From positions 297,322 to 361,321 of the forward strand of contig CAYOLO010000001.1 of assembly GCA_964404855.1 (NCBI GenBank): a stretch of DNA of 64,000 nucleotides. Reading direction: 5' to 3'. Below are positions 1 to 64,000 of the stretch, piece after piece (the stretch's first letter is position 1; each line of letters begins with the position of its first letter). Source of the DNA: an uncultured Gammaproteobacteria bacterium. Lineage in GTDB: Bacteria > Patescibacteriota > Microgenomatia > CAYQLK01. Position numbers and translations under genes: made by a program. The notes under the pieces were generated by a model. The model was not told the origin of the DNA. It did not search any database and worked only from the letters and a program-made list of their open reading frames with translations.

Positions 1-348
1 ATTGTGTTTGATGATAAAGTCGTTGTTGGTAAGCTTGTTGAGTCTGGTATGGACATTGAAGAACAGAGCCTAAATATTTTTGAAAAAGAAATAAGTTTAG
101 CTAAAGAAATTGTCTGGAATGGCCCTATAGGTAATTTTGAGGATAAAAATTACTCTAATGGTACAAAGCGTTTAGTAGAAATGTTAATGAATTCTTCAGC
201 AAAAATAACACTCGGAGGTGGTGACACGATTAGTGCAATGAACCAGTTTGGGGATACAAAAAAAGTTTATTGGGTATGTCTTGGGGGTGGAGCAATGCTG
301 GATTATATTGCCGGAAAAGAAATGCCGGCAATTGAAGCTTTGAAGTAA
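1..348 (+). CDS. pgk: phosphoglycerate kinase, C-terminal part (5' end lies outside the window)
   Basis: Frame-1 translation shows the PGK C-terminal hallmarks: GGGDT...NGPIG...LGGGAMLDYIAGKEMPAIEAL. Stop TAA at 346-348. Confidence 0.85.
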   Translation: MVFDDKVVVGKLVESGMDIEEQSLNIFEKEISLAKEIVWNGPIGNFEDKNYSNGTKRLVEMLMNSSAKITLGGGDTISAMNQFGDTKKVYWVCLGGGAMLDYIAGKEMPAIEALK

Positions 349-472
349 GTGCTCGCTTCATATAGTGAAGCTACGCCTTCTCGATGAGTAAGTGCTCGCT
401 TCATATAGTGAAGCTACGCCTTCTCGATGAGTAAGTGCTCGCTTCATATAGTGAAGCTACGCCTTCTTTTTT
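345..472 (+). repeat. 43-bp direct tandem repeat x3 (gtaagtgctcgcttcatatagtgaagctacgccttctcgatga). Each unit has a gcttca/tgaagc hairpin, and the last unit ends in a T-run, giving an intrinsic-terminator shape
   Basis: Copies at 345-387 and 388-430, plus a third at 431-~472 that diverges to ccttcttttttaaa. Copy 1 overlaps the pgk stop codon. Confidence 0.85.
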
Positions 473-696
473 AAATTCATAATTTATTTATAGGTTTAAG
501 GTTGAATTCAAAAAATAGTTAGTTTTTTGGTACGATTAGTATGTAGTTAGATATAAGTGTAGCTTTATAAGAGAATAGGCTAAAAATAAGTGCTCGCACA
601 AATTCACTAAATTTATGCTTCCAGCAAAATTTAGTTTCAGTTTGCGCTATGCTTTCTTTTTTTAGCTTTTTCGTATTAAGCTCAAAAGCTAAAAAA

Positions 697-1722
697 ATGG
701 TAAAAGTAGCAATTAATGGATTCGGAAGAATAGGAAGAAGTGCTTTTAAGGTTGCCTTGACGCACCATAAAGACAAAGTCGAAATAGTAGCAATTAATGA
801 CTTAGCTGACACTAAGACTTTAGCTCATTTATTAAAATACGATAGTAATTACGGCCAGTTTTGGGGAGAAGTTGATTCTTCTGAGGATGCAATTTGGGTT
901 GATGGGCGCGAATTTAAGGTTTTTGCAAAAAAAGATCCAACAGAGCTTCCATGGAAAGACCTGGATGTTGATGTGGTAATTGAATCAACAGGGCTTTTTA
1001 CTTCGGAAGATAAAGCCAAAACTCATTTGACTGCAGGTGCAAAAAGAGTGGTAATTTCGGCTCCAGCTAAAGGTGGTAATGTTGGAACATATGTTTTGGG
1101 TGTAAACACTTACAAAGACGGTGAGGAGCTAGGTCAGAGCGGAATTATTAATAATGCTAGTTGTACTACAAACTGTATTTCACCTGTGGCGGCTGTAATG
1201 CATGCTAAATTTGGAGTAGCTAAGGCTTTGATGAGTACAATTCATGCTTATACTCAGGATCAGAGGTTGCAAGATTCGCCTCATGATGATTTAAGGAGAG
1301 CGAGAGCGGCACAATCTTCGATTATTCCAACCACGACTGGTGCGGCAATCGCTACGACAGAAGTAATTCCTGAGCTCAAAGGCTTGTTTGATGGAATTTC
1401 GTTTAGGGTGCCAATCTCAGTTGGATCTGTTTCAGACATAACTTTCGTACTCAAAACAAAAACTACCAAAGAAGAAGTTAACAAAGCTTTGTCTGAGGCT
1501 TCGAATAATCCGATTTATCAAGGTATAATAGCGGTGACTAATGAGCCTATTGTTTCAACGGATATTGTTGGCAGAACCGAATCCTCGATTGTTGATTTGG
1601 CACTTACTCAGGTGGTAGATGGGGATTTGGTCAAAGTTGTAGCGTGGTATGACAATGAGTGGGGATATAGTAATAGGTTGGTTGAGCAGGTTATTGCGGT
1701 TGGAGATCAAATTTCTGGTTAG
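697..1722 (+). CDS. gap: glyceraldehyde-3-phosphate dehydrogenase
   Basis: N-terminus MVKVAINGFGRIGR (NAD-binding) and catalytic SCTTNC motif. The ATG at 697 is in frame within track ORF 649..1722. Confidence 0.9.
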   Translation: MVKVAINGFGRIGRSAFKVALTHHKDKVEIVAINDLADTKTLAHLLKYDSNYGQFWGEVDSSEDAIWVDGREFKVFAKKDPTELPWKDLDVDVVIESTGLFTSEDKAKTHLTAGAKRVVISAPAKGGNVGTYVLGVNTYKDGEELGQSGIINNASCTTNCISPVAAVMHAKFGVAKALMSTIHAYTQDQRLQDSPHDDLRRARAAQSSIIPTTTGAAIATTEVIPELKGLFDGISFRVPISVGSVSDITFVLKTKTTKEEVNKALSEASNNPIYQGIIAVTNEPIVSTDIVGRTESSIVDLALTQVVDGDLVKVVAWYDNEWGYSNRLVEQVIAVGDQISG

Positions 1723-1900
1723 TATTTTTTTTATTCTAATTTTCGAGATTGTTTTTTTTGTGAAATATAAGCGTGTTGTGGTATATTGCCACTCTAAGTA
1801 TTGAGTTCTTTGCGTTATTTGATAATAGGGTAATTGAGCTCTTTATGAAGTTGTTTCTTTGCACTTGAAAAAAACGAGGAATCCATGGAGGATTGGGAGA

Positions 1901-2758
1901 GTGTTTAAGCTAGTTCTACCGGCCACGCTTGCAATTCTGGGCTTGTCTATGATTGTTTTGACTGTATCGGATGTCAGTCAGGCACAACAATCATATGTTC
2001 TGCGGGTACCAATGGTGGCCGCTGACTCTGCAAGTGGTGTTTCTTCGGGTACTCCGACAAACACTGCGACAATCACATCGACTTCAACACCAACAAAAAC
2101 AGTTGGTTCAGTGACATCTACGCCAACATTGTCTCCGACTGGCGTATCTAGTTCGGTAACACCGACGCGCACAAGTACTGCTACGCTAACTGGAACAGTG
2201 GTAAATTCAACTCCGACATCGACTACTGTCTCAACAGGCACACCGATTCCCACATCAACAAAGACAGTTGTACCGACGGCTACTTCAACGAGTACACCGA
2301 CGAAGACTGCTGTGCCGACGGCTACTTCAACGAGTACGCCGACGAAGACTGCTGTGCCGACGTCTACTCCAACGAGTACACCGACAACTAGTGGATGCAG
2401 TTTTGCTGCCTTGCCTGATGTGATGACTTATTTCGGTAGCGCGAATAGTTATCCTCGAATCGTTCAGATTGATTTTGCCAACTTCAATGCCGAAGTTGGT
2501 GAATCTCAGACAATCACTGTTAAGGTCTGGGGAAGTTCTCCGATAGAGTCAGTATCGGTAGTTCTTGGTACTGACCATGGGTTTTCTTCTCCAAAACCGC
2601 TGATAAGCGTTTCTCAGGCGCTGATTGATGGGGTGTACAAGGATCAATGGAGCATCAACTACAGTGTGGCTGATACCCACGATTGTGTGTACACTTTTCA
2701 ATTCACGGTTGTTCAGCTGGATGGAGGGACGATTTCTCCGACTTTGACAGTCCGTTAA
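1901..2758 (+). CDS. secreted Thr/Pro-rich repeat protein with a C-terminal globular domain
   Basis: GGAGG at 1887-1891 lies 9 nt before GTG 1901, giving a signal peptide (M)FKLVLPATLAILGLSMIVL. Repeats of TSTPTKTAVPTATS. The track ORF begins at TTG 1859. Confidence 0.6.
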   Translation: MFKLVLPATLAILGLSMIVLTVSDVSQAQQSYVLRVPMVAADSASGVSSGTPTNTATITSTSTPTKTVGSVTSTPTLSPTGVSSSVTPTRTSTATLTGTVVNSTPTSTTVSTGTPIPTSTKTVVPTATSTSTPTKTAVPTATSTSTPTKTAVPTSTPTSTPTTSGCSFAALPDVMTYFGSANSYPRIVQIDFANFNAEVGESQTITVKVWGSSPIESVSVVLGTDHGFSSPKPLISVSQALIDGVYKDQWSINYSVADTHDCVYTFQFTVVQLDGGTISPTLTVR

Positions 2759-2769
2759 TAAACCCCAGT

Positions 2770-2806
2770 AGCCCTTTCTCGGCTTTTGTTGAGAGAGGGC
2801 TTTTTC
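2770..2806 (+). terminator. rho-independent terminator
   Basis: Stem agccctttctc/gagagagggct with loop ggcttttgtt, followed by TTTTT. Confidence 0.6.
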
Positions 2807-2888
2807 TTGATTTAAAAAATTCTTTATATATAACCTATAATATGCTATAATAGCCTAGCACATTTAAGAAAAGTCGGAGGTGTAAGTC

Positions 2889-3362
2889 TTGACCCACTTT
2901 GGTGGCGGTTATGATCCTGATGATGATTCAGATATCATCGAGGGAGAGGCTCGCGAAGTTGACGCTGACCACGAGCCACGGAGGTTTTCGTGGAAGAAGC
3001 TTCTTCTTCTTGCCCTCGCGCTCGCGGGAGCAATCCTGCTTGTTTTCGCTGCTTTCAACTCGTGTGGTGGAGGAGATTCGCAGTCTCCCGGTGACACTGA
3101 CAGTCTAACAACTGTGGTGCCAACGGAGGTTGTGACGACTCCAGAACCAACTGCGAGTGTGACCGTTAGCACTCCGACAGCCACATCAACATCTGCGGTC
3201 ACGGTTCCGACTGCGACCGTGAGAGCTGATACTGGCGACCCACTTGGGTTGACCGACGGCTCTTCAGGATCAGGTGTGGTGATGTTTGTACTAGCTTTGC
3301 TAGTTGCGACATCGTGTGTGTGGATTTTCTTCAGGAAAACCGGCCCAGAGCGGCATAGGTAA
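2889..3362 (+). CDS. small membrane protein with an acidic N-terminus, a TM, NSCGGG, a Thr/Pro-rich segment, a TATVRADTGDP motif, then a C-terminal TM and basic tail
   Basis: GGAGG at 2876-2880 lies 8 nt before a TTG start at 2889. The C-terminus TATVRADTGDPLGL-hydrophobic-FRKTGPERHR has the shape of a tripartite sorting signal. Confidence 0.55.
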   Translation: MTHFGGGYDPDDDSDIIEGEAREVDADHEPRRFSWKKLLLLALALAGAILLVFAAFNSCGGGDSQSPGDTDSLTTVVPTEVVTTPEPTASVTVSTPTATSTSAVTVPTATVRADTGDPLGLTDGSSGSGVVMFVLALLVATSCVWIFFRKTGPERHR

Positions 3363-3396
3363 AACTAGAAGGAGAGACCATTTCGACCAGATAGTT

Positions 3397-3439
3397 AACC
3401 CACTCTTGCTATTAATACGCAGAGTGGGTTATTTTTTAT
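3397..3439 (+). terminator. rho-independent terminator
   Basis: Stem aacccactct/agagtgggtt with a 14-nt loop, followed by a T-run. Confidence 0.6.
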
Positions 3440-3475
3440 CCTCTAGTTGGATTATTTTATATTACAGGTTATGCC

Positions 3476-3504
3476 TTGACAAACTATAGGTTATATTATA
3501 TAAT
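3476..3504 (+). promoter_or_regulatory. consensus sigma70-type promoter TTGACA-17-TATAAT
   Basis: ttgaca at 3476-3481, a 17-nt spacer, tataat at 3499-3504. Confidence 0.6.
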
Positions 3505-3542
3505 GTCTTTACGATTTTGAAGCTAGATTGACACCTTAAGCG

Positions 3543-4328
3543 GTGTCGGTTGAGCCTCAAGAGCGTAAAAAGTTCTTTAAATCTGCTGCTTTTCTGGTTT
3601 TGTCTCTCGCCAAAGCACCATATGGAGGTGTTCCCCTGGTTAGTACGAGAATCATTAAGATGTCTCTGGCTCTGGTAAGCGTTGTGGCACTCGCCATGAT
3701 GCTAGGCTCGATTATGCTTGGTTCTACCACAAGTGGAGCTTATGCAGATCGCCCCGATCCGACGCCAATGGGAACGAATGTTCCCAACACTCCGACCGAA
3801 GTTCCGGAGCCCTGTAAGGGTACTCCGGTATCTGGATCGGCGTGTATAACGCTGACTCCGACGCCTACGGCCACCCCGACGAAGACGGCTACTCCAACGA
3901 GTACGCCAACCAAGACGGCTACGCCTACTGCAACGAGCACACCGAAGACGCCTACGGCCACCCCGACGAAGACGGCTACGCCAAAGACGCCAACGGCAAC
4001 ACCTACTGGTACGCCGACCAAGCCGACGAAGACACCTACGCCGACCAAGACGCCGAAAACTTCGACGCCAACGGCAACACCTACGACTGTTACGGCCACT
4101 CCAACTACGGTTGTTACGGTGACGGTGACTCCGACGCCAACCGCGACCTCGGTGATTTATATCCCCACGGCTACAGTTCGTGCGGATACGGGTGATCCGA
4201 TGTTACTGGTTGGAAGCCCGACATCGGGTGGTGGTCCAGTGGGTTGGATGATGATTACTGGTGCCGTTCTGGCGCTGGTGGCAATCATCGGATTCCTCGC
4301 AATGAGGGTACGCAATCGAGAGATTTAG
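3543..4328 (+). CDS. secreted Thr/Pro-rich protein ending in TATVRADTGDP plus a TM and basic tail
   Basis: The track ORF starts at GTG 3543. The more likely start is ATG 3660, which gives a canonical signal peptide MSLALVSVVALAMMLGSIMLGSTTSGAYA. TPTKTATPT repeats. The C-terminus IPTATVRADTGDPML-TM-RVRNREI is shared with the upstream gene. Confidence 0.6.
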   Translation: MSVEPQERKKFFKSAAFLVLSLAKAPYGGVPLVSTRIIKMSLALVSVVALAMMLGSIMLGSTTSGAYADRPDPTPMGTNVPNTPTEVPEPCKGTPVSGSACITLTPTPTATPTKTATPTSTPTKTATPTATSTPKTPTATPTKTATPKTPTATPTGTPTKPTKTPTPTKTPKTSTPTATPTTVTATPTTVVTVTVTPTPTATSVIYIPTATVRADTGDPMLLVGSPTSGGGPVGWMMITGAVLALVAIIGFLAMRVRNREI

Positions 4329-4353
4329 TTAGAAGCAGAAGCAGACGGTCCTC

Positions 4354-4401
4354 GTGGCCCCGGTTTTTCCTTTAATAAGGAAGACGGGGCCACTTTTTTT
4401 G
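4354..4401 (+). terminator. strong rho-independent terminator
   Basis: Stem gtggccccg/cggggccac, followed by TTTTTTT. Confidence 0.7.
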
Positions 4402-4523
4402 TTTTAAATTAGTCTTTATTGCAAATGTTTAATATTTTCTGCTAGAATCTAGCGGCTTTAACTCCGGTTGCGATATTTTGAAACCTGATTAGAGCAAATT
4501 TTAAAGAAAGAAGGAAATATAAA

Positions 4524-5654
4524 TTGGCAGAAAAAAAAGTTAAAAAAACAACAGAGAAAGTAGAGAAGGTTGTAAAAAAAGATTTTAAGACCATGGACGA
4601 GTTGGTAATGTCCTTGGGAGAAGAGGCGGTTTTTGGTTTTAAGCGCGGGCAACAAGTTGAAGGAACGATTATCTCAGCTACAAATAGAGAAGTTTTAATT
4701 GATATTGGCGGTAAGTCCGAAGGTATTTTGGCAGCCAAAGAACAGCTTAGTTCAAGAGATTTGATTGCTACTATGTCACCAGGCGATAAGATCGAAGCAA
4801 CGGTTTTGGTGCCAGAGAATGAGCAAGGACAGGTTGTTTTGTCACTACGAAAAATTGGTGGAGAGAAGCGTTGGGAAGAGTTGACAGCCAAAATCGGATC
4901 ATCTGAAGAGATTGATGCGATTGTGGTTGATTCTAATCGCGGTGGACTTATTTTGGACTTCTCTGGTTTAAGAGGATTTTTGCCAACCTCTCAAATGTCT
5001 AGCCAAGAGAGAAGGCCAGCAAAACTAATGAATAAATCACTAAAGGTTAAAGTTTTGGAAGCTGATAGGTCTTCAAATAGACTTATTTTTTCACAGAAGT
5101 CTGCAGGTATTAGCAGTGAAGATTTAGATAAAAAGAAAGAAGTACTGGCTAAAATTACCGTTGGTGACAAGTTCTCTGGAGAGATTACAGCAGTAATGCC
5201 TTTTGGTGTTTTTGTGAGAGTTGAACCTGTTGAGGGCGAGTCTATCGAAGGATTGGTACATATTTCAGAAATGAGTTGGGAAAAAGTTGAAGATCCTAAC
5301 AATGAACAAAAGGTTGGAAATAAAGTAGAGGTGGTAGCGACTGCGGTATTACCAGAGGAAGGCAAACTAACGCTATCTATTAAGAGACTTAAAGATAATC
5401 CTTGGGAAGAAGTAGCTAGTAGATATCCAAAGGATACCAAAGTGTCTGGAAAAGTAACAAGACTAACTGGTTTTGGAGCTTTTGTTCAAATCGATAAAGA
5501 TGTTGAGGGTTTGATGCATATTTCCAAAATTCCACCTGAGCTTAATGTCGAGGCTGGTCAAGAGATAGAATGCACAGTTGAATCTATTGATGTTGTGTCA
5601 CGAAGAATTTCTTTAGCGCCGATTTTGACTGAGAAGCCTTTGATGTATCGATAA
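4524..5654 (+). CDS. rpsA: 30S ribosomal protein S1 (short form, repeated S1 domains)
   Basis: Repeated S1 motifs: GQQVEGTII..., GDKFSGEITAVMPFGVFVRV..., GKVTRLTGFGAFVQI.... Confidence 0.8.
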   Translation: MAEKKVKKTTEKVEKVVKKDFKTMDELVMSLGEEAVFGFKRGQQVEGTIISATNREVLIDIGGKSEGILAAKEQLSSRDLIATMSPGDKIEATVLVPENEQGQVVLSLRKIGGEKRWEELTAKIGSSEEIDAIVVDSNRGGLILDFSGLRGFLPTSQMSSQERRPAKLMNKSLKVKVLEADRSSNRLIFSQKSAGISSEDLDKKKEVLAKITVGDKFSGEITAVMPFGVFVRVEPVEGESIEGLVHISEMSWEKVEDPNNEQKVGNKVEVVATAVLPEEGKLTLSIKRLKDNPWEEVASRYPKDTKVSGKVTRLTGFGAFVQIDKDVEGLMHISKIPPELNVEAGQEIECTVESIDVVSRRISLAPILTEKPLMYR

Positions 5655-5813
5655 ATTTCGAGACAAAACCTATGGTTTTTTCTCGACGAGTTTTTGGCAA
5701 AGCCAAATTTTACCTTCGTTAAAACCACTCTACTCTTTTTCCTTATTAGATCGTGTTTGTATTTTGATTCGGGATTACCTGATAGGGTATGATGTGGCTG
5801 GATTTTTAATCTA

Positions 5814-7124
5814 ATGAAAAAACAAACAAATTATATTTGCACTAACTGTGGTTACTATTCGCCAGTGATGATGGGTAAGTGTCCAGAGTGTGCGCAGTGG
5901 GGAACATTTGAGTTAAAGATTCAAGAGGAAATTTTAAATAAAGCTAGCGTTTCTGCTAATCCAATTAGCCTAACACAGGTAAAAGAAACAGATGTAAAGT
6001 TGCGACACCAGACGGGATTTGGAGAATTCGACAGGGTTTTGGGTGGAGGTTTGGTTGCCGGCTCGGTAGTACTGGTAGCAGGGGATCCTGGAATTGGAAA
6101 ATCAACTTTGCTTTTGGAATCTGCTGTAAATATTGCCAAGGACAACCCCAAAAAAGAAGTATTGTATGTATCTGGTGAAGAATCTGCGTATCAAATTAAG
6201 CTTAGAAGCACAAGAATTGCTAAGGATATTCCGGATAATTTAAAGGTTTTAGCTGAAACAGATGTCGAAATAATTGTTTCAACGATTGAAAAATATAAAT
6301 ACGAGTTAGTGATTGTAGATTCAATACAAACAATTCAAACTCCAAGTGTTAGCGGGTCTTGGGGAAGTTTGGTGCAGATTAGAGAATCGACATTGAGATT
6401 TGCTAAGGTCGCAAAATCACTGCATATTCCTATTATGATTGTGGGGCACGTTACAAAAGAAGGCGAAATTGCAGGACCAAAAATATTAGAACACCTAGTA
6501 GATGTGGTTTTGGTATTAGAAGGAGATCAGTTCGGAATATTCAGGATACTTAGAGCCTCAAAAAATCGATATGGCTCAACGTCAGAGGTTGGTATTTTTG
6601 AAATGAGAGATAAAGGATTAATAGAGGTTAAAAATCCTTCTGAGTTATTTTTGTCAGAATGGAAAGACAATTTGCCTGGGTCGGTAATATTTCCTTCTGT
6701 TCAAGGAGATCGTCCAATTTTGGTAGAAGTGCAGGCACTAGTCACACCAAGCTTGTTTGGTAATCCTAGAAGAGTAGCAACAGGAGTTGATTATTCGAGA
6801 CTACAAAACATAATTGCAGTTCTTACTAAGTTTGGCAAATTACCACTCGGTACTTGTGATGTGGTTGTGAATGTGGCTGGAGGAATGAATATTAAGGAAC
6901 CTGCGATGGACTTGGCGGTAGCTGTAGCGATTTATAGTGCAGTAAAAAACAAAGCATTAAAAGAAAATACGGTTGTGTTTGGTGAGCTTGGTTTGTTGGG
7001 GGAGGTAAGAAGAGTATCTTTTGATAAAAAGAGGATGGAAGAAGCTAAAAAATTAGGTTTTAATTCCATTATTCAGCCTGATGGATTAAAAAATATTATT
7101 GAAGCAATGAGATCTTTGCAATAA
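5814..7124 (+). CDS. radA: DNA repair protein RadA/Sms
   Basis: N-terminal C4 zinc finger CTNCGY..CPEC, Walker A GDPGIGKST, the KNRYG motif, and a Lon-like C-terminal domain. Confidence 0.9.
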   Translation: MKKQTNYICTNCGYYSPVMMGKCPECAQWGTFELKIQEEILNKASVSANPISLTQVKETDVKLRHQTGFGEFDRVLGGGLVAGSVVLVAGDPGIGKSTLLLESAVNIAKDNPKKEVLYVSGEESAYQIKLRSTRIAKDIPDNLKVLAETDVEIIVSTIEKYKYELVIVDSIQTIQTPSVSGSWGSLVQIRESTLRFAKVAKSLHIPIMIVGHVTKEGEIAGPKILEHLVDVVLVLEGDQFGIFRILRASKNRYGSTSEVGIFEMRDKGLIEVKNPSELFLSEWKDNLPGSVIFPSVQGDRPILVEVQALVTPSLFGNPRRVATGVDYSRLQNIIAVLTKFGKLPLGTCDVVVNVAGGMNIKEPAMDLAVAVAIYSAVKNKALKENTVVFGELGLLGEVRRVSFDKKRMEEAKKLGFNSIIQPDGLKNIIEAMRSLQ

Positions 7125-7128
7125 TTGA

Positions 7129-8040
7129 ATGCCAAAATTTTTGATTCCAAGAAATAAATTTTTATGGTTTTTGCTTACCCGTGTTTTGGGCATGGCTGTT
7201 TTGCTAAGTTTTGGTGGGTATTTGGCAAAACCTGGGGTGTGGCCAGATTTTCCGTTTGATCCGCCAGTATTTGCGGAAATTATTAGCGCATTTGTGTTTG
7301 GGGCAATTGGATTTTTCTTGCCGGATTTGATTGTAATAGGTACGAAATCTGGGTTTACGAGAATAATGGACATGATTGCAGTTAGAGTTTCAGCAAGCGT
7401 GGTTAAAAGTCTGCCAAAAAGAAGGGTCAGTAAAAAAAAGAAAGTTAAACATGAGTCGGATTGGGTTTTGGTCGATACATCAGCTTTGATGGATTCGAGG
7501 CTGGTTCGGGTTGTGGAGTCGGGATTTTTGAGAGGAACATTAGTTATTTCGAAGACAATTTTGACAGAACTTAGACACTTGGCGGACAGTAAGGAAAATT
7601 CGAAAAGAGAAAAAGGTCGCAGAGCTTTGTCAGATTTAGCAAAATTAAAAGATTATAAGAGTATAAAAGTCAAATTCATTGACGGTTTTATACAAAAAGA
7701 AGCTGACGGAGGGCTGATTGAGTTTGCCAGCATAAATAAACTTCCATTATTGACTGTAGACTTTAATTTGCTCAAAGAAGCTGAGGCTAGGGGGATTAGT
7801 GTAATGTCTTTTAATACTCTTTCGAACGCGATTAAAATAGACGCTTTGCCTGGAGACAATCTTAATATTAAGGTTACACAGGTCGGCTCGGTCAAGGGAC
7901 AAGGGGTGGGGTTCTTGTCTGATGGAACAATGGTTGTTATAGAAAATGGAGAAGATCTTATAGGAAAGACGGTCAAAATCGAAGTAAATAAAGCTATTCA
8001 GAAGGATACTGGGAGAATAATTTTTGGATCGGTTGCTTAA
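7129..8040 (+). CDS. membrane-anchored PIN + TRAM domain protein (YacL-like), downstream of radA as in Firmicutes
   Basis: N-terminal TM helices, a PIN-like core (VDTSAL...TLVISKTILTELRHL), and a C-terminal TRAM-like region (GKTVKIEVNKA...GRIIFG). Confidence 0.65.
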   Translation: MPKFLIPRNKFLWFLLTRVLGMAVLLSFGGYLAKPGVWPDFPFDPPVFAEIISAFVFGAIGFFLPDLIVIGTKSGFTRIMDMIAVRVSASVVKSLPKRRVSKKKKVKHESDWVLVDTSALMDSRLVRVVESGFLRGTLVISKTILTELRHLADSKENSKREKGRRALSDLAKLKDYKSIKVKFIDGFIQKEADGGLIEFASINKLPLLTVDFNLLKEAEARGISVMSFNTLSNAIKIDALPGDNLNIKVTQVGSVKGQGVGFLSDGTMVVIENGEDLIGKTVKIEVNKAIQKDTGRIIFGSVA

Positions 8041-8802
8041 TTGTCTTATTTTTTATTTGTAGTTACTCGTAATAAAGTTATCAAATAGTTATCCACAGAA
8101 ACTGATTTTGTTCTTAGAACAAGTTCATACACATATTTTGCCTATCCTAATAGGCTTATATTTTTGTTTGTTATAAATAAAATACTATCGGATATAGGTT
8201 TTTTATGGATAAATAGCTATAGGGCAGTAAATATGTTGACATAAAAATTATAACCGTGTAATATCAAATTACAGACTGAATGACTGTGTAATTTAAATCT
8301 CGTATAGCGTGAAAGAGTTGTTTGACAGTGAATTGTCACTGGCTTCACTCTTTGTCTTTTGGACTTGTTCCAGAAGGGAAGTTTTAGCTTAAAGCTTAGC
8401 AAGGCTTTTGTCCTAAAAAGAGCTTTGTTAGCTTTAAGCCAAGAGATAAGTAGCTCGCACTTTTTATTTTTAATCTTTAAGGCAAACTTTCTTGTTTATC
8501 TGATCTAAGGCAAATTGATTGGTAGGGAACGGAAAGGTTAAAGATTCGAACTAATTAGGTGTAGGGAAAAATAAGCATAAAAAAGAGCATTACTACCGCA
8601 GACTGAATGAACTCGTATAGCAATGCTCTGTGAGGTGTTTTAGGGAAGCGACTTAGGGCAGCTAAGTTGCTTTCCTTGTTTATTAATGTAAATCAGAGTT
8701 CGTATTACTGTCAAGGGGTAAAATAGGTAATTTTTACCTATTTTGAAGCTAAAATCCATTTTTTGAGTAAATATTGTATACATAATATATTGCCCTATAG
8801 TA

Positions 8803-8831
8803 TTGACATTATAACTAATCTTTAGTATAAT
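8803..8831 (+). promoter_or_regulatory. consensus sigma70-type promoter TTGACA-17-TATAAT in front of the sortase-fusion gene
   Basis: ttgaca at 8803-8808, a 17-nt spacer, tataat at 8826-8831. The ATG lies at 8850, so the leader is very short. Confidence 0.6.
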
Positions 8832-8849
8832 TTCGTCCAGTTAAATACT

Positions 8850-11558
8850 ATGGTTAGAGTAATAGATAGTGTAGTAAATGACGAGAACGAAATTGCCCAT
8901 TCGATTGAGGGTTCTGTTGCAAACCCATTTGAACAATTAACACAAGAGGAGCTAGATCTTATAGGCTTGTCAGAAATATACGACAATGCCAAATTAGAAA
9001 CTATCAAAGAAACTTATAATTCTAGATTTGCTAGATCAAGAAACATTTTCAGAACATCAAAATTAAGTAATTTTTCCGAGCGTACTAAAGCTAAAGGTAA
9101 GAAAATGGCTTTTAGATCTGGAACCGCTTTTGTACTAAATTATTCCGCAGATGCTTTAAGTATTGTTCCTGTCACAGTACCGGGCGCTATTGTTGCGTCA
9201 ACGGTTGCTGGTGCGTTGGGTACTGGTTATGACAGTTTTATTAATAAACAAACATTCCACAAACTTTTTGGATATTCACAAACACAAGAATTTTTGACCG
9301 CTAAGTCAACTTTAGAACCGGATGCCTTAAAAGGCAGAAAAAGAGAATACAGAGATTTAATCGAAAGATTAGATGATGCCGATTATGCTGGTCGAGCTGA
9401 TGTTGAAGCCGATTTGGCTGAGGTTAAAAAATTAATTCGAGCCGTTGAAGATGGAATGATTTATAACGCTAGATCCTCTGTAGAGGTGAAAGTGACATCT
9501 GATAAGACTGCAGCGAATAAAGGTTGGATTGAAGTTGATGGTCTTAATGATGGTTTGGTTTATTTATACGAACAAAAAAGAAAACTTACCGGTAAATTAG
9601 TTGAATTTGAAGACGATTTTGAAGCAAAAAGAGATATTTTGCTTGGACTAATGCCAAGTGATATTGCAAAACAAAAAGACAAAGTTATTGAAGATGTAGT
9701 CGCTGAAAGAATTCAAACTCTTAAATCTCGAATTAAATCTAGACAAAACCGTATGTGGGTTGGTGAAACTGTAGCTTCTACAGCTTTATCTGTTACAGGT
9801 GGTTTGATTGTAGGTAAGTGGGTAGAAAGAAGTTTGGGTTGGGGTGAGGAAATCGCAAAAGCGACAAAATCAAGCCTGAATCAATATTTTGAATATAACA
9901 AAGATTTATTTATTGAAAACCCTGTGGCTTTTAAAGGTACTTTGTTATCTGTGGCTGATACTCATATTGCTGATCAAATCGACAAAGTTTTATCTGAAGA
10001 ACTCGATAAGCTAACCAAGGAAGAATTAAGTTTAAAAGAATTTGCAGAATTTAAGGGAATTACTGATGGTAGCCAGTTTAGGCCAATTTATGAGTCAGAA
10101 TTTTTGAATAATGCTGATTCTAATCAAATTAAATCCCTAATAAATGCAGCTGGAGAAGCTGATTTGGATACAACAGAAGGTGCAATTGATTTTGTTACAG
10201 CATCAGGAATGGACAGGTTTGCGGTTGATGTGGAGGCTAATTTGCCGATATTAACTATTTTTGAAGAAAAAGAGATTGCTACAGGAGATGAAATGGTTTC
10301 TTTAATGAAAAGAAATCCTAGAGTTTTTGGTGATCTTGATCAGAGATATATTGGTGATGTTAAGTATTTTGATGCTATTTCAAGAATGCCAAAAGAAGAT
10401 TTGGATAAATATATCCAAAGTTTTGGTGATTTGGAGCAAGGCAATTACACTGCTGAGGCTGCTGTTAAAAAACTTGAGTTTTTGGCTTCACAAGCTGATG
10501 TTTCTTACGAAGAAAGATTAGTTAGAGTACCTATTGTAGAAAATTATCAAGTTGTTAGTGGTGATAGTGTTTATCAAATTCTTGAGAAAAATAATATTGC
10601 TCTTGATAGTCCCGAGTCAGTTAAATTTGTTTCTGACAACAGAGAATCATTACTGATTACTGCGTCGCAATTTGGTAATGAAGATGATCTTAATCAGATG
10701 TTAGCTAAGATTGATTCTGGTGAAATGGATTCGATTAGTGACGATTTAGCCTTGTCTGGTCGAGCTTTGCATTGGATTAATACTGGTGACCAGTTTTCAA
10801 TACAAACAGGGTTTGAGGAAAGAGTCGAAAGAGTAGCGATAGGAGAAAAGCCTGCGTGGCTTACACCTATTGAAGCTCCAAAAATAAGCGAAGTTCCAGT
10901 TAATGGTCCTGAAACAGAACACATTGTTACTGCTGAAAAGATTATTGACCTAAGAAATAGTCATATTCCAGAAAAATTAGAGATATCCAGTATTGGATTA
11001 TCTACTGACGTTAATGAGGTTGCTAGTTTGAGTAACGTTGATTACCCATACTTAAACAGAGATTTTGTTGGACATATGGCCGAAACAGGTGCCATGGGGT
11101 ATGACGATTGGCCAAACAAAAATATGATTATTGGAGGACACGTAAGTTACCAAGGTAATCCTGCTGTTTTTTATAATCTTCACAAAGTTCAAGGCGGGGA
11201 AGTAATCAAAATAACTGACGTATCCGGTCGTGAGACTTTATACAAAATCAGAAGCATGGAAATAGTTCACGAGTCAGAAATTGGTCAGAGAGTAGGGCTT
11301 GCTTCCAATGATGAAATCCTTACTTTAATTACATGTCAGTACAATCAAAACGAAAATAAGATAGTTGTGGTTGCAGACAAGTGGAATCCAACTGTCGCTA
11401 CGACTGATGAGGATAAATTAGCTCAAATTAGAAGCCAATTAGCTGCAGTTAAACAAGTTTTTGATTTTTCTGAAGCAACTCCAGAGGTAACAAAAACTAC
11501 AAGTAATATAGCTGATCTTAAAAAGTTTAGAGATCAAATTTTGAGTAAAGTAGCCTAA
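8850..11558 (+). CDS. 902-aa protein made of a large N-terminal domain of unknown function (two hydrophobic hairpins) fused to a C-terminal class-A-like sortase domain
   Basis: The C-terminal ~170 aa match SrtA: IIGGHV (His), GGEVIKITDVSGRETLYKI, and LTLITCQYNQNENK (TLxTC catalytic Cys). Upstream there are two hydrophobic segments (residues ~90-125 and ~300-325). Confidence 0.75.
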   Translation: MVRVIDSVVNDENEIAHSIEGSVANPFEQLTQEELDLIGLSEIYDNAKLETIKETYNSRFARSRNIFRTSKLSNFSERTKAKGKKMAFRSGTAFVLNYSADALSIVPVTVPGAIVASTVAGALGTGYDSFINKQTFHKLFGYSQTQEFLTAKSTLEPDALKGRKREYRDLIERLDDADYAGRADVEADLAEVKKLIRAVEDGMIYNARSSVEVKVTSDKTAANKGWIEVDGLNDGLVYLYEQKRKLTGKLVEFEDDFEAKRDILLGLMPSDIAKQKDKVIEDVVAERIQTLKSRIKSRQNRMWVGETVASTALSVTGGLIVGKWVERSLGWGEEIAKATKSSLNQYFEYNKDLFIENPVAFKGTLLSVADTHIADQIDKVLSEELDKLTKEELSLKEFAEFKGITDGSQFRPIYESEFLNNADSNQIKSLINAAGEADLDTTEGAIDFVTASGMDRFAVDVEANLPILTIFEEKEIATGDEMVSLMKRNPRVFGDLDQRYIGDVKYFDAISRMPKEDLDKYIQSFGDLEQGNYTAEAAVKKLEFLASQADVSYEERLVRVPIVENYQVVSGDSVYQILEKNNIALDSPESVKFVSDNRESLLITASQFGNEDDLNQMLAKIDSGEMDSISDDLALSGRALHWINTGDQFSIQTGFEERVERVAIGEKPAWLTPIEAPKISEVPVNGPETEHIVTAEKIIDLRNSHIPEKLEISSIGLSTDVNEVASLSNVDYPYLNRDFVGHMAETGAMGYDDWPNKNMIIGGHVSYQGNPAVFYNLHKVQGGEVIKITDVSGRETLYKIRSMEIVHESEIGQRVGLASNDEILTLITCQYNQNENKIVVVADKWNPTVATTDEDKLAQIRSQLAAVKQVFDFSEATPEVTKTTSNIADLKKFRDQILSKVA

Positions 11559-11588
11559 CTATTATCTATTGTAAATAACCTATAGTAC

Positions 11589-11617
11589 TTGACAAAAGGT
11601 TATTATTAATATATAAT
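11589..11617 (+). promoter_or_regulatory. consensus promoter TTGACA-17-TATAAT
   Basis: ttgaca at 11589-11594, tataat at 11612-11617. Confidence 0.55.
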
Positions 11618-11674
11618 TGTTAGGCAATAATATATGCCAGTTTGTAATACAAAGTTTTACTCTGATATATATTG

Positions 11675-11703
11675 TTGACAAAATAAAAACAGGTGTTTAT
11701 TAT
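11675..11703 (+). promoter_or_regulatory. second tandem promoter TTGACA-17-TATTAT
   Basis: ttgaca at 11675-11680, tattat at 11698-11703. Confidence 0.45.
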
Positions 11704-11730
11704 CCTGTAGTTACTAGTTATAAAACATAA

Positions 11731-13068
11731 ATGAAACTAAACAAAAAGGCGACATTTTTAACTTTAACCGGACTAGTTGTAATGTCTGGAATTTTCCCTA
11801 TGATTGGCGGCTTTGCTGCTGGTAACCCTAATTTGACTCTTGAACAAAGAGTTAAGAACTATGGCAATGGGCACGAGTCTTTAAACGAAAGCCCGTTTAG
11901 CTTTACACAAGCTGGAGCGGTTCCTAATGATTTCATGCAATATATAGTCACACTTGAAAATTCAGGTGATGACGCTAATAACGTTAAAGTAAAGGTTAAC
12001 TTGCCTGACGAAACAGTCGTGGGTAAGAAAGCTGCAGTTTACGTGGTTGGTTCAGCTGGGTTTGATATTGGTCCGGCTGTAGTTGGTGCAACTTCAATCA
12101 AATATTTTGACGATAACTCTGAAATAACTCCTGCTGGAAGCGATTCAGACGGACGAGATGAAAGAGTAGATTCTATTGAGTTTGCATTAGAAAAAGTTCC
12201 TTCTGGAACTGTTGGATCAACTGATCGTGAAATTAAGATTCAATACTCAGTTAGAATGGCTAAAGATATTGGTGAGTCAGTCGTTAACGACGCTAATGCA
12301 TCTGTTAGCTTGACCTCAACTGAAGTATCAAATGTATCTGGTAACGAAGTTCACACAAAATTATCAGGCAAACCTGAGTTTAAGACCGCTTCTGATACCT
12401 TTAAGGTTCAGGCTGGTCCAAGCGAAGAGTCTGATGATTGGAAAAATGATTCAGTCGAAATTGATCCTGAGTCTGACGCATTCTTAGGTGTTTGGGTAAA
12501 GAACTTATTCCACAACACGACTGCTAATAACCCAGTAATTGAGGTTACTTGGCCACAAGAATACAAGAACGAACACACATTGACAGCTACAATTAGCGGT
12601 TCTAATGTGTCGAGTGTCAGTGATACAGTTAAAGTTAAGATCAAGAACGGTCAAGTTAATAAGCTTGAAGTGATTGATGGTAGCTTGATGTATCAGAACT
12701 ACAATAGCCAATCAATTGGCGCAACTATTACTAAGACTGCTAATGGTTTTAGAGTGGCTGCTAATGACTCAATTGTTGGAGGTAATGCAAATGTAACCTT
12801 AGTTAATGCTCACTTAAGAGCAGTTAAACAAGGTACTACCACGACTACAACTAAAGAAAAAGTAGTTGAGAAAGAGTTTATTACTGAAAAAGTAGAAAAG
12901 AGAGTTGTTATTACTGAACTTCCTAAGACCGGTCCTGAAATATTTGGTCTGATTGGTGCTATGGGAGCAATCCCAGGCGGACTATTCTTAAGAAAGTTTA
13001 AGAGTAAAAAGAACGACTTTATCTCTTTTGGTCACGAAGTAGTAAAGAGAAACAACAAAAGAAAATAA
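11731..13068 (+). CDS. LPXTG (LPKTG) cell-wall-anchored surface protein with a DUF11/CARDB-like repeat domain
   Basis: Signal peptide MKLNKKATFLTLTGLVVMSG. The C-terminus is LPKTG, then a hydrophobic stretch PEIFGLIGAMGAIPGGLFL, then RKFKSKK. An internal YIVTLENSGDDANNVKVKVNLPDE motif resembles DUF11. Confidence 0.8.
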   Translation: MKLNKKATFLTLTGLVVMSGIFPMIGGFAAGNPNLTLEQRVKNYGNGHESLNESPFSFTQAGAVPNDFMQYIVTLENSGDDANNVKVKVNLPDETVVGKKAAVYVVGSAGFDIGPAVVGATSIKYFDDNSEITPAGSDSDGRDERVDSIEFALEKVPSGTVGSTDREIKIQYSVRMAKDIGESVVNDANASVSLTSTEVSNVSGNEVHTKLSGKPEFKTASDTFKVQAGPSEESDDWKNDSVEIDPESDAFLGVWVKNLFHNTTANNPVIEVTWPQEYKNEHTLTATISGSNVSSVSDTVKVKIKNGQVNKLEVIDGSLMYQNYNSQSIGATITKTANGFRVAANDSIVGGNANVTLVNAHLRAVKQGTTTTTTKEKVVEKEFITEKVEKRVVITELPKTGPEIFGLIGAMGAIPGGLFLRKFKSKKNDFISFGHEVVKRNNKRK

Positions 13069-13077
13069 ATTATAAAC

Positions 13078-13166
13078 TTCTAGGGTTTCACCCCTAGAAG
13101 CTGGGTGCTTCAAGTTGGGCAGGCTTGAGCATCCAGTTTGTAGGGGTGAAATAAAAAGGATTTTTA
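13078..13166 (+). terminator. structured 3' region (nested hairpins) after the LPXTG gene; a probable terminator or a small structured RNA
   Basis: cttctaggg(tttcac)ccctagaag hairpin. The distal taggggtgaaa is complementary to tttcaccccta, and an A/T tract follows. Confidence 0.35.
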
Positions 13167-13282
13167 GAATAACTATTGACAGATAGTGTACGAAATGTTT
13201 ACGATGTGGGCAGTTCCCCTTTGGAAATAGATTCATAAAAGTCATTTTTGGTTTCAAAAAATACCTTTTCCTAAATAAATAA

Positions 13283-14593
13283 ATGAACGAAACAAATAAT
13301 AAGTCAGGTGATGAGCCTGTGAAATCAGTAAATACGCCTGTAGTTAGGTCTGTGCAAACTATGCCTCAAGCTAGAAGGGTTGTACAGCCAATGGTAAGGC
13401 GTGTGGTAAATGGTGCGCCACAGCAAGCTCCTCACATGGGTCAACCTGTCATGCGTCCAATGTCTGGACTTAATCCTGCAGAAGAAATCAAAGGTTACCT
13501 TGATGTTAGTTATAACGGAGATGGGCATGGTTTTATTAGGCCAAAATTTAGACCATCTGATAAAGATGTTTATATTGCCCCGTCTCAAATAAGACGATTA
13601 GGTCTTAGACCTGGAGATTTTGTTGAAGGACAGGGTAGATCACCAAAAGAAAACGAAAGATATTATAGTTTGATATCAATAGATACAGTTAATGGTAACA
13701 AGTCTGAGCCTGTGAAAAAAAGGAGAAAGTTTGCAGATTTGACTGCATTGTATCCAGATAAACAACTTGTACTCGAAACAGGTAAATCCCCACTATCTAC
13801 CAGAGTTATCGATTTAGTCGCGCCAATTGGCAGAGGACAAAGAGGAATGATAGTATCGCCTCCAAAAGCTGGAAAGACCACGATTTTGAAAGAAATTGCT
13901 CACGGAATTACCCAAAATTATAAAGATATTCATTTAATGGCAGTATTAATTGGTGAAAGACCAGAAGAAGTAACTGATATAACGAGATCTGTAAAAGGGG
14001 AAGTTGTATCGAGTAACTTTGATGAGCCGGCCGAAGACCAGTGTAGGGTCGCAGAAATTGCCTTAGAACGCGCCAAGAGATTGGTTGAAGAAGGTAGAGA
14101 TGTAGTTATACTTCTCGACTCAATTACTCGTCTTGCAAGGGCTTACAATCTGTCAGTTCCACCATCAGGTAGAACACTATCCGGTGGATTTGATCCAGCA
14201 GCATTGTATCCACCAAAAAGGTTTTTTGGTGCAGCTAGAAATTGTGAAGAAGGTGGAAGTTTGACTGTAATAGCTACGGCATTAGTTGATACTGGCTCAA
14301 GAATGGATGATTTGATTTTTGAAGAGTTCAAAGGTACGGGTAATATGGAACTTTCGCTTGATCGTAGAATTGCAGAAAGAAGAGTGTTTCCAGCTATTGA
14401 TGTGGAGAAATCAGGCACAAGACAAGAACATTTGCTCTTTGATGAGTCGATGTATAAGCAGATAATTACTCTCAGAAGAATGCTATCTGTACTTAATGAT
14501 GAAGAGAGAACTTCGGTTTTGGTCGAAAGACTAGCAAAAACGAATGACAACAAAGAATTTTTGAATGGATTACCAAATTCTGAGGGGAAATAA
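13283..14593 (+). CDS. rho: transcription termination factor Rho
   Basis: CSD-like RNA-binding region GYLDVSYNGDGHGFIRP, Walker A GQRGMIVSPPKAGKTT, and the Rho C-terminal ATPase region. Confidence 0.9.
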   Translation: MNETNNKSGDEPVKSVNTPVVRSVQTMPQARRVVQPMVRRVVNGAPQQAPHMGQPVMRPMSGLNPAEEIKGYLDVSYNGDGHGFIRPKFRPSDKDVYIAPSQIRRLGLRPGDFVEGQGRSPKENERYYSLISIDTVNGNKSEPVKKRRKFADLTALYPDKQLVLETGKSPLSTRVIDLVAPIGRGQRGMIVSPPKAGKTTILKEIAHGITQNYKDIHLMAVLIGERPEEVTDITRSVKGEVVSSNFDEPAEDQCRVAEIALERAKRLVEEGRDVVILLDSITRLARAYNLSVPPSGRTLSGGFDPAALYPPKRFFGAARNCEEGGSLTVIATALVDTGSRMDDLIFEEFKGTGNMELSLDRRIAERRVFPAIDVEKSGTRQEHLLFDESMYKQIITLRRMLSVLNDEERTSVLVERLAKTNDNKEFLNGLPNSEGK

Positions 14594-14756
14594 TTTTTCT
14601 TAAATTCTAATTTTTCTAAATATTAAATAAATTGACTTTAGCCTATTAGATTAGGTTTTTTTCATGAAATTATGTGTTAGCAGAGCGGGGTGCAAAATTG
14701 ACAATATGCTCTATTTTTGTTAAAAGTGTGCAGGAATTTTTTTTTACTTAAAACAC

Positions 14757-15872
14757 ATGCATAAAAGAGAATTATCGAATTGGGACTTACTCATTCTTTA
14801 TTTTAACAGCCTTAAAAGGTGGTTTTTTACGCGTACTCACACATCGGGAATGTTGTTTGAAAACAGAAAATCGTCAGTAATTGGCCTGCTTTTGTGGAAG
14901 AGGGGTAAATACGGCAGATATGCTGTGCATCTTGGGGTGTTTATGCTTATTTTAATCAGTATTGTGTCTAGTGGAATTGTCGGTAATGCGCAGATTGTGT
15001 CGGGATCCTATCCTGGTATTCCTGTAAATCCTTTGGTTTCAGCCGCTTCACAAGACGAGGTTGAGGTTCAAGCTGTGGCTGAACAGCTTAATCCGGTTAC
15101 AATTATTTCAGAAAAACCAAGAGATAAAGTAATTGAACACGAAGTGTTGTCTGGAGAAACATTAAGTAAAATTGCTGAGAAGTATGGTGTCTCGGTCGAA
15201 ACGATTAAGTGGGAGAATAATATTCTAAGTGATTCTGCTTTAAAAACAGGAACAAAGGTAAGAATTCTTCCTGTTTCTGGTATTGCGCACAAGATTAAAG
15301 AGGGTGACACAATTTATTCAGTCGCAAAAAAGTATAAGGCTGAAGCTCAGGCTGTTTTGGACTTTCCATTCAATAACATTGGTGACAATTTAGCTCTTAG
15401 TATTGGAGACACATTGATTGTTCCTGATGGAACACCTGTTGAGGCGCCAAAATCTAGACCAACACAGTATTTGGCCAGCAAAGACGCAAATCTTCCACCA
15501 ATTACTGGTGGAGGGCAATTCGCTATGCCGACTACGGGTGGATTTTCTCAATACTATTCTTGGTATCACCCAGGTATAGATATAGCTAACCGAGCTTCAC
15601 CTCAGGTTCAGGCTTCTGATGGAGGAAAAGTTATTGTTGCTGGTTTTGTTGACAGTTCAGGATATGGAAATAGAGTCATAATCGATCACGGAAATGGCTA
15701 CCAAACCTTGTACGCACATTTGTCTGCTAATTATGTAGCCGTTGGGCAGAATGTGGCTAAGGGGCAGGTTATTGGCCAAATGGGTTCGACCGGTCGTTCC
15801 ACAGGTACACATCTTCATTTTGAAATTAGAAATAATGGTAGACAGCTAAATCCGCTGTCGTTTGTTAAATAA
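14757..15872 (+). CDS. LysM x2 + M23 family peptidoglycan endopeptidase
   Basis: Two LysM repeats (HEVLSGETLSKIAEKYGV and IKEGDTIYSVAKKYK) and C-terminal M23 motifs HPGIDIA...HLHFEI. The true start may be an internal Met (MLFENRK, ~14850) that gives an N-terminal TM. Confidence 0.8.
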   Translation: MHKRELSNWDLLILYFNSLKRWFFTRTHTSGMLFENRKSSVIGLLLWKRGKYGRYAVHLGVFMLILISIVSSGIVGNAQIVSGSYPGIPVNPLVSAASQDEVEVQAVAEQLNPVTIISEKPRDKVIEHEVLSGETLSKIAEKYGVSVETIKWENNILSDSALKTGTKVRILPVSGIAHKIKEGDTIYSVAKKYKAEAQAVLDFPFNNIGDNLALSIGDTLIVPDGTPVEAPKSRPTQYLASKDANLPPITGGGQFAMPTTGGFSQYYSWYHPGIDIANRASPQVQASDGGKVIVAGFVDSSGYGNRVIIDHGNGYQTLYAHLSANYVAVGQNVAKGQVIGQMGSTGRSTGTHLHFEIRNNGRQLNPLSFVK

Positions 15873-15894
15873 AAATTTTAGATTGGAGAAATAG

Positions 15895-16872
<978 letters not shown>

Positions 16873-16956
16873 GAATTAAATTCCTAATTGGTTTTGATGG
16901 TAGAGAAGTAGTGAGGTAATTTTGTAAAATTGCCGTTTGCTATGTGTTATTTATTC

Positions 16957-17029
16957 GGGCCCATAGCTCAGTTGGTAGAGCGCTCCCATGGCATGGGAGA
17001 GGTCAGGAGTTCGAGTCTCCTTGGGTCCA
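16957..17029 (+). tRNA. tRNA-Ala (anticodon GGC)
   Basis: Cloverleaf read by hand: acceptor gggccca/tgggtcc with the G3:U70 Ala identity pair, anticodon loop atGGCat, T-arm aggag-ttcgagt-ctcct. No encoded CCA. Confidence 0.8.
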
Positions 17030-17091
17030 CTTGTGTATTTGAGCTAGGTTTTGGATTAACTTACTTCTTGTTAACTATTTATATTGACGAC

Positions 17092-20000
17092 CTAGTTGAG
17101 GCTAAGCTCTTGGTTGATGATTAGATAGCTGACGGTCAGGTCTACTGTTTGAACTTGGGCAAGTTTAACCCTAAACCCTATACCAGCTAGTTTTTCTGTG
17201 ACGCTAACGGCAACTGGTAGATCTCCTTCGACTGTGAGCAGAATGATTGAGTTCTCGGTCACAGCAGTTGTTTCGACGTCAAATAGGTCGTATCCACTGG
17301 TTAAGAGTGTGTTGCCGGCGATGCGGTTGAGCGGATTTTCCTCGTCACCTTTAACTGTAATAGTACTGACTGTGAGGTCTTTAGTTTCGAGCTTGGCTAT
17401 TTTGACCAAACCTTCGGTGTCAATTACAAGTGATCCTCTGAGTAGGTCAAGTCCGCCAGAAGTTGGTAAGTTTTGTAGGTATAGAGTGCCTGATAGCACA
17501 TTTAATTGGCTGCCGAGACCGTCTGCGGTGGTATCGAGGGTAAATATTCCGTCCTGACTTAAACTTCCAGCAATATTAGTGTTACTTAGTGAGACTGAAT
17601 TGAGGAATTCAACTTCGTCTTTGAAAGTTGCTTGTTGTTCGACTGTTAGATTAATAACTGTTAAATCTTGAGGTTCTTGGTTTTCAAGCTCAGCTGATTG
17701 ACTAGATTCTGGTTGCGCACTTTCTGAGGCGCCAAGTACGGCAGACGAAGAGGCGATAGCGTCGGTAATCATCTTATCTATTTCTTCCCTAGTAATCGGA
17801 CCTTGGGCTTCTACTTGTTGGTTATTAGGAGTAACTTCGGAGTTTTCTTCACCATCGATACTGCCGTTGATGCCAATTAGAAGTTTGAGATTTTCTTCAG
17901 ATAATGTTGTTTGTCCAATGGTTATGGAATCATTAGCAACGATGTTCGTAGCTTCAATAATATCTTGGATTTGAGTTATTTCTGAGAGTATTTCTTCTTC
18001 AGTGAATTCTGTTTCTTCGCTTGTGGAATAGTTTGGAGCTTCCCCTGGGACAAATCCTCGTCCGTCTTGTTTGTTGGCAACATTGCCCCATTTTTCGTGA
18101 TCAAAACGAGGCGCGGTAAGACGATATGAGATTTCACAGTTACAGTTGCCGAAGATAGTTAAACGATTATTGGCTGGATCTCTTTCGTACCAGACTTTGG
18201 CGCGGCTGTCGTTAGCACTAAGAAGTACGACTAAGTCCTTCATATTTTGCCCAAAATCGGTGATTCGGTAGAAAAGCCCTAGGTCGCTTGAAGTTTCAAG
18301 TTCTGGGAAGTTGATTTGATATGAGAAGTTGCCAGTTGAACCCTCTGGGCGAGTAAGATTGGCAACGCCAGTTGTTTCTTCTTTTTGACCAGTCATAGAA
18401 GCTACATAAGTAGCGTATTTGGTACCATCGATGAAATATGGCGGGTCGATTGTTCCAAAGTCAACTTTAAGAGTTCCGTCGCCAAAGTTGATTTCTCCGT
18501 TGGTTGGGTCGTTACTCTGGATTACTGATCCATTGGTAAGGGTAATTGTTGAGGCAACCGGTGACGATTCCAATACAAAATGACTGTCTTCAGTCGCGCT
18601 GTTATTATTGCGACCTCCGAGATAGGAAGCTGATGTGTCTCTGACCCATCCCCATGCAGAGCTTGTGGTGGTGGTACAACTAGCACCAACACCATCGTTT
18701 TGACCTGCAACTTGAAGGACATATTTGGAGCCTGCTTGGACTAAGACTGGGGTCGTTAAGACAAATCTGGCCCAAGTAACCGCGCTACCGATATTTAATG
18801 TTTGGTAAGGTCCAGCGAGTAGTGTTCCAGCGCCATCTGAACCGTTTTCGTCATATATACAAACTGAAGCTTCCTCGGTTGCGCCCGCCATACTTATTTT
18901 GGCTTGGACGGTAGATAGATAAATATCAGCGGCTGGAGTGAAGGATTGGGTTTTTACAGCTGTAGCTGAGTTAACTGTGGTTGAGTTGCTAAAGAATCCA
19001 TGGTTGGTGTTTTTTGAGGCCTCCATAGTGAATAGGTAATCAGTCGAGGCGCTGGCTTCTGAGCGACCGCCTGAGTAAATATCAGAAGCAGAAACCGCCC
19101 ATTGCCAAGCTGATGAGGTAGTGGTGGTACATCCTGCGCCGACACCTGTGTTTTGTAGGGCAATTTGAAGAACGTATTTATTATTTCCAAGTAGCGGTAC
19201 GGCTGTGTTAAATGAGAATCTAACATGGCTTATTGTTGATGAAATATTGAGTGTTTGATTAGACATGGCAATTAGTGTGCCTGGGGCATCAGAGTTGTTG
19301 TCATAAATACAAGCAACAGCTTCTTCTGTACCGTTAGTTGATAAAATTTTTGCAACCACAGCAGTAACAGACATTGGGGTGTCTGGGGTGAATGATTGAT
19401 ATTTGGCTGTAGTGTCACTAGTACCGCTGGTGGCAGAGTTGATGATTGCGACACCAGTACCAGAGATGTCTGCGTAAATAGCACCTGTTGCAGAGAATAT
19501 TTCGCCACCGTCTGAGTTGGCGGTATCAAGAATTCTAAGAAGGTTGTTTGTTCCGTCGCGGAAGTTGAATATGCCGTTGTTAGCAACATCAATATTAAGA
19601 GTAGAAGCAGTTGTTGTGATGTCTCCACCGTTAACTGCCACATCGCTAGCGGTTGTAATCAGACCAGCTGTAGAAATACTCCAGTTATCGTCCGTAATTG
19701 AAAGGTTGGTGGTGCTGGCTGAACCTATTGTAATTGTGTTAGCAACTGCGCCGGTTCCAATTTGCACAGTTTTGGCGTTTGTGGCGCCAGTGGCAATTTG
19801 CACTGTTGTTGCTCCAGTGCCAGAGCCAATCGCTACGGTGTTTGTACCACTAGATTGGCCTAAAGTTAATAATCCGGTTTGGGCTGTACCTCCAAAGGTC
19901 ATAGTGCCAGTTGTGGTGCTAGCGCCAACTGTATATGTGGTTCCTGCAACACCATCTAAAGTAAAGTTACCACTACCTGCTCTGAGGTTAAGTGCGTTAG

Positions 20001-22512
20001 CTCCAGATGTATTACCAATTGTGATTGTACCTGTGTAGGAGCTAGTTCCAAGGTTAATCGCGGTTGATCCTGATGTGTTAATGTCAAAAGTGCCGGTGGA
20101 GGTAACACCAGTAGCTCCAGTAATTGCACCAGCGCCTGTAATGTCAAGGGAAGCTGTGTTGAGGAAGTTTGATACAGTTCCTGATATTTCGATAGCGTCT
20201 GTTAGGGTGCCCGAGGTATTGGTAATCATGAGCGCGTTGCTTAAGTTGCTTGAAGCAGCATTGTTTTCAATAAAAATTCCGTTCGTAACAGTTTCTGGAG
20301 TTTTAAGGTTCTCTACCTTGAATAAGGTATCAAAAGCACCAGTGGTAGCTGTGTCGGCTTGGGTTATAAGCATTCCATTAAGTGTGCCAGTTGCGCCTGT
20401 TCCGCTTGGCGTAAGGGTATATGTGTAGCCCGTAGTTGTGGCATCTGTTGTTGGTGTAAAGTTTTGAGCCCAAGTGTAAGTTGCTTGGTTTAGGATAAGG
20501 TTGGCATCGAGATCAAGGGTGTCAGCAAAATCTACAAAGTCAAGAGAGTTGGACGAAGAAGTGGAGTTACAGTTGCCATAGGTTGGTTGGTTACCTGTGC
20601 CGTTGCTTTTAAGACAATCTCCAGATGTGGCGCTTGGGTTGACCTGGTTAAGTACACCACCAGAGGCAATAGTGATAACTGAGCCAACAGTGCTAAGCGA
20701 GGAGAAAGTAATTGTGCCAGAGGAGCTAAGTCCTGTGAATGTAGCTACGCCTGGACCTGTTACACTCCAGTTAGCATCAGAGATAGCAATGTTAGCACTG
20801 CCATTGCCAATGGTGGCTGTGCCTGAATATGAGCTTGTACCAATGTTGATAGCAGTTGAGCCTGATGTGTTGATGTCAAAAGTACCAGTGGAGGTAACAC
20901 CAGTAGCTCCAGTAATTGCACCAGCGCCTGTAATGTCAAGGGAAGCTGTGTTGAGGAAGTTTGATACAGTTCCTGATATTTCGATAGCGTCTGTTAGAGT
21001 TCCAGCTGTGTTGGTAATGTTAATACCATTACTGAGCGTACCTGAGGCTGCATTGTTTTCGATATAAAGCCCGTTTGTGGTTGTTTCTGGAGTTTTAAGG
21101 TTTTCAAGTTTTAGTAGAGAGTCAAAAACGCCTGTATTAGCATTGTCGGATTGAGATATCACAAAACCTTGAAGTGTGCCCGAAGAACCTGTACCTGTTG
21201 GATTGAGTGTGAGCGAGGCTGCGTTTATGGTTGCATCAGAAGTAGGAGTATTAGTGATTTGAATATTGGATCCTTCACCGTTGGTCACGATTAAGTCACC
21301 TGTGCCGTTCGGCGCAAGTGTTAGCGAACCATTGCTGTTAGTGCCAATTGTGGCTGCGCCGCTGAAAATTAGGTTGCCCGAAGAATCTAGAACAGGAACT
21401 TGATTAATATCTGGTGTTTGTGAAGGGAAATAACCAGCTAGAGCGTCGGCGTTAAGTGCATAAGCACTAGAAACTATTCTTTGCCTTGGGGTCATTTCTG
21501 AATCGGCACCGACAGTGACTCCTAGATACAAAGTAGCATTCTCACTAAATAGAGTGCTAGGAATTGTTGTATCTGCAGCACCTGTGTCTCCAAGTAGGAC
21601 TGAAAAAATACCATTCGAGTCTGGTGTAATATTCCAAGTTTTTGATGTCCATTGAGCACTCCCACCTGATGACACAGTGTAGATTTTGAACACAAAGTCG
21701 GTAGCAGAAGTTATTGGAGAACCTGAAGCGTTAGTAATTCGACCTTGGAAAGAAAGAATTCTTGGAGGAGCAACAGCGGCAAGAACTTGACCTTCAAGTG
21801 GGGATGGTTGTGGCGTTTCAAGACTGATTTGGGTTCGGTTGGGGGTAAGCATGAATGTTGATCCAGAGATAACTAGCGCCATTGTGGCGAGCCCAAGGAA
21901 TATTTTTTGTGAGAAGTGTAATTTGGATTTTTTGGTTAGGGTTTTTTGTGGTAAGCCGAGGAGATCTGTTAGTGGCTTGTAAGAAAAACCCCATTTTTTA
22001 AGTTTTTCAAGCTCTTGAGAGAGAGCAAGAAGGCTGATTGCAGCTCCGACAGTCTGCGTTTCGGAGCTGCTGACAGCTTGATTTGCATTGTTTGCCTCAA
22101 TGCTGGCTGTGTTTGTAACTATCTGCTCTGTGGAGTGGTTTGTCAGGTGTGAAAACCCGTTTGCCTCAAACCATTTTGAGAGAGATTTTAGAAATTTGAT
22201 TTGTCGAGAAAGTGTGGATTTAGCAAACTTGTTCTGAACATCCTTGTGGTAGAGCTCGATTGTTTCAATATCGAGTTTGGGATAGTTGGTTCGATTTTGT
22301 TTAATCGACCAAATGACGAATTTCTTTAAATCGGAGCGGTAATTACTATAAGTTGATTTGGATGTTGACGAGAGGGCGAGTGTTTCGAAGTAACCTTTGG
22401 AAGCGTTGAGTATACCAAGAGCAAACTCTTTTTTGGAGTTTTGGACAGGTTTATTTATAGTGCTGGCAGGTATCTTAAGGCCTGAGGCAAACAGGACTTT
22501 TTTCATTGTCAA
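17092..22512 (-). CDS. giant (1806 aa) type-II membrane-anchored surface protein with an N-terminal cytoplasmic integrase-SAM-like domain, one TM, and a huge Thr/Ser/Gly-rich beta-rich ectodomain with internal tandem-duplicated modules
   Basis: N-terminus KSTYSNYRSDLKKFVIWS...IELYH...FAKSTLSRQIKFLKSLSKWF matches the phage-integrase N-terminal SAM-like pattern. TM IFLGLATMALVISGSTFML. Two ~230-aa near-identical modules and two ~150-aa QSFTP...CTTTTSSAW(Q/G)W domains. Confidence 0.75.
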   Translation of the reverse strand: MTMKKVLFASGLKIPASTINKPVQNSKKEFALGILNASKGYFETLALSSTSKSTYSNYRSDLKKFVIWSIKQNRTNYPKLDIETIELYHKDVQNKFAKSTLSRQIKFLKSLSKWFEANGFSHLTNHSTEQIVTNTASIEANNANQAVSSSETQTVGAAISLLALSQELEKLKKWGFSYKPLTDLLGLPQKTLTKKSKLHFSQKIFLGLATMALVISGSTFMLTPNRTQISLETPQPSPLEGQVLAAVAPPRILSFQGRITNASGSPITSATDFVFKIYTVSSGGSAQWTSKTWNITPDSNGIFSVLLGDTGAADTTIPSTLFSENATLYLGVTVGADSEMTPRQRIVSSAYALNADALAGYFPSQTPDINQVPVLDSSGNLIFSGAATIGTNSNGSLTLAPNGTGDLIVTNGEGSNIQITNTPTSDATINAASLTLNPTGTGSSGTLQGFVISQSDNANTGVFDSLLKLENLKTPETTTNGLYIENNAASGTLSNGINITNTAGTLTDAIEISGTVSNFLNTASLDITGAGAITGATGVTSTGTFDINTSGSTAINIGTSSYSGTATIGNGSANIAISDANWSVTGPGVATFTGLSSSGTITFSSLSTVGSVITIASGGVLNQVNPSATSGDCLKSNGTGNQPTYGNCNSTSSSNSLDFVDFADTLDLDANLILNQATYTWAQNFTPTTDATTTGYTYTLTPSGTGATGTLNGMLITQADTATTGAFDTLFKVENLKTPETVTNGIFIENNAASSNLSNALMITNTSGTLTDAIEISGTVSNFLNTASLDITGAGAITGATGVTSTGTFDINTSGSTAINLGTSSYTGTITIGNTSGANALNLRAGSGNFTLDGVAGTTYTVGASTTTGTMTFGGTAQTGLLTLGQSSGTNTVAIGSGTGATTVQIATGATNAKTVQIGTGAVANTITIGSASTTNLSITDDNWSISTAGLITTASDVAVNGGDITTTASTLNIDVANNGIFNFRDGTNNLLRILDTANSDGGEIFSATGAIYADISGTGVAIINSATSGTSDTTAKYQSFTPDTPMSVTAVVAKILSTNGTEEAVACIYDNNSDAPGTLIAMSNQTLNISSTISHVRFSFNTAVPLLGNNKYVLQIALQNTGVGAGCTTTTSSAWQWAVSASDIYSGGRSEASASTDYLFTMEASKNTNHGFFSNSTTVNSATAVKTQSFTPAADIYLSTVQAKISMAGATEEASVCIYDENGSDGAGTLLAGPYQTLNIGSAVTWARFVLTTPVLVQAGSKYVLQVAGQNDGVGASCTTTTSSAWGWVRDTSASYLGGRNNNSATEDSHFVLESSPVASTITLTNGSVIQSNDPTNGEINFGDGTLKVDFGTIDPPYFIDGTKYATYVASMTGQKEETTGVANLTRPEGSTGNFSYQINFPELETSSDLGLFYRITDFGQNMKDLVVLLSANDSRAKVWYERDPANNRLTIFGNCNCEISYRLTAPRFDHEKWGNVANKQDGRGFVPGEAPNYSTSEETEFTEEEILSEITQIQDIIEATNIVANDSITIGQTTLSEENLKLLIGINGSIDGEENSEVTPNNQQVEAQGPITREEIDKMITDAIASSSAVLGASESAQPESSQSAELENQEPQDLTVINLTVEQQATFKDEVEFLNSVSLSNTNIAGSLSQDGIFTLDTTADGLGSQLNVLSGTLYLQNLPTSGGLDLLRGSLVIDTEGLVKIAKLETKDLTVSTITVKGDEENPLNRIAGNTLLTSGYDLFDVETTAVTENSIILLTVEGDLPVAVSVTEKLAGIGFRVKLAQVQTVDLTVSYLIINQELSLN
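19700..21280 (-). repeat. tandem duplication of a ~790-bp coding module inside the giant gene (identical core 20078-20215 = 20870-21007)
   Basis: The antisense track ORFs 20075.. and 20597.. share the identical 45-aa stretch LMSKVPVEVTPVAPVIAPAPVMSREAVLRKFDTVPDISIASVRVP at a 792-bp offset. Confidence 0.6.
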
Positions 22513-22897
22513 TTGATTTTGAAGCTAGTTATAACTCTAAAAGGCAAATTTTAGATACGTTTTATAACTGTCTATAACTCCAGTTTATGAGGCTAAAATG
22601 AAACTTGCAACAGGCAGTTTTAAATTAATTTTAAATGGATAAATTTTGTCTACGAATTGATTATTTTTTTTAAAAAACTATCGGTTATTTTTAAAACTTG
22701 ATCTGTGAATCAAAAATTTAGAGTGTTGTAGTAATAAGTCCAAATTAGATCTTGGCAAAACTAGGTAGGGCGGTAAGTTTGCAGTAGAAATTTAGATGTA
22801 AAAAATTTGTATATTATAGTCTCTTTAAATTGTTTTTGATTCTTAAAAATATCTGTTTGATATATTTAGTATTAGTTTTTGAAAAAATGAAATGAAT

Positions 22898-23428
22898 TTA
22901 ATCCTTATTCTTGAACGCTTTGAATTTGGTAATACCAAGATAGATTACTGTTAATGAAAGAATGCCGATAATTATTCCAGCTAAGAAGTGATTATTTTGA
23001 ATCGCGAATAATAATTTTAGTGGGGCGTTAAGAATAGTGGTTGGAGATTCTGGATTAAGTAATCGATAAAGAGCGATTTGTTGTTTTTCTAATTCGTCTA
23101 TTTTGTCAATTATTTCATCTTTTTCGGGAGGGGTTAGTGGTTTGCCTTTAGTAGGAGTAGGTATAGCAGTTGGAGTCGGTGTAGGGGTGCTGGTGGGTCC
23201 AGGAGTAGGTGTAGATGTTGGTCCTGGGGTTGGTGTTGAAGTGGTGCCTGGAACTGGTGTAGGGGTTGGTGTCGGTGTCGGTGTTGGGGTTGCTGTTGGA
23301 CAAATATTTACACAAGCTGTGGTGTTGACGTCTTCAGCGCGAACTTCTGTTTGAATAATAAACAGTAGTACTAGTGATAGTAGTGGAATGGTTAGTTTGG
23401 GCAGCATTTGGGCAATATTATACTGCAT
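22898..23428 (-). CDS. small secreted Thr/Pro-rich protein with a C-terminal TM anchor
   Basis: Signal peptide, CVNIC, TPTPTPTPTP linker, coiled DEIIDKIDELEKQQ, and a C-terminal TM + KFKAFKNKD. Confidence 0.5.
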   Translation of the reverse strand: MQYNIAQMLPKLTIPLLSLVLLFIIQTEVRAEDVNTTACVNICPTATPTPTPTPTPTPVPGTTSTPTPGPTSTPTPGPTSTPTPTPTAIPTPTKGKPLTPPEKDEIIDKIDELEKQQIALYRLLNPESPTTILNAPLKLLFAIQNNHFLAGIIIGILSLTVIYLGITKFKAFKNKD

Positions 23429-23467
23429 AGATTTTGACCATATTTAACCAAAATAAATGTTGTAAGG

Positions 23468-23500
23468 TCAAAAAAAAACACTCCCCGAGTGCAGGAGTGC
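23468..23500 (-). terminator. rho-independent terminator for the minus-strand gene 23597..24652
   Basis: Read on the minus strand: cactcc(tgcactcgg)ggagtg followed by T9. Confidence 0.65.
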
Positions 23501-23508
23501 TTTAAGAT

Positions 23509-23546
23509 GAACCGAACCGAACCGAACCGAACCGAACCGAACCGAG
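23509..23546. repeat. (GAACC)7 pentanucleotide microsatellite
   Basis: gaaccgaaccgaaccgaaccgaaccgaaccgaacc, lying between the stop of gene 23597..24652 and its terminator. Confidence 0.9.
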
Positions 23547-23596
23547 CTAAAAATATTGAACAAGTTGCAAGTGCGAGGCAGTAGATATTTAAGATG

Positions 23597-24652
23597 TTAC
23601 TTCTTCTTTTGAATCTCTGCAATAATCTTGCGGCGGTATGCTCTCAGTGCGAGAACTATCAGCATAACGACTACCGCGATTGCAAGTCCAGCGACGGATA
23701 GAGCCTTCCAAGGGATTACCCAGAACGAAGTGCTTGAGCTTACAATGTCATTTTTGAGTCCGTAGCTAGCAATAACTTCTACGGTGTATTTTCCGAAACC
23801 AAATTCTGGATTGAATTTGCCAACGAAACTTCTGACTGCTCCTGGAAGAACCGAAAGGGCAGAGTTGTTAAATGATTCTCTAGAAACTTCGTTGCCGAAC
23901 ATGTTACGGACTATAATGTCTCCAGCAGGGGTAAGATGGACAGAACCTGAGTTTTCAAGTCTGGCTTCGATACTTACTGGTCCAGATTCGTACATAGACT
24001 TGTCTGTTTTGATGCTTGAGATAGAGAGAGCCTCTTCAACATCTCCAGAAACTCTAACTAAAACGACTGGTCCGGTTCTGGTAATAACTTTCGAACCAGT
24101 TCCAGCTGCTTTTTCAGGAGGAGTGGTGGTTATAAAAACAGCGCCAAAATGTCCGCCTGGTTCAGCGTCTTTTGGAACAGCGATTGAGAAACTAAAAGCT
24201 TCAGAAGATTTTGGATCAATGGTAACTTGAGTTTTTGAAGCTCTGATCCAACTAGCTAATGCGTATTGATTATTAAGTGGTGATTCAGAAAATACAGCAT
24301 CACCGTTTTCGTTAATTGTTTCAATATCAGCGAGAGTTACGTAGTATGTAAGCGGGTCGTCTGATTTGTTGTCGATAACAACTTGGTGAGAACTGGTTTG
24401 ACCAGGGTCTAGGTTGAGATCAAACTTGATTGGCGAGAATGTGATGTTGGTTTCAGCAACCTGCTGTTGAGCGGCTTGAGGTTGTGCTGAAGGAGTTGAT
24501 GCACTTGGTACTCCAATTGGTGTTAATGAATTATTTTCGGATTTGAGTGGTTGAGAAGAAGGGTTGGTTTGAGCTAGTACTGGTGAGGTAGCAAGCGAAA
24601 CTATAAAAGCGGACGAAGCCAATGTAATGGCTAGTTTTTTGGGCAGATTCAT
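23597..24652 (-). CDS. cell-surface protein: signal peptide, Q/P-rich linker, beta-rich domain, C-terminal TM anchor + basic tail (CscA/DUF916-like architecture, tentative)
   Basis: MNLPKKLAITLASSAFIVSLATSPVLA signal. C-terminus SVAGLAIAVVVMLIVLALRAYRRK. Confidence 0.6.
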   Translation of the reverse strand: MNLPKKLAITLASSAFIVSLATSPVLAQTNPSSQPLKSENNSLTPIGVPSASTPSAQPQAAQQQVAETNITFSPIKFDLNLDPGQTSSHQVVIDNKSDDPLTYYVTLADIETINENGDAVFSESPLNNQYALASWIRASKTQVTIDPKSSEAFSFSIAVPKDAEPGGHFGAVFITTTPPEKAAGTGSKVITRTGPVVLVRVSGDVEEALSISSIKTDKSMYESGPVSIEARLENSGSVHLTPAGDIIVRNMFGNEVSRESFNNSALSVLPGAVRSFVGKFNPEFGFGKYTVEVIASYGLKNDIVSSSTSFWVIPWKALSVAGLAIAVVVMLIVLALRAYRRKIIAEIQKKK

Positions 24653-24688
24653 ATTTGTTTTTTTAATTATATATATAAAAATTACAAA

Positions 24689-25744
24689 TTAAAAGATACC
24701 ATAACTAGTATAAGTTAGGGTATTCGTATAGGTACCGGCAGGTTGTGTACCAGTGATTTCTAGCGAGTAGCCAATATCTGCAGTTCCACCAGCTCCTGTG
24801 CCGTTTACAGGTCCACCAGCGTCAAATATTTTGTAAGAAGTTGTACCAGTGAATCCTCCAAATATTGTTCCAGTTGTGTCAAAAGCAGAACCTGATACCA
24901 CATCGGTAGAGGTAAAGCCAAAATGACCCCCTGAAGTTGGTGTGGACCAAGTTGTTTCTGAGTTAAGAGCAGGCGGGGTACCATCATCGAATGAGTTAAT
25001 AGTGTCAGCAGTACCGTTAGTTAGGTTAGCTGACTGTCTAACTGAAGTATTGTGACCGTTAGATGCGTTAGTAGAGACCGTTAGTGTGTGGCAGTGGGTG
25101 TATTGAGTAGCAGTTGATAATGCAACTCCGTTATTGAAGTTAATTGAAGAGGCAGTAGTCCCACTTGATTCACAAGTGTCTCCACCGGAACCAACTGTGC
25201 CAGAGCTTTTGGCGGCTATTGTGAAGTCGTATGTTGCGTTGATTGTGGCGGTAACAGTAACTTGATCTTCTGTTAAGACATCAACGGCAACATTGGAAGA
25301 ATCTTCGTAAGTTCCATCGTTGTTGGCGTCTGTTTCGACTGTGATTACATAAGTAGCAGCCGAAGGGTTAGTGCTAGCTGGAACAACAAAGGTAACAGTA
25401 TCACCGGCATCACAGCTTGAAACAGAGGTGATTGTGCTAGCAAAAGGGCTAGCGCCATTGAATATACCAGCAGTTCCTGCACAAGACCCGTTACCGGTGA
25501 ATGTTGGAGTTAGTGAACCAAACGAAAAGTCGGCAGTAGTTAGTCTGACTCTAGAGGTTGAGCCGAGAGTAGAAGCTAGAGTAAAGGTAAAAGTATGAGT
25601 TGAAGATACGCCAGTTTTAAGCCTGGACATATTGTCAGAAACATCGACTAGTGCGGCAGCTCTGGCAGTCTTGGGCGGGACAAGTGTAAGTAGAATGCTA
25701 ACTATTGGCAGAATAGCAAGAAGTGATAGCTTAGAAATTTTCAT
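24689..25744 (-). CDS. secreted beta-rich surface protein, paralogue 1 of 3 (C-terminal ...GTYTNTLTYTSYGIF)
   Basis: Signal peptide with ARAAA cleavage. Ser/Thr/Gly-rich. Shares a C-terminal domain with the next two genes and with the C-terminus of the 2556-aa protein. Confidence 0.7.
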   Translation of the reverse strand: MKISKLSLLAILPIVSILLTLVPPKTARAAALVDVSDNMSRLKTGVSSTHTFTFTLASTLGSTSRVRLTTADFSFGSLTPTFTGNGSCAGTAGIFNGASPFASTITSVSSCDAGDTVTFVVPASTNPSAATYVITVETDANNDGTYEDSSNVAVDVLTEDQVTVTATINATYDFTIAAKSSGTVGSGGDTCESSGTTASSINFNNGVALSTATQYTHCHTLTVSTNASNGHNTSVRQSANLTNGTADTINSFDDGTPPALNSETTWSTPTSGGHFGFTSTDVVSGSAFDTTGTIFGGFTGTTSYKIFDAGGPVNGTGAGGTADIGYSLEITGTQPAGTYTNTLTYTSYGIF

Positions 25745-25747
25745 GGT

Positions 25748-26809
25748 CTAAAAAATACCGTAGCTAGTGTAGGTGAGAGTGTTGGTGTAAGTACCAGGCT
25801 CCTGTGTACCAAGGATTTCTAGAGAGTAACCGACATTACTAGCAAAGGCGCTAACAGCAGCTGATTCGTCCTGAATCTTGTAGGCAGTGGTACCAGTGAA
25901 CCCGGCAAAGCTTGTGCCGACGGATGAGAAAGATGACCCACCCCAAGTATCACTGGAAGCAAAGCCGAAATGACCTGGTGAGGTAGGTGTTGACCAAGTT
26001 GTTTCTGAGCCAACTGAAGGTGGTGTACCATCATCAAACGAGTTGATAGTGTCTGAGGTACCGTTGGTTAGGTTAGCAGATTGGGCAACAAAGCTTCTAA
26101 AACCAGCAGTAGCGTTAGTGGAGACTGTTAAAGTATGACAGTGAGTGTATTGGGTTGAAGTCGAAAGATTAACACCGTTGTTGAAGTTAATTGAAGAAGC
26201 AGTCGTTCCACTCGATTCGCAAGTGTCACCACCAGAACCAACAGTACCAGATGTTTTGGCAGTAACAGCAAAGTCAAAAGTAGCACCAATTGAAGCTGAA
26301 ACAGTAACTTGATCCTCAGTTAAGATGTCAACGGCAACATTAGACGAGTCTCCGTCTGTGTAGGTGCCGTCGTTGTTAGGGTCAGTTTCAATAACGAATA
26401 CATAAGTAGCAGCTGCAGGGTTGGAAATAGCTGATGTTGTAAGCGTGACCACATCACCTGAACCACAACCAGAAACAGAAGTAAGGTTGGTAACATTTGA
26501 TGACCAAGCGCCGGTTGTAGCTGAACAGCCACCTGTAGCAGAGAAACCTGGGGTACCGGTGTAGGAGAAGCTTGCTTGGGTGATTCTTATTTTAGATGAG
26601 CTACCAAGAGTAGTGGATAAAGTGAATGTCCAAGTGTGGGTGGCAGAAACACCAGTTTTTTGACGGGAAAGGGCATTGCTAACACTCGTAAGTGAGGCTG
26701 CGGCTGTTTGTTTGGGGGTAAGCGTAATTAAAGTGGTCGAAAGAACAACTGCAATAAGGCAGAGTACCGATAGTTTTTTAACGGTTTTGGTTGTTTGGCG
26801 CAGTCGCAT
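25748..26809 (-). CDS. secreted beta-rich surface protein, paralogue 2 of 3
   Basis: Signal peptide. The C-terminal ~198 aa are identical to paralogue 3. Confidence 0.7.
   Translation of the reverse strand: MRLRQTTKTVKKLSVLCLIAVVLSTTLITLTPKQTAAASLTSVSNALSRQKTGVSATHTWTFTLSTTLGSSSKIRITQASFSYTGTPGFSATGGCSATTGAWSSNVTNLTSVSGCGSGDVVTLTTSAISNPAAATYVFVIETDPNNDGTYTDGDSSNVAVDILTEDQVTVSASIGATFDFAVTAKTSGTVGSGGDTCESSGTTASSINFNNGVNLSTSTQYTHCHTLTVSTNATAGFRSFVAQSANLTNGTSDTINSFDDGTPPSVGSETTWSTPTSPGHFGFASSDTWGGSSFSSVGTSFAGFTGTTAYKIQDESAAVSAFASNVGYSLEILGTQEPGTYTNTLTYTSYGIF
25770..26346. repeat. ~580-bp perfect direct repeat, copy A (3' half of paralogue 2)
   Basis: Identical embedded track ORFs 25819..26037 and 26973..27191, and identical flanking sequence. 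The offset is 1154 bp. Confidence 0.8.
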
Positions 26810-26901
26810 TCTTAATATAAAAAGATGTTATCCCAATGATTACAATTAGCTACTGGTTTGTCAATAACTGGAATTGGTTAATTTAACTTAACAATAAAAC
26901 T

Positions 26902-27981
26902 CTAAAAAATTCCGTAACTGGTGTAGGTAAGAGTGTTGGTGTAAGTACCAGGCTCCTGTGTACCAAGGATTTCTAGAGAGTAACCGACATTACTAGCAAA
27001 GGCGCTAACAGCAGCTGATTCGTCCTGAATCTTGTAGGCAGTGGTACCAGTGAACCCGGCAAAGCTTGTGCCGACGGATGAGAAAGATGACCCACCCCAA
27101 GTATCACTGGAAGCAAAGCCGAAATGACCTGGTGAGGTAGGTGTTGACCAAGTTGTTTCTGAGCCAACTGAAGGTGGTGTACCATCATCAAACGAGTTGA
27201 TAGTGTCTGAGGTACCGTTGGTTAGGTTAGCAGATTGGGCAACAAAGCTTCTAAAACCAGCAGTAGCGTTAGTGGAGACTGTTAAAGTATGACAGTGAGT
27301 GTATTGGGTTGAAGTCGAAAGATTAACACCGTTGTTGAAGTTAATTGAAGAAGCAGTCGTTCCACTCGATTCGCAAGTGTCACCACCAGAACCAACAGTA
27401 CCAGATGTTTTGGCAGTAACAGCAAAGTCAAAAGTAGCACCAATTGAAGCTGAAACAGTAACTTGATCTTCAGTTAAGATGTCAACGGCAACATTAGACG
27501 AGTCTTCGTATGTTCCATCGTTGTTAGCGTCGGTTTCTACAACAATGACATATGTGTTTGCGGCAGGATTTGTGCTAGCTGGAACAGTAAAAGTAACGGT
27601 GTCACCAGAATCACAGCTTGTAACAGAGGTTATGGAGCTAACAAAAGGGCTAGAACCGTTAAAGACACCAGCTGTTCCAGCACAAGAGTTGTTACCAGTA
27701 AATGTTGGAGTTAGTGAACCAAACGAAAAGCTAGAGGTGGTTAGTTTGACTCTAGAAGTGCCACCTAGAGTAGAGGCTAAAGTAAAAGTAAAAGTGTGAG
27801 TAGATGAAATACCAGTTTTTTGTCTGGACATTGCGTCAGTTACATTGACAAGGGAAGCAGCATTTACGGTTTTGCCACCGAACATGACGAAGTTAGGAAG
27901 ACCTATTAAAAGGGCAAGTACGAAAAGGAGCAGTTTTTTGAACTTATTCGTGTGAACTGACATTATTGTTATTATCATCAC
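26902..27981 (-). CDS. secreted beta-rich surface protein, paralogue 3 of 3 (mosaic: N-terminus like paralogue 1, C-terminus identical to paralogue 2)
   Basis: N-terminal half LVNVTDAMSRQKTGISSTHTFTFTLASTLGGTSRVKLTT... is ~85% identical to paralogue 1. The C-terminal half is 100% identical to paralogue 2. Confidence 0.7.
   Translation of the reverse strand: MMIITIMSVHTNKFKKLLLFVLALLIGLPNFVMFGGKTVNAASLVNVTDAMSRQKTGISSTHTFTFTLASTLGGTSRVKLTTSSFSFGSLTPTFTGNNSCAGTAGVFNGSSPFVSSITSVTSCDSGDTVTFTVPASTNPAANTYVIVVETDANNDGTYEDSSNVAVDILTEDQVTVSASIGATFDFAVTAKTSGTVGSGGDTCESSGTTASSINFNNGVNLSTSTQYTHCHTLTVSTNATAGFRSFVAQSANLTNGTSDTINSFDDGTPPSVGSETTWSTPTSPGHFGFASSDTWGGSSFSSVGTSFAGFTGTTAYKIQDESAAVSAFASNVGYSLEILGTQEPGTYTNTLTYTSYGIF
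26924..27500. repeat. ~580-bp perfect direct repeat, copy B (3' half of paralogue 3)
   Basis: See copy A. Confidence 0.8.
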
Positions 27982-27992
27982 AAAAAATATCT

Positions 27993-28925
27993 CTAGTTGT
28001 CAATTGGCTTTTTGGACTTTTTGAAGACTTTGATGCTAAGAATAATTGCAGTTAGTAAAAGTACTATTGTAATTAGTGGATAAGCGATATATCCAAGTGA
28101 GGGAATAATATAAATTGTGAATTCTTGAGATGTGTACTTAACACCATTGTCCCCAGTGACGGTGGAGCTTACCTTGTAGATGCCTGGAGTGGTGTCGGTT
28201 ATGTAGATTGCTGGTGGAATATTTTTTTCGAGAGTTGTTGTCATTTGTCTGACAGCTCCCGCTAAGATGTTTTGGGGAATAATCGGGATTATTTTTTGGC
28301 TTTTGCTATCAATTATCGAAGTCAAAACTATGGAACCTTCGATAGTTTGAAATTTATTTAGATTGTTTTGAACAGTGAGAGAAAGAGTAGATTTACCGAT
28401 TTGCTGAATTTTTTCTCCCGTTAAGGATATTTTGATATCACCTTCGATTTTTTTCTTGTCAAAAAGTGAAAGGATGATGTTTGAAGCTACAGACGGTTGG
28501 ATAGTAGCGGAGCTTTTTTTGGAATCAGGTTCAGGTGAAATTGGAGAGGCTAAAATTGCAAAATAAAAATCTTGTTCTTCAATTGTTTCAGGAACATTGA
28601 TGCGAAACCCGATTGTTTGATCTTCAGCACTGGTTGCTTTGGTAATTGGCGGGAAAAACTGCACCCATTTTGTAACAGGGTAGTTGGGGTTATCGGGTAA
28701 GAGTTTGATAAGGCCTTGAGTGCCATCGGCTTCAAATTGGCGAATGCTGAATTGATAAGTACTACCGGTATCGGCGGAAAACTTAAAAGTGCCATTAATG
28801 CCATTACCTGGTTTGCCTTTTATTTCGAAATGAGAGGGTTCAATCGCGACGGTCGAAGCATTAACTACATTATATATGGAGAAAAAAATTATTAAGCTAA
28901 AAAGCGGGGCAAGGACTTTTTTCAT
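27993..28925 (-). CDS. cell-surface protein: signal peptide, two beta-rich domains, C-terminal TM anchor + KKSKK tail (CscA/DUF916-DUF3324-like architecture, tentative)
   Basis: MKKVLAPLFSLIIFFSIYNVVNA signal. C-terminus YPLITIVLLLTAIILSIKVFKKSKK. Confidence 0.6.
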   Translation of the reverse strand: MKKVLAPLFSLIIFFSIYNVVNASTVAIEPSHFEIKGKPGNGINGTFKFSADTGSTYQFSIRQFEADGTQGLIKLLPDNPNYPVTKWVQFFPPITKATSAEDQTIGFRINVPETIEEQDFYFAILASPISPEPDSKKSSATIQPSVASNIILSLFDKKKIEGDIKISLTGEKIQQIGKSTLSLTVQNNLNKFQTIEGSIVLTSIIDSKSQKIIPIIPQNILAGAVRQMTTTLEKNIPPAIYITDTTPGIYKVSSTVTGDNGVKYTSQEFTIYIIPSLGYIAYPLITIVLLLTAIILSIKVFKKSKKPIDN

Positions 28926-28940
28926 TGGTTGTATTTTAGC

Positions 28941-31900
28941 TTAGTAGGTTCCGGTTAGGATATAGGTGACTTTTGTTTCATAATTACCAGCTTCTTGAGC
29001 AGAACTCACATTGACTTTGTAGGTAACAGTTATTTCACTGTCATTAGTTGTGCCGACATTGGACATAACGGCGACTGGGCTTTCTGCAAAAGCTAAGTCT
29101 GCAAAATGGCGGTAGTTACTGGTAAAGGCTGCATCAGTGCCAGTGACATTGGCTAAAGTGTAACCGAAACCATAAGTGGTGCTTGATGACCAAGCGCCAG
29201 CTGAGGTATGAGTAATATTGCTTGCGTCGCCAAGAACATCAGGGATATAGAATCCGGCGTAGTTAATATTGGCAAGCCTTGTTACTTCTTGAGCGGTTAC
29301 TTGATAGCCGCCTGGGGCATCAGAGACGACTTGTAGATTGTGATTGTTGGTAGCTGGAGTACCTGGAGTAAGAGTACCAAAGGCGATTGTGGTTGAAGAA
29401 ATTGTTAGCTCGAGTCGATTGGAGCCAATATTCCAGTATTGAAAACCAGAACCAAGGTCGTAGTTGGTTGATTCTCCTGGTCCAGCTGCTAGTACGCCAC
29501 CTGTATCTGTAAGTGTGTAATTAGTGGACGATTTTCTGTCGCCGAAACTACCAAATGCTCCATCCATTTCGAAGTTGGTTGAGACTAGTTTGCCTGAACC
29601 AGCAGGTGGTGGGTCAGCGGTGGTGTTGGCAGTGTCACTTCCTGTATCAGTACCATCGTTGGCATCTGTGTAGCTGAGGGTAATAACATCATCTAGGACC
29701 ATTTCGATGTTATTGTTCGAGGTTGTGTATGTTCCCCACGCTGAAGTAATACTGCCTCGGAAAATAGCTGTGGAGTTGCCGGTTTCGGTTAAAGTTTTGG
29801 TTTCGGAATCGCCAGTGGTAGTGGTAATGCTTACAGATAGTGTTTCGGCGCTGCCGCCGTTAAGGTTAACGGAAACATCAGTAACAGTCATATAAATAGT
29901 GTCGCCTTGAGTGAAGTTGTTGTCCTCGGAATATCCGCTGTCTGTTAATAGAATGGTATTTGAGTCGTAGTTGAAGTCGCCAGCGTTGGTCATAAGTCCG
30001 CCGTTATTACATACAGTGCCGGTGACATCAAGAGAGAAGCTGTCTAGATCGTAAGTACCGGTTATGATACAGAAATTTTCGTTGACTGTGGTGTTAACTT
30101 GTTGAGTGAAAGTATCAGTGTTGCCATCGTCAGAGTCGATTGTGAGGTTGCGCCATGTGTAGTTTGGAATATTGTAGACATCAGCAACTGTGTCGTTATC
30201 GCCAACAAAAATTACATAAGATCCGACCGAAAGAGTAGGTGTGGTTGGCAGTTCGTTACCTTCCATTTGTAGTGTATCGGCTACAGTAAATGTTGAACCA
30301 CAGTTGAAGTCAAAGGAGTTGAGGAAGAATGTACCGTCGGTGATTGTACAGGTTGAGCCAGTAGTGAAGTCTGTTGCCATTTGAGCAGTACCTGAGGATT
30401 TGTTGACGGTAAATACGCCTGACATTGTTCCGGCGTTTTGAGTGATGTTTTGGGTTGTGGCTGTACCACCCATGGTAAGTGTAAGATTGGCACCACCAAA
30501 GGTGTCGGTCGTACTCATTGAGAAATCACCTTGGACGGTCATGGTGTAGGCAGATCCTGGGTTTGAAAAAGCTCCGTCTGTGCGCGTGAAGTCATCGGTA
30601 ATTGTACAGGTGCTGGCGAGTGTTAGTGTGGAGCCTGCGTGGGTCATATTTTGTTCAACTGCACCCGTAATTGTGCCGCCTTCACAGTCAAGCGTGGAAT
30701 CAGTGTCTACGCCACCGTCTTCAAAAACCAATGTATTGCCTGCAACAACCAGAGTGCCACCAGAATCTTTAAGCACACTACCTCGAGTCGTAATTGTGGT
30801 TCCAGTCATTGAACCATTAACCGTAATTGAGCCGTATGTCGTGACACTGGCAACCATTGTAATTACACAACTTGCACTTAAGGTAAAGTCAGCTCCTTGA
30901 ATGGTTTTGGCAATATTGTGGGTACCAGCAAGGGTAGTAGAACAAGTAAGAGTAGAATCGTCGGTAGTGTCGGCGCCATCAAAAGTTAAGGTTTTGCCAC
31001 TAAGGTTGAATGTTGTTCCAGATGTATGGGTATAGTCTTTTTCAAGGGTAATTATTGTTCCAGAGTAGGTCATCGTAGCGGAGGCTCCATTGGTAAGACT
31101 ACCTCCATTGCCAGAAGTGGAATCCAGATTAAAAGTACTTCCAGAAATATTAGTTGTACCATTGTTGACATAGTTACCTGTCATTGAGATTGTTGTTACA
31201 GCAACAATACAACTGGTGTTAATTGTGACGGTTGCTCCGCCAGTTTTGTTAAAAGCTAAAGTTCCACCTAGGGTTCCACAGATAACTGTACTGTTGTCAG
31301 AACTACTTGACCCGTCGAGGGTAACAGTAATGCCTGTAAGGTTAAAAGTTCCGCTTTGGGTAAAATCACCCTCAATTGTCATGGCAGTTCCAGAGTAGGT
31401 AATTGTTGCACCACCATTATTGGTTAAATCTCCTTCGCCGCCAGTAAGATTATCGAGATTAAAAGTTGTACCACCATTATTAATCGTGCCGTTATTGATA
31501 ATATTTCCTGTCATCGAGATACCTGAACCTGGGGAGGCAACGGTACATCCGCTACCAATGGTGATGTCACCGTCACCGGTTTTGTTAAAACCAATACTGC
31601 CGCCAATTGTGCCTGAACAGGTGACAGTTGAGTCGTCGGAGGTTGTACTGCCGTCTAATGAAATTGTTCCGCCGTTATGAGTGTATGTGCCGTCATTAGT
31701 GAAGTTTTTGGCTACAGTCATTGCGACAGTTGCAGAATTTTGATAAGTCGCACTGGTGTTAATCAAAAAGTTTCCGTTTACATCGACTGTTGGATCGTTG
31801 GTGTCGGCGTTGACGGTTACTGAGTTAGTGTCATCGCCAATGGTTAAGTTGTTAGCTATGGTTATTGTTTGTGACGCTCCTGAGCCAAGAGTGTATGTGG

Positions 31901-34900
31901 CACTAGCTGCACTTGGTTCGAATGAGAGATTATATAGACTAATTGTGCCTGAACCACCGAAGGTTGGGGTGGCGCTGGCAGCTGTTTTGGCACTAAAGGT
32001 ACCACTAGCGCTTTGGGTAATGGAACCGCTAATTGAGACATCGCCCGAGCCTGCAGTGGTGGAGCCGACGGTGATATTGTTGGTACCAAGAGCAAATGTT
32101 CCAGTTGTGACAGTTAAATCGCCATTGGCTGTAATTGTACCCCCAGCGTTGAATGTTTCAGAAGCGTTAAGGGTTAGATTAGTAAATGTTAGAGTTGGAA
32201 TTGTGGTGTCTCCGGAACCGTTGTTGCCGGTAAATGCAAAGGTCGAAGTGCTACCAGTTAGGGTGGAGGAGGCGTTGACGGCTGTTGGAGTGCCGTCAGT
32301 GCCAGAAAGTGTCCAAGTACGGTTGCCGGCATCAAGAACTGTTGGGGCAGAGTCGCCGCCTTCGCCAAGTGTTAAGTCACCAGTAACATTAATTGCGCCA
32401 GTACCGCCTGTTTGGGTGGTAATTGTTCTTGAGGAGCCTGAGGAATTGGAAAATGTAAGGTTGACGAAATTCCAAGCAGTGGCACCCGAGGTAGCGCCAA
32501 AGTTTTGGGCTGCGGCCACTCTTTGTTTGAATGTACTTGTGCCTGTGTAGTTAATCGTACCGCCACCGGAAATTGCACCATTTACTGTAGTAGTTACCGA
32601 GGTTGAACTGCCAATTGTTCCTGTAACTACAAGCGAATTAGTAACAGTCATTGAAGAAGTTACTGTAGTAGTGAAGGTATTACTGATTGTTAGATTATAA
32701 ATTGCGATTGCACCAGAACCACCGCCAATATTGCCCGTACCGTTCATTGTGACGGTTGGTGTGCCAGCAGTGTTGGCGACTGCGCCAGTTGAAGTAGTTG
32801 TAATGTCACCACCAGCTATTGTCGTGTCGGCGTTAATATTAAGGGTGGCGCCAGCATCTACGAGAATGTCTCTCGACATAGCGTTGGTGGCGCTGCCGAG
32901 CGTGGCTGTAGCGCTGTCGTCGACATGAAAGTCAGCTGTTCCATTAGTCGTAACTGTTCCGTTTGGGGTGTAGGTTTTGCCGGTAAAAACTAATAGCTCT
33001 ATACCACTAGTAACGCTAAGGTTGTTACTCGATACAGTATATGGGATATCGCCATCATTACCGCTATCGTAGGTGTCCATATCGGTATTATCAACAGCTG
33101 TGGCGTCGTCAGATGTTACCGTCACAGTATTGGTATAGACAATATTACCTGTTGAGTTGCCAGAGCCATCAAATCTGATTACTGTTGCTCCGTCTGTGGC
33201 GTCATTATCAATCCAAACGACGATGCCTTCGCCGGCTGCTGGAGCAGAAATGGTCGCGTCAGAAAAAGCACCAGTTGAGTCATTACAGAAGGTTGTGGTG
33301 GTGACGCCGTTGCTGCGGATTGCTACATTGTAAGTTGGAGTGGTGTGATCACAGAGAGCTGGTGCCGAAGAAGTGCCCGCAGTATAGACATTACCTGACA
33401 CAGTGATTGGGTCGGCAGGGATAGACACGCTTGGGTAGGTGCAAGCTGACGAAAGACAGTCCGTAACTCCAGAAGGATTGTAAGTAAATACAGGCGTTAA
33501 TTGGTCGTTATCGTAAGCGCGGAAATAGTAGGTGGTAGCGGCGGCAACATCTTCGGCTTTTAGGGGATAGTCTACTTCCAGTATTGCCGAGGCAGAGTGG
33601 TCCATGTTGGCTCCAGCTGCAGCGTCTTTGTCAGATGTATAAGTGCCGTTTTGGGTTGTACCTGTTAGTGCGCTAGAGCCTACTGCGGTGTTGTCTGAAC
33701 AAGAACCACAGGTTTCTCCGCTAGTAGCGTAGCGCCAGACTGCAGATGTTTCTCCCGTGTCGCCAACATCAGTCCAAGTGCAAGTATCAGGGACGGTTGA
33801 TGGGGTACATCCGGAGGTGTATTGGAGTTTTTTTCTGGCGTCAGTTTGAGCTACGGCACCTCTTTCGTAATATTGCATTCTAAGGCGAATAAATTCTTCT
33901 TTGGCGACACTGCCTGTAGTGTTTTCTGCGGCCACTCCAGAAGATGGCGTGTTATTTGTTTCATCGTTATAGAATCGCCAATTGCGCTGCCAAGGTGTAT
34001 AGATTTTCCAAGTAAACTCATAGCTAAATGCCGAACCTTCGCCTCCGGTAGTACCGTCTGGAGCGGATGCGTTAGGGCAGGCAAGACCGTACATTGAGCC
34101 GTTGACTTCGACATCAGCTTGGGCAGTGCCACCAAAGCTTGAGCCGGTCCAAAGCTGGGCATACATGTCACAGTCAACATCGACAGTAAGCATCATGATG
34201 TCATCGGTATTTTCGTTCGGATAGAGTCTTATCCCTAATGAGTCATCTGATGTGGTAACGCCTGTTCTGGTCTTAGTGCCGTAACTAGAGGTTGGAGTGT
34301 AGGTCATAAAGTTACCGTCAGTTGTGGTACCTCCGTCGTTATAAACGACCAAACCAAGCCCTGATGTGCCACCAGCCTGTTGGCGCTGAAATACCGACGA
34401 AGATTGTTTGGCGTTTAATGTTTCTGTTCCTGTATCTGGACAGTTGGTAGTGTTGACACCGCCACTACACTCTGTCCAGCCGTTTGTGGAGTTGTCTGCC
34501 CGCCAGACGGCATGACTATAGTCGTCACCTGAGGTTCCAGTAGAGACCATAATCCTACTACTAGTCGGGTCGCCGTTTGTTTCTATCCAGAATCCAGCAC
34601 TCGCGTCAGTAAAGGCGTTATTCTCTCCACCCCAGCCTGAGCCAACGGTATAGACTTGATAGTTAACGTTGCTGTTTGTTGTGTGGAGATAGTTGACAAT
34701 GAATGTGTTGCTACTGCCACCACCTTGCCAAGCACCGTCAAAACATTGAGCAACAGTACATCCGGTTAGTCCTGCATCCAGTGCGGCAGAGAGACAGCTG
34801 AATGAACTGCCGTCCCAATAGCAAGCGAAAAGGTCGGAGTTAGTATCGGCAATTAGTACCATAATTCGATTAGATCTTTTGTCAGCGAGACGGCTACCAT

Positions 34901-36611
34901 CACTGATTACGCGAATCCATTGAGGTGTGCCGCCCGTACCTCCTGTGTGGAAGTCGACTTCGTTAGTAGCAGATGGTGATCCTGGAGAGGAGTCTGGTGA
35001 CCAAGCTGAACCATCCCAGAGTGCGTAGTAGAATTTGTCAGTAACACTATCTCCGTAGACAACCATTGCTCGACCGGAGAGTGATTCGTAGGCTATATCA
35101 AAAGCTCTTTCACAAGTGCTGGCGGTTTGAGCAGTATCACAGTCTTGGGTTGGTGTTGTGCCTGGATTGTTCCATTGAGCGGTAAAGTCTCCGTTGGCGT
35201 CACATCCTGTCGTACATGTTTCGACATATAAATCCCCGTTGACTTTGAGAGTGCCGATTATTTCTTCTTCTCTGGTTGGGGAAGTTTCAGCTACAGTCCA
35301 AAGTATAAAGCTAGTACTATTGGCGGCACCGTTAAATTCCGACCCAAAAGTTGAAGTTGAGGTAAAGGTTTTTCCTCTTAGGACGCCGTTAGTAGCTGAG
35401 GTATCGCCGTAAAATAAGTTACCGTTGGCTGTAACAGCGTCAGAGGCGATTTGCCACTCTCTGATTTCGCCAAAATCACCAATGATTAAAGGACCAAGGA
35501 GAAAAAACTCTGGACTGATATCTGGAGCGTCGAAGATATAACTAAGATTAAGTGTTTGCCCAGCAACAAGACTTGCTTGCCAAGTGAGTTTTTTGTCGTC
35601 ACCTTCGGTTGATTCAGTAAATACACCTTGTGATTTAGTGATAATAAAATTACTTGGAACTGTTTCAATAATTGTGCCTGTGTAGTTAGTATTGGCGGTA
35701 ATTTGCAGACTGACTTTGTAGTTAGCAGGAGGATAGATACGAGATGGGCCGGAACGTTTAATGATAAATGGATTATTTCCATTTACTTCGAAGAAGTCAT
35801 TAATTGTTCTGGTACCGTTTTTTGTTTCTGCCGAGTATTTGATGGTGTATGTGCCTATTTCGTCGCCGATTTGATATTCAGAAGAGTAGTCTGGGATATC
35901 AGTGATGTTATCAAGTCCACATTCACCGCTGGGGTTAATTTGACCATCTTTGGACGAGAGAATGCTGGTGTTTTTGGAAGGAGTAGTTATTTCGACAGTT
36001 AATTTGGCATCACAAATCGTGTGTCCTAAGTCGTCGACAGTTCCAAAGGATAGTTTGGCTAAATCATTAGGAGAGTAAATAGTTTGGTCGAAGTTAATTG
36101 CTAATACTCCCCATGTGAAATCTTGTTTAATATTTTTGATTTGCCCGTTTTTTTCTATTTCAACATCAAGTGTATATTTTCCTGGAGTAAATGAGCTTGC
36201 AGTGATTGTGTTGGTGTGAATATTGAATTCATTGGAGTTTTGTTTGATTGAAGTACCAATATTCTTAGCAATATTTCCATCAGGTTTTAAAATTTGAGCC
36301 TTAATATTATTGGAGGATAGAATTTGGGTCTCGTTGAGTTTGAGTTTGAATGTAGGGGACTCATCGACTCTAAAAGAGTTTTTTGGAAGTTCGACTACTG
36401 CTTTTGGATAAATTTCTGATTTGGGTAATGATTTAAAAACTAGAACAGTGCTTGCAATGATAATTAAGACAAAAATAAAAGCAAAAACAGTTTTAGAGTG
36501 GTCGGTTATTTTTTTGACCCTGCTAGTGGTGGAAAGTATTAGGTGGGCTTGAGGCTGAAGGGTAAAATTTTTTCTACGAAAAGGGTAGAAGTTTGGCAGG
36601 ATAGTTTTCAC
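28941..36611 (-). CDS. giant (2556 aa) N-terminally anchored surface protein: beta-helix/adhesin-like Thr/Gly/Ser/Asn-rich repeats, and a C-terminal domain homologous to the three small paralogues
   Basis: N-terminal signal-anchor FAFIFVLIIIASTVLVF. Long G/T/S/N-rich repeats. The C-terminus ...AGAWSSSTTYGFGYT...AQEAGNYETKVTYILTGTY resembles the paralogues' ...TTWSTPTSGGHFGFTST...TQPAGTYTNTLTYTSYGIF. Confidence 0.75.
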   Translation of the reverse strand: MKTILPNFYPFRRKNFTLQPQAHLILSTTSRVKKITDHSKTVFAFIFVLIIIASTVLVFKSLPKSEIYPKAVVELPKNSFRVDESPTFKLKLNETQILSSNNIKAQILKPDGNIAKNIGTSIKQNSNEFNIHTNTITASSFTPGKYTLDVEIEKNGQIKNIKQDFTWGVLAINFDQTIYSPNDLAKLSFGTVDDLGHTICDAKLTVEITTPSKNTSILSSKDGQINPSGECGLDNITDIPDYSSEYQIGDEIGTYTIKYSAETKNGTRTINDFFEVNGNNPFIIKRSGPSRIYPPANYKVSLQITANTNYTGTIIETVPSNFIITKSQGVFTESTEGDDKKLTWQASLVAGQTLNLSYIFDAPDISPEFFLLGPLIIGDFGEIREWQIASDAVTANGNLFYGDTSATNGVLRGKTFTSTSTFGSEFNGAANSTSFILWTVAETSPTREEEIIGTLKVNGDLYVETCTTGCDANGDFTAQWNNPGTTPTQDCDTAQTASTCERAFDIAYESLSGRAMVVYGDSVTDKFYYALWDGSAWSPDSSPGSPSATNEVDFHTGGTGGTPQWIRVISDGSRLADKRSNRIMVLIADTNSDLFACYWDGSSFSCLSAALDAGLTGCTVAQCFDGAWQGGGSSNTFIVNYLHTTNSNVNYQVYTVGSGWGGENNAFTDASAGFWIETNGDPTSSRIMVSTGTSGDDYSHAVWRADNSTNGWTECSGGVNTTNCPDTGTETLNAKQSSSVFQRQQAGGTSGLGLVVYNDGGTTTDGNFMTYTPTSSYGTKTRTGVTTSDDSLGIRLYPNENTDDIMMLTVDVDCDMYAQLWTGSSFGGTAQADVEVNGSMYGLACPNASAPDGTTGGEGSAFSYEFTWKIYTPWQRNWRFYNDETNNTPSSGVAAENTTGSVAKEEFIRLRMQYYERGAVAQTDARKKLQYTSGCTPSTVPDTCTWTDVGDTGETSAVWRYATSGETCGSCSDNTAVGSSALTGTTQNGTYTSDKDAAAGANMDHSASAILEVDYPLKAEDVAAATTYYFRAYDNDQLTPVFTYNPSGVTDCLSSACTYPSVSIPADPITVSGNVYTAGTSSAPALCDHTTPTYNVAIRSNGVTTTTFCNDSTGAFSDATISAPAAGEGIVVWIDNDATDGATVIRFDGSGNSTGNIVYTNTVTVTSDDATAVDNTDMDTYDSGNDGDIPYTVSSNNLSVTSGIELLVFTGKTYTPNGTVTTNGTADFHVDDSATATLGSATNAMSRDILVDAGATLNINADTTIAGGDITTTSTGAVANTAGTPTVTMNGTGNIGGGSGAIAIYNLTISNTFTTTVTSSMTVTNSLVVTGTIGSSTSVTTTVNGAISGGGTINYTGTSTFKQRVAAAQNFGATSGATAWNFVNLTFSNSSGSSRTITTQTGGTGAINVTGDLTLGEGGDSAPTVLDAGNRTWTLSGTDGTPTAVNASSTLTGSTSTFAFTGNNGSGDTTIPTLTFTNLTLNASETFNAGGTITANGDLTVTTGTFALGTNNITVGSTTAGSGDVSISGSITQSASGTFSAKTAASATPTFGGSGTISLYNLSFEPSAASATYTLGSGASQTITIANNLTIGDDTNSVTVNADTNDPTVDVNGNFLINTSATYQNSATVAMTVAKNFTNDGTYTHNGGTISLDGSTTSDDSTVTCSGTIGGSIGFNKTGDGDITIGSGCTVASPGSGISMTGNIINNGTINNGGTTFNLDNLTGGEGDLTNNGGATITYSGTAMTIEGDFTQSGTFNLTGITVTLDGSSSSDNSTVICGTLGGTLAFNKTGGATVTINTSCIVAVTTISMTGNYVNNGTTNISGSTFNLDSTSGNGGSLTNGASATMTYSGTIITLEKDYTHTSGTTFNLSGKTLTFDGADTTDDSTLTCSTTLAGTHNIAKTIQGADFTLSASCVITMVASVTTYGSITVNGSMTGTTITTRGSVLKDSGGTLVVAGNTLVFEDGGVDTDSTLDCEGGTITGAVEQNMTHAGSTLTLASTCTITDDFTRTDGAFSNPGSAYTMTVQGDFSMSTTDTFGGANLTLTMGGTATTQNITQNAGTMSGVFTVNKSSGTAQMATDFTTGSTCTITDGTFFLNSFDFNCGSTFTVADTLQMEGNELPTTPTLSVGSYVIFVGDNDTVADVYNIPNYTWRNLTIDSDDGNTDTFTQQVNTTVNENFCIITGTYDLDSFSLDVTGTVCNNGGLMTNAGDFNYDSNTILLTDSGYSEDNNFTQGDTIYMTVTDVSVNLNGGSAETLSVSITTTTGDSETKTLTETGNSTAIFRGSITSAWGTYTTSNNNIEMVLDDVITLSYTDANDGTDTGSDTANTTADPPPAGSGKLVSTNFEMDGAFGSFGDRKSSTNYTLTDTGGVLAAGPGESTNYDLGSGFQYWNIGSNRLELTISSTTIAFGTLTPGTPATNNHNLQVVSDAPGGYQVTAQEVTRLANINYAGFYIPDVLGDASNITHTSAGAWSSSTTYGFGYTLANVTGTDAAFTSNYRHFADLAFAESPVAVMSNVGTTNDSEITVTYKVNVSSAQEAGNYETKVTYILTGTY

Positions 36612-36699
36612 TATTTAATTGTATAGAAAGTTGAGCACAAATTGAACAGCTAAAGTAAGACGCTATTATATATGGTTATCTACGTGATGATATTTGAGC

Positions 36700-38988
36700 C
36701 TAATTGGTTGGTTCGGCGGAGTTGGTTGCGGTTGGAGGAGTTGGGGATGGGTTTAGAATAACTGGAGTTTGTTCTGATTTTTCTTGTTGAGATTGACTCT
36801 CTGCTAATGCTTTTTCCCATTCTTTTGTTAAATCTGCTCTACTCGGATTGTCGGTTGGGAGAAGATTGAGGGCTGTTTCGAGTGCCGTGGCTCTTTTGGT
36901 GGCGGAATCAGGTCTGTTTTTGAGCGCTTCAGCCAGGGCAATATATCCGACAGGGTAGTCGGGTTTTTTCTGAATTGCGACTTCAAAATTAGTTATGGCT
37001 GAGTCTGTAACACCAAGTGTTAAAAACGTTCTGCCTAGGTTGATGTAGAGAAGTGGGTTCTGAGGGTCAAGGGCGAGGGCTTGTTGTTGAGCTTTGAGAG
37101 CGTGTTGTTCAGCGTCTTTGCCTATACCGATTAGTGAACGGTAGACTTGTGAAAGCGTTTCCCAATTACCAACATTAAGATTGGATGTGCCTGATTGAAT
37201 ATTGGTTTGATAGCCTGTGATTATTTTGCCTTGCTCGATAGCCTGACTAATTAGCGAAGTAATGTCTTTTTCTTCTTGTTCGGTTAGAGGCGATTCGGTG
37301 CTATTAGGATCGGCGTTAGCTTGTGCATTTTGGAGAATTGATCTGGCTAGAGCCATATAAGTAACGATAAGTTGTTTGCGATAGACACTTTCTGCGCCAT
37401 TTTCTTTGATGGCGGCAATTTGTTCATTAAGAGCTTCGACTCCATCACTTTTTGAGGTTGCCAGTGCGCTTTTTTGGAAATGGGTTTCAGCTTGGAACGA
37501 GTCTCTGTAGAAGAAAAATAGAAAGATTGAGCCAACCAGTGTAGGGATTAGTAACAAAATTGGAATTACCATTGATAGCTCTTCTTTGACACGCTGGGAT
37601 TGCTTTTTGGATTTTTTGAGACTTAGTTCAGATTTAGTGGAACTTGAGTTGTTGATGGCACCTAGTAATCCAAAGAAAATTAGCAAAACGCTTGCGGTAT
37701 AAATATTAGCAAGGCTTGTAATTATTAGAATAAGGACAGTTAGGGTGATGTATTTGTAAATAAGTTTGTCTTCGGAATTATTTTTCAGGATTTTTATTGT
37801 TTTGGTAAGAATAATTAAAACAATTAGGATAAAGGAAGCTATGCCGAGTATGCCGGTACCAGCAAGAATCATAAGCACTTCTGAGTTGGGTTGATCGAAA
37901 CGAAGATTCCAGAACTGAGTTAGGTTAATTGATTGGGGTTTTAGCTGAGTATAAGCATAAGCAAAGGTGCCTTGTCCTGAGCCGATTAGGGCTCGGTTTT
38001 GGTTACGGATAACACCGACGCTGACAGAATAGCTTTCGGCTTGGGGCAGTGTAACTTCCTTGGGGAATTCGACATTTGAATTGGTTTGTTTGTCAGAAGT
38101 TTTAATTAGCTTGCCGTAAGTTGAAGTGTTGAGGTTAGGAATGTAGGCAAATATTGTCAAAAACAGCCAAACGAGTGCTACAAGTGCTAGTATTAGTGAT
38201 TTTTTGACTGCTAATTCTTTACGACTGGTGAGGGCTAGTAAGGCAAAAATTACAATCAGACTTATCCATCCACTAAGGGAGTTGATTAACGAGAAACACC
38301 ACAAAATTGGTAATAGTGAGATTGGAAAAACGAACGATAGGAATGATTTGCTGGGTGAATATTTTTTGATTGATAGGTAGATACCTAGAGGAACCGATAA
38401 AGTAAGGATTACTCCCAGATTATTAATGCTTGTTGCAGGCGTCCATGATCTAATTTGGCTAAAACTCATTGGCAGAAATAATCCAAAATAGTTCATTAGT
38501 CCAATTATGGAGAGTAAGACTGAAGAGAGGTAAATTGACAAAACTGTGAATTTTGTACTTCTTTTGGTTAAGTTATTGGCCGCAACAAAATAAATAACAA
38601 TGACAGCGAGTATAAAAATTAGTGAATGGTTAAATCTTGGATACCATCCAGCGATTGAAACATAGCGATCAACAGAGAACGATGCGGCCAAAATATTAGT
38701 AAACGCGAAGATAATAACTGCAATATCAACAATTGATGTTCTTATTTTGAATTTTCCTAGAAGAGCTGATTTGGTAAACCAAAGTATTAACAGAACGGCG
38801 GCGGACAATGAGGTGAGTAAGACTTTGTTAAATTCGTAATACTCACTGGTGAGGGGAATAAAGAAAAGCGGTACTAGGCCAAATAAAATATTCAGCCAAA
38901 TAATTATTGTTTTGCCAATGAAATTTGCTAGGTCGTTTCTCATGAATTTCGTTATGGCAAATGTAAAGCTTATGGTAGTGCTTGTCAA
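36700..38988 (-). CDS. polytopic membrane protein (>=10 TM) with C-terminal TPR repeats, possibly an O-antigen-ligase/Wzy-like envelope glycosylation or polymerase protein
   Basis: Many hydrophobic helices in the first 480 aa. TPR-like repeats are present (AIQKKPDYPVGYIALAEALKN, LDPQNPLLYINLGRTF). The functional family is inferred only. Confidence 0.5.
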   Translation of the reverse strand: MTSTTISFTFAITKFMRNDLANFIGKTIIIWLNILFGLVPLFFIPLTSEYYEFNKVLLTSLSAAVLLILWFTKSALLGKFKIRTSIVDIAVIIFAFTNILAASFSVDRYVSIAGWYPRFNHSLIFILAVIVIYFVAANNLTKRSTKFTVLSIYLSSVLLSIIGLMNYFGLFLPMSFSQIRSWTPATSINNLGVILTLSVPLGIYLSIKKYSPSKSFLSFVFPISLLPILWCFSLINSLSGWISLIVIFALLALTSRKELAVKKSLILALVALVWLFLTIFAYIPNLNTSTYGKLIKTSDKQTNSNVEFPKEVTLPQAESYSVSVGVIRNQNRALIGSGQGTFAYAYTQLKPQSINLTQFWNLRFDQPNSEVLMILAGTGILGIASFILIVLIILTKTIKILKNNSEDKLIYKYITLTVLILIITSLANIYTASVLLIFFGLLGAINNSSSTKSELSLKKSKKQSQRVKEELSMVIPILLLIPTLVGSIFLFFFYRDSFQAETHFQKSALATSKSDGVEALNEQIAAIKENGAESVYRKQLIVTYMALARSILQNAQANADPNSTESPLTEQEEKDITSLISQAIEQGKIITGYQTNIQSGTSNLNVGNWETLSQVYRSLIGIGKDAEQHALKAQQQALALDPQNPLLYINLGRTFLTLGVTDSAITNFEVAIQKKPDYPVGYIALAEALKNRPDSATKRATALETALNLLPTDNPSRADLTKEWEKALAESQSQQEKSEQTPVILNPSPTPPTATNSAEPTN

Positions 38989-39719
38989 GCAAAAATAGAT
39001 TCGGTTTTTTGTGAAAAGAACATTATTAATATAGTTTCACGAACCATGGAGTGTAAGGTGTGTGTAAAGTTGGTGGTGATATTTATTGTTAGAAGTCAAC
39101 TATCCAAAATTAATAGTTGTTTAATCATTATTTTGATTATTAAAATTACATGAATTAAAAGTTATATATGATGGGTTTAGGCTGTTGGAATAGGGTGAAT
39201 CATTTAGCTAATATTTTTATCACTAATTAAAAAAGACTGCTAATGGCTGATTTGCGGTAGGATCAAAAATATTACCTTTAGGCTTTTCACTGCGTGATTA
39301 AGATTAAATTTTTAATTTCTTTAGGGTATTAGTAGGGAAATTAATTAATTTTTTCAAACTTATAATTAATATTTTAGTTAAATTTTCTAATGCTTAATTA
39401 TCAATTAAATAGAGTAACTGATATCAAGGCTAATTTTGAAAAGATTAAAATTAGTAATTATTATTCAATTTTTATATTTTATTTAAAAAATCAATGTTTG
39501 AGTAAAAAATTTATACAGATTTTAAAGCTATTTAACGATTTGTTAAAGAATTAACAAAAAAATAATATTTAATAATTGTTACTTTTATATTTAGTTATTT
39601 TATTATAAATATTAGTCAAATATTGATCGTATCTTAATTGTATATTATCAAACTTATAGTACGAATACATGTAATTTATTGTTTGGGGTAGATATGTTAG
39701 AATTTCGGAAATATTTTTT

Positions 39720-42092
39720 ATGATTTTGTCTAAATCAGATATTAAAAAAATTAATGAATTTTGGGAAAAGGAAAATGTTTATTTTTCTGATGTAAATTCT
39801 GATAAAAAAAAGTTTTATATGTTGGATATGTTTCCTTATCCATCAGGTGATGGTTTACATGTAGGGCATGTTAAGGGTTATGTTGGTACTGATATTTATT
39901 CCCGCTATATGAGGATGAGAGGTTATGAAGTTTTACATCCAATGGGTTGGGATGCTTTTGGTTTACCGGCAGAAAATTATGCAATCAAAACTGGAATTAA
40001 TCCAAAAATCACAACTAAAGAAAACATCAAAAATTTTAAAGAGCAATTCAATCTGATTGGCCAATCATTTGACTGGTCTAAAGAAATCAATACAACTGAT
40101 CCAAAATACTACCACTGGACCCAGTGGATATTTTTACAACTATATAAGAGGGGGTTGGCGTATGAAGATTTAACAGAAATTAATTGGTGTCCAAAAGATA
40201 AGACCGGACTAGCTAATGAGGAAGTAGTGAATGGTAAATGTGATAGATGTGGTGAAGAGGTTGAAAAAAGGGAATTAAAACAGTGGATTCTTAAAATTAC
40301 AGAATATGCGGACAAACTTCTTACTGATTTGGATCTATTAGATTGGCCGGAATCCATAAAAACCATGCAGAAGAATTGGATCGGCAGAAGTGATGGGTTT
40401 GAAATACTGTTTGATATATTAAATACCAATAACAGTATAAAAGTATATACTACACGACTTGACACTATATTTGGGGTAAAAGCAATTGTAATTGCTCCTG
40501 ATCATGAGTTTTCACGCAATATTATCAGTGAAAATAAGGATTTGGATGTCATTAAAGATATCAAAAGACTTCAGTCGCAAAAAAATGATTTCAAAGCTGA
40601 AAAAGAAGGAGTTTTCACTAACTATTATTGTGAAAACATAGTAAATAAGGAGAAAATACCAGTTTTTGTTTCAAACTATGTTGTATCAGGTTATGGAACA
40701 GGCGCCGTTATGGTGGTACCAGCACATGACGAAAGAGATTTCGAATTTGCTAAAAAAATTAACTTAGAAATAACTAGAGTTATTGATGGAATTGGTGAGT
40801 TGCCATATGTCGATTACGGAACATTAATTAATTCGGGAAAATACACAAATCAGCAGTCTAAAGAGGCGATTGAAAGTATTTTTAATGATTACAAAGATAC
40901 TAATAGAATAACCAAAAAGGTTAATTACAAACTAAGAGATTGGATCTTTTCTCGCCAAAGATATTGGGGTGAGCCAATTCCTTTGGTACACTGCGAAAAA
41001 TGTGGTGTTGTGCCTATTGATGAAGATCAGTTGCCTCTACTTTTACCCGAAACTGATGATTTTTTGCCGACTGATAATGGTAAGTCGCCACTATCTAAGT
41101 TGACAGACTGGAAAAAAACCACTTGTCCAAAATGTGGAGGCGAAGCAGAGCGAGAAACACACACAATGCCACAATGGGCGGGCTCATGTTGGTACTACCT
41201 TAGATATTTAAATCCTGACTATGATAAAGGTCCCTTTGAAAAAACTGTGGCAGATAAGTGGTTGCCGGTAGATTTTTATGTTGGTGGTGCTGAACATGCG
41301 GTTTTACACCTACTGTATGCAAGGTTTTGGCACAAATTTATGTATGACCTTGGGTTATTGTCAACCAAGGAGCCGTTTTTGAAACTCAGAAATGTGGGTA
41401 TGGTTCTGGGTCCTGATGGATTAAAGATGAGTAAATCTAAAGGCAATGTGGTCAACCCCAATGAATACGTTGAAGCTTATGGACCAGATACTGTTCGAGT
41501 ATATGAAATGTTTATGGGGCCGTTTGAAAGTGTCGGAATCTGGAATCCAGAGAGCGTTGAAGGTGTTAATCGGTTTATTAAGAAAGTAAAAAAGTTTTTT
41601 GATAGTGTGATTTGGGAGTCGGAGACTGACAATGAAACATTATCGAGGCTGGCTATTTTAACGGGTGTTGTTGAGCGAGGTATTGAAACAATGAGCTTTA
41701 ACACTGTTGTATCGGCTTATATGGAGTTTTTTAATTACCTATCAGATGGCAATGTAAGACTGACAAAAGATGATGGTGAAAGTTTGGTTAAGATTTTAAG
41801 CCCGTATATGCCATTTTTGTCAGAGAAAATTTGGCTTGAGCTTGGAAATAAAATATCTGTTCATAAGGCTACTTGGCCGATTTTTGATGAAGAATTAAAG
41901 AAAATGAGAGTTTTGGAAATCCCTGTGCAGGTTAATGGTAAGAGAAGGTTTGCAATTCAGGCTGAATCTGGGGCTGATCAAAAAACTATCGAAGGTTTAG
42001 TTAAAAAGACAGAGGAATATAAAAGATACCAACTTGATGGTGCGACAAAGGTGATTTTTGTATTAGACAAAATTATTAACTATATCGTATAG
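39720..42092 (+). CDS. leuS: leucyl-tRNA synthetase
   Basis: The HIGH-class motif appears as HVGHVKGY. The KMSKS motif appears as LKMSKSKGN. Zn-finger CDRCGEEV. Confidence 0.9.
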   Translation: MILSKSDIKKINEFWEKENVYFSDVNSDKKKFYMLDMFPYPSGDGLHVGHVKGYVGTDIYSRYMRMRGYEVLHPMGWDAFGLPAENYAIKTGINPKITTKENIKNFKEQFNLIGQSFDWSKEINTTDPKYYHWTQWIFLQLYKRGLAYEDLTEINWCPKDKTGLANEEVVNGKCDRCGEEVEKRELKQWILKITEYADKLLTDLDLLDWPESIKTMQKNWIGRSDGFEILFDILNTNNSIKVYTTRLDTIFGVKAIVIAPDHEFSRNIISENKDLDVIKDIKRLQSQKNDFKAEKEGVFTNYYCENIVNKEKIPVFVSNYVVSGYGTGAVMVVPAHDERDFEFAKKINLEITRVIDGIGELPYVDYGTLINSGKYTNQQSKEAIESIFNDYKDTNRITKKVNYKLRDWIFSRQRYWGEPIPLVHCEKCGVVPIDEDQLPLLLPETDDFLPTDNGKSPLSKLTDWKKTTCPKCGGEAERETHTMPQWAGSCWYYLRYLNPDYDKGPFEKTVADKWLPVDFYVGGAEHAVLHLLYARFWHKFMYDLGLLSTKEPFLKLRNVGMVLGPDGLKMSKSKGNVVNPNEYVEAYGPDTVRVYEMFMGPFESVGIWNPESVEGVNRFIKKVKKFFDSVIWESETDNETLSRLAILTGVVERGIETMSFNTVVSAYMEFFNYLSDGNVRLTKDDGESLVKILSPYMPFLSEKIWLELGNKISVHKATWPIFDEELKKMRVLEIPVQVNGKRRFAIQAESGADQKTIEGLVKKTEEYKRYQLDGATKVIFVLDKIINYIV

Positions 42093-42114
42093 GTAGCTTA
42101 AGTTTAGTAAAAAA

Positions 42115-42537
42115 GTGGATAGAGACAATTTGTGGTTAAAAACTAGGTTGGAGCATTTGTGGGCAAGATATTTTCCCGATTTGGAAAAATCAAATACTGT
42201 CATGGTTACATTCGGTAGATACGCTAAGTTTCGTTTTGCCTCAATTAAATATCAGCAAAAGTCTATTTTTGTTAAAGGGGTAACCGTGATTACGGTTAGT
42301 TCGATGTTTAAGAGCAAGGAGGTGCCGGAGGAAGTAGTGCTTTATTCGCTGGCTCACGAACTTGCACATTACGCGCACGGTTTCTCATCATCTAAGAGCA
42401 AAAAACATAGACATCCCCATAAGGGTGGGGTGGTTGACAGAGAGATTGAGTCTCGCGGTTTGGGTATTTTGGTTAAATCTTATAAAGATTGGCTTAAAGA
42501 ATATAGACAAATGATTCGAGAAGGTCGGGAAGTCTAA
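42115..42537 (+). CDS. small HExxH metal-dependent hydrolase-like protein (DUF45/YgjP-like, tentative)
   Basis: LYSLAHELAHYAH motif. Confidence 0.4.
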   Translation: MDRDNLWLKTRLEHLWARYFPDLEKSNTVMVTFGRYAKFRFASIKYQQKSIFVKGVTVITVSSMFKSKEVPEEVVLYSLAHELAHYAHGFSSSKSKKHRHPHKGGVVDREIESRGLGILVKSYKDWLKEYRQMIREGREV

Positions 42538-42632
42538 GTTGAAGTAAGAGTTTGATTTTTGAGGCTAACTGGATTAGTCTAGCCTTTGAATAAACAAGTG
42601 TAAGCATAAAATCTGCCTGTAAAAGTAAAAAT

Positions 42633-43820
42633 ATGGGCAAATTTTGGCTTGTGATATTGATTTTGTTACTGATGGCAATGTTTAGGTCAACAGTTTTGGT
42701 TGAACAAAAGTATAGGCACAGTGATTTGGTTATCGATGAGGAGTTGAGAGTAAATAATTACCCAGAATTTTCAAAAAATGTTCAATATTTTGATACTGAC
42801 TATGGAAGGTTGGTAACCGACAGATGGCCAAAGTATGAAAAGGGTGAGATTTTGTTGGTAAAAGGAGACTATTTGGCGGAAAAAGAGGCGATTTGGTTTC
42901 CTGAGGTTAGTTCTAGAGGTAAACCTACAGGAATACAGGGACTATTAAACTCAATAAGAAGTGGTATTTCACATAAAATCAATCATTATTTTGACCATCA
43001 ATCATCGGAATTAATATTGGGAATGCTTATTGGTCAGAATGATTTGACGCCTGATTTATCAGAACAACTTAAGCGTTCAGGTGTTATTCATGTTGTGGTT
43101 GTTTCTGGGCAGAATTTGACAATGATTTTTGCTTTCCTTGCGCTTTGGGGTAGATACACTAGGAGGAAAGTTTTTTTAATAATTTCAATAACCATATTAA
43201 GTGTATATGTGTTTTTGGTAGGAATGGATCCACCTGTGGTTAGAGCATATTTAATGATCTTGGTTGTTGTTTTGGCGGAATTATTAGGTAGAAAATATTC
43301 AAGTGTTCAGGCTTTGGTTCTGACTGCTGGAGTGATGGTGGCGTACAACCCTTTGTATATCGGGGAGGTGTCGTTCAGGTTATCTTTTTTGGCTTCGCTT
43401 GGGGTATTAATAGGAATAAAAGTAACTAGCTTGCTAAATACGGGCCAAAAAGGCTTTTTAAAGTATTTGGTGGAGGTGTATATCACAAGTTTTTTTGCGT
43501 GGCTTATGACTGCGCCAGTGATAATTATAAGCTTTGGATCATTGAGCGTAGTTGCGCCAATAGTAAACTTAGCTGTGTTGTGGTTAGTTCCAATAATTAT
43601 GGTTGGTGGAACAATATTTGTGTTAGTGCCTGATTTTTTTAGCAGTTTTTTCAGTTATTTTTTGCAGATTCTGGTAAATGGTTTTTTGGTTGTAGTAGCT
43701 TGGTTTGCAAAAATTGATATAGATATTTATGAAGCTAACAGTAGTATAAGTTTATATATTGTTATTTTTAGTTATATTTTGATACTCACTTTAATTAAAT
43801 TGTTTTTAAAAATTAAATGA
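42633..43820 (+). CDS. comEC: ComEC/Rec2 competence membrane channel domain protein
   Basis: Competence-domain motif SGVIHVVVVSGQNL and multiple TM helices. Confidence 0.7.
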   Translation: MGKFWLVILILLLMAMFRSTVLVEQKYRHSDLVIDEELRVNNYPEFSKNVQYFDTDYGRLVTDRWPKYEKGEILLVKGDYLAEKEAIWFPEVSSRGKPTGIQGLLNSIRSGISHKINHYFDHQSSELILGMLIGQNDLTPDLSEQLKRSGVIHVVVVSGQNLTMIFAFLALWGRYTRRKVFLIISITILSVYVFLVGMDPPVVRAYLMILVVVLAELLGRKYSSVQALVLTAGVMVAYNPLYIGEVSFRLSFLASLGVLIGIKVTSLLNTGQKGFLKYLVEVYITSFFAWLMTAPVIIISFGSLSVVAPIVNLAVLWLVPIIMVGGTIFVLVPDFFSSFFSYFLQILVNGFLVVVAWFAKIDIDIYEANSSISLYIVIFSYILILTLIKLFLKIK

Positions 43821-44641
43821 AAAATAAGATTTTAGCTTTGATATTCGTAATAGTTAGTGTTTTTGTGATTTTTGTAGGTCAAAAAAGTAATGATTATTTA
43901 CAATTAAATATTTGTGATGTGGGACAGGGTGATGGTGCAGTTATTAAGTCTGTTGGGGGTAGGCTGATAGTAATTGATGGCGGTCCTGATAGAAAAATAC
44001 TCGATTGTGTTGAAGAATTAAGTGTATTCAAAGCTAAAACGATTGATTATATGATCCTTACACATCCACATAAAGACCATGTAGCAGGTCTTGTTGAGCT
44101 TCTGGAAAGATATGATGTGGGTCTAGTTATCATGGCGTATGAAAAGAGCTACGAGAACGATGAATATAATGTTTTTAAGAAAAAACTAGAGGATATAAGT
44201 GTTAATTGGGTTATGTCAGGAGATAGGTATGAGATAGAAGATGGTTTGAGGCTAGAATTCGTTTGGCCTGTATATGGATATAGCGCAAAAAATGTGAATG
44301 ATGAATCTCTGGTTACGAGGATTGTATACAAGGATAGTTGTTTTTTGCTAACTGGGGATGCGGGGTCAGATTTTGAGAAATATTATGCAGAGAATTTTTT
44401 AGATTGTGATGGATTGAAAGTAGGGCATCATGGGAGTAAGTTTGCGACTTCGAAATATTTTTTGGAAGTTGTAAGACCAAGGATTGCAGTTATTTCTTCT
44501 GGCGTTAATACATATGGTCATCCTAGTAGGGAAGTATTGAGCAGGCTTAGTGAGAGCGGAGCTAAGATATTTAGGACCGATGAGGGTACAGTAAAAATTG
44601 TCTCAAGCGGTTTGGGATGGTATATTGCAGACACAAAATAA
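43817..44641 (+). CDS. metallo-beta-lactamase fold protein (ComEC C-terminal domain encoded separately)
   Basis: ILTHPHKDHVAGL (HxHxDH) motif. The 4-bp overlap with the upstream comEC gene suggests translational coupling. Confidence 0.7.
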   Translation: MKNKILALIFVIVSVFVIFVGQKSNDYLQLNICDVGQGDGAVIKSVGGRLIVIDGGPDRKILDCVEELSVFKAKTIDYMILTHPHKDHVAGLVELLERYDVGLVIMAYEKSYENDEYNVFKKKLEDISVNWVMSGDRYEIEDGLRLEFVWPVYGYSAKNVNDESLVTRIVYKDSCFLLTGDAGSDFEKYYAENFLDCDGLKVGHHGSKFATSKYFLEVVRPRIAVISSGVNTYGHPSREVLSRLSESGAKIFRTDEGTVKIVSSGLGWYIADTK

Positions 44642-44647
44642 CTATAA

Positions 44648-46231
44648 ATGATTAAAGATAGAATTTTAGAAGAATTTGTAAGAGTCTTAGCTAAACATGG
44701 TCTGCCTAATGAGAATATTGAGATTATTTCAACAAATATAAAAGGCAGGGGTCATTTTAGTACCAATTACGCTCTAATAAATGGTTTTAGTGAAGAGAGT
44801 AAAAAGCTTCTGGAAGAGAAGGTTGTTGTGGAATTAAATAGTGAATCAGGAAAAACTGAAAATCCCTTTTTTGAAAAAGTTGAATATATTAAGCCTGGAT
44901 TTGTGAATTTTACGATGGGTATTGTTCCTCTAACACAAGAGTTTGCAGTTATTCAGAAGGAAAAATCAGACTACGGGAAAGTTGATATTGGCGGCGGGAA
45001 AAATGCGGTAATTGAGATTGTTTCCGCTAATCCTACGGGTCCAATACATTTAGGTAACGCTCGTGGTGGTCCAATTGGAGATGTGATTGCCAGTTTGTTT
45101 GACTACTACGGATACAAAGTGACTCGGGAGTTTTATCTTAATAATGTAGGTGGTCAGGTAAAAAAGTTTAAAGACTCAATAAAGGCGATTTATGCTGGTA
45201 CTGGTGAGGGTGAGTATAGTGGGGAATTTTATGAGACTTTAGCAAAAACAGTATCTGGAGACAGTGAAAAAGCATTCGAGGATGTGATCGTATCAATAAA
45301 AAATGATTTGGCTGAACTTGGGGTTGTTTATGATAATTGGGTAACTGAATCGTCGGTAAAGGAAGGAAAAACCCAAACAATTATTACTTATTTGAAGGAT
45401 AAGGGATTAACCAAGGAGAAGGATGGTGCGTTGTGGTTTGCTCCCAGTGATGAGTTTTTGGAAGATAGAGAATGTGTACTGATTAAAAGCGATGGGAGTA
45501 ATACTCCGACATATTTTGCAAATGATATTGCATATCATAAAGATAAGTACGAGCGTGGTTACGAAAATATAGTAAATATTTGGGGAGCTAATCATCATGG
45601 TCACGTGCCAAGAATTAAGGCTGCTGTTAAGGCTCTTGGATTTGATGAATCTAAGCTGGAAGTCGTTTTGTACCAGTGGGTTTCTTTGATTGAAAACGGG
45701 AAGAAAAAATCGATGTCGAAGCGTAAGGGGGATTTTGTTACTCTTCGTGAAGTATTGGATGCGGTTGGAAAAGATGCGATTAGGTTTGCTTTTTTAAGTA
45801 GAGACTACAACACACCAATCGATATTGATTTGGACATATTGGTAAAAAAAGATAAAGAAAACCCCTTGTATTACATACAGTATGTAGCCGCGAGGGTAAA
45901 TAGTATTTTGGCAAAAGATAAGGAAAAGGTGGCTAATTCAGAAGTTTCTGATTTGAAGCTAGAGAAGGAAATGGACTTGATGCTTAAAACTTTGGAATAT
46001 CCAGATGTAGTCAGGACGGCCTTTGAGGAGCGAAAGGTTCACAAGATTGCCTTTTATTTGTATGATTTGGCTGCGATTTTTCATAAATATTATGAAGAAA
46101 CACCGATACTGAAAGACGATGGTGTGGGTATTGGGACAATTAACGCGAGAATTGAGTTAATCAAAGGGGTAAAGCAGATTGTCACAAATGGCTTAATGAT
46201 CTTGGGAATTAATGTTCCCGAGAAGATGTAA
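44648..46231 (+). CDS. argS: arginyl-tRNA synthetase
   Basis: SANPTGPIHLGNARGG (HIGH-like), the KMSKS-like SMSKRKG, and the ArgS anticodon-binding C-terminus. Confidence 0.9.
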   Translation: MIKDRILEEFVRVLAKHGLPNENIEIISTNIKGRGHFSTNYALINGFSEESKKLLEEKVVVELNSESGKTENPFFEKVEYIKPGFVNFTMGIVPLTQEFAVIQKEKSDYGKVDIGGGKNAVIEIVSANPTGPIHLGNARGGPIGDVIASLFDYYGYKVTREFYLNNVGGQVKKFKDSIKAIYAGTGEGEYSGEFYETLAKTVSGDSEKAFEDVIVSIKNDLAELGVVYDNWVTESSVKEGKTQTIITYLKDKGLTKEKDGALWFAPSDEFLEDRECVLIKSDGSNTPTYFANDIAYHKDKYERGYENIVNIWGANHHGHVPRIKAAVKALGFDESKLEVVLYQWVSLIENGKKKSMSKRKGDFVTLREVLDAVGKDAIRFAFLSRDYNTPIDIDLDILVKKDKENPLYYIQYVAARVNSILAKDKEKVANSEVSDLKLEKEMDLMLKTLEYPDVVRTAFEERKVHKIAFYLYDLAAIFHKYYEETPILKDDGVGIGTINARIELIKGVKQIVTNGLMILGINVPEKM

Positions 46232-46250
46232 TTATCAAAATATTTTAAAT

Positions 46251-47063
46251 ATGAAAAAACTATTATTGATAATTATTTTGATTGGACTGACAGTTTGGTC
46301 GATTAGATCTTTTGGGGATGGTGGGGATAGTTCAAAGGTCGAGGGTGAGAGGACGGGTCGGGTTATATATAGCTTTGGATTAGTGAGCGATTCACACTTA
46401 AATAATGATGGACTTGCAAAAGCAATGGAGTTAGCAAAAATTGCCAAAGTAAATAGAGTTTTTGGACTTGGTGATTGGACTGAATATGGGGAAATAGAAA
46501 AATTATCTTTAACAAAAAACATATTTGAGCAAAGCGGGCTGTCTTATGAAGTTTTGCCTGGAGATCATGATTTGGCAAATTCTCGTGATTTGGGGTTATT
46601 AGCTAGAAGTAATTTTGATGCGGTTTTTGGTTTGGAAAATAAATCAATCGTGGAATCAAATATTCAGTTTGTTTTGGTTGATAATTCTGATATCTATTTG
46701 GGAGTTAATGATGAGAATTGGTTTGAAATAAAAAATATATTACTTGCTAGTCCACCCAAGCTGAGATTTGTTTTGGCACACAAGACTCCTTTTAATCCAG
46801 ACACCCAACATATTATGGGAGATGGTAGTGAAGAGGTAACATTTCAGGCAAAGCAGTTCCTGTATTTGTTGGAAACTTCTAAAGTAAATGAGTTATTTAC
46901 TGGCGATTTGCATCATTTTGCCCGCTACTCAAGCCCAAATGATGGTGTTAAAATCACTTCCATTGGCGCACTTAGTACAGAGAAGAACTTTCAAGGGCCG
47001 AATTTTGTAATTGTAAAAGTATTTGAAAACTATTCATATGAAGTCGAAAACATCCAAATCTAA
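46251..47063 (+). CDS. membrane-anchored calcineurin-like metallophosphoesterase
   Basis: N-terminal TM, then GLVSDSHLNNDG, GDWTEYG, PGDHDL and GDLHHF motifs. Confidence 0.6.
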   Translation: MKKLLLIIILIGLTVWSIRSFGDGGDSSKVEGERTGRVIYSFGLVSDSHLNNDGLAKAMELAKIAKVNRVFGLGDWTEYGEIEKLSLTKNIFEQSGLSYEVLPGDHDLANSRDLGLLARSNFDAVFGLENKSIVESNIQFVLVDNSDIYLGVNDENWFEIKNILLASPPKLRFVLAHKTPFNPDTQHIMGDGSEEVTFQAKQFLYLLETSKVNELFTGDLHHFARYSSPNDGVKITSIGALSTEKNFQGPNFVIVKVFENYSYEVENIQI

Positions 47064-48375
47064 AAAAACTACTAAAACCGTAGATTATTCGCTGGACACA
47101 TTGGATAACGGTATTAGGGTTTTGACGGTTGAAGATAAAAGTATCGAATCTGTTTTTGTTGAATTACTTTTTGGGGCAGGTTCTAGGTATGAGACTAAGG
47201 AAATAAATGGTATTTCACATTTTCTGGAACATATGTTTTTTAAGGGAACAAGGAAAAGACCAACTGCGAGAGAAATATCATCGATTCTGGATGGTATCGG
47301 GGCTGATTTTAATGCGTACACAGGTAAGGATCATACAGGTTATTACATTAGAAGTTCGGCCAAACATTTGGAGCTAAATGTTGAACTGTTGTCCGATATG
47401 TTGCTTCATAGCAAGTTGGATAAGGAAGAAATTGAGCGCGAAAAGGGTGTAATTGTTGAAGAGATGAGGATGTACCGAGATGATCCATCTAGGCAAGTTT
47501 ATGATGTGTATGAAGAGCTATTGTATGGAGACAGGCCATTGGGTTGGAGTATTGGTGGACCTGAAAAGACTATTAATTCCCTAACTCGAAATAAATTTTT
47601 GGAGTACCTCGAAAGTTTGTATAAACCAAACAATATGATTTTTGTTGTCGCAGGAAATGTAACGCCAATTATGGCAAAAAAATTGGCGCAAAAATATTTC
47701 GGTAAGATGAAAAAAGGAGATTTTGGTTTACCTGAGGTTTTTATTGATGATCAGCTTGTGCCAAGACTTTCTTTACAATATAAAAAAACTGATCAGGCAC
47801 ATATTATTTTAGGGTTTAAGTCTTTTGGAGCCAAAGATCCTGATGTTTTGGCAGCTTTGGTATTGTCGAGAATTTTGGGTGGTGGAATGAGTAGTCGACT
47901 ATTTGAAGAGGTACGAGAAAGAAGAGGCCTAGCTTATCGAGTTAACGCGAATCATTACGAGTATGTAGATACAGGATCTTTTGTGGTTAAACTGGGGTCA
48001 AAAGTTGAAAAAGTCGAAGAAGCAATTAAGGTAATTTTGAGTGAAATATCGAGAATGAAAACAGAGCCTGTTTCACATGCTGAGTTGCAAAGAGCGCTCG
48101 ATTCTATCGATGGTCATACTGCACTTGAAATGGAATCAAAAAAGAGTATTGCTTCGGGCTATGGCACTCAATTACTTTTGGAAAATAAGATTGATACCGT
48201 AAAAGACGAATTGAAAAAAATCAGTAAAGTAACGAATGCAGATATTTTGAGAGTCGCAAATCGAATATTTAATGATGAAAAGATGAATTTGGCGATAATT
48301 GGTCCATATAAAGAAAAATCTAGGTTTGAAAAATTATTAAAGATTAAGAGGTATACAAAAAGTCTGGGTTCTTAG
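47038..48375 (+). CDS. M16 family zinc peptidase (insulinase-like)
   Basis: HFLEHMFFKGT (HxxEH) zinc-binding motif. The start is ambiguous (TTG 47023 or ATG 47038). Confidence 0.8.
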   Translation: MKSKTSKSKKTTKTVDYSLDTLDNGIRVLTVEDKSIESVFVELLFGAGSRYETKEINGISHFLEHMFFKGTRKRPTAREISSILDGIGADFNAYTGKDHTGYYIRSSAKHLELNVELLSDMLLHSKLDKEEIEREKGVIVEEMRMYRDDPSRQVYDVYEELLYGDRPLGWSIGGPEKTINSLTRNKFLEYLESLYKPNNMIFVVAGNVTPIMAKKLAQKYFGKMKKGDFGLPEVFIDDQLVPRLSLQYKKTDQAHIILGFKSFGAKDPDVLAALVLSRILGGGMSSRLFEEVRERRGLAYRVNANHYEYVDTGSFVVKLGSKVEKVEEAIKVILSEISRMKTEPVSHAELQRALDSIDGHTALEMESKKSIASGYGTQLLLENKIDTVKDELKKISKVTNADILRVANRIFNDEKMNLAIIGPYKEKSRFEKLLKIKRYTKSLGS

Positions 48376-48387
48376 GTTTAGTAAAAT

Positions 48388-48702
48388 ATGACCTTCAAGG
48401 AAAAAGTAATTAAATCCATTCTATCTGTTCCGGAAGGGAAAGTTACCACATACGGAACTATTGCTTTAATGGCTGGGCTATCGAGAGGGGGAAGATTGGT
48501 GGGGGGAATTTTGCATCATCAGACTGAAAAATATAATTTGCCTTGGCAAAGGGTGATAAATAGAGAAGGATTTATTTCTACAAGCTGCTCAGAGCACCAA
48601 AAAAGTTTGCAAAAAGCCTTGCTGGAATCAGAAGGGGTAGAAGTAAGTGATGATTTTGTGGTAGATTTGCAGAAATTCGGATGGTGGGGTCCGGAGAACT
48701 AG
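48388..48702 (+). CDS. alkyltransferase-like (Atl/YbaZ) protein: MGMT DNA-binding domain with Trp in place of the catalytic Cys
   Basis: PWQRVIN where Ogt/Ada has PCHRV. Helix-turn-helix TYGTIALMAG. Confidence 0.6.
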   Translation: MTFKEKVIKSILSVPEGKVTTYGTIALMAGLSRGGRLVGGILHHQTEKYNLPWQRVINREGFISTSCSEHQKSLQKALLESEGVEVSDDFVVDLQKFGWWGPEN

Positions 48703-48743
48703 AAAATTTTTATTAGTAAACAAATATAAGGAGAAAATAAAAA

Positions 48744-49238
48744 ATGGAAAGAACATTAGTACTACTTAAGCCTGACGCAGTTGATCGTGGTTTGGTTGGT
48801 GAGATTTTACAAAGATTTGAAAAAGTCGGACTAAAAATCGCTGGAATGAAACTAATTTGGCCAAAAGAAGATGTGGCAAAAAAACACTACACAGAAGATT
48901 TGGCGGCTAGGCGTGGCGAAAATATTAGGAACATGATGATTGAAATGCTTGTGTCTGGACCAGTGGTAGCCGTTTGTTTGGAAGGTATTGAGGCCGTTGA
49001 ACAGGTTAGGAAAATGGTAGGCTCGACTGAGCCTAAATCCGCCCTGCCTGGCACGATTCGTGGTGATTATGCACATGTTTCTTATAAACATGCGGACGAG
49101 AAAGGTATTGGAATCTTTAACTTAATACATGCTTCAAGCAGTGTTGAAGAAGGGATTACTGAGACTGAGGTGTGGTTTAGTGAAGACGAACTTTGTGACC
49201 ACGAAGCAAGTTATACAAAGCACACAATTAAGTATTAA
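48744..49238 (+). CDS. ndk: nucleoside diphosphate kinase
   Basis: ERTLVLLKPDAV...GLKIAGMK and the NLIHAS active-site region. C-terminal extension. Confidence 0.85.
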   Translation: MERTLVLLKPDAVDRGLVGEILQRFEKVGLKIAGMKLIWPKEDVAKKHYTEDLAARRGENIRNMMIEMLVSGPVVAVCLEGIEAVEQVRKMVGSTEPKSALPGTIRGDYAHVSYKHADEKGIGIFNLIHASSSVEEGITETEVWFSEDELCDHEASYTKHTIKY

Positions 49239-49469
49239 AAATTGAGGCTAAAAATCTATTGACCTGTTAATGTTTAAGTGTTAGAATCGCGTACAGCAAA
49301 ATTAAAGATTAAAGCTTATTTAAACGGGACAGACTAATTTTCGGGGGAAATCCCGTTTTTAGTTGGTTTCCCAATATACTTATTAGCTTAATATTTAGCT
49401 GACTCACAAGATTGCAGGTTGTGTGGGTTGAGACTGAAGGACTATCGCTTGTTAGTTGCGATGATTTTT

Positions 49470-49542
49470 GGGCCGGTAGCTCAGTTGGTAGAGCATCGCA
49501 TTTGCAATGCGAGGGTCAGGAGTTCGAGTCTCCTTCGGTCCA
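49470..49542 (+). tRNA. tRNA-Ala (anticodon UGC), leader of the rRNA unit
   Basis: gggccgg...anticodon loop ttTGCaa...T-arm aggag-ttcgagt-ctcct. G3:U70 pair. Confidence 0.8.
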
Positions 49543-49726
49543 CTGTTTAGACTTTTGAACGGGTATTTTAAAATTAAAATTCCCGTATTTGGGTCTAACC
49601 AAAACAAAAAATTAGGCTTGAACTTTAAAAACTGAATAGAAAATATTTGTCCAAAAATATTTTTGACGAGAAAAACTTTTACAGAAAAGAGAAAAAATTA
49701 GTTCTTTATCTGCGAACAAAAAAGAT

Positions 49727-52622
<2,896 letters not shown>

Positions 52623-52836
52623 GAGTTTTCTTGTTTTTTAAAACAAGATATTTCCAGTCTTTTTTATTCGCAAAAAGAATTTTTCGTTCTTAAGTGTTTA
52701 AAAGGCAAATTAAGTTTTGTGATAAATTTCTTATCTTTAACAATTTATTGTTAAAGGCAGAAATGATTTGCGAAGCAAACATTTCTATTCAGTTTTTAGG
52801 TGTTCAAGCTTTTTTTGTGCTTGAAAGATTACTATT

Positions 52837-53217
52837 ATGGCAAAACCAGAGAGTAAAATATTCGATTTTGATTTAGGTGGTTATTTTGATTTTGGTGCGC
52901 CTGAAATTAAGGGAGAGTTTTCTGAAGATGAGGTTGATTTTTTAGGTGCAGTCTTAAGAGATAGAGTAATGGTTAGAATGCTTGCGAAAAGGGGAATTAA
53001 TGTCCGAGCTGTTTTGAGATACATGCTAAGTGAAGAAGAAATCGTTGGGTTTCTGGAGTCATCTGTGTCAGAAGATGTTATGGCTGAAGTGGCAAAACAT
53101 CTTGATTTTAGAGTGAATACAGCACTTTTGAATGAAAAAATTGAACCTGAGAGTGCAGAAAGGATATTAGCTTTTCGAAATAGCCGACTGCCAGCGTTTA
53201 CTTTGGACCAGTCTTGA
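52837..53217 (+). CDS. hypothetical small acidic protein encoded in the 23S-5S spacer
   Basis: A 126-aa ORF with protein-like composition (MAKPESKIFDFDLGG...). No recognisable family. It lies entirely between the rRNA genes. Confidence 0.35.
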   Translation: MAKPESKIFDFDLGGYFDFGAPEIKGEFSEDEVDFLGAVLRDRVMVRMLAKRGINVRAVLRYMLSEEEIVGFLESSVSEDVMAEVAKHLDFRVNTALLNEKIEPESAERILAFRNSRLPAFTLDQS

Positions 53218-53243
53218 CATTAAGAGTAAATGAAGCTAAAATT

Positions 53244-53360
53244 CTCGAACGGTTGTTGAAGCGGTTTGGTCCCACCTGATCCCATCCCGAACTCAGAAGT
53301 GAAACGAGCCAGCGGTGACAATAGTTATTGCGAAAGCGATTATGAAGATAGCTCGCAGCC
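53244..53360 (+). rRNA. rrf: 5S ribosomal RNA
   Basis: Conserved core ggtcccacctgatcccatcccgaactcagaagtgaaacg. The ends are approximate. Confidence 0.6.
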
Positions 53361-54015
53361 GTATTAAGATTTAGCCATCCCTAAAGGATGGCTATTTTTT
53401 TGTTTGCCCTCTAAAGTGCGTATTCAAATGCTTAGAATTACGCCTTGCGCCTTGAGAACACTCAAGGCTAAAAGGAGGGCTTTTTGTTTTTTGTAGCTGC
53501 GTTTTTGCTCAAAAGATAGTTACTCGCTAGAACTCGTCAAAATTCTGGTTCCACCAAATTTTTCCTTGTTCAAGCTACGTCCTGCGAATCAGGATACCTG
53601 ATTCTAATGCTCGCAGCCGTATTAAAATTTGACCATCCCTAAAGGATGGTCATTTTTTTTGTTATATTTTGCCCTCTAAAGTGCGTATTCAAGTGCTTTG
53701 AATTACGCCTTGCGCCTTGAGAACACTCAAGGCTAAAAGGAGAGCTTTTTCTTTATGTACACCATCTAAAATGCTCGCTCAATCGAGCTTGAGCTACGCT
53801 TTGCGCTTCAAGATTAAAAAATATTTTAATCCTCTCGTTGAGAAGGAAACCTAAAGCTAAAAAGATGGTCATTTTTTTGGTTGTTTTCTGATTAAGGATA
53901 GTTACTCGCCAAAATTCCTCCAAAAACTGTCTCCGTCATTTTTGTCATCAGTTTTGGCTACGTCCTGCGTTTTGGGAAACCCAAAACTTAAAAGGAGGGC
54001 TTTTTGTTTGTTTGC
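53336..54015 (+). repeat. degenerate tandem array of ~150-bp modules, each carrying intrinsic-terminator-like hairpins
   Basis: Two near-identical modules at 53336-53490 and 53607-53760 (gctcgcagccgtattaa..ccatccctaaaggatgg+T-run..gccttgagaacactcaaggc..aaaaggagggcttttt), plus two or more partial copies (53795-53880, 53960-54015). The first module includes the 5S 3' end. Confidence 0.75.
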
Positions 54016-54214
54016 GACCTTCGATGAGGTTTTTTTTTATTGTGTGTCGAGTTACTAAGACGAATCTTGAACACTTTATACCACTTCGCGAGTCAATCGA
54101 CAAATACTGGGATAGAAGTAAGTTCAATTACGCCGTTTTTAGCCAGGCAATCCTAGAAACTAACAACCAATTTCAGTATAATGGAATGTACCGATACTAA
54201 GGGAAATATCGAAA

Positions 54215-54469
54215 GTGCGCCACCTGGCGCAAAATAATAAAGATACTATGAACGCAACAAACGACACGCAAAAACCTACACCTGAAAGCACGAACCCTAT
54301 TAAGCAGGTTGTTGATGTGATGAAAAAGGTCGATACCTCTAGCCCAGAGGCAAAGCAGAACGAAGTAAGCATTACCGACAAAAACGGCAAGCGTATAAAA
54401 CTAGACGACGAAGAAGTGAGATTTAATTATTTTAAGGGAACTTTTGAACGAAAAAGCGGCAAAAAATAG
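54215..54469 (+). CDS. hypothetical small protein (element-borne)
   Basis: 84-aa ORF. No recognisable domain. Confidence 0.35.
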   Translation: MRHLAQNNKDTMNATNDTQKPTPESTNPIKQVVDVMKKVDTSSPEAKQNEVSITDKNGKRIKLDDEEVRFNYFKGTFERKSGKK

Positions 54470-54503
54470 TCTATCTTATTAAGCAAGTCCATGTTGAACA
54501 TAT

Positions 54504-55118
54504 ATGTATGCTATTAACGATAACGAATTTATCGAAAAACACGTAACCGATGCACTCTACAAAAAGATAATCGGTGAACTTCGCACGAATCTCGACGGTA
54601 CAAAGAAAAAAGATAAGGGCAGGAAACGAGAACTAACCCGCGAAATACTACGCCAATATCTTTTTAACCTGTCTCTGACTGGCGAGTACGAATTCTCGGC
54701 TGAATCCGCAGGTTTGCCAGAAAAAAGAAGGCAAAAATACATGACTGAATCAGAGTCATTTCGTGGGGTATCTAGCCTGGCGAAGAATAATGTGTCGCTA
54801 CGGTCAAGAATAGCGGTTGCCCAGGCCATAATGGGACGTAGGCCGAGCTACTATAAACTTACTCACCCAATTACGAACCAGCCTACCTACATAGAGTTAA
54901 AAGAAACTCTGCCGAACGTTAATGCGGCTATGTGGTGGCTGGAAAAAGTAGATAAAATTGGCGCAGTGAAAGAAGACGACGACCCATACAAAAATCCCAA
55001 ACTGGGCGCACCACGAAACGAGCATGAAGCTGAATTGTTAGAAGGACTTTTGAAGAGTCACACGGATTACGAGATAGAAAAGTGGCAAAAAGCGCGACAG
55101 GCGCAACAACAAAAATAA
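54504..55118 (+). CDS. hypothetical protein (element-borne)
   Basis: 204-aa ORF of charged composition. No recognisable motif. Confidence 0.45.
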   Translation: MYAINDNEFIEKHVTDALYKKIIGELRTNLDGTKKKDKGRKRELTREILRQYLFNLSLTGEYEFSAESAGLPEKRRQKYMTESESFRGVSSLAKNNVSLRSRIAVAQAIMGRRPSYYKLTHPITNQPTYIELKETLPNVNAAMWWLEKVDKIGAVKEDDDPYKNPKLGAPRNEHEAELLEGLLKSHTDYEIEKWQKARQAQQQK

Positions 55119-55196
55119 AGCAACAATTGGGCCATAGGTCTTGATAATCTTAGATGGGTTTGGTATATTGATTTTGTTAACTCTAGTTAACTTAAT

Positions 55197-56321
55197 ATGA
55201 CCGACAAAGCCACTTTCAATAAAAACATCTACAAAACTACAGGCGACTTGTTAAGTGTAAAAGAAGCCGCTGATTTACTTGGTACTCACCCGAATACAAT
55301 TCGTAGATGGGCAAAGGATGGGAAAATTAAGTCCACCCGTGTGGGTGCGAGAAAAGACAGGAAATTTAATAAAGATGAACTTCTTAAAGAAGCGTTGAAT
55401 GTCAAAGTCGTGGATGGTAAGCAGGAAGCCTACGAAAAATACTACGATTATCTGAAATCTTTATTCAAAAGAACGATTGAAAAGAACCCCGTAGAGTCCT
55501 TGTATAACACCCTTCAAGTTTCTGGTATGCACTATGGACACTGGGACCCGACTTACGAAATTTACGACTTTTTCGATGACTTTAATAAATTACTCGCCGA
55601 GGAAAGCAAAAAAGACCCATCTTCGAAACGTGTCTACCGCATTGGCCTTTTGATGTATGGCCATGCAATAGAGATGGCTCTACCGTGGAACTTACTTGCC
55701 AACGCTCTGAATATATTGAATGGTCGCCCATATAACGTTAGTCCATTCTTAGACCTTATGAGAAGAAAAAAGGGCTCGTTGTACTCGATACCACCATCCA
55801 CAAAACAAAAGATGGTTAGGGTCAAAGAACTCGCTAGAGAAGCTAAAGAAGAAAAGCTAGTAGAGATTATCGACGAATTTTTCAGTGACGCCGTTCGAAA
55901 TAGTTTTTACCATTCCGACTACTGCCTGACCGATACAGAGTTTCGCTTTTCCGATGGCGGAATCGCTTCTTCAAAGCATTTAGAGGAAATTGACCATCTA
56001 ATAAGTCGCTGTTTTGCTTTTTACGAGGCTTTGCTTAACGCTCATTCGTGGACAAGGGCATTTTATAAAGCCGTAAAGCCCTACCACAAATGGCCAAACT
56101 ACGAGGTATTCGAAATACTAAAGAACGATAAAGAAGTTTATGGCTTCAAGGTTCACTTTTCTAATGGCCAGGTAGCAAAGTTCACGCGCGAACCTGAAAA
56201 GGTAGAGGCCATAAATCTACACTTTGACCATGATGGCAGTATCAACTTTTTTGCGGGCAACCTGGACAAACTAACTAAACAGTGGCTTTTAGACGGCAAG
56301 CCGTTTACAGAGAAACAATAA
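55197..56321 (+). CDS. excisionase/MerR-type HTH DNA-binding protein with a large C-terminal domain of unknown function
   Basis: N-terminal LSVKEAADLLGTHPNTIRRWAKDGKIKSTRVG (HTH_17-like). Confidence 0.55.
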   Translation: MTDKATFNKNIYKTTGDLLSVKEAADLLGTHPNTIRRWAKDGKIKSTRVGARKDRKFNKDELLKEALNVKVVDGKQEAYEKYYDYLKSLFKRTIEKNPVESLYNTLQVSGMHYGHWDPTYEIYDFFDDFNKLLAEESKKDPSSKRVYRIGLLMYGHAIEMALPWNLLANALNILNGRPYNVSPFLDLMRRKKGSLYSIPPSTKQKMVRVKELAREAKEEKLVEIIDEFFSDAVRNSFYHSDYCLTDTEFRFSDGGIASSKHLEEIDHLISRCFAFYEALLNAHSWTRAFYKAVKPYHKWPNYEVFEILKNDKEVYGFKVHFSNGQVAKFTREPEKVEAINLHFDHDGSINFFAGNLDKLTKQWLLDGKPFTEKQ

Positions 56322-56326
56322 CATCT

Positions 56327-57214
56327 ATGAGAAACAGAATTAAGTATTCCCAAAATTTCCTTAAAAGCAGTGATTTAATCGAAAGCCTTTTAGAAAAATC
56401 TTCTATTAGCGCGGACGACGTAGTCATAGAAATAGGTGCAGGTGAAGGCATTATTACCCAAGAACTCGCAAAAAAAGCTAAAAAGGTTATCGCTTTTGAA
56501 ATAGATAATAACTTATCCCAAAAACTTAAAGCCAGGTTCCTAGATAAAGGCCTCGTAGAAATTATTAGTCAAGATTTTCTTCAATTTGAACTACCCAAAA
56601 ATGATTACAAAGTGTTTTCAAACATCCCCTTTAATCTTACGGCCAATATAATCAAGAAGCTCGCCTATGCAAACATTCCACCCATAGATAGCTATTTAAT
56701 TATTCAAAAAGAAGCCGCCCAAAAGTTTGCAGGAAAGCCACTTTCGGCCAACAATAGCCTTGTTTCAGTTTTAATTCAGAGTCATTTTGAAGTTTCCATC
56801 TTCCACCAATTTAGAAAAGATGACTTCTTCCCCAGACCAATGGTGGATACTGTAATGATTAGGTTTCAAAAACTGGATGTAGCGAAAATAAAAGCTAATG
56901 AAAAAGATTTATTTTATGACTTTGTTACATTTGGCTTTAACCAGTTCGAGCCAAACATATTTAAGGGCTTATCTAAGGTTATGAACACCAACGCCATAAA
57001 TGAAGTTGCTAACACCAATCGTTTTTCCGTCACAGTTAAACCAAGTCAACTTAATACAAGCGATTGGGTAGCTTTATTTGAAAAGTTCAACTTAGTAGGC
57101 AACAAATCTAAAGTCTTGGGAAATTACAAACGGTTGTTAGGGCAACAAAGTACGTTAGAAAAAGTAAACCGAACCAGGCTAGATAAAAACTGGAAAAATA
57201 GTGCTTCTAACTAG
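56327..57214 (+). CDS. Erm-family 23S rRNA (adenine-N6)-methyltransferase-like protein (KsgA/Erm fold)
   Basis: KYSQNFL, VIEIGAGEGIIT (SAM-binding), FSNIPFNLTANIIKKL, and FFPRPMVDTVMIRF match ErmB/ErmC block for block. The ATG at 56327 sits 5 nt after the upstream stop. Confidence 0.6.
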   Translation: MRNRIKYSQNFLKSSDLIESLLEKSSISADDVVIEIGAGEGIITQELAKKAKKVIAFEIDNNLSQKLKARFLDKGLVEIISQDFLQFELPKNDYKVFSNIPFNLTANIIKKLAYANIPPIDSYLIIQKEAAQKFAGKPLSANNSLVSVLIQSHFEVSIFHQFRKDDFFPRPMVDTVMIRFQKLDVAKIKANEKDLFYDFVTFGFNQFEPNIFKGLSKVMNTNAINEVANTNRFSVTVKPSQLNTSDWVALFEKFNLVGNKSKVLGNYKRLLGQQSTLEKVNRTRLDKNWKNSASN

Positions 57215-57223
57215 AGTAAAACT

Positions 57224-58834
57224 ATGTATGACGAAGAAAACCAAGTCGATATTAAATCGCTAAAATATGTTCTATACGCTCGTAAATCAACCGACGACCC
57301 ACAAAGGCAGTTGCGTTCAATCCCTGACCAAATAGACGAATGTAAAAAGCTAGCCGAACGACTTGAACTAAACGTAGTCGAAGTTTTAGAAGAAAAGAAA
57401 TCAGCAAAAATACCCAGACGAAGACCAGTCTTTGATTCGATGATGGAAGCAATCGGCAAGGGTCAATACGACGCGATACTGGCCTGGCATCCCGACAGAT
57501 TAGCTCGTAACGCCCTTGAAGCTGGCGTCCTAATCGAAATGGTGGACGAAGGAATAATTCAGGACTTAAAATTCGTTACCCACCACTTTAGCCCAGACGC
57601 TAATGGCAAAATGCTTCTGGGAATGGCCTTTGTACTGTCTAAGCAATACAGCGATAAACTTTCCCAGGATGTTACCAGGGGCGTTAGAAGACGCCATAGA
57701 GAAGGTATAACACCTGCCTTTAAGCATGGTTACCTTCGAGACGAAAATGGTATCTATAGACCCGATGGTGAAAAGTTCGACTTAATAAAACAAGGCTGGA
57801 TTATGCGCGCCGATGGAGAATCCTTAGAGGACATCGCGAAATATCTTAATGATAATAATTACTTCCGACTTATTATCGGTGAGAAAAGTAAAAACTATCT
57901 GGGGAAGCAGTACATGACTACCCAGAAGTTAAGTAACATATTCAAAGACCCTTTTTACTTTGGTTTGTTGGTGCAAGTAAAGCAAGAAGTAGATTTATGC
58001 GAAATGCACGAGGATTTCGTGGCAATGGTAAGCCGAGATTTATACGATAAGGTACAAGCGTTGACATTAAATCGGCCAAATCCCTATAAAACCAAGCACC
58101 CAAACTTTTATCCCTTAAAACAAATGATTGATTGCGCCTATTGCGGGGGCAACATGGTCGTAGGCCCGTCTAGTGGTCGTAAAGAAAACTATTTGTATTA
58201 CCGATGCGATACCGCTTCTTGCGCTAGAAATACGCTTGAAAACAAATCTAAACGCCCAAGCGACCCTACAAAAATTAAGGTGTCAATTCGAGCAAAGATA
58301 ATCTTTGACTTTATTTACGACTTCTTGAAGGACGGCCTCGGTTTAACAGAAAAGGAATACAAAGAATACTATCAAGGACTTAAAGCCCTGGGTGATAACG
58401 AGCTTCAAAAGATACGAGCGCAGATAGCAAGCTATCAAGGACAGCGACGCCATTTACAGTCCGAGGTTAGAAGAATTGCCCTTAGCTTGCCAAGAATCAG
58501 AGATGACGAGACGGTTTACCAAATCAATAAAGAAGAACTTGAAAAGGATAAACGCGACCTTAGCCAAGTGGAGACTAATATCGAAAAGTTAAAGGCGAAA
58601 CTTGTTGATAAAGACGATGACGAACTGTCCCTAGAAGAATTCTTGAACATATCAAAAAATGCAGGTAAGAAGGTCAAAGCTGGCGATGCAATCGTAAAAG
58701 ATACAATTTGCCGAATAATCTTCTTGAACATAGCCGTCGACAACGAAAAAGTGACGTCGTATCGGCTAAAAGAACCCTTCGCTACCCTGCTAAAAAGCAG
58801 GTCTTCCCAAAATGGTCGGGGTGGTCGGATTTGA
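57224..58834 (+). CDS. large serine recombinase (resolvase-type catalytic domain + recombinase/zinc-ribbon/coiled-coil C-terminus)
   Basis: YARKSTDDPQRQ...SIPDQ catalytic Ser region, DRLARN, C-terminal CxxC...C cluster (CAYCGG...CDTASC) and coiled-coil. The last 22 nt are tRNA-Pro sequence. Confidence 0.8.
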   Translation: MYDEENQVDIKSLKYVLYARKSTDDPQRQLRSIPDQIDECKKLAERLELNVVEVLEEKKSAKIPRRRPVFDSMMEAIGKGQYDAILAWHPDRLARNALEAGVLIEMVDEGIIQDLKFVTHHFSPDANGKMLLGMAFVLSKQYSDKLSQDVTRGVRRRHREGITPAFKHGYLRDENGIYRPDGEKFDLIKQGWIMRADGESLEDIAKYLNDNNYFRLIIGEKSKNYLGKQYMTTQKLSNIFKDPFYFGLLVQVKQEVDLCEMHEDFVAMVSRDLYDKVQALTLNRPNPYKTKHPNFYPLKQMIDCAYCGGNMVVGPSSGRKENYLYYRCDTASCARNTLENKSKRPSDPTKIKVSIRAKIIFDFIYDFLKDGLGLTEKEYKEYYQGLKALGDNELQKIRAQIASYQGQRRHLQSEVRRIALSLPRIRDDETVYQINKEELEKDKRDLSQVETNIEKLKAKLVDKDDDELSLEEFLNISKNAGKKVKAGDAIVKDTICRIIFLNIAVDNEKVTSYRLKEPFATLLKSRSSQNGRGGRI

Positions 58835-58888
58835 ACCGACGGCCTCGCCGTCCCGAACGACGCGCTCTACCAGCTGAGCTACACCCCG
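58813..58888 (-). tRNA. tRNA-Pro (anticodon CGG), CCA encoded
   Basis: Minus-strand cloverleaf: cggggtg-ta-gctc-agctggta-gagc-g-cgtcg-ttCGGga-cggcg-aggcc-gtcgg-ttcaaat-ccgac-caccccg-a-cca. Confidence 0.8.
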
Positions 58889-59013
58889 TCGTCGAAATGA
58901 GCTACATCGTTGCGAATTGAGACGACATTCAATTATATGTCTCAATTCTTACATTTTTCGCTATTTCTCCTCTCCCCATTTTGTAAACAAAACGGGGGCC
59001 CCGTTTTTTAAGG

Positions 59014-59105
59014 AGACACCAAGGTTTCCCTTCAAAAAACTCTGGGCATAGCCCAGTTTTGTAAACAAAAACGTTTTCTCTTCCTTTCCTGTAAAACAAA
59101 AGCCA
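59014..59105 (+). repeat. ~90-bp repeat element, copy 1 (gacaccaaggtttcccttca...gttttgtaaacaaaaacgttttctcttcctttcct)
   Basis: ~80% identical to copy 2. It begins with the imperfect inverted repeat aaggaga/tcccttc and contains the ctgggcatagcccag hairpin plus a T-run. Confidence 0.7.
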
Positions 59106-59348
59106 AAAGAATAAGAGAGCTTGACCATAATTTTGTTTGAAACAGGAAACAGGGGGTATTGTGACCATTTTGAGGCTAAAAATCAACCGTTTTTATACAC
59201 ATGGCCTGTAATAATTGTGGATTAATCGTATTTTACTATCCCATAGTAAGTTGTTATCGATATAAAGTAAAATTTAAGGTAAAATATTGAGGCTGAAACG
59301 GCATATTTAATCGAAAATCGGCTGTTTGTGATTTTGAGTGGTAGCTTT

Positions 59349-59367
59349 GCCCTTGTAGCTCAGTGGA
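59349..59367 (+). pseudogene. truncated duplicate of the tRNA-Arg 5' end (19 nt: gcccttgtagctcagtgga)
   Basis: Identical to the first 19 nt of the intact tRNA-Arg 83 bp downstream. Confidence 0.6.
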
Positions 59368-59431
59368 GAAGCTTTTAGGAATCTTTTCCACTTCGTACAA
59401 TTTCTTGATTTATTGAGAAATTTTAAATCAA

Positions 59432-59504
59432 GCCCTTGTAGCTCAGTGGATAGAGCGCGCCCGTCCTAAGGGTGGTGTCGGGAGTTCGATTCTCTCCAAG
59501 GGCA
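59432..59504 (+). tRNA. tRNA-Arg (anticodon CCU)
   Basis: gcccttg-ta-gctc-agtggata-gagc-g-cgccc-gtCCTaa-gggtg-gtgtc-gggag-ttcgatt-ctctc-caagggc-a. Confidence 0.75.
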
Positions 59505-59518
59505 CACATAATTATGTG

Positions 59519-59610
59519 AAGGGACACCAAGGTTTCCCTTCAGAAAGCTCTGAACTTTGCTTCGGTTTTGTAAGAAACAAAAACGCTTTCTCTTCCTTTC
59601 CTATTAGAAG
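59519..59610 (+). repeat. ~90-bp repeat element, copy 2
   Basis: gaaggga(caccaaggtt)tcccttc hairpin ...gttttgtaagaaacaaaaacgctttctcttcctttcct. Confidence 0.7.
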
Positions 59611-59629
59611 GGATAGATAATGTATTTAT

Positions 59630-60391
59630 ATGACAGGGAAAACTAAGAGAAGAAAAGATTATTTTGTGACTGTATGGGTGAGAACTTTGGGCAATTTTTT
59701 GATTTTGGGATCGGTTATTACGCTTGCCATTACATTTTGGCCAATATTATCAGCCGAGGTTAAGTACCGATTTGATGACGTTTTAGGAGTAAGGTTCGGG
59801 GTTAGTGATAATAGTACTGTCGAGGTTGAGGTTCAGAATGAAGATGAGATAAATCCAACGTCCGAGGTGGGCTTTGGTGATTTGATTGATGATGAGTCTG
59901 GTACGACATTTTCTGCAATTGTGCCTAAATCGACAAAGTTTGGAGTTGTGGTTGAAAAAATTGGTGCCAATTCAACGATTATTCCTAATATTGACCCCTC
60001 TAGTAGAACAGAGTACGAAAAAGCACTTAAGCAAGGTATAGCTCACGCAAAGGGTAGCGTATATCCTGGTCAAAAAGGTGTTTCTTTTCTTTTCTCCCAC
60101 TCGACTCAGAATGTCTGGGATGTGCCTAGATATAATGCTGTTTTTTATTTATTACGAGAGTTGGAGGTTGGTGACAGGATAATTACTTATTTTAATGATG
60201 TCAGGTACGATTATATAGTTGACGACAAGGTGGTAGTTGATGCTAACGACACTAGTTACTACAACCTTGATACTCAAGAGCCGTTACTTATTATGCAAAC
60301 CTGTGATCCGCCAGGTACGACCTGGAAAAGGCTTTTGGTTATTGCAAAGCTTGCTAATCCTGACGGAGCAAGGGTGCCTGAGAGGCTGTAA
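59630..60391 (+). CDS. second sortase-family transpeptidase (N-terminal TM; divergent TLxTC as LLIMQTCDP)
   Basis: FSHSTQN (His), GDRIITYFNDVRYDYIV, LLIMQTCDPPGTTWKRLLVIA. Confidence 0.6.
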   Translation: MTGKTKRRKDYFVTVWVRTLGNFLILGSVITLAITFWPILSAEVKYRFDDVLGVRFGVSDNSTVEVEVQNEDEINPTSEVGFGDLIDDESGTTFSAIVPKSTKFGVVVEKIGANSTIIPNIDPSSRTEYEKALKQGIAHAKGSVYPGQKGVSFLFSHSTQNVWDVPRYNAVFYLLRELEVGDRIITYFNDVRYDYIVDDKVVVDANDTSYYNLDTQEPLLIMQTCDPPGTTWKRLLVIAKLANPDGARVPERL

Positions 60392-60463
60392 GCTATAAGA
60401 AGTTGTGTTTGATGATATAATTTGGTCGTATAAAAGCATTGTAGCTGCCCAGAAAGAGGCAAA

Positions 60464-61141
60464 ATGTCGGAAAAATTAAGTTGTTCGCCACAAGTTTTAT
60501 CAGAAAAAAATATAAATAGAGTTCCGTGGAGGGTGCGTGCGTTTGCTGCGACCAGCTTGGTATTTGCCGGAGGTGCAGCGGTGAATTGCGGGGGCGGAGA
60601 GGGAGATAAGGAAGCGGTACTTGGTGCCGAGGTTACGGAAGTGCCATCACTAACTGCAACCGTTGAGATAACAAAATCTCCAACACAAAAAATTGAGGCG
60701 AGTCCCACCACGGTTCCTACAAAGGAGGCGGTTGATCCGATTACAGAGTCTTCTGCGATAAAAGCAGGTTTGGCGGAAGTTTATCAAGGGAAGATTGTGC
60801 CCCAGGGTTCCTGCTCGGTCGAAACAATAAACACTTTTATAGACCAGATGTTTGAGATTTATCAGAAAAATCCGAATAAATTTACTTTGACTGGGCAGAT
60901 TGCTACGGTTTATGCAGAACTAATCGTTATTGCAGACCATGGTAATGCTGCGGCCGGCGATTTGGCAAAAAGTTTACGGGCAGGTGTAGAAGTGTTGATT
61001 GAACAGCACCTGAAGGAACGGAACTTACCGGCATCGAATAAGGCTGAGGGTTTGGCTGCGTGGGAGCAGAATGTGGCTCGCAAGGTCGATGCTATCAAAG
61101 ACGGATCGGGTTGCGACATCGTTATTGAGAAAGCAAAGTAA
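60464..61141 (+). CDS. hypothetical membrane/lipoprotein-like protein (TM then NCGGG)
   Basis: SLVFAGGAAVNCGGGEG. The region has noticeably higher GC than the backbone. Confidence 0.45.
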   Translation: MSEKLSCSPQVLSEKNINRVPWRVRAFAATSLVFAGGAAVNCGGGEGDKEAVLGAEVTEVPSLTATVEITKSPTQKIEASPTTVPTKEAVDPITESSAIKAGLAEVYQGKIVPQGSCSVETINTFIDQMFEIYQKNPNKFTLTGQIATVYAELIVIADHGNAAAGDLAKSLRAGVEVLIEQHLKERNLPASNKAEGLAAWEQNVARKVDAIKDGSGCDIVIEKAK

Positions 61142-61186
61142 AAATCCATTGACTTGGGGGCCTTACTCGCAATAATATATTAGTAT

Positions 61187-61927
61187 ATGCGCATACTGCC
61201 CGGTTATGAGTTAAGAGGGGTGAGTGGTGCTTTGAGGTCCGAGTCCGGATCGGCAAAGCTGTACCTATTTGTCTCGGTGTTACTAGCTACTGTTTTGGTT
61301 GCGGTCGTTGCCGGACTTTGGCTGCGAGGAGGTTTCGGTCAGTCTGCGGGCACAACAGGAGTTGACGGACGGGATAATTTTGGTAGAACAGCAAATTTTC
61401 AGAAAAAAGAATTGGAGAGACAGAAAACATACTCTGGGTATGTGGCTTTATTCGAGCAATTACTGTCTGATTACAAAGTATCTCCGTCGGATAAGGCAAA
61501 AACTTTTTTGGAAGAGATAGCCGGCAGTGCTAAAAAGGATTTCCCTGGCGAATACAAAAAATCTGATTTTATAGTTCCTTGTCTGAGTGAAGGATGTATC
61601 AGTGGTGCGGAAGATGAAAAAGTTCTGGAATTGATTGCCGCTATTAAAACAAGCTCAGCTGATGAGAGACTTAAGGAACTAGTCGTAAGTGATTTAATCG
61701 GTTTGGGAAGTTATGAGTTTGTCGAGGAGGCAAAAGCTATTGGTTATTACAATCAGGCATTCGTAGCGGCGGTTTCGGTTTTGGATATGGATAAGTCAAA
61801 TAGTCGGTTGGCCGAGTCGATCGTTGATTTTGAGGAGCTGATAGCTCAAAAGTTTCCCACAAAGTACAAATATTATAAAAATTTAGAAGTTTACAGGTTG
61901 ACCAATGAAAATGCGCAGTCTCAATAG
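61187..61927 (+). CDS. hypothetical single-TM protein
   Basis: LYLFVSVLLATVLVAVVAGLWL TM. No recognisable domain. Confidence 0.45.
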   Translation: MRILPGYELRGVSGALRSESGSAKLYLFVSVLLATVLVAVVAGLWLRGGFGQSAGTTGVDGRDNFGRTANFQKKELERQKTYSGYVALFEQLLSDYKVSPSDKAKTFLEEIAGSAKKDFPGEYKKSDFIVPCLSEGCISGAEDEKVLELIAAIKTSSADERLKELVVSDLIGLGSYEFVEEAKAIGYYNQAFVAAVSVLDMDKSNSRLAESIVDFEELIAQKFPTKYKYYKNLEVYRLTNENAQSQ

Positions 61928-64000
61928 ACTTCTACTAAATGTCGTCCTTGGCGGATTTGTTTTACTTGCGGCAATTGCCATTAAGGGAGCGGTAAGTGAT
62001 GAGGTGTACGCGGTTGATAAATACGTCAGTGCGTATTTTTCTAACACTGAAAATGTTCCACTGAATGTTTATTTTGTATATCTGTACGGAAATTGTCCAA
62101 ACGTTCAGTACGACCCCAGTACGATTCCGGGGTGTTACAGAATTACCGATCCGGGCGGAATGAATTATGGATTTTTGCCGGCAGCAAACGGTTCAAGTTA
62201 CAATTGGAGGTCGGCCTATCCCGTTTTGGCGTTGGGGGAAAATCCGCCTTATTATGTGTGGTGGTATGCCACGTATCAAAGCGGAGTGCAGTGCGTTGAT
62301 CCGACTGACGGGATTCCGGCGACCGAAAACCCGCTTTTTTATCGTGTGACTATAAGTGTTAGTTGTGATTTCCCTGATTATGTTCCTCCAACAAATACAC
62401 CAACTCCAACACCACCTCTAGTTGTTTCTAGTGCAAGCGCTAATCCATATTGTTATGAGAATGATTCTAAAGTTGATTTTTCGTGGGGGCGAGTACAGTC
62501 TGGGTGGAATTATGAAGTAACATGGACAGTTATTTCTACAGGTCAAGTGTTTACACAAACTGTTGGAGACATAAGTACATTAACGGCAAATGGTTTTACT
62601 CCAGGTGTTGGCATTTCATGGTCAGTTAGACCCTATTTAGGGAGTAATATTGGACCGTCAAGATCGGGAAATAATTTTACGACTGCGACGAATGTTTGCG
62701 GCGGTGGAACACCAACAAATACACCAACTCCAACTCCATCTTCTGGTAGTTGGTCAATTACAACAAGTGAGGTTTGTTCAGCTGGGAGGGTTAATGTCAC
62801 AGTTAATTATTCAATACCATCAGGGAATCAGGGGTATTTGCAGTCGATTCAGTTTGGTTGGAGTCAATCGACATTTGGTGCACTGTCGGGAAGCGGATCG
62901 AGGGTTTATACGGGTTTGAATCAAGGGACATATTATTATGTAGCGCTAAGAAATTATTCAAGCTTGGCTATTATGGCTAATAATGGAGGAGCAACTTCAA
63001 GATCTGATTGTGGCGGGGGCACGCCGACTCCGACACCGACAACAACACCACCAAGCCCAACACCAACACTACCACCTCCTCCACCAAGTTTTAATGTAAG
63101 TTCAGATTGTGGATTTGGTGCTGCACGAATAAGAATGAGTTCTTATTCTTCAGGCTTTGTGGTTGTGTATAAAGTAATTGATACAACAACGGGTAATATG
63201 GTCGGATATTATGAGGCGGTTGGTCTTGATTATGATAACTTCACAGGACTTGCCAGTAATCGTAGATATCGTGCGGAATTTAGGAATGGGGGATCAACCG
63301 CGCCGGCAAATGCAAATGGACCAATTATTTATCAAGCTGATGTTATAACTGGAAATTGTGCTCCTCCGCCGACCGCTACTCCGACTCCTACACCTCCACC
63401 TGTGTCTTGGGATGTTAATGGGGCGGGTGAATGTTACAACTCCTCGGGTGGGGTGGTGAGGTTTAATGTTTCTGCTCCGGCTGTGTGGTATGTTGTTGAT
63501 ACTGCTTCAGGTTCAAATCCGACTTACTCTGGAAACGCTGGAACCTTTACTAATCTACTTGGTGGAGTATATCCATTTGGAGTGTCGGGAACGATTAGTT
63601 TGTATAGCGGAAGTTACAATTCTGGAGTATTGAGGGATAGTTTTTCTTACACAATACCAACTGCTGTGGCTTGTGGTGTGGCACCAACCGCTACGCCAAC
63701 ACCTACACCGGTTCCACAATCTTGGAGTATGACTGGGGCGTCTGAGTGTTGGCCTCAAACACCGCCAAGTACAGGGGGGGTTATTAGGTTTAATGTAAAT
63801 TCTACATCTAGTTGGTACATAATGAACTCTTTTTCTCCAGCCAGTTTACCTTATACCTCTGGTAGTTCTGGGAGTTATGTAAATCTTTTGGCAGGAGTGT
63901 ATTCTTTTGATGCGTCGGGAACTTTGAGTTTGTATTCTGGAACATATCCAACTGGTGTTTTGAGAGCTAGCCAAGTTTTTACTATTCCAAGCTCGACCGA
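61905..64000 (+). CDS. large secreted modular surface protein, 3' end outside the window (at least 698 aa; not in the ORF track because no stop is reached)
   Basis: Frame 3 stays open from ATG 61905 to the window end. Signal/TM RLLLNVVLGGFVLLAAIAI. Repeated ~90-aa SW...C domains separated by CGGGTPT(N)TPTPTP-type Thr/Pro linkers. Confidence 0.7.
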   Translation, partial: MKMRSLNRLLLNVVLGGFVLLAAIAIKGAVSDEVYAVDKYVSAYFSNTENVPLNVYFVYLYGNCPNVQYDPSTIPGCYRITDPGGMNYGFLPAANGSSYNWRSAYPVLALGENPPYYVWWYATYQSGVQCVDPTDGIPATENPLFYRVTISVSCDFPDYVPPTNTPTPTPPLVVSSASANPYCYENDSKVDFSWGRVQSGWNYEVTWTVISTGQVFTQTVGDISTLTANGFTPGVGISWSVRPYLGSNIGPSRSGNNFTTATNVCGGGTPTNTPTPTPSSGSWSITTSEVCSAGRVNVTVNYSIPSGNQGYLQSIQFGWSQSTFGALSGSGSRVYTGLNQGTYYYVALRNYSSLAIMANNGGATSRSDCGGGTPTPTPTTTPPSPTPTLPPPPPSFNVSSDCGFGAARIRMSSYSSGFVVVYKVIDTTTGNMVGYYEAVGLDYDNFTGLASNRRYRAEFRNGGSTAPANANGPIIYQADVITGNCAPPPTATPTPTPPPVSWDVNGAGECYNSSGGVVRFNVSAPAVWYVVDTASGSNPTYSGNAGTFTNLLGGVYPFGVSGTISLYSGSYNSGVLRDSFSYTIPTAVACGVAPTATPTPTPVPQSWSMTGASECWPQTPPSTGGVIRFNVNSTSSWYIMNSFSPASLPYTSGSSGSYVNLLAGVYSFDASGTLSLYSGTYPTGVLRASQVFTIPSST

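Follow-up and report, generated by a model that had tools for sequence, protein, structure and literature searches.

A conserved ADTGDP motif at the C-termini of two adjacent Thr/Pro-rich proteins: a candidate lineage-specific anchoring or recognition motif

Background

Is the short peptide shared by the C-termini of two neighboring envelope-type proteins a signal that is cut by a sorting enzyme, or a conserved contact site on proteins that stay in the membrane? The question arises from a 64-kb stretch of DNA (64,000 nucleotides, hereafter the window), which derives from an uncultivated, small-genome bacterium, probably of the Microgenomates type (CPR). Surface proteins mediate the host-attached lifestyle of the CPR/Patescibacteria, and to our knowledge there is almost no experimental work on how their envelopes are built and decorated. 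A first-pass annotation of the window had suggested that the shared peptide may be the recognition sequence of an uncharacterized sorting or anchoring pathway, and had pointed to a divergent sortase encoded in the same DNA. In the present study we assess this proposal by comparing the architecture, conservation, distribution and gene neighborhood of the two proteins, termed here A and B, with those of known anchoring systems.

Architecture of proteins A and B

The features of the two genes are listed below, with coordinates of the window.

2889-3362, + strand: protein A, ORF of 157 residues, Thr/Pro-rich, envelope-type
3000-3056, + strand: first transmembrane helix (TM1) of A, L38-F56, preceded by a conserved acidic N-terminal cytoplasmic segment
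3207-3242, + strand: motif PTATVRADTGDP in A, residues 107-118, with a putative sortase-type scissile bond T115-G116
3276-3359, + strand: C-terminal hydrophobic helix and basic tail of A, helix V130-F148 (3276-3332), tail RKTGPERHR
3476-3504, + strand: sigma-70-type promoter upstream of B, perfect consensus TTGACA-17-TATAAT
3660-4328, + strand: protein B, 222 residues from ATG 3660 (the longest ORF, from GTG 3543, has 261 residues)
4164-4199, + strand: motif PTATVRADTGDP in B, residues 208-219 of the 261-residue long ORF
4245-4325, + strand: C-terminal hydrophobic helix and basic tail of B, helix W235-M254 (4245-4304), tail RVRNREI

Protein A consists, in order, of the acidic N-terminus, TM1, a Cys residue within the sequence NSCGGG, a Thr/Pro-rich loop, the motif, a Gly/Ser spacer (LGLTDGSSGSG), a second transmembrane helix and the basic tail. 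The Cys that follows TM1 is invariant across family A, as is Cys143 within the terminal helix according to the alignment. In the AF2 model of A only two helices are formed (residues 35-58 and 128-151), and the remainder of the protein is disordered, including the motif (pLDDT<50). The gene is equipped with a promoter-like site, a ribosome-binding site and terminator hairpins of its own.

Translation of B probably starts at ATG 3660, since MSLALV is the N-terminus of the orthologues and of the gene-called P0009. Its hydrophobic N-terminus ends in AYA-D and, as read from the sequence and alignments, resembles a cleavable signal peptide. This is followed by a conserved tip with a pair of Cys residues (EPCKGTPVSGSAC), a long Thr/Pro/Lys-rich stalk whose length varies by strain (P0009 comprises 193 residues in all), the motif, a spacer (MLLVGSPTSGGGPVG), the transmembrane helix and the tail, which is nearly invariant among the B orthologues. 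Both proteins thus bear a predicted export signal, in the form of this hydrophobic N-terminus in B and of a transmembrane helix followed by the invariant Cys in A. The tripartite C-terminus (motif, hydrophobic helix, basic tail) described in the first-pass annotation is indeed present in A and B, and the same layout recurs in every orthologue.

Conservation of the shared motif

Both proteins had been described as ending in an identical stretch of 11 residues, TATVRADTGDP; the shared block is confirmed, but the identical run is 12 residues long. Inclusion of the orthologues widens the conservation to a block of about 19 residues, TS[AV][VI]x[VI]P[TS][AV]T[VI][RQ]ADTGDP[LMF], with hydrophobic residues at alternating positions. 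No significant similarity between A and B was detected outside this block (BLASTP), and chance identity is therefore excluded. In both families a Gly/Ser-rich spacer of 10-17 residues separates the motif from the helix, and the residues S-G-x-G directly before the helix are near-invariant.

A comparison of the codons of A and B reveals synonymous differences at 11 of the 12 motif positions; Arg, for example, is encoded by AGA in one gene and by CGT in the other. ADTGDP is unchanged in 14 C-termini and in 11 distinct DNA copies from related metagenomic genomes, and these 11 copies use all four codons of Ala, Thr and Pro and four Arg codons at the motif. In sortase nomenclature, position P4 varies between R and Q (both occur even within a single genome, L175), whereas Asp at P2 and Asp-Pro at P2'-P3' are invariant. 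The synonymous differences indicate that the identity has been kept by selection on the peptide. Judged from this codon comparison, the motif is under strong purifying selection, and neither a recent duplication nor gene conversion nor a repeat at the DNA level accounts for its identity in A and B. A repeat or recombination site acting at the DNA level was also considered in its own right and rejected, since conservation is confined to the first and second codon positions.

Distribution and gene neighborhood

When a C-terminal profile was run against 1.84 billion representative proteins, families A and B were the only matches. A word-indexed search of 5.8 billion proteins returned 8 clusters, every one composed of family A orthologues. 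In a degenerate DNA scan of metagenomes (TVxADTGDP), the real matches among the at least 120 listed were likewise family A orthologues only, and 118 of the matches listed were chance occurrences in unrelated, GC-rich frames. Alignment-based searches of the 5.8-billion-protein set with the C-terminal module or with the N-terminal tip of B came back empty despite the presence of exact members, probably owing to compositional filtering of the Thr/Pro-rich queries.

Genes of the two families are always adjacent and lie between gap and the gene for the S1 protein. They are preceded by a third gene:

1859-2758, + strand: protein U, ORF of 299 residues, first gene of a conserved U-A-B cassette

Protein U combines an N-terminal signal or anchor, a Thr/Pro-rich linker whose coding sequence contains 42-bp tandem repeats and, at the C-terminus, an all-beta domain of some 120 residues, and is devoid of a C-terminal anchor. 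It has no match in Pfam or NCBIfam, and the all-beta nature of its C-terminal domain is seen in a single-sequence AF2 model of low confidence (pLDDT 50). The cassette is conserved in the loci L004, L006, L155, L175 and L176, with a different N-terminal architecture of U in L155; U, A and B form separate transcription units.

A new general sorting pathway is not supported by this distribution, in which the motif with its helix is confined to two adjacent families among 1.84 billion representatives. A sorting signal in the comparative-genomics (Haft-type) sense is carried by several otherwise unrelated proteins and accompanies a dedicated enzyme, as opposed to the two adjacent families found here among the 1.84e9 representatives and the 5.8e9 clusters searched. 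It is more apt to call the peptide a lineage-specific motif with a candidate role in anchoring or recognition; its scope is narrow, as it belongs to two genes of one small lineage. The annotation had further allowed that restriction to two paralogues would reduce the motif to a simple duplication; the restriction is largely what we found, but the saturation of synonymous sites means that duplication alone does not suffice as an explanation. Nothing relevant to the motif emerged from the literature when it was searched for RADTG, ADTGDP, LADTG, GGIII-CTERM and sortases in CPR bacteria.

Sortases and sorting-signal models

The window encodes two sortases and one visible canonical LPXTG-type substrate:

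8850-11558, + strand: sortase 1, 902 residues, C-terminal sortase domain at residues 710-843 (Pfam Sortase, E=1e-16)
11731-13068, + strand: canonical sortase substrate, ending in LPKTG, a 2-residue spacer, a hydrophobic segment and a basic tail
59630-60391, + strand: sortase 2, 253 residues (Pfam Sortase, E=1.4e-18)

The LPKTG protein exceeds the cutoff of TIGR01167 (15.9 bits) both as a whole protein (16.1 bits) and with its C-terminus (21 bits), and serves as an internal reference for a normal sorting signal of this organism. Sortase 1 is the sortase nearest to A and B, from which it is separated by 4.5 kb and by housekeeping genes, and its synteny with them is retained in L155. A Lys residue aligns at the position of the catalytic Arg197 of SrtA. 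Sortase 1 is a candidate processing enzyme for A and B, but is more probably dedicated to the adjoining LPKTG protein. Sortase 2, the divergent enzyme pointed out in the first-pass annotation, is a genuine sortase with an N-terminal transmembrane segment, a linker of about 60 residues and a catalytic domain that contains His (FSHS), Cys (QTCDPPG) and Arg (WKRLLV). It is likewise a candidate enzyme for the motif, and no substrate gene adjoins it. No link between sortase 2 and the motif could be demonstrated; the enzyme lies 55 kb from A and B.

Both sortases matched only the generic sortase models and, weakly, those of classes D, C and F, and the closest solved structures belong to class D/C (E~1e-3 to 1e-4). 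The class E model NF033747 gave 18.8 bits for sortase 2, compared to a cutoff of 160, and no match for sortase 1. Genes for exosortases, archaeosortases, rhomboids or CAAX-type proteases were found neither in the 64-kb window (Pfam) nor beside the cassette in related loci.

Searched as full proteins against the curated sorting-signal models, A and B gave no LPXTG match at E<=0.1, and none of the models reached its cutoff. The earlier statement that the motif is not LPXTG, PEP, PGF or GlyGly holds insofar as no curated model matched; for LPXTG it was overstated, since R-A-D-T-G can be read as x-A-x-T-G. Where TIGR01167 could be aligned to the C-termini of A and B, its LPXTG positions fell in the spacer, away from RADTG. 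The transmembrane segment and tail of one B orthologue scored 14.0 bits with this model (cutoff 15.9), a value that reflects the anchor part only (model positions 6-33). Among the exosortase-, archaeosortase- and rhombosortase-type models, GG_III-CTERM (NF041738) gave 13.9 bits (cutoff 22), from an alignment to GGPVGWMM of B, MYXO-CTERM gave 8.6 bits (cutoff 20), and no others responded. Some further readings of the peptide were examined and rejected: an aspartic-protease DTG signature (a folded domain is missing), GDPH-type autoproteolysis (both the vWD fold and the His are missing) and signal-peptidase cleavage at VRA-D (wrong orientation relative to the helix).

Interpretation of the motif

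We regard A and B as tandem, anciently diverged paralogues and as Thr/Pro-rich stalk proteins of the cell envelope that share a C-terminal anchoring module. The best reading of this module, offered tentatively, is that R-A-D-T-G represents a sortase signal of a divergent xAxTG type, which has Ala at P3 in common with the LAXTG signals of class E. In such a case, the helix and basic tail would retain the exported proteins in the membrane, a sortase of the organism would accept [R/Q]-A-D-T-G as a form of LPXTG/LAXTG with the pattern x-A-x-T-G and cut between Thr and Gly, and the Thr/Pro-rich stalk would then be transferred to a peptidoglycan precursor. B would become a wall-linked stalk that displays a small disulfide-loop tip, and A would be tethered both to the membrane (by its N-terminal transmembrane helix or a lipid anchor) and to the wall. 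That a sortase recognizes the motif, where it cuts and which enzyme is involved are all points that we infer.

Several observations argue for a sortase signal. The tripartite layout is kept in A, B and all orthologues, with the hydrophobic segment and positive tail at the C-terminal end, ADTGDP is constrained at the peptide level, and sortase is encoded in the genome. The motif places T-G at a suitable distance from the C-terminus and has Ala at P3, and the Gly is followed by an acidic residue, a common feature of LPXTG signals. Pro/Thr-rich wall-spanning regions usually stand directly before the sorting motif of Gram-positive surface proteins, and the motif likewise follows directly upon such a segment. 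Its location in predicted disorder, with a flexible spacer before the helix, would make it accessible to an extracytoplasmic enzyme. The cleavable-looking signal peptide of B, the sub-cutoff TIGR01167 score of its orthologue and the presence of two sortases for one canonical substrate (sortase 2 having His, Cys and Arg all in place and no substrate gene beside it) point in the same direction. Ala at P3 is also a feature of the class E LAXTG signals, such as those of the S. coelicolor chaplins (PMC5148588).

Other observations argue against a sortase signal. P4 of the pentapeptide is Arg or Gln, and we know of no characterized sortase motif with Arg in this position. The pattern of a variable P4 with invariant P2 and P2'-P3' is the reverse of canonical sortase recognition, the block of about 19 residues far exceeds a pentapeptide, and the spacer of 10-17 residues compares with 2 in the LPKTG protein of the same organism. 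Neither the invariant Cys within the terminal helix of A nor the near-invariant tail of B would be expected in a propeptide that is discarded, and the N-terminal membrane anchor of A speaks against a sortase substrate as well. No sorting model passes its cutoff and TIGR01167 is misaligned; neither sortase is class E-like or adjoins A and B, and Ala at P3 is not processed by sortases of classes A, B or D (PMC5148588); and the motif occurs in two gene families only in the databases searched, whereas sorting signals are typically common to several unrelated proteins.

Nearly as likely as the sortase reading is that the motif is never cleaved, the C-terminal helix being a permanent anchor and the peptide a membrane-proximal recognition site on two tandem paralogues. 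A beta-prone strand (TSVIxIPTATV) and an ADTGDP turn, about 15 residues above the membrane, would bind a common partner. This could be a membrane complex, peptidoglycan, the all-beta domain of U, or A and B themselves. A would then sit in the membrane as a helical hairpin, and B would be a stalk anchored at its C-terminus. In favor of this reading are the long block with its alternating hydrophobic positions, the invariance of P2, P2' and P3' with a variable P4, the invariant Cys and near-invariant tail, the absence of a matching sorting-signal model, and the restriction of the motif to tandem paralogues within the U-A-B cassette. The conserved cytoplasmic N-terminus and TM1 of A would also make a two-helix hairpin natural. 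On the other hand, the binding partners are candidates only, the motif alone is predicted to be disordered, and a non-covalent contact seems redundant where a transmembrane anchor already exists. In addition, it would have to be a coincidence that [A]xTG, followed by an acidic residue, stands at the canonical distance from a helix and basic tail, and a partnership with U is weakened by its divergent N-terminus in L155 and by the separate transcription of U, A and B.

Quite unlikely, by our estimate, is a signal for an uncharacterized non-sortase enzyme, such as an intramembrane or membrane-surface protease or transpeptidase acting at the SGxG boundary of the helix, by analogy with rhombosortase/GlyGly-CTERM or archaeosortase/PGF-CTERM, with ADTGDP as an additional recognition element; the uncharacterized pathway of the first-pass annotation corresponds to this reading. 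The near-invariant S-G-x-G in both families, the sub-threshold GG_III-CTERM score of B, a conservation pattern unlike sortase logic, and the lack of a curated model and of literature precedent for the motif would fit such an enzyme, but none of the corresponding enzyme genes was detected in the window or the cassette neighborhoods, ADTGDP lies 10-17 residues from a helix that exosortase-type motifs abut, and there are just two substrates across the databases searched. We attach hardly any probability to a functionless block, either a remnant of tandem duplication or a compositional likeness of two low-complexity proteins. The genes do adjoin, both products are Thr/Pro-rich, and PTAT resembles the repeat unit of the stalk; yet [RQ]ADTGDP is not of low complexity and is unlike that unit, A and B have no detectable similarity elsewhere, and synonymous sites are saturated between the paralogues and among the 11 copies while the amino acids are fixed. 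This codon comparison contradicts the functionless reading, and gene conversion biased at the amino-acid level is implausible.

A more far-reaching possibility, which we consider unlikely, is that Microgenomates-type CPR bacteria have a lineage-specific system for C-terminal processing or anchoring in which ADTGDP serves as the recognition element. The system would be operated either by a sortase of novel specificity (Ala at P3 and Arg/Gln at P4, with Asp required at P2 and Asp-Pro behind the scissile Gly) or by a non-sortase enzyme. A would thereby become a covalent membrane-to-wall tether, and B a wall-linked, glycoprotein-like stalk.

Were cleavage true, sortase recognition would extend to a charged P4 combined with Ala at P3 outside the Actinobacteria, and the pair could serve as an orthogonal sortase and tag for protein ligation. 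An uncleaved motif would instead point to a conserved site of interaction close to the membrane, within an envelope cassette of three genes. Either way the scope is narrow, with no current bearing on a general open question.

Comparison with known anchoring systems

Like the LPXTG and class E LAXTG proteins, A and B combine a motif, a hydrophobic segment and a basic tail; they share T-G and an acidic residue after the Gly with these signals and Ala at P3 with LAXTG, and they have an upstream Pro/Thr-rich segment, an N-terminal export signal and sortase genes in the same genome. Unlike them, A and B have Arg or Gln instead of Leu at P4, a variable P4 with an invariant P2, a block of about 19 residues and a spacer of 10-17 residues (roughly 2-9 in LPXTG/LAXTG proteins), and they are accompanied by a sub-cutoff HMM score, local sortases that are not of class E, and only two substrates in a single cassette.

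In dedicated sortase systems, such as class B SrtB (NPQTN/QVPTGV-type) and the class GN ("marine") sortases, a non-LPXTG motif likewise serves one or two substrates per lineage. Enzyme and target are encoded side by side in such systems, as opposed to A and B, where sortase 1 is 4.5 kb away with an LPKTG neighbor of its own and sortase 2 is 55 kb away.

The PEP-, PGF-, GlyGly- and GG_III-CTERM proteins resemble A and B in their tripartite C-terminus and in the Gly-rich boundary (SGxG/SGGGP) at the start of the helix, and the haloarchaeal S-layer glycoproteins in the Thr-rich region that precedes the signal. The signature residues of PEP-, PGF- and GlyGly-CTERM abut the helix, whereas the ADTGDP of A and B is set 10-17 residues away from it.

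Conserved C-terminal module of proteins A and B

The two adjacent Thr/Pro-rich envelope proteins, termed here A and B, were located by listing the ORFs within the first 9 kb, and their shared motif was read from the ORF translations:

2889-3362, + strand: gene A, 157 aa
3207-3242, + strand: 12-residue motif PTATVRADTGDP in A, residues 107-118
3543-4328, + strand: gene B, 261 aa as the longest ORF
4164-4199, + strand: the same PTATVRADTGDP in B, residues 208-219

The first-pass annotation had described an identical 11-residue motif, a hydrophobic helix and a basic tail at both C-termini. This layout is confirmed, the identical run being slightly longer (12 residues). A spacer rich in Gly and Ser comes next in both proteins, then a hydrophobic segment of ~20 residues, and each C-terminus closes with a basic tail, RKTGPERHR for A and RVRNREI for B. 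Outside the common block, A and B exhibit no significant similarity by BLASTP, and neither matches a Pfam or NCBIfam family. The cytoplasmic tail of A, FFRKTGPERHR (3333-3359), has KTGPE in common with the ELPKTGPEIF segment (12900-12930) of the LPKTG protein described below; this is probably a coincidence, since the tails of A orthologues retain only [RK]xT[GRA].

Alignment of the DNA of the two C-termini reveals synonymous differences in 11 of the 12 motif codons (e.g., Arg is encoded by AGA in A versus CGT in B), which rules out a recent duplication. The comparison was extended to all available copies from related metagenomic contigs (L001, L004, L006, L155, L156, L175 and L176), yielding 11 distinct DNA versions, wherein Ala is encoded by GCT, GCG, GCA and GCC, Arg by AGA, AGG, CGT and CGG, and Thr and Pro by all four of their respective codons. 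The ADTGDP residues are invariant throughout. Since the codons vary while these amino acids stay fixed, the peptide is, judging by the alignments, under strong purifying selection. The codon variation also excludes a DNA-level element or gene conversion as the source of the identity, and contradicts a functionless duplication remnant. Within the core, the only positions that vary are the first, which is V or I, and the Arg, which is replaced by Gln in a single family A orthologue (P0012); the B gene of the same contig (L175) retains R.

Across 14 aligned C-termini, the conserved block spans ~19 residues, TS[AV][VI]x[VI]P[TS][AV]T[VI][RQ]ADTGDP[LMF]. In addition, the helix opens with a near-invariant S-G-x-G, and in family A it contains an invariant Cys; the tail of family B proteins, R[VLM]R[NS]REI, hardly varies. 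The module is real, strongly constrained and lineage-restricted.

Distribution and synteny

A RadA-anchored scan, with one genome per species, identified four close relatives. In L004 and L006 (RadA 99% and 81% identical to that of the window, respectively), the order pgk-gap-U-A-B-S1-radA is kept and the motif is intact in both A and B. The more divergent contig L155 preserves gap-U-A-B-S1-radA-PIN/TRAM-sortase fusion-LPKTG protein, and the U-A-B cassette likewise occurs in L175 and L176.

The A/B family is globally tiny. A phmmer-type search with A among 5.8 billion clusters returned 8 clusters, each an orthologue or a fragment. A search of 1.84 billion representatives with a profile built on the C-terminus common to A and B used no word index and returned 7 proteins (E<=1e-3), comprising five A or B orthologues and two repeat artefacts. 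In a degenerate metagenome DNA scan for TVxADTGDP, two more A orthologues were the only true hits among the matches listed. The first-pass annotation had suggested an uncharacterised sorting pathway and had named restriction to these two genes as the finding that would speak against it. The motif is indeed essentially confined to the A and B families, with the proviso that carriers of a short core (e.g., ADTG) would escape these searches. The module does not constitute evidence that a new sorting pathway of general scope exists.

Architecture of the U-A-B cassette

Protein A has a conserved acidic segment (FGG..DPDDD.DIIEGE.RE) at its N-terminal end, ahead of a first TM helix. An invariant Cys, set in NSCGGG, comes next, and then a loop of ~65 residues rich in Thr and Pro; this leads via the motif and spacer to the second helix. 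The NSCGGG region looks like a lipoprotein-type cleavage region. An AF2 model of A, built from a five-sequence alignment, contains only helices 35-58 and 128-151; the remainder of the chain, motif included, has pLDDT<50, and the model therefore depicts a linear motif inside a disordered region. The pattern N(S)CGGG[DE], after a long N-terminal region and a hydrophobic segment, is found in A (2889-3362) and in the protein at 60464-61141, the immediate neighbour of sortase 2, and may represent a non-classical lipobox of this organism.

For protein B, ATG 3660 is the most probable start, as its orthologues and gene-called versions begin with MSLALV. The protein carries a signal peptide ending AYA|D, a well-conserved tip with two Cys residues (DRPDPTP.GTNVP.TPTEV.EPCKGTP..GS.CITL), a Thr/Pro/Lys-rich stalk of strain-dependent length (the whole protein is 193 aa for the gene-called P0009 versus 222 aa in the window) and the same C-terminal module as A. 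U, A and B each possess a promoter-like site and a terminator hairpin, with a perfect TTGACA-17-TATAAT upstream of B.

The neighbouring gene U (1859-2758) encodes a conserved N-terminal juxtamembrane motif, YVLRVPMVAADSASG, loosely like VRADTGDP (V-x-A-D-S/T-A/G), and 42-bp tandem repeats in its linker (2261-2385). Its orthologue in L155 has an extra N-terminal domain and is devoid of the juxtamembrane motif.

Genomic setting

Several other features of the window were recorded:

17092-22512: giant protein, 1806 aa, just outside the surface-protein cluster
22898-38988, - strand: large surface-protein cluster, including a giant protein of 2556 aa (28941-36611)
42633-43820 and 43817-44641: ComEC as two overlapping ORFs (Competence and metallo-beta-lactamase domains)
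49729-52624: 23S rRNA, preceded by a tRNA (region 49470-53364)
53248-53364: 5S rRNA of the same 23S-5S unit
54200-58900: probable integrated element
55197-56321: HTH_17 excisionase-like protein, in the putative element
56282-57214: Erm/KsgA-type rRNA adenine dimethylase, in the putative element
57224-58834: large serine recombinase, in the putative element
58816-58888: tRNA gene on the opposite strand, overlapping the recombinase 3' end

The GC skew of the + strand, in 2-kb bins, is positive across the window (~0.1-0.38) irrespective of gene orientation, and persists at 17-39 kb, where the genes are on the - strand. Two bins drop to ~0, one over the Thr/Pro-coding cassette (2-4 kb) and one inside the integrated element (56-58 kb), and the adjacent value at 54-56 kb is low (0.037); the low values at 54-58 kb fit a foreign origin of the element. 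The one-sided skew resembles the G/C strand disparity described for Microgenomates of order UBA1400 (PMC7143001). The rRNA arrangement is unlinked, with no 16S gene near the 23S-5S unit (49470-53364). Together, the skew, the separate 23S-5S unit and the small-genome gene content suggest that the organism is a Microgenomates-type CPR bacterium.

In the surface cluster, three paralogues (24689-27981) end in GTYTNTLTYTSYGIF, and two proteins terminate in a TM segment plus basic tail; WxLIP_PGBD matches one of these two (23597-24652; E=1.9e-11). The cluster resembles a WxL-type system for non-covalent wall display, here in a CPR-like genome. It also contains a 762-aa membrane protein (36700-38988, - strand) with TPR repeats and a weak match to Wzy_C (O-antigen ligase-like). 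Wzy_C-type enzymes include protein O-oligosaccharyltransferases; glycosylation of the U, A and B stalks, which are rich in Thr and Pro, is a speculative role for this one.

Sortases of the window

The window contains two sortase-domain proteins:

8850-11558: sortase 1, 902 aa, sortase domain at the C-terminus
59630-60391: sortase 2, N-terminal TM, linker of about 60 residues, His/Cys/Arg set

In sortase 1, a Lys (TC QYNQNEN K IVVVA) aligns with the catalytic Arg197 of S. aureus SrtA and is conserved in three orthologues (L004, L005 and L155); ahead of the domain lie ~700 residues that include internal hydrophobic segments. The protein encoded directly after sortase 1 has ELPKTGPE near its C-terminus, with a hydrophobic segment and then a basic tail behind it. 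Because this protein adjoins sortase 1 and passes the LPXTG_anchor model, the organism evidently uses a canonical LPKTG signal with a two-residue spacer.

The second sortase proposed in the first-pass annotation indeed has a sortase domain with the His/Cys/Arg set. It weakly matches the generic, class D and class C models, scores 18.8 bits against the class E cutoff of 160, and has 4d70 (PDB entry name: sortase family protein) as nearest solved relative (E~1e-3). It is situated just past the putative integrated element, and its neighbours lack a C-terminal signal. Among the window ORFs scanned, there was no exosortase, archaeosortase, rhomboid or CAAX-type protease.

Comparison with known sorting signals

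Signal models were run on the isolated C-termini at a permissive threshold. GG_III-CTERM scored 13.9 bits on B (cutoff 22), at the GGPVGWMM... helix, and TIGR01167 scored 14.0 bits on one B orthologue (cutoff 15.9). The latter match spans model positions 6-33 only, such that it is the spacer, and not RADTG, that lines up with the LPXTG positions. Scores for MYXO-CTERM and for a LAVTG model were trivial, and nothing else matched.

We tentatively favour a sortase-type signal, since it would be a coincidence if an unrelated conserved 8-mer contained [A/P]xTG and then an acidic residue, correctly placed ahead of a helix plus basic tail, in an organism that encodes sortases. An uncleaved, membrane-proximal recognition motif fits almost as well and is itself a serious possibility: the conservation pattern of the block is consistent with it, as is the restriction to two tandem paralogues within a conserved three-gene cassette, and possible partners would be U, A and B themselves, the wall or a membrane complex. 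Action of a different processing enzyme is improbable, and the sequence at hand gives no pointer to one.

For the sortase-type signal, R-A-D-T-G can be read as x-A-x-T-G, with Arg at P4. Pro occupies P3 in ~90% of sorting signals, and LAXTG signals of class E are distinguished by Ala at P3, a residue that enzymes of classes A, B and D do not process there (PMC5148588). The A/B motif differs from known sortase signals in its variable P4 (Arg/Gln), its invariant P2, P2' and P3', its 19-residue conserved block, its spacer of 10-17 residues, residue conservation in a helix and tail that are supposedly discarded, the second, N-terminal anchor of A, the lack of a class E-like sortase or of any enzyme adjoining A/B, and the restriction to two substrates. 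It shares with them the T-G dipeptide with Ala at P3, an acidic residue after the Gly, a preceding segment rich in Pro and Thr, the helix with its basic tail, an export signal, and the presence of sortases in the window. The module is best regarded as a possible novel variant of the sortase-type anchoring signal.

Follow-up and report, generated by a model that had tools for sequence, protein, structure and literature searches.

The open reading frame at positions 8850-11558 of the window (the whole 64,000-nucleotide stretch of DNA analysed here) encodes a 902-aa protein whose sequence places it as a lineage-restricted, multidomain member of the sortase superfamily with a predicted membrane anchor. 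The source genome belongs to Candidatus Curtissbacteria (CPR/Patescibacteria), a tiny and uncultured organism. The reading we favour, at a probability of roughly 55%, is that this fusion sits N-in/C-out in the membrane, uses Lys837 in place of the catalytic Arg and anchors the LPKTG protein encoded directly downstream, while a 253-aa sortase elsewhere in the window would act as the housekeeping enzyme.

8850..11558, + strand: whole ORF of the 902-aa multidomain sortase-family protein; intact, Pfam Sortase

The frame begins at its first ATG, with the open frame reaching only 8 codons further 5′, to 8826. At about four times the usual sortase size, a protein like this could be two genes merged by a sequencing or assembly error, and one homologue (P0010) is indeed only 615 aa long. 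The shortness of P0010, however, comes from an assembly gap, a run of Ns in a contig with 0.9x coverage, and its N-terminal part is encoded directly upstream in the same frame context. The fusion is found full length and with the same architecture in at least nine assemblies (homologues P0001-P0009, 51-95% identity), and these nine independent assemblies keep a single uninterrupted frame of 902-907 aa. The full-length homologues and the P0010 gap refute the artefact, to which we assign a negligible probability; the fusion is real and conserved, with no frameshift. It was found in about ten sequence clusters, all from a single Curtissbacteria clade, and NCBI already annotates a 95%-identical protein as "sortase".

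The sortase domain occupies the following positions and, contrary to its original placement at the C-terminal end, is followed by 57 further residues.

10962..11384, + strand: aa 705-845, divergent sortase catalytic domain; Pfam PF04203, with His764, Thr828-Cys829 and Lys837
11385..11555, + strand: aa 846-902, helical C-terminal extension; not hydrophobic, last ~16 residues conserved (..ILAKVA)

Pfam Sortase (PF04203) matches aa 710-843 with an E-value of 1e-16, and its 61.2 bits clear the cutoff of 26.6; the NCBIfam model TIGR01076 falls just under its own (38.5 vs 39.35). All three motifs named beforehand were located: IIGGHV at aa 760-765, ETLYKI at aa 795-800 and LTLITC at aa 824-829. The label "SrtA-type" did not hold, as every class-specific NCBIfam model scored far under its cutoff, with class F the best (39.3 vs 166), then class GN (28.6 vs 158) and SrtB (17.9 vs 154), and no class A, C, D or E match was listed. 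Judged by these scores, the catalytic domain fits none of the sortase classes A-F. Since the top solved structures by both sequence profile and Foldseek are class C sortases, and the substrate gene adjoins the enzyme gene as in pilus islands, we considered a pilus-type, class C-like polymerase that links LPKTG subunits into a fibre. We regard this as very improbable: regex searches found neither the DP[W/F/Y] lid motif in the fusion nor the YPK pilin motif and E-box in the LPKTG protein, the fusion has no C-terminal membrane helix, a single substrate gene is present with no tip or base pilin, and NCBIfam reported no class C match.

To our knowledge, all characterised sortases have an essential Arg, and the Cys-His-Arg triad is treated as universal. 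The original prediction had named the lack of this triad on alignment as evidence against itself; His and Cys are present in the fusion, but Arg is replaced by Lys. His764 (in IIGGH; nt 11139-11141) is invariant in 11 sequences and aligns with the catalytic His of other sortases. Thr828-Cys829 (in LTLITC; Cys829 at nt 11334-11336) is likewise invariant, and Cys829 is the sole Cys among the 902 residues. In alignments of the profile to PDB chains, IGGH falls on the catalytic His, and LITC on the catalytic Cys, of sortases from classes C, B and A. The position of the catalytic Arg holds an invariant Lys837 (NENKIVVV; nt 11358-11360), which aligns to the Arg of PDB chains from classes C and B, of seven diverse database sortases and of the 253-aa sortase. 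The homologue alignment has no other invariant Arg near Lys837, which a low-confidence AF2 model puts at the beginning of the strand that comes next after the one with the Cys.

The exchange raises the question of a catalytically impaired pseudo-enzyme, with the protein forming a scaffold in the membrane or wall, or a receptor that binds peptidoglycan or sorting signals but leaves them uncut. Such a role would suit the inactivity of the R216A mutant of SrtA (PMC9520033), a catalytic domain no more than 36% identical to any sortase found outside the family (E about 4e-6) and the roughly 760 non-catalytic residues that dwarf that domain. We nevertheless think it unlikely. The His764, Cys829 and Lys837 codons turn over synonymously (CAC/CAT, TGT/TGC and AAG/AAA) while these residues and Thr828 stay invariant across 51-95% identity, and this invariance, together with the presence of a single Cys, argues for a working active site. 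The sortase domain is also among the best-conserved parts of the fusion (mean pairwise identity 72%). As for the Arg, its contacts in S. pyogenes SrtA are with the P4 and P3 carbonyls and not with the oxyanion, and an evolved SrtA that carries Ser in its place remains an efficient transpeptidase, so loss of the Arg is compatible with activity (PMC9520033).

Upstream of the catalytic domain the protein divides into five segments.

8850..9122, + strand: aa 1-91, N-terminal segment, predicted cytoplasmic; signal peptide absent, ends strongly basic (KAKGKKMAFR)
9123..9230, + strand: aa 92-127, first hydrophobic segment; Kyte-Doolittle peak 1.83, Gly/Ala-rich, central VPVTVPG
9231..9755, + strand: aa 128-302, charged, mostly helical by AF2 secondary structure (low confidence)
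9756..9824, + strand: aa 303-325, second, weaker hydrophobic segment; Kyte-Doolittle peak 1.25, RIKSRQNR before it, single length
9825..10961, + strand: aa 326-704, acidic orphan domain, mainly helical, predicted extracellular; net charge -37

As originally predicted, aa 1-705 have no recognisable family, with no match in Pfam, NCBIfam or PHROG; no homologue of this 705-aa region was found outside the clade among 1.84 billion representatives, and Pfam and PDB searches with aa 128-302 gave no match. Two hydrophobic hairpins had been proposed in this region. There are two hydrophobic segments, and the first is hairpin-like given its length and central PxxxPG, but the second is of single length. 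The first segment, with a mean family identity of 75%, could be a signal-anchor helix or else form a re-entrant hairpin; its top PDB profile match, a CLC-channel transmembrane helix, is not significant. In nearly all homologues the flank before it holds six basic residues and one acidic, and the conserved N-terminal flank of the second segment holds five basic residues and none acidic. From these two conserved basic flanks and the acidic part beyond aa 326, we infer that the fusion is inserted N-in/C-out, through one signal-anchor helix or through a re-entrant hairpin plus one helix. Exactly two membrane-spanning helices would instead put the sortase domain in the cytoplasm. The AF2 models are of low confidence (pLDDT 50.6 and 48.3).

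Within the acidic domain, aa 564-592 (nt 10539-10625) look similar to the first half of a module of the LysM type (PF01476). The hhalign probability is 86%, over only 21 columns and with a profile in which four of the six LysM sequences were approximate. The top PDB profile match is a LysM chain (4pxv), not significant at E 0.88; the region at aa ~564-660 has no Pfam match, and the second strand would fit only if about 50 aa were inserted.

The gene that follows the fusion encodes the putative substrate, and both genes have consensus promoters, as first proposed.

8803..8831, + strand: sigma-70-type promoter of the sortase-fusion gene, TTGACA-N17-TATAAT, 12/12 match
11589..11617, + strand: sigma-70-type promoter 5′ of the LPKTG gene, TTGACA-N17-TATAAT, 12/12 match
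11675-11703: second promoter-like site 5′ of the LPKTG gene, 11/12 match
11731..13068, + strand: 445-aa protein, predicted secreted; LPKTG at aa 397-401 (nt 12919-12933)

The leader downstream of the fusion promoter is just ~12 nt long and shows no obvious Shine-Dalgarno sequence; the −35 and −10 hexamers of this promoter are both kept in an alignment of relatives. A conserved candidate structured RNA of ~415 nt also lies just upstream at this locus. The LPKTG protein comprises a signal-peptide-like N-terminus (aa 1-~30), a predicted all-beta body, a Thr/Pro linker, a charged segment and LPKTG, and ends in a hydrophobic stretch (aa 402-420) and a conserved basic tail (aa 421-445) that is longer than usual at 25 aa. 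The anticipated sorting signal of LPKTG, transmembrane segment and basic tail is thus present, and TIGR01167 matches above its cutoff (16.1 vs 15.9). The motif is invariant in six homologues, one of them at only 41% identity. The body had been described as DUF11-like, but Pfam gave no match to the whole protein at E ≤ 0.1, nor to aa 34-390 even at E ≤ 10, and Foldseek with a low-confidence model gave no significant match.

Whether the two proteins form a dedicated pair, as the original prediction had it, is less clear than their conserved adjacency. The LPKTG gene is next after the fusion at all seven loci that extend downstream. The whole gene order S1-RadA-PIN/TRAM-fusion-LPKTG-Rho-M23-Obg is, however, syntenic throughout close relatives, so adjacency is little specific evidence, and the same window contains a complete Arg-bearing sortase.

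59630..60391, + strand: canonical-size sortase, 253 aa; local HMM search E 1.4e-8, Pfam Sortase 67.2 bits

This protein, 47 kb from the fusion, has an N-terminal membrane anchor, a full set of His, TC and Arg (WKRLLV) and weak NCBIfam class D/C matches, and could serve the LPKTG protein in place of the fusion. It may be that the 253-aa sortase anchors the LPKTG protein and that the Lys variant has another job, such as acting on a different sorting motif, using a different acceptor nucleophile or remodelling the wall, with the adjacency reflecting only conserved gene order. We hold this division of labour to be possible, though not the reading we prefer. The replacement of Arg in evolved SrtA was accompanied by a change in substrate motif (PMC9520033). 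The fusion and LPKTG genes have separate promoters and very different evolutionary rates, the LPKTG protein being 86-88% identical between genomes whose fusions are 51-66% identical, a conservation equal to that of S1 and Rho. A distant-lineage LPKTG homologue (P0063, 41% identity) also adjoins Rho, and the gene upstream of it encodes a Pro/Thr-rich protein with no sortase domain in the 415 aa visible on the contig. Against this division stand the fact that the fusion adjoins the LPKTG gene at every locus that can be checked, the lack of any other sorting-signal protein in the 64-kb window, and the absence of a terminator-like site between the two genes. In addition, of the three perfect 12/12 promoters in the window, where 0.04 are expected, two belong to the fusion and LPKTG genes. 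On balance, we think the LPKTG protein is probably attached to the wall by the adjacent fusion.

In the N-in/C-out reading that we prefer, the acidic helical domain of ~380 aa and the sortase domain would both lie outside the membrane. The fusion would cut between the Thr and the Gly of its neighbour's LPKTG signal, forming a thioacyl intermediate at Cys829, and pass the protein to a peptidoglycan precursor, like SrtB-type sortases encoded beside their substrate. Lys837 would supply the substrate-positioning hydrogen bonds that usually come from Arg, and the extracellular orphan domain, maybe with a LysM-like glycan-binding element, may position the enzyme on the wall. The 253-aa sortase (59630-60391) would then be the general housekeeping enzyme. 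A bolder and rather doubtful extension is that the fusion represents a His-Cys-Lys sortase lineage in which the N-terminal module couples or targets the anchoring of one essential envelope protein, conserved at the level of ribosomal proteins. That module would run from the cytoplasmic segment through the hairpin and helix in the membrane to an extracellular glycan-binding-like domain, and might work by recognising the unusually long conserved cytoplasmic tail of the substrate. If true, ultra-small CPR bacteria would pair sortase and substrate in a new way.

The biology of CPR/Patescibacteria depends on the cell surface, and a strongly promoted, extremely conserved LPKTG protein together with a clade-specific enzyme makes a pair of candidate core envelope components. 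Sortases serve as tools in protein engineering and as targets for drugs. A Lys variant conserved in nature would be relevant to the open question of the role of Arg (PMC9520033) and might offer altered specificity. The scope is narrow: one Curtissbacteria clade of uncultured organisms, in which automated annotation already says sortase.

Compared with the sortase superfamily (PF04203, MEROPS C60), in which its nearest sequences are class F and its nearest solved structures class C (8t28, 4g1h and 6ixz), the fusion shares the eight-strand-barrel signature, the His in xGH, a Thr-Cys pair within TLxTC, a short loop linking the Cys to the strand that follows, a single Cys and an LPxTG-type substrate nearby. 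It differs in its 902 aa as opposed to about 200-300, with ~700 orphan residues upstream of the domain and 57 downstream, in an invariant Lys for the catalytic Arg, and in scores far under cutoff for the class models. The 253-aa sortase belongs to the same superfamily, shares the His and TC and has an N-terminal anchor, but shows an identity of only 25% over 84 aa, keeps the Arg and has no accessory domains. Closer in arrangement are the substrate-adjacent sortases, such as SrtB with IsdC and the oral streptococcal SrtB with AbpA (PMC4974636), where, as here, the genome encodes a general sortase and, beside a single substrate, a second one. Those enzymes are of normal size, keep the Arg and use non-LPXTG motifs (NPQTN and others), whereas the motif here is a canonical LPKTG. 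Evolved S. aureus SrtA (Arg to Ser, LMVGG-selective; discussed in PMC9520033) also does without the triad Arg, which mainly positions the substrate, and is an efficient transpeptidase; that enzyme is artificial, with many mutations and a Ser, whereas the fusion is natural and carries its Lys clade-wide.

We read the fusion as a specialised sortase of unprecedented architecture with a Lys-substituted triad, which would join the conserved LPKTG protein encoded next to it to peptidoglycan, and we give this reading a probability of roughly 0.55. The genes and sites concerned are as follows.

Features of the fusion locus and the second sortase
8236-8686 (+), RNA candidate region with its promoter-like site
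8236-8264, promoter-like site of the RNA candidate, 10/12 match
8642-8676, terminator-like hairpin of the RNA candidate
8803-8831, perfect promoter TTGACA-N17-TATAAT ahead of the fusion gene
8850-11558 (+), sortase fusion ORF, 902 aa, uninterrupted
11589-11617, perfect promoter TTGACA-N17-TATAAT ahead of the LPKTG gene
11731-13068, LPKTG protein ORF, 445 aa, N-terminus signal-peptide-like
59630-60391, second sortase, 253 aa, from a local HMM search over all six-frame ORFs

The original prediction of an uninterrupted 902-aa ORF with a sortase domain held, as did that of consensus promoters on both genes; the 64 kb hold three perfect sites of this kind where 0.04 would be expected. The frame of the fusion ORF opens just 8 codons before its ATG. 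Among 5.8 billion proteins searched we found ten relatives, of which nine are 902-907 aa long, share 51-95% identity and align end to end. The tenth (615 aa) is truncated by a run of Ns on a contig of 0.9x coverage, and its absent N-terminal part was found just upstream of the N gap. With nine full-length relatives, and with the short form explained by that gap, a frameshift or two-gene artefact was ruled out, and the chance that the ORF is an artefact of any kind is negligible. The fusion is thus kept among its relatives, and the full-length gene is also present in four species-level genomes.

Pfam finds a single domain in the protein, Sortase PF04203 at aa 710-843 (E 1e-16; 61.2 bits vs a cutoff of 26.6), and the motifs quoted for it earlier (IIGGHV, ETLYKI and LTLITC) are all there. 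Its assignment as SrtA-type found no support, because every class-specific NCBIfam sortase model scores far under its cutoff, the best being class F with 39 bits vs 166. The nearest database sortases beyond the fusion's own family share at most 36% identity (E about 4e-6), and searching with a profile of that domain gave no close relatives lacking the fusion. In every alignment made, which included PDB searches with the single sequence and the family profile, MAFFT with seven diverse sortases and BLASTP against the second sortase, H764 falls on the catalytic His and C829, the sole Cys of the 902 residues, on the catalytic Cys. The position of the catalytic Arg, which is Arg in every comparison sequence, is taken in all alignments by K837 (NENKIVVV), so the expected triad was recovered for His and Cys and not for Arg. 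K837, H764, T828 and C829 are invariant across the family while codons vary synonymously between lineages (AAG/AAA for K837, CAC/CAT for H764 and TGT/TGC for C829), which argues that the active site is under purifying selection. Its residues, though, are His, Cys and Lys.

As predicted for the N-terminal ~730 aa, aa 1-705 of the fusion belong to no family in Pfam, NCBIfam or PHROGs, and Pfam searches with sub-fragments gave nothing significant even at E<=10. An exhaustive phmmer search of 1.84 billion cluster representatives with aa 1-705 returned its own family alone (two representatives), and PDB profile searches with aa 1-330 and aa 326-704 gave no significant match. The AF2 model of the full-length fusion (11-sequence alignment) has a mean pLDDT of 50.6, with the sortase domain itself poorly modelled, and the N-terminal part was modelled as mostly helical at low confidence, reaching pLDDT 65-80 at aa ~470-660 only. 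Foldseek of the fusion model against the PDB gave weak sortase matches and none for the N-terminal 700 aa. As a lead only, aa 564-592 (YQVVSGDSVYQILEKNNIALDSPESVK) may resemble the opening half of a LysM module. Two weak comparisons, independent of each other, point that way: an hhalign match at 86% probability over 21 columns, to a LysM profile that was in part approximate, and LysM chain 4pxv as the top, though not significant, PDB profile match.

Two hydrophobic segments lie in this part of the fusion, the first at aa 92-127 (36 residues, Kyte-Doolittle peak 1.83, central VPVTVPG) and the second at aa 303-325 (peak 1.25). Their N-terminal flanks are conserved and carry basic to acidic residues at 6:1 and 5:0, respectively, their C-terminal flanks are near neutral, and the region beyond aa 326 has a net charge of −37. 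This charge pattern fits a single signal-anchor helix, or one helix together with a re-entrant hairpin, and in either case the sortase domain would lie outside the cell; with two plain membrane-spanning helices, which is also possible, it would be inside.

The LPKTG protein has the C-terminal order foreseen for it, with LPKTG at aa 397-401 followed by a Gly-rich hydrophobic membrane stretch and a basic tail, and scores 16.1 against TIGR01167 (LPXTG anchor), barely at the cutoff of 15.9. It has no Pfam family, and the description as DUF11-like has to be dropped as there is no DUF11 match. Its AF2 model is all-beta at low confidence (pLDDT 48.3), and Foldseek gave no significant match. A motif search found neither a pilin motif nor an E-box in it. 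The fusion as a pilus polymerase is very improbable and was rejected, as neither a lid motif nor pilin or E-box motifs are present. The conserved 25-aa cytoplasmic tail (aa 421-445; 12991-13065) is unusually long and reads RKF+SKK..FISFGHEV.KRN.KRK within the clade, which hints at a function beyond stop-transfer. In P0063, a 41%-identical homologue that also has LPKTG and adjoins Rho, the tail is about 50 aa long; the upstream neighbour of P0063 is a Pro/Thr-rich membrane protein with no sortase domain in the visible 415 aa. The third perfect promoter of the window, 3476-3504 (+), drives a 261-aa Pro/Thr-rich protein (3543-4328, +) with hydrophobic segments at both termini, ending in GSPTSGGGP, a membrane segment and RVRNREI. 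A similar protein on a relative's contig (L010, 1-1248) ends in IPKAGNGG plus a membrane segment and lies upstream of the distant LPKTG homologue P0063; both ends may be non-canonical sorting signals.

The gene order S1, RadA, PIN/TRAM, ~0.8-kb gap, fusion, LPKTG gene, Rho, LysM-M23 and Obg is kept in all relatives examined, and the LPKTG gene directly follows the fusion in 7/7 loci reaching far enough. Synteny extends over the entire block, so the adjacency of the two genes argues only weakly for a functional link. Conservation differs between the two products.

Window proteins compared with their counterparts in two relatives' loci, percent identity (L001; L003)
Sortase fusion: 51%; 66%
LPKTG protein: 86%; 88%
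S1: 87%; 89%
Rho: 86%; 84%
RadA: 76%; 82%
Obg: 73%; 76%

The LPKTG protein is conserved on par with S1 and Rho, which is unusual in surface proteins and points to a core role in the envelope.

The 0.8-kb gap ahead of the fusion, itself conserved, seems to hold a separate gene for a structured RNA of ~415 nt at about 8271-8686, with counterparts in relatives.

RNA candidate in relatives
L001, 4222-4609
L003, 4176-4611
L006, 2572-2994
L009, 9419-9846
L025, 9226-9649

Its 110-nt 3′ block shows 100% identity between lineages that share just ~87% in the S1 protein. Two copies of the motif CAGACTGAAT-N-CTCGTATAGC are present, at 8272 and 8599, an arrangement confined to this lineage in a metagenome scan, and a 22-bp central hairpin has compensatory changes. 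Covariation is modest, with 10 pairs changed on both sides vs 4.9 ± 1.5 in shuffles. Rfam gave no match even at E<=10, and no targets complementary to the repeated loop were found in the window.

The gene content of the window fits a CPR/Patescibacteria genome, with S1, RadA, a PIN/TRAM membrane protein, Rho, a LysM-M23 peptidase, Obg, giant surface proteins and 23S-5S rRNA genes with no 16S gene next to them. Genes for tRNA-Ala(UGC), 23S and 5S rRNA lie at 49470-53364, and the 16S gene appears to be unlinked from them, because none is in the window and protein-coding ORFs extend to 49238. The giant proteins (1806 and 2556 aa; 17092-22512 and 28941-36611, both −) are essentially without Pfam matches, and between their genes are four tandem ~350-aa paralogous ORFs (23597-27981, −), of which the one scanned has a WxL-interacting-protein peptidoglycan-binding domain; giants and paralogues make up one large gene cluster for the envelope or surface. 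Nearly all 2-kb bins of window 1-64000 have positive GC skew (maximum +0.38) whatever the gene strand, which recalls the strand-composition disparity reported for a complete Microgenomates genome (PMC7143001).

Automated annotation already labels the fusion as a sortase: in NCBI, the cluster member MBP6979551.1, 95% identical, bears the name 'sortase [Candidatus Curtissbacteria bacterium]'. The searchable literature yielded no account of the fusion architecture, of the invariant change from Arg to Lys or of the neighbour's extreme conservation, and searches on R197K, CPR sortases and Curtissbacteria surface proteins gave nothing specific. The main rival reading, that the fusion has another substrate or role and the canonical 253-aa enzyme serves the LPKTG protein, arises because an Arg-bearing second sortase is present in the window and may anchor that protein; we hold it to be possible, at well below even odds. 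This small sortase has an N-terminal anchor, the His and TC, scores 67.2 bits in Pfam with weak class D/C affinity, and shares only 25% identity with the catalytic domain of the fusion. It has the Arg (in WKRLLV) where the fusion has K837. The Cys-His-Arg triad of sortases is described as ubiquitous, and S. pyogenes SrtA R216A is inactive (PMC9520033). A pseudo-enzyme or scaffold, set beside the selection on the active site, nevertheless seems unlikely to us. In structures the Arg hydrogen-bonds the P4 and P3 carbonyls, not the oxyanion, and an evolved SrtA that has Ser instead of the Arg is still efficient, with altered specificity (PMC9520033), so a Lys-variant sortase such as the fusion could in principle be active and might handle its substrate differently.

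Follow-up and report, generated by a model that had tools for sequence, protein, structure and literature searches.

An orphan tyrosine-recombinase core-binding domain ahead of the membrane anchor of a giant Patescibacteria surface protein

Tyrosine recombinases such as XerC/XerD, lambda Int and Cre carry an N-terminal core-binding (CB), or SAM-like, domain, and among the closest systems to the protein described here are the catalytically inactive CB-domain DNA binders SPbeta MrpR (PDB 8a0a) and phi3T SroF (PDB 9rd5). The bitopic one-component regulators ToxR, CadC and TcpP begin with a cytoplasmic DNA-binding domain, cross the membrane by a single transmembrane (TM) helix and end in an extracytoplasmic domain. 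RsgI anti-sigma factors of cellulolytic clostridia place a cytoplasmic N-terminal regulatory module and one TM helix before variable extracellular carbohydrate-binding or enzyme-like modules. As for the WxL/Csc cell-surface-complex clusters of Gram-positive bacteria, we know of no DNA-binding giant protein that forms part of them.

The stretch of DNA analysed here (the window, 64,000 nt) holds a gene whose product has the CB domain in common with the tyrosine recombinases. Unlike them, its family has neither the catalytic domain nor the catalytic residues; a linker, a TM helix and a giant ectodomain come after the CB domain, which often occurs in tandem. The likeness to ToxR, CadC and TcpP is one of layout, regulation by this family being putative; the window protein has a CB domain, and some relatives a MerR-type helix-turn-helix (HTH), instead of the OmpR-type winged helix, and the outer domain is 5–30 times larger. 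The resemblance to RsgI extends to the outer modules, which among homologues include CBM_4_9, a pectate-lyase-like domain and peptidases, whereas the head is a DNA-binding fold rather than a sigma-factor binder, and no RsgI_N anti-sigma domain was detected in the query (Pfam, E<=1). The neighbouring genes match the WxL/Csc pattern, including a WxLIP_PGBD-like protein; unlike those clusters, Pfam gave no WxL-domain match at E<=1 in the C-terminal domain that the neighbours have in common.

The open reading frame exists as the initial annotation listed it (17092..22512, minus strand), with a mechanical start at TTG 22512; the likelier one, the ATG at 22506, yields a product that begins MKKVLF. 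An identical 1,804-aa protein with the same start called (P0350) is encoded on a 660,813-bp NCBI contig. Among codons 1–120, those that changed relative to a 92%-identical orthologue comprise 28 synonymous and 5 non-synonymous cases, and relative to a 96%-identical orthologue 8 and 0, a pattern indicating that the N-terminal codons are translated and under purifying selection. Because these codons change mostly synonymously, the start does not lie downstream of the head, and a misplaced start codon or fused reading frame was rejected on the same synonymous excess. This is a single genuine gene for a predicted type II (N-in/C-out) membrane protein, from an ultra-small, Curtissbacteria-like bacterium of the Patescibacteria (CPR). 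Within the cluster of proteins at >=90% identity, one member bears the name Candidatus Curtissbacteria. Scans with Tandem Repeats Finder and for promoters and terminators gave nothing exceeding background. The features are as follows.

17092..22506, minus strand: whole gene, bitopic surface protein of 1,804 aa, ATG at 22506, codons 1–120 constrained
22147..22434, minus strand: cytoplasmic SAM-like/CB domain of tyrosine-recombinase type, aa ~25–120
21916..22146, minus strand: low-complexity cytoplasmic linker, aa 121–197, pLDDT below 50, fast-evolving
21847..21915, minus strand: single TM helix (signal-anchor), aa ~198–220, from hydropathy, AlphaFold2 and flank charges
21232..21786, minus strand: family-defining extracytoplasmic "base" domain, aa ~241–425, with the motif VLAAxxPPRILSFQGR
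20551..21198, minus strand: large repeat module, copy 1, aa 437–652, holding the exact 110-nt tract 20888–20997
19699..20406, minus strand: large repeat module, copy 2, aa 701–936, holding the exact 110-nt tract 20096–20205
18967..19386, minus strand: CTTTTSSAW domain 1, ~140 aa, aa 1041–1180, cysteines 1066 and 1126
18514..18936, minus strand: CTTTTSSAW domain 2, ~140 aa, aa 1191–1331, cysteines 1216 and 1277
18007..18498, minus strand: conserved distal module, aa ~1337–1500, common to about 13 distant family members (BLAST coverage map)
17095..18006, minus strand: acidic Glu/Ile/Ser-rich spacer (aa 1501–1640) and C-terminal domain (aa 1641–1804)
22898..38988, minus strand: upstream co-directional surface-protein cluster, which recurs beside distant family members

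The first ~110 residues had been likened to an integrase SAM-like domain, and sequence profiles, the family profile compared with the PDB and an AlphaFold2 model agree in placing residues ~25–120 in the tyrosine-recombinase CB fold, with four helices (25–45, 50–69, 80–90 and 96–115) and a net charge of +9. The Pfam Phage_int_SAM_1 match (residues 38–119, E 2.6e-4) reaches 21.6 bits, just under the cut-off of 22.3, while the N-termini of ten out of ten sampled relatives lie above it at 30–81 bits. The TIGR XerD/XerC models match the head at E about 1e-5 through their N-termini only, with the XerD model aligned at positions 3–83 of 290 and XerC/XerD coverage confined to the first ~85 positions. 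Foldseek returned zero matches for the head at E<=0.001, and a word-indexed homology search limited to the N-terminal 269 aa returned none, the homologues having come from the full-length query. The catalytic domain PF00589 had no match in the query at E<=1 (Pfam) and is absent from the domain listings of all 76 homologues. The head is thus an orphan tyrosine-recombinase CB domain without a catalytic domain; a real integrase was rejected, as Pfam and NCBIfam matches end with the N-domain and the linker and TM helix come next. Relatives are publicly annotated as "site-specific integrase/XerD", which is a misannotation because both the catalytic domain and the catalytic residues are absent.

The linker is predicted to be disordered except for a helix at 155–170, its changed codons number 19 synonymous and 17 non-synonymous, and a Lys-rich stretch precedes the TM helix. 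That there is a single TM helix, as proposed earlier, was confirmed by hydropathy, with one strong hydrophobic segment in the whole protein at aa ~202–220, and by an AlphaFold2 helix at 198–220. The predicted N-in/C-out topology fits the charge distribution (net +15 for aa 1–200, −90 for aa 221–1804) and the placement of the cysteines, all eight of which lie in the ectodomain, in pairs. By prediction, the protein therefore has the ToxR-like layout of a cytoplasmic N-terminal DNA-binding domain, a single TM helix and an extracytoplasmic C-terminal domain, with no OmpR-type winged-helix domain. A C-terminal LPXTG sorting signal and a second TM helix are both absent; the sole LPxTG-like string, LPTSG at 1680, has no hydrophobic tail after it. 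The signature of an LPXTG-anchored adhesin (cleavable signal peptide plus LPXTG tail) does not apply, since the TM helix comes only after a 200-aa folded head.

Right after the TM helix follows the base domain, which carries xSFQGR...EMTPRQ motifs (local HMM E 1.1e-70 at aa 241–424) and has a beta-sandwich core at ~249–346. The ectodomain had been described as beta-rich, and this holds for aa 232–425, the one part tested, where AlphaFold2 gives a confident beta-sandwich. A profile search at E<=1e-10 placed 38,261 representative clusters in the base-domain family. Among 214 members examined, 169 have one to three SAM-like domains right before the TM helix and base domain, 80 have tandem heads, and 34 have a signal peptide or anchor only, so that the cytoplasmic head is dispensable for the basic role of the ectodomain. 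The family is very large, unnamed and CPR, and the SAM-like–TM–base layout is its rule, usually with one or two SAM-like domains ahead of the TM helix. A fusion of this kind is unusual for bacteria in general, as had been suggested, and it is commonplace within this CPR family. A full-text literature search found no account of a SAM-like–TM–giant protein or of the family. In the supplement of a Southlakia Tn-seq study, PF02899 occurs among the matches listed only in a normal XerC, and that work consequently offers no genetic data on the family. Ectodomain modules vary among homologues and include M23, CBM_4_9, Peptidase_S74/G2, pectate-lyase-like and LVIVD domains.

Three relatives (P0010, P0029 and P0136) have a MerR/HTH_17 domain at the pre-TM position and no SAM-like head there. 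The MerR-type P0029 is 41% identical to the SAM-type P0008 across about 1,070 aa, P0136 is 52% identical to P0020, and P0010 (MerR), P0027 (SAM) and the window gene occupy the same leuS/comEA...ATP-synthase locus. From these alignments we infer that two unrelated DNA-binding folds are interchangeable before the TM helix. In addition, the SAM-like domains of the family carry on average a net charge of +5.2 and are positive in 96% of cases, while the base domains average −7.7. Given this interchange of folds and the consistently basic charge of the SAM-like domains, DNA binding on the inner side of the membrane is the most likely role of the head. Against DNA binding stand the weak scores of the query itself (below the Pfam cut-off, and nil in Foldseek at E<=0.001) and the weak DNA binding of recombinase CB domains in isolation. 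A protein that is simply an adhesin or envelope fibre, with a helical head that binds no nucleic acid and mediates protein interaction, assembly or retention in the cytoplasm, would agree with an ectodomain that makes up the bulk of the protein, with the headless relatives and with a gene placed within a conserved WxLIP-like surface cluster; we regard it as rather improbable, as it poorly explains the consistently basic head and the swap to a MerR-type HTH in relatives that otherwise align over almost their whole length, including a positional orthologue.

The window gene stands at the end of this conserved leuS-adjacent cluster, and the same setting is found in relatives. The cluster comprises a 176-aa anchored protein, the 351-aa WxLIP_PGBD-like protein (bearing a signal peptide and anchored C-terminally), three paralogues of 351–359 aa, a 310-aa protein, a second giant reading frame (2,556 aa) and a Wzy_C/TPR membrane protein; several of the neighbouring paralogues share a ~200-aa C-terminal domain with a terminal (L/V)TY motif. 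The comEA and comEC genes repeatedly adjoin the locus, and no shared operator-like inverted repeat was found upstream of five family genes, which may count against signalling through DNA binding. Both observations would suit a structural tether, in which the head holds chromosomal or incoming DNA, with no sequence-specific regulation involved, and anchors the nucleoid or the DNA-uptake machinery under the fibre or host-contact site. The inference of DNA binding from head swap and basic charge applies equally to such a tether, and tandem heads would increase its avidity. Nevertheless, the comEA–comEC–leuS adjacency is perhaps ordinary conserved synteny and MerR/excisionase-type HTH domains are normally sequence-specific, and we consider a tether unlikely.

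The junction between the TM helix and the base domain bears on a further alternative, secretion-coupled release, in which the SAM–TM segment is an oversized leader, the ectodomain is cleaved at VLAA↓xxPPR, and intramembrane proteolysis frees the membrane stub as a soluble DNA-binding factor reporting fibre export. An Ala-Ala motif does occur 8–10 residues ahead of xSFQG in relatives with long and with short N-termini alike, the latter showing a signal-peptidase-like site, LAA↓TGINKQINFQGK, and the predicted disorder of the linker would be compatible with such processing. In the long-N-terminus members, however, the motif lies about 12–20 residues past the TM helix, farther than signal peptidase I is known to reach, and a crude pattern picks it up in just 53% of the long-N-terminus and 67% of the short-N-terminus members; release of this kind is accordingly given a low probability.

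Beyond the base domain, the ectodomain continues for ~1,400 acidic, Thr/Gly/Ser/Asn-rich residues with two duplicated module pairs. The large modules had been called near-identical, which the alignment contradicts (62% identity, 133/215), while the identical internal stretch is real and longer than the 45 aa first given, at 53 aa (502–554 = 766–818). At the nucleotide level, the two exact 110-nt tracts lie within a 300-nt repeat of 84% identity with a spacing of 792 nt. We estimate the chance of 110 straight matches at roughly 75–85% identity as about 1e-8 or less, for which reason the run is read as a conversion tract and not as chance. The tract also differs in position and length from orthologue to orthologue, which points to ongoing gene conversion between the modules; intragenic conversion of this kind would keep the duplicated modules alike. 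The repeats had also been thought to drive length variation. Orthologues at about 73% identity do have deletions of 56 aa and 98 aa (at aa 539–594 and 836–933), whereas no copy-number change at the large repeat occurs across nine variants of the >=90% identity cluster, so the idea is weakly supported, and strain copy-number variation of the 792-nt-spaced repeat was rejected. As described earlier, the two smaller domains share CTTTTSSAW (at 1126 and 1277), and they align at 46% identity.

A phmmer search of the ectodomain against PDB sequences found nothing, and PHROGs gave no matches. Some distant homologues contain the tail-fibre-type domains Peptidase_S74 (PF13884) and G2, which, together with the public integrase labels, might suggest a mobile-element remnant, namely a degraded integrase or phage tail-fibre gene joined on through mis-assembly or a wrong start. 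The same uninterrupted architecture nevertheless recurs in more than 150 independent representative proteins, the head is under purifying selection, and the chromosomal position next to housekeeping genes is conserved. Relatives were also absent from IMG/VR in two pattern scans of limited sensitivity (one using the query, the other an 8-sequence alignment). The recurrent architecture, constrained head and conserved locus contradict an artefact, which we hold to be highly improbable. A phage tail-fibre or tailspike identity was likewise rejected, as the query has no Pfam chaperone or PHROG match and lies among chromosomal housekeeping genes.

The explanation we prefer, held tentatively and at somewhat less than even confidence, is a membrane-tethered DNA-binding surface fibre with an orphan CB head that works by transmembrane one-component signalling, ToxR/CadC-like in topology and RsgI-like in its variable extracellular binding modules. 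The giant ectodomain would bind a ligand on the host cell or envelope, upon which the cytoplasmic head would engage DNA differently, through clustering, pulling or proteolytic release, and gene expression would change. Besides the headless relatives, two further observations count against it. Ectodomains of 1,000–6,000 aa dwarf those of known bitopic sensors and suit a structural fibre or adhesin better, and a His-rich juxtamembrane motif (HQKxxHHIKxTRPxWYxRYH), kept in most relatives, is missing from the query.

CPR/Patescibacteria probably account for much of bacterial diversity and probably live on the surface of host cells, so that they would have to recognize hosts and control gene expression with few classical regulators. 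Because tens of thousands of clusters share the base domain and most of the examined members have a DNA-binding-type head, the family offers a specific candidate, open to testing, for contact sensing or nucleoid anchoring. The "site-specific integrase/XerD" labels, a systematic misannotation now corrected, inflate mobile-element counts in CPR genomes, and the family adds a second case in which a recombinase CB domain has been reused outside recombination. The window protein may form a physical connection between the cell surface and DNA. It is conceivable, although we would not presume it, that Patescibacteria widely possess transmembrane couplers in which a giant host-contact fibre is wired directly to the chromosome via recombinase-derived CB or excisionase/MerR-type heads; these could act through signalling of the ToxR kind, as mechanical tethers, or through release of the head coupled to export. 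If so, such couplers would be a main route from surface contact to genome-level responses in minimal, episymbiotic cells.

The open reading frame that the initial annotation had described is present at 17092..22512 on the minus strand, where the mechanical call starts at TTG, while an ATG at 22506, two codons past the TTG, opens a protein of 1,804 aa (MKKVLFASGL...), and this ATG is also the start of the orthologues in gene callers' output. An identical protein (P0350, 1,804/1,804 residues) is encoded on a 660,813-bp NCBI contig. In codons 1-120, the changed codons are 28 synonymous and 5 non-synonymous against L002, an orthologous locus of 92% identity, and 8 and 0 against L001 (96%), a synonymous excess that rules out a start downstream of the head, the weak point foreseen in the initial annotation; linker codons 121-200 are relaxed (19 synonymous, 17 non-synonymous). 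There is one hydrophobic helix, at aa ~198-220, in agreement with the single transmembrane (TM) segment proposed earlier, and the overall description of the gene was correct in substance.

The SAM-like core-binding (CB) N-terminus, previously recognized by pattern, is upheld by profile searches and structure prediction. Residues 38-114 match Pfam Phage_int_SAM_1 at 21.6 bits (E 2.6e-4), just short of the 22.3-bit cut-off; the match to the TIGR XerD and XerC models is confined to their first ~85 positions (E about 1e-5), and among PDB sequences, a profile built on 17 N-termini from the family (A3) finds XerD (1a0p, E 1e-4), XerA and several integrase N-domains deposited on their own. The AlphaFold2 model of aa 1-240 contains four helices (25-45, 50-69, 80-90 and 96-115; pLDDT about 90), a disordered linker and the TM segment as helix 198-220; with the head model, Foldseek placed recombinase N-domains among its high ranks, with no match at E<=0.001. 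Moreover, no catalytic recombinase domain was found in the protein by the Pfam and TIGR XerD/XerC searches, and PF00589 is absent from the precomputed domains of 76/76 homologues. Judged by its sequence, the protein carries a predicted recombinase DNA-binding head without being a recombinase, and it is excluded from the tyrosine recombinases since the catalytic domain was tested for and is absent. The top PDB sequence match of the family N-terminal profile (E 3.7e-9) is the 401-residue chain 14 of 9i5v, deposited as 'Ribosome-associated translation inhibitor RaiA', whose first ~115 residues resemble a XerC/D-type N-terminus; either the chain is a fusion or its label is anomalous. The window also holds a large serine recombinase (Resolvase and Recombinase domains; 57224-58834, plus strand), so the SAM-like head stands outside the genome's actual set of recombinases; the 3' end of this gene overlaps a tRNA (58816-58888, minus strand), which may mark an integrated element unrelated to the giant gene.

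A full-length search returned the 76 relatives, of 1,000-3,100 aa, about 40 of them with precomputed SAM-like Pfam matches; the few named ones belong to Woykebacteria, Levybacteria, Collierbacteria, Uhrbacteria and 'Patescibacteria group', and one member of the cluster of at least 90% identity to the query is named Candidatus Curtissbacteria. The closest genome records with the gene, L001 and L002 (92-96% identity), carry the title 'uncultured Gammaproteobacteria bacterium' and are probably mislabelled MAGs, because gene content and named relatives point to Patescibacteria (Curtissbacteria-like). By BLAST coverage, nearly all relatives have in common aa ~241-425 and not the head; this segment is the base domain, immediately past the TM helix, with the motifs VLAAxxPPRILSFQGR...EMTPRQRI. 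When 214 family proteins were classified by what lies N-terminal to the TM helix and base domain, the fusion of head, TM helix and surface protein proved to be the norm: one SAM-like domain precedes the helix in 88, two in 80 and three in 1, while 34 have a signal peptide or anchor only and 11 another N-terminal extension. All ten sampled family N-termini (10/10) pass the PF02899 Pfam cut-off, at 30-81 bits. The outer modules of homologues include M23, CBM_4_9, Peptidase_S74/G2, pectate-lyase-like and LVIVD domains.

In three of the 11 other N-termini (P0010, P0029 and P0136), one or two MerR/HTH_17 (excisionase-type) HTH domains replace the SAM-like domain. The remainder of these proteins matches SAM-type members (P0029 and P0008, 41% identity over about 1,070 aa; P0136 and P0020, 52% identity spanning juxtamembrane motif, TM helix, base domain and C-terminus), so that two unrelated DNA-binding folds are interchangeable at the pre-TM position. 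In addition, P0010 (MerR) and P0027 (SAM) occupy the same locus, N_methyl-NDK-M16-argS-(comEC)-comEA-x-leuS, giant gene, ... ATP synthase. SAM-like domains have a mean net charge of +5.2 and 96% are positive (query head +9), base domains average -7.7 and the query ectodomain has -90; all eight cysteines of the query (8/8) lie in the ectodomain, as four pairs. From the fold swap, the basic heads against acidic outer parts and the ectodomain-only cysteines, we infer that the head binds nucleic acid on the cytoplasmic side; a head without any DNA binding seems improbable. On the cytoplasmic side of the TM helix, SAM-type and MerR-type relatives share a His-rich juxtamembrane motif, HQKxxHHIKxTRPxWYxRYH (P0008 aa ~150-172, P0029 aa ~148-170), which could bind metal or lie at the membrane surface; the window protein has ELEKLKKWGFSYKP in its place.

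The duplication of the two large modules stands (aa 437-652 and 701-936), as does a fully identical stretch, of 53 aa, the longest shared by the modules, although 'near-identical' overstated an overall identity of 62%. At the DNA level, 110 nt are exact (20888-20997 = 20096-20205) within a 300-nt repeat of 84% identity. The second pair (aa 1041-1180 and 1191-1331, 46% identity) has CTTTTSSAW in both copies, as reported before. The longest identical inter-module stretch is 65 aa in the homologue P0001, at the same place as in the query, and 33 aa in P0003, elsewhere in the module; P0002 has none in the modules, its longest internal repeat being 11 aa in the CTTTTSSAW pair. Because the identical tract differs between lineages, the sequences bear the apparent signature of recurrent intragenic gene conversion. 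The suggestion that repeats drive length variation is weakly supported: orthologues of about 73% identity have deletions of 56 aa (539-594) and 98 aa (836-933), but the copy number in aa 437-936 is unchanged among nine variants of the cluster of at least 90% identity, whose only indels are deletions of 15 aa at aa 1133 and 3 aa at aa 1409. Indels are occasional, and a rapidly expanding or contracting array is rejected.

The gene is the last of a co-directional surface cluster that diverges from leuS:
22898-38988, minus strand, surface cluster
39720-42092, plus strand, leuS
42633-44641, plus strand, comEC
plus strand of the window, argS and M16 peptidase

From leuS, the order is a Wzy_C/TPR membrane protein, a 2,556-aa giant ORF, proteins of 310 (small, anchored), 359, 353 and 351 aa, a further 351-aa protein that is WxLIP_PGBD-like (E 1.9e-11, signal peptide, C-terminal anchor), a 176-aa anchored protein and the SAM-TM giant. 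The cluster resembles Gram-positive WxL/Csc cell-surface-complex loci. Homologues of these neighbours adjoin distant family members at L004 and L006 (WxLIP-like match E 3e-56), and the leuS-adjacent layout at L008 is alike by gene order and size. With this neighbourhood, the giant gene belongs to the chromosome as a conserved part of a surface-protein cluster; it is no mobile element. An artefact or phage remnant is highly implausible, being contradicted by selection on the head, the conserved context and the lack of relatives of the giant protein in two pattern scans of IMG/VR and of matches in PHROG.

The 351-, 353- and 359-aa proteins (24689-27981, minus strand) are tandem paralogues, mutually 63-82% identical, and represent a recent local amplification inside the cluster. 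They share a ~200-aa C-terminal domain ending ...AGxYxxx(L/V)TYxxxG(T/I)(F/Y) with the second giant ORF (28941-36611, minus strand, aa 2344-2556) and with small proteins of other genomes (L004:16137-16823 and L006:7206-7982); possibly it is a WxL-type domain for wall binding that has diverged, and the Pfam scan gave no WxL match at E<=1. P0013, a giant member of the family, is followed immediately by a bAvd/23S_rRNA_IVP-family gene (L006:18999-19382); bAvd is the accessory protein of diversity-generating retroelements, which may therefore have some of the family as their targets. A 902-aa protein (8850-11558, plus strand) carries a sortase domain towards its C-terminus (aa 710-843); an LPXTG sorting signal is missing from the giant protein, which is neither an LPXTG adhesin nor a phage tail fibre. 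A tRNA, 23S rRNA and 5S rRNA lie together at 49470-53364 (plus strand) with no 16S rRNA in the 64-kb window, so the rRNA operon is unlinked; ORFs 51232-51591 and 51796-52233, inside the 23S gene, are spurious.

Architecture, predicted topology, family membership, domain swap and conserved context are thus established, and for function a signalling model is tentatively favoured, by analogy and at somewhat less than even odds. The head would bind DNA at the membrane in a ToxR/CadC-like arrangement, and host or envelope ligands bound by the ectodomain would alter the state of the head and, through it, gene expression; the fold differs from that of ToxR, and any likeness to RsgI is limited to the variable outer modules of homologues. 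Against this model, no operator-like motif common to the upstream regions of five family loci was found, CB domains on their own are weak DNA binders, the ectodomain far exceeds the usual size for a sensor and 34/214 relatives have no head at all. A head serving as a non-specific tether to the nucleoid or for DNA uptake is considered unlikely, and slightly more doubtful is its release by cleavage at an Ala-rich motif, whose conservation is a weak lead.

No description of the SAM-like-TM-giant architecture was found in the literature, and among the entries listed in the supplementary gene list of Southlakia, a genetically tractable member of Patescibacteria, the sole protein with PF02899 is an ordinary XerC. 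The base-domain profile, run on 1.84 billion representative proteins, matched 64,149 representative clusters at E<=1e-3, 38,261 at E<=1e-10 and 1,870 at E<=1e-30, and several of the 76 relatives are annotated 'site-specific integrase/XerD'; the family is common in sequence databases and systematically mislabelled.

Follow-up and report, generated by a model that had tools for sequence, protein, structure and literature searches.

The surface-gene cluster analysed here lies at positions 22898-38988 of the window, a 64-kb stretch of a Candidatus Curtissbacteria contig, and comprises eight open reading frames, all on the minus strand. Along that strand, a gene for a polytopic TPR membrane protein of 762 aa (36700-38988) opens the run and is followed by a giant surface protein of 2556 aa (28941-36611), a divergent WxLIP-like protein of 310 aa (27993-28925), three small secreted paralogues, numbered 3 (26902-27981, 359 aa), 2 (25748-26809, 353 aa) and 1 (24689-25744, 351 aa), and a second WxLIP homologue of 351 aa (23597-24652). 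The gaps between these seven genes are, in order, 88, 15, 11, 92, 3 and 36 bp. The last gene, for a small Thr/Pro-rich protein of 176 aa (22898-23428), is set apart from the 351-aa WxLIP gene by 168 bp that contain a terminator-like hairpin (23475-23503, minus strand; an 11-bp stem and then a T-run, a consensus match only). The initial annotation's account of eight minus-strand genes with gaps of 3-92 bp and one internal terminator is thus confirmed. Adjoining the run on the same strand is a second giant surface protein of 1806 aa (17092-22512), whose membership in the system has not been shown. These eight genes and the adjoining giant are the only lagging-strand genes in the 64 kb, and since all other non-overlapping open reading frames of at least 150 aa are on the plus strand, the orientation of the run is not due to chance.

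By profile comparison, both anchored proteins are homologues of WxLIP (DUF916/DUF3324), which bears out their earlier description as DUF916-like. The 351-aa protein scores 44.5 bits against PF06030 (DUF916/PGBD) in a Pfam scan, where the cutoff is 27.3; homology of the anchored proteins to a Bacillus WxLIP receives a probability of 96% from hhalign; and the WxLIP family profile matches 9i1y with an E-value of 1e-9. The 310-aa protein has no Pfam match of its own, and is counted as DUF916-type only because residues 15-305 match the Patescibacterial WxLIP-family HMM (E 1.8e-24). The WxLIP N-terminal motif NQIDKxxxYFDLK is retained in its second half only, with TNITFSPIKFDLNL aligned to NQIDKNLTYFDLKM, and the second WxLIP domain gave no match to PF11797 (DUF3324/HBD) at an E-value of 0.1 or better. 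Both proteins have an N-terminal signal peptide and, towards the other end, a transmembrane helix; between these the 310-aa protein has two Ig-like domains, and the 351-aa protein a low-complexity linker, a DUF916/PGBD-like domain and a second Ig-like domain that is tentatively HBD-like. The signal peptides, MNLPKKLAITLASSAFIVSLATSPVLA and MKKVLAPLFSLIIFFSIYNVVNA, were read by eye from the translations without a predictor, and both C-termini show a hydrophobic stretch followed by a basic tail. The signal peptide and C-terminal membrane segment ascribed to both proteins at the outset were thereby confirmed from the translations, along with a helix at residues 315-350 in the AF2 model of the 351-aa protein.

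The three tandem paralogues proved to be just that, with pairwise identities of 63-82% and blastp E-values of 1e-147 or lower. Each joins a variable N-terminal Ig-like domain to a conserved C-terminal domain of ~190 aa (cprC). In paralogue 1, a signal peptide precedes a variable BslA/YweA-like Ig domain at about residues 30-159 and the conserved domain at residues 160-351 (nt 24692-25267). Conservation reaches 0.5-0.77 in the C-domain, as opposed to 0.29-0.42 in the body of the N-domain. Paralogues 2 and 3 are identical at the DNA level over their 3′ halves and differ in their N-domains, and the N-domain of paralogue 3 is similar to that of paralogue 1. Gene conversion among the tandem copies, taken with the variable N-domain, suggests that the exposed part evolves fast, as would be expected of a surface that faces a host or a phage.

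The 2556-aa giant has a hydrophobic segment near its N-terminus (residues 41-60), a long Thr/Gly/Asn-rich region and a terminal cprC domain (residues 2399-2556; 28944-29417, minus strand), which the family HMM recognises at E 1.8e-18 and which hhalign aligns with the paralogue family at a probability of 98.4% (E 1e-14). The domain is therefore common to four proteins of the locus, namely the three small paralogues and this giant. The suggestion that a giant protein carries the C-terminal domain of the paralogues holds for the 2556-aa protein and not for the 1806-aa one, which matches neither cprC nor cprN. In other Patescibacteria the cluster begins with an X-cprC protein of ~450 aa, and residues 866-1097 of the 2556-aa giant (33321-34016, minus strand) are homologous to the N-terminal 'X' part of seven such proteins (phmmer E-values from 1e-8 to 1e-17). 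In 101 of 101 relatives the cprC domain reaches the last residue, and the family numbers ~4,000 representative clusters at 50% identity, without a Pfam or NCBIfam model.

In the WxL/Csc clusters of Lactobacillales and Bacillales, small and large WxL proteins are encoded with a WxLIP (DUF916, DUF3324 and a transmembrane segment) and a small LPXTG protein (PMC9772566, PMC10599100), and the WxL domain always ends at the C-terminus (PMC9772566). A WxL domain (PF13731) was taken to have two Trp-x-Leu motifs, with Asp at W1-8 and Arg at W1-6, and to be 160-190 aa long and always C-terminal, occurring in the small as well as the large proteins of a cluster. Our client domain satisfies the rule of position and length, being C-terminal and ~190 aa long in three small proteins and a giant. 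It lacks the defining features of WxL, namely the Trp-x-Leu pairs and the Asp/Arg pair; motifs G-F/H-x-V and T-Y-x stand at colinear places, Val/Thr replace Asp/Arg, and the sole invariant Trp, W266, sits away from the WxL motif places. In the Pfam scan the domain had no match to PF13731 at an E-value of 0.1 or better, so that among the three families first proposed for a search PF06030 was found, and PF11797 and PF13731 were not at that threshold. Aligned with a 44-sequence WxL alignment, the C-domain alignment reached a hhalign probability of 0.3% in both global and local mode, and comparisons with a single divergent Paenibacillus WxL and with a Clavibacter WxL-like neighbour gave 1.1% and 2.8%; the client-family HMM, run on 125 WxL proteins, scored them no differently from shuffled controls. 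WxL homology of the client domain by sequence was accordingly rejected. Of the suggested WxL motifs with Y/T in place of W, only the short motif of the last beta-hairpin, AG-x-Y-x-x-T-L-T-Y/W, aligns with WxL, and not significantly. Motifs of that type are common in Ig-like domains. The clients therefore bear either a different domain or a WxL domain diverged beyond recognition, not detectably WxL in any case; the fold relation is untested, and the PDB holds no WxL domain structure. Under the definition of Hassan et al., a WxL gene cluster needs at least one WxLIP and at least two WxL proteins within four genes. The locus meets the first part with two full-length WxLIPs and fails the second, as its four client proteins share another or diverged domain in place of at least two recognisable WxL domains.

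The locus appears to be one example of a surface-protein cluster conserved Patescibacteria-wide. Across a sample of five distant loci and 80 metagenomic loci, the order X-cprC, LIP (WxLIP homologue), LIP, small client, LIP and small bitopic protein recurs, and a LIP gene lies within 5 kb in 28 of the 29 metagenomic loci that are flanked by 3 kb or more on each side. By source names, the module recurs across Microgenomates and Parcubacteria. A scan of GTDB representative genomes, with search patterns that were too lineage-specific, brought up a single near-identical genome (L001) and no other, and the taxonomic breadth consequently rests on the source names. The FGE-sulfatase, cohesin and dockerin genes that neighbour the cluster at other loci are absent from the 64-kb window. 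The three tests on which the initial annotation was to stand or fall, namely HMM searches, structure prediction and synteny, all turned out in its favour, synteny through a gene order conserved across distant Patescibacteria, and none of the outcomes that would have refuted it (no similarity, no conserved order, cytoplasmic proteins) came about.

One could instead suppose that a canonical Firmicute WxL operon arrived here by recent horizontal transfer, or that unrelated surface genes have come to lie together by accident, and both the strand of the cluster, opposite to that of all its neighbours, and its GC content of 0.42-0.49, above the 0.30-0.39 of the flanks, would agree with such an origin. 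The higher GC, however, also fits the Thr/Gly/Ala-rich composition of the proteins, the closest relatives of LIPs and clients alike are all Patescibacteria (by source names), the client family is unmatched in 72,556 plasmids, and the same order is found in dozens of divergent loci. We regard transfer or accident as scarcely credible, already contradicted as it is by the relatives and by the recurrent gene order.

Not every gene of the run belongs to what is conserved. The 762-aa protein, first in the run, has C-terminal TPR repeats (TPR_11, 34 bits, above cutoff) and a weak O-antigen-ligase-like Wzy_C region (25.7 bits, below the cutoff of 31.7), and has no homologue among the open reading frames of the 85 related loci. 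A role as the O-glycosyltransferase of the system is unsupported, given the subthreshold Wzy_C score and the absence of the gene from related loci, and whether the protein is a member of the system at all remains uncertain. The 176-aa protein leads from a signal peptide through a Thr/Pro-rich stretch and a short helical segment to a C-terminal transmembrane helix; it has no LPXTG and terminates in that helix followed by KFKAFKNKD. Its homologues, within the 85 related loci, are found solely in the near-identical genome, and orthology to the conserved ~130-aa bitopic protein was rejected for want of a match to the sm130 HMM. By analogy of place, it would be the positional counterpart of both the ~130-aa protein, to which it is unrelated in sequence, and the small LPXTG protein of Firmicutes. 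Residues 245-421 of the 1806-aa giant are similar to proteins encoded upstream of the cluster at two other loci. On these comparisons, neither this giant nor the TPR and Thr/Pro-rich proteins count among the conserved members. An eight-gene system was thus too generous a description: about six of the eight genes form a conserved core, because the TPR/Wzy_C and Thr/Pro-rich proteins lack sequence counterparts in the related loci.

In its overall plan the cluster resembles WxL/Csc in having a homologous anchor in which two Ig-like domains lie between a signal peptide and a C-terminal transmembrane helix, small and large secreted proteins with a common, strictly C-terminal domain of ~190 aa, and tandem small paralogues. 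A Bacillus tropicus plasmid carries a large lectin protein, an LPXTG protein, three WxL proteins and a WxLIP, and the order large, small, LIP and small anchored protein matches this example. The differences are equally plain. The Patescibacterial client domain is not PF13731 and has neither the Trp-x-Leu motifs nor the Asp/Arg pair, the small clients add a variable N-terminal Ig domain, each cluster has two or three LIPs instead of one, the small anchored protein is held by a transmembrane helix and not by LPXTG, and the host phylum is Patescibacteria, not Firmicutes; published descriptions place WxL and WxLIP almost wholly within Lactobacillales and Bacillales (PMC9772566, PMC10599100).

The explanation we lean towards, as probable though well short of settled, is that this is a Patescibacteria-wide variant of the WxL/Csc cluster by which Firmicutes display surface proteins; LIPs would anchor the clients, whose domain is another one and has no annotation. 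The WxL/Csc-like organisation first proposed is supported by the demonstrated homology of the anchors, the client C-terminal domain that four proteins have in common, its strict C-terminal position and the observed conservation of gene order. The 310-aa and 351-aa WxLIP homologues would sit in the cytoplasmic membrane by their C-terminal helices, with their two Ig-like domains outside. The clients, the three small paralogues and the 2556-aa giant, would be exported by Sec, and the beta-sandwich domain of ~190 aa at the end of all four would substitute for the WxL domain. The WxLIP homologues are inferred, without contact data, to bind this domain non-covalently, probably by beta-strand insertion as has been predicted for WxLIP-WxL pairs (PMC10599100), and this binding would hold the clients at the envelope. 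A LIP-client 'fusion' (P0124) offers only weak evidence of interaction, because this read-through from the LIP transmembrane segment into a client signal peptide would give a product that is cleaved apart. Peptidoglycan binding is likewise an inference, as is the role in attachment, for which the small proteins would turn their variable N-terminal Ig domain, and the giant its long body, outwards to a host cell or substrate.

The same parts might be put together otherwise. Abundant paralogues could tile the cell through their BslA/YweA-like N-domains as a coat or S-layer-like sheet, pinned by the LIPs, with the giant as an occasional spike, and this we consider improbable: no domain of a lattice-forming or SLH type is present, promoter-like sites number 25 where shuffled sequence leads one to expect 37, and the N-domain, the would-be lattice contact, is the least conserved part. 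The paralogues also differ from the BslA/YweA coat proteins of Bacillus subtilis in an identity of only 14%, an extra C-terminal domain and another genomic context. Possible, albeit unlikely, is an usher-less, chaperone-assisted fibre. Here LIPs tethered to the membrane would work like PapD chaperones, supplying what the Ig fold of the client C-domain lacks, and clients would polymerise head to tail: a shaft of small N+C proteins would have the giant, which contributes a C-domain only, at one end and, in other Patescibacteria, an N-domain-only protein of 570-660 aa at the other. Points in common with chaperone-usher pili (CfaA-CfaE, CsuC-CsuE) would be a two-domain fold of the LIP, tentatively PapD-like, and a client similar to an adhesin or pilin subunit with two domains; for WxLIP-WxL, the homologous pair, strand complementation has been predicted (PMC10599100). 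Unlike those pili, the Patescibacterial system has no usher (the Pfam matches of the nine proteins include no such outer-membrane family) and no outer membrane, its 'chaperone' is membrane-anchored, and the resemblance is one of generic Ig folds without sequence relation. Sortase-assembled Gram-positive pili differ too, since no sortase was found among the Pfam matches of 19 proteins (nine of the cluster and ten flanking it) and no LPXTG on reading the translations of six cluster proteins. That Patescibacteria build a surface fibre other than a type IV pilus, by strand complementation in a monoderm without an usher, with LIPs holding the C-domains of giant, small N+C and N-domain-only terminator subunits, is a conjecture we hold to be quite doubtful; if a fibre were the true reading, the WxL clusters of Firmicutes would be related to this machinery as a reduced form that does not polymerise.

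No paper joining WxL or DUF916 with Patescibacteria was found in searchable main texts, and to that extent the system may still be called undescribed; the label must be qualified for one Saccharibacterium. In Southlakia epibionticum, as far as the supplementary tables of Wang et al. 2023 go, SEML1_0625-0628 are adjacent genes with LPXTG-, DUF916- and WxL-like structural matches beside a 1284-aa protein (PMC10633639). This organism belongs to the same phylum-level group, and those tables, an independent hint in favour of the display reading, give the same one-strand order of 1284-aa repeat protein, small WxL-like, DUF916-like and small LPXTG-like protein; the small protein there, however, has 188 aa and structural matches to WxL models at TM 0.85 (PMC10633639), whereas the Curtissbacteria small client has ~350 aa and two domains, its fold relation to WxL being untested. 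According to the same tables, SEML1_0625-0628 are non-essential for epibiotic growth in Tn-seq (PMC10633639), so a central role in host attachment is not implied. For the anchored-display reading preferred here, a testable hypothesis is gained, namely that the LIP binds the C-terminal domain of the client.

How the ultra-small Patescibacteria attach to and recognise their host cells is a central open question, in which mainly type IV pili have been implicated so far. The present analysis defines a multi-gene surface module, recurrent across Microgenomates and Parcubacteria, and assigns to it a family of ~4,000 clusters that had no annotation. Through the solved homologue EfmWxLIP1 the module is tied to an experimentally tractable Firmicute system, and the range of the WxLIP family is extended to a different part of the bacterial tree, where it occurs with another partner domain.

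Two minus-strand membrane-anchored proteins connect the eight-gene surface cluster (22898-38988) with the WxL (Csc) clusters of Firmicutes; we call them LIPs, as homologues of WxLIP, the DUF916/DUF3324 anchor with a C-terminal TM helix. The 351-aa LIP (23597-24652) scores 44.5 bits with Pfam PF06030 (WxLIP_PGBD, formerly DUF916), whose cutoff is 27.3, and in tblastn against plasmids its residues 77-318 match annotated DUF916 proteins of Clavibacter, Streptomyces, Paenibacillus and Bacillus, with E-values down to 1e-13. A profile built from 55 Patescibacterial relatives of this protein matched the solved E. faecium EfmWxLIP1 (9i1y, 9i25) at E 1e-9, and hhalign aligned it with a canonical Bacillus tropicus DUF916+DUF3324 protein at 96% probability over 215 columns, covering both domains and laying the IKFDLNL of the profile onto the conserved YFDLK motif. 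The AF2 model of the 351-aa LIP (pLDDT 86.5) shows a pair of beta-sandwiches and, at the C-terminus, a helix spanning 315-350. The 310-aa LIP (27993-28925) has no match in Pfam and is matched along its whole length by the Patescibacterial WxLIP-family HMM (E 1.8e-24); together with the evidence for its partner, this means that "DUF916-like", the term used in the initial annotation, holds for both.

The small clients are three minus-strand paralogues (paralogue 1, 351 aa, 24689-25744; paralogue 2, 353 aa, 25748-26809; paralogue 3, 359 aa, 26902-27981), mutually 63-82% identical, each with a variable Ig-like N-domain and a ~190-aa C-domain (cprC). Across the C-domain, in their 3' halves, paralogues 2 and 3 share a ~540-bp stretch that is 100% identical in DNA; their N-domains differ (45-68% identity) and that of paralogue 3 is nearer to paralogue 1 (~80%), a mosaic suggestive of recent gene conversion, or of domains being shuffled, within the tandem array. 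Conservation across 60 divergent relatives is seen in the C-domain and in the ~15 residues that open the mature protein, but not in the N-domain body, and the C-domain terminates at the final residue in 101 of 101 proteins. The family is without a model in Pfam or NCBIfam but is large: among representatives of clusters at 50% identity, 3952 match at E <=1e-3 and 568 at E <=1e-30; its named sources are Patescibacteria in every case, and no match was found among 72,556 plasmids. One 6395-aa relative (P0035) is made of about 31 tandem N-domain copies, so the paralogue N-domain is also put to use as a repeat in giant proteins. Another (P0124, 666 aa) is a read-through fusion in which a LIP, TM helix included, runs straight into a small client complete with signal peptide; this suggests tight translational coupling, and signal-peptidase cleavage would still part LIP from client.

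The C-domain also closes the 2556-aa giant (minus strand, 28941-36611), bearing out the earlier proposal of a giant that shares it: hhalign gave 98.4% probability (E 1e-14), and residues 2399-2556 match the paralogue-family HMM at E 1.8e-18. The ~450-aa proteins encoded by the first gene of other loci have an N-terminal part homologous to residues 866-1097 of the giant, which makes this giant an expanded orthologue of that component. In the adjacent 1806-aa giant (minus strand, 17092-22512) the family HMM found no C-domain. The architecture of this second giant is odd for a surface protein: its residues 40-120 give weak matches (E 0.0026 in Pfam; E 2.5e-4 to XerC/XerD in NCBIfam) to the SAM-like domain found at the N-terminus of tyrosine recombinases, and a hydrophobic segment and then a huge repeat-rich exterior follow.

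A Firmicute WxL cluster is defined by at least one WxLIP and at least two WxL proteins, and the WxLIP hairpin is predicted by AF2 to insert a strand into WxL (PMC9772566, PMC10599100). On a Bacillus tropicus plasmid, the order is a large lectin-domain protein, an LPXTG protein, three WxL proteins and a WxLIP; the window shares this architecture, in which two LIPs accompany a giant and three small clients. The initial comparison with WxL/Csc loci stands as far as this architecture and the LIP anchors go; at the level of sequence, the client domain failed all tests for WxL. The client domain has no PF13731 match in Pfam, hhalign gave the C-domain a 0.3% probability against a 44-sequence WxL alignment and the client domain 1-3% against divergent WxL-like proteins, and the client-family HMM scored WxL proteins no differently from shuffled sequences; its identification as a WxL domain by sequence was rejected on these tests. 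Colinear likenesses between client and WxL (an FG motif, a strand, a six-residue turn, G-F-x-V and a terminal G-[DE]-Y-x-x-T-L-T-Y) have no statistical support; a Pfam-positive Paenibacillus WxL protein ends in ...AGTYKSVFTYTATSGI, and the PDB holds no solved WxL structure. Judged by sequence, the anchors are homologous to WxLIP, and the client domain is either distinct from WxL or diverged past recognition. On the Clavibacter phaseoli plasmid pCCh (locus L007), a "hypothetical protein" gene (5101-5727) sits immediately upstream of a gene annotated as DUF916. Its 208-aa product has the WxL-like motifs TVTDTRD...GAGWYVLG and a terminal AGDYSSTITLSLFE and no Pfam match, so DUF916 partners escaping PF13731 exist also in Actinomycetota.

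The ORF list reproduced the coordinates and minus strand of all the ORFs originally claimed, including the 762-aa TPR/Wzy_C protein (36700-38988) and the 176-aa Thr/Pro-rich protein (22898-23428) at the two ends. By these coordinates the genes are separated by 88, 15, 11, 92, 3 and 36 bp and then by 168 bp, a gap containing a minus-strand terminator-like hairpin (23503-23475) with an 11-bp stem and a T-run. Since GC skew is positive along the whole window (strongly almost everywhere, up to +0.38) and all other substantial ORFs are on the plus strand, the minus-strand run is the sole lagging-strand block in 64 kb; PMC7143001 reports a comparable strand disparity for a complete Microgenomates genome. 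Flanking genes have housekeeping roles: they encode Rho, an M23/LysM and an M16 peptidase, Obg, LeuRS, ArgRS and parts of ComEC. A 23S-5S rRNA pair is located farther downstream, and close relatives of the sequence carry the name Candidatus Curtissbacteria (Microgenomates, Patescibacteria). ComEC-like functions at 42633-44641 are split over two overlapping ORFs, one of 395 aa with a Competence domain, the other of 274 aa with a metallo-beta-lactamase domain. The tRNA-Ala(TGC), 23S rRNA and 5S rRNA occupy 49470-53364, the 5S about 620 bp past the 23S; because no 16S rRNA was detected anywhere in the window and a 164-aa ORF (48744-49238) lies upstream of tRNA-Ala, the 16S gene appears unlinked.

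Gene order is conserved in related genomes and recurs in five distant loci reached via individual homologues and in 80 metagenomic loci: a C-domain-ending protein (450 to >1800 aa) comes first, then usually two LIPs, one to three small N+C proteins, one LIP, a ~130-aa bitopic coiled-coil protein, often at least one FGE-sulfatase-family protein, and a 500-660-aa protein starting with the N-domain. Of the 29 loci whose flanks extend for at least 3 kb in both directions, 28 have a LIP gene no more than 5 kb away, and the 351-aa LIP clusters with the LIPs downstream of small proteins in other loci (median 142 bits). Recent transfer from Firmicutes, or chance clustering, is contradicted by this recurrence in many divergent loci and by the Patescibacterial relatives of both LIPs and clients. 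The window is without an FGE-sulfatase or N-domain-only protein, and its TPR/Wzy_C and Thr/Pro-rich proteins have no sequence counterpart in related loci. The sole GTDB-representative genome found with a near-identical copy (L001, CAYROP010000006.1) agrees in gene content with the Curtissbacteria window. Elsewhere one to three FGE-sulfatase-family genes lie behind the cluster, and dockerin and cohesin proteins follow it (L002 13782-15485, L004 17269-19032, L009 16679-18241, L010 14631-16547), the dockerin as C-terminus of the N-domain-only protein and the cohesin as a separate protein, which hints at a cohesin-dockerin layer of the surface assembly in other Patescibacteria, missing from the window.

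Four adjacent same-strand genes of Southlakia epibionticum, SEML1_0625-0628, appear in the supplementary tables of Wang et al. 2023 (PMC10633639). SEML1_0628 has 1284 aa and FN3 repeats, SEML1_0627 (188 aa) has a WxL-domain protein as top structural match (TM 0.85) and is assigned to a CsuE-like ECOD domain, SEML1_0626 (316 aa) has DUF916 structural matches (TM 0.83), and SEML1_0625 is LPXTG-anchor-like; all are scored as non-essential, and disruption of 0625 is scored as conferring a growth advantage. These structural matches indicate that WxL-type clusters do occur in Patescibacteria, whereas the client of the window belongs to a two-domain, unannotated family. The main text of that paper does not mention WxL, and among searchable main texts we found none discussing such a system in Patescibacteria.

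The best-supported reading, which we consider reasonably probable, is that the cluster encodes a surface-display complex, with physical contact and peptidoglycan binding inferred from the Firmicute homologues. The LIPs, tethered to the membrane, would retain clients exported via Sec by binding their conserved C-domain, and the variable N-domains of the small clients and the body of the giant would face outwards. The main rival, a fibre built by chaperone-like strand complementation, seems to us unlikely: the top Foldseek match of the paralogue is CfaE, tip adhesin of the CfaA-CfaE chaperone complex, but at a TM of 0.22 such likenesses are only at a generic Ig-fold level. The combination of first-gene N-terminus with C-domain, N-domain with C-domain, and N-domain with another C-terminus also suits a head-to-tail polymer. 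A BslA-like coat ranks below the fibre. With anchors homologous to WxLIP and a conserved order, the initial interpretation as a surface complex of WxL/Csc-like organisation was in essence right, and a system without discussion in the literature searched is conserved across a phylum.
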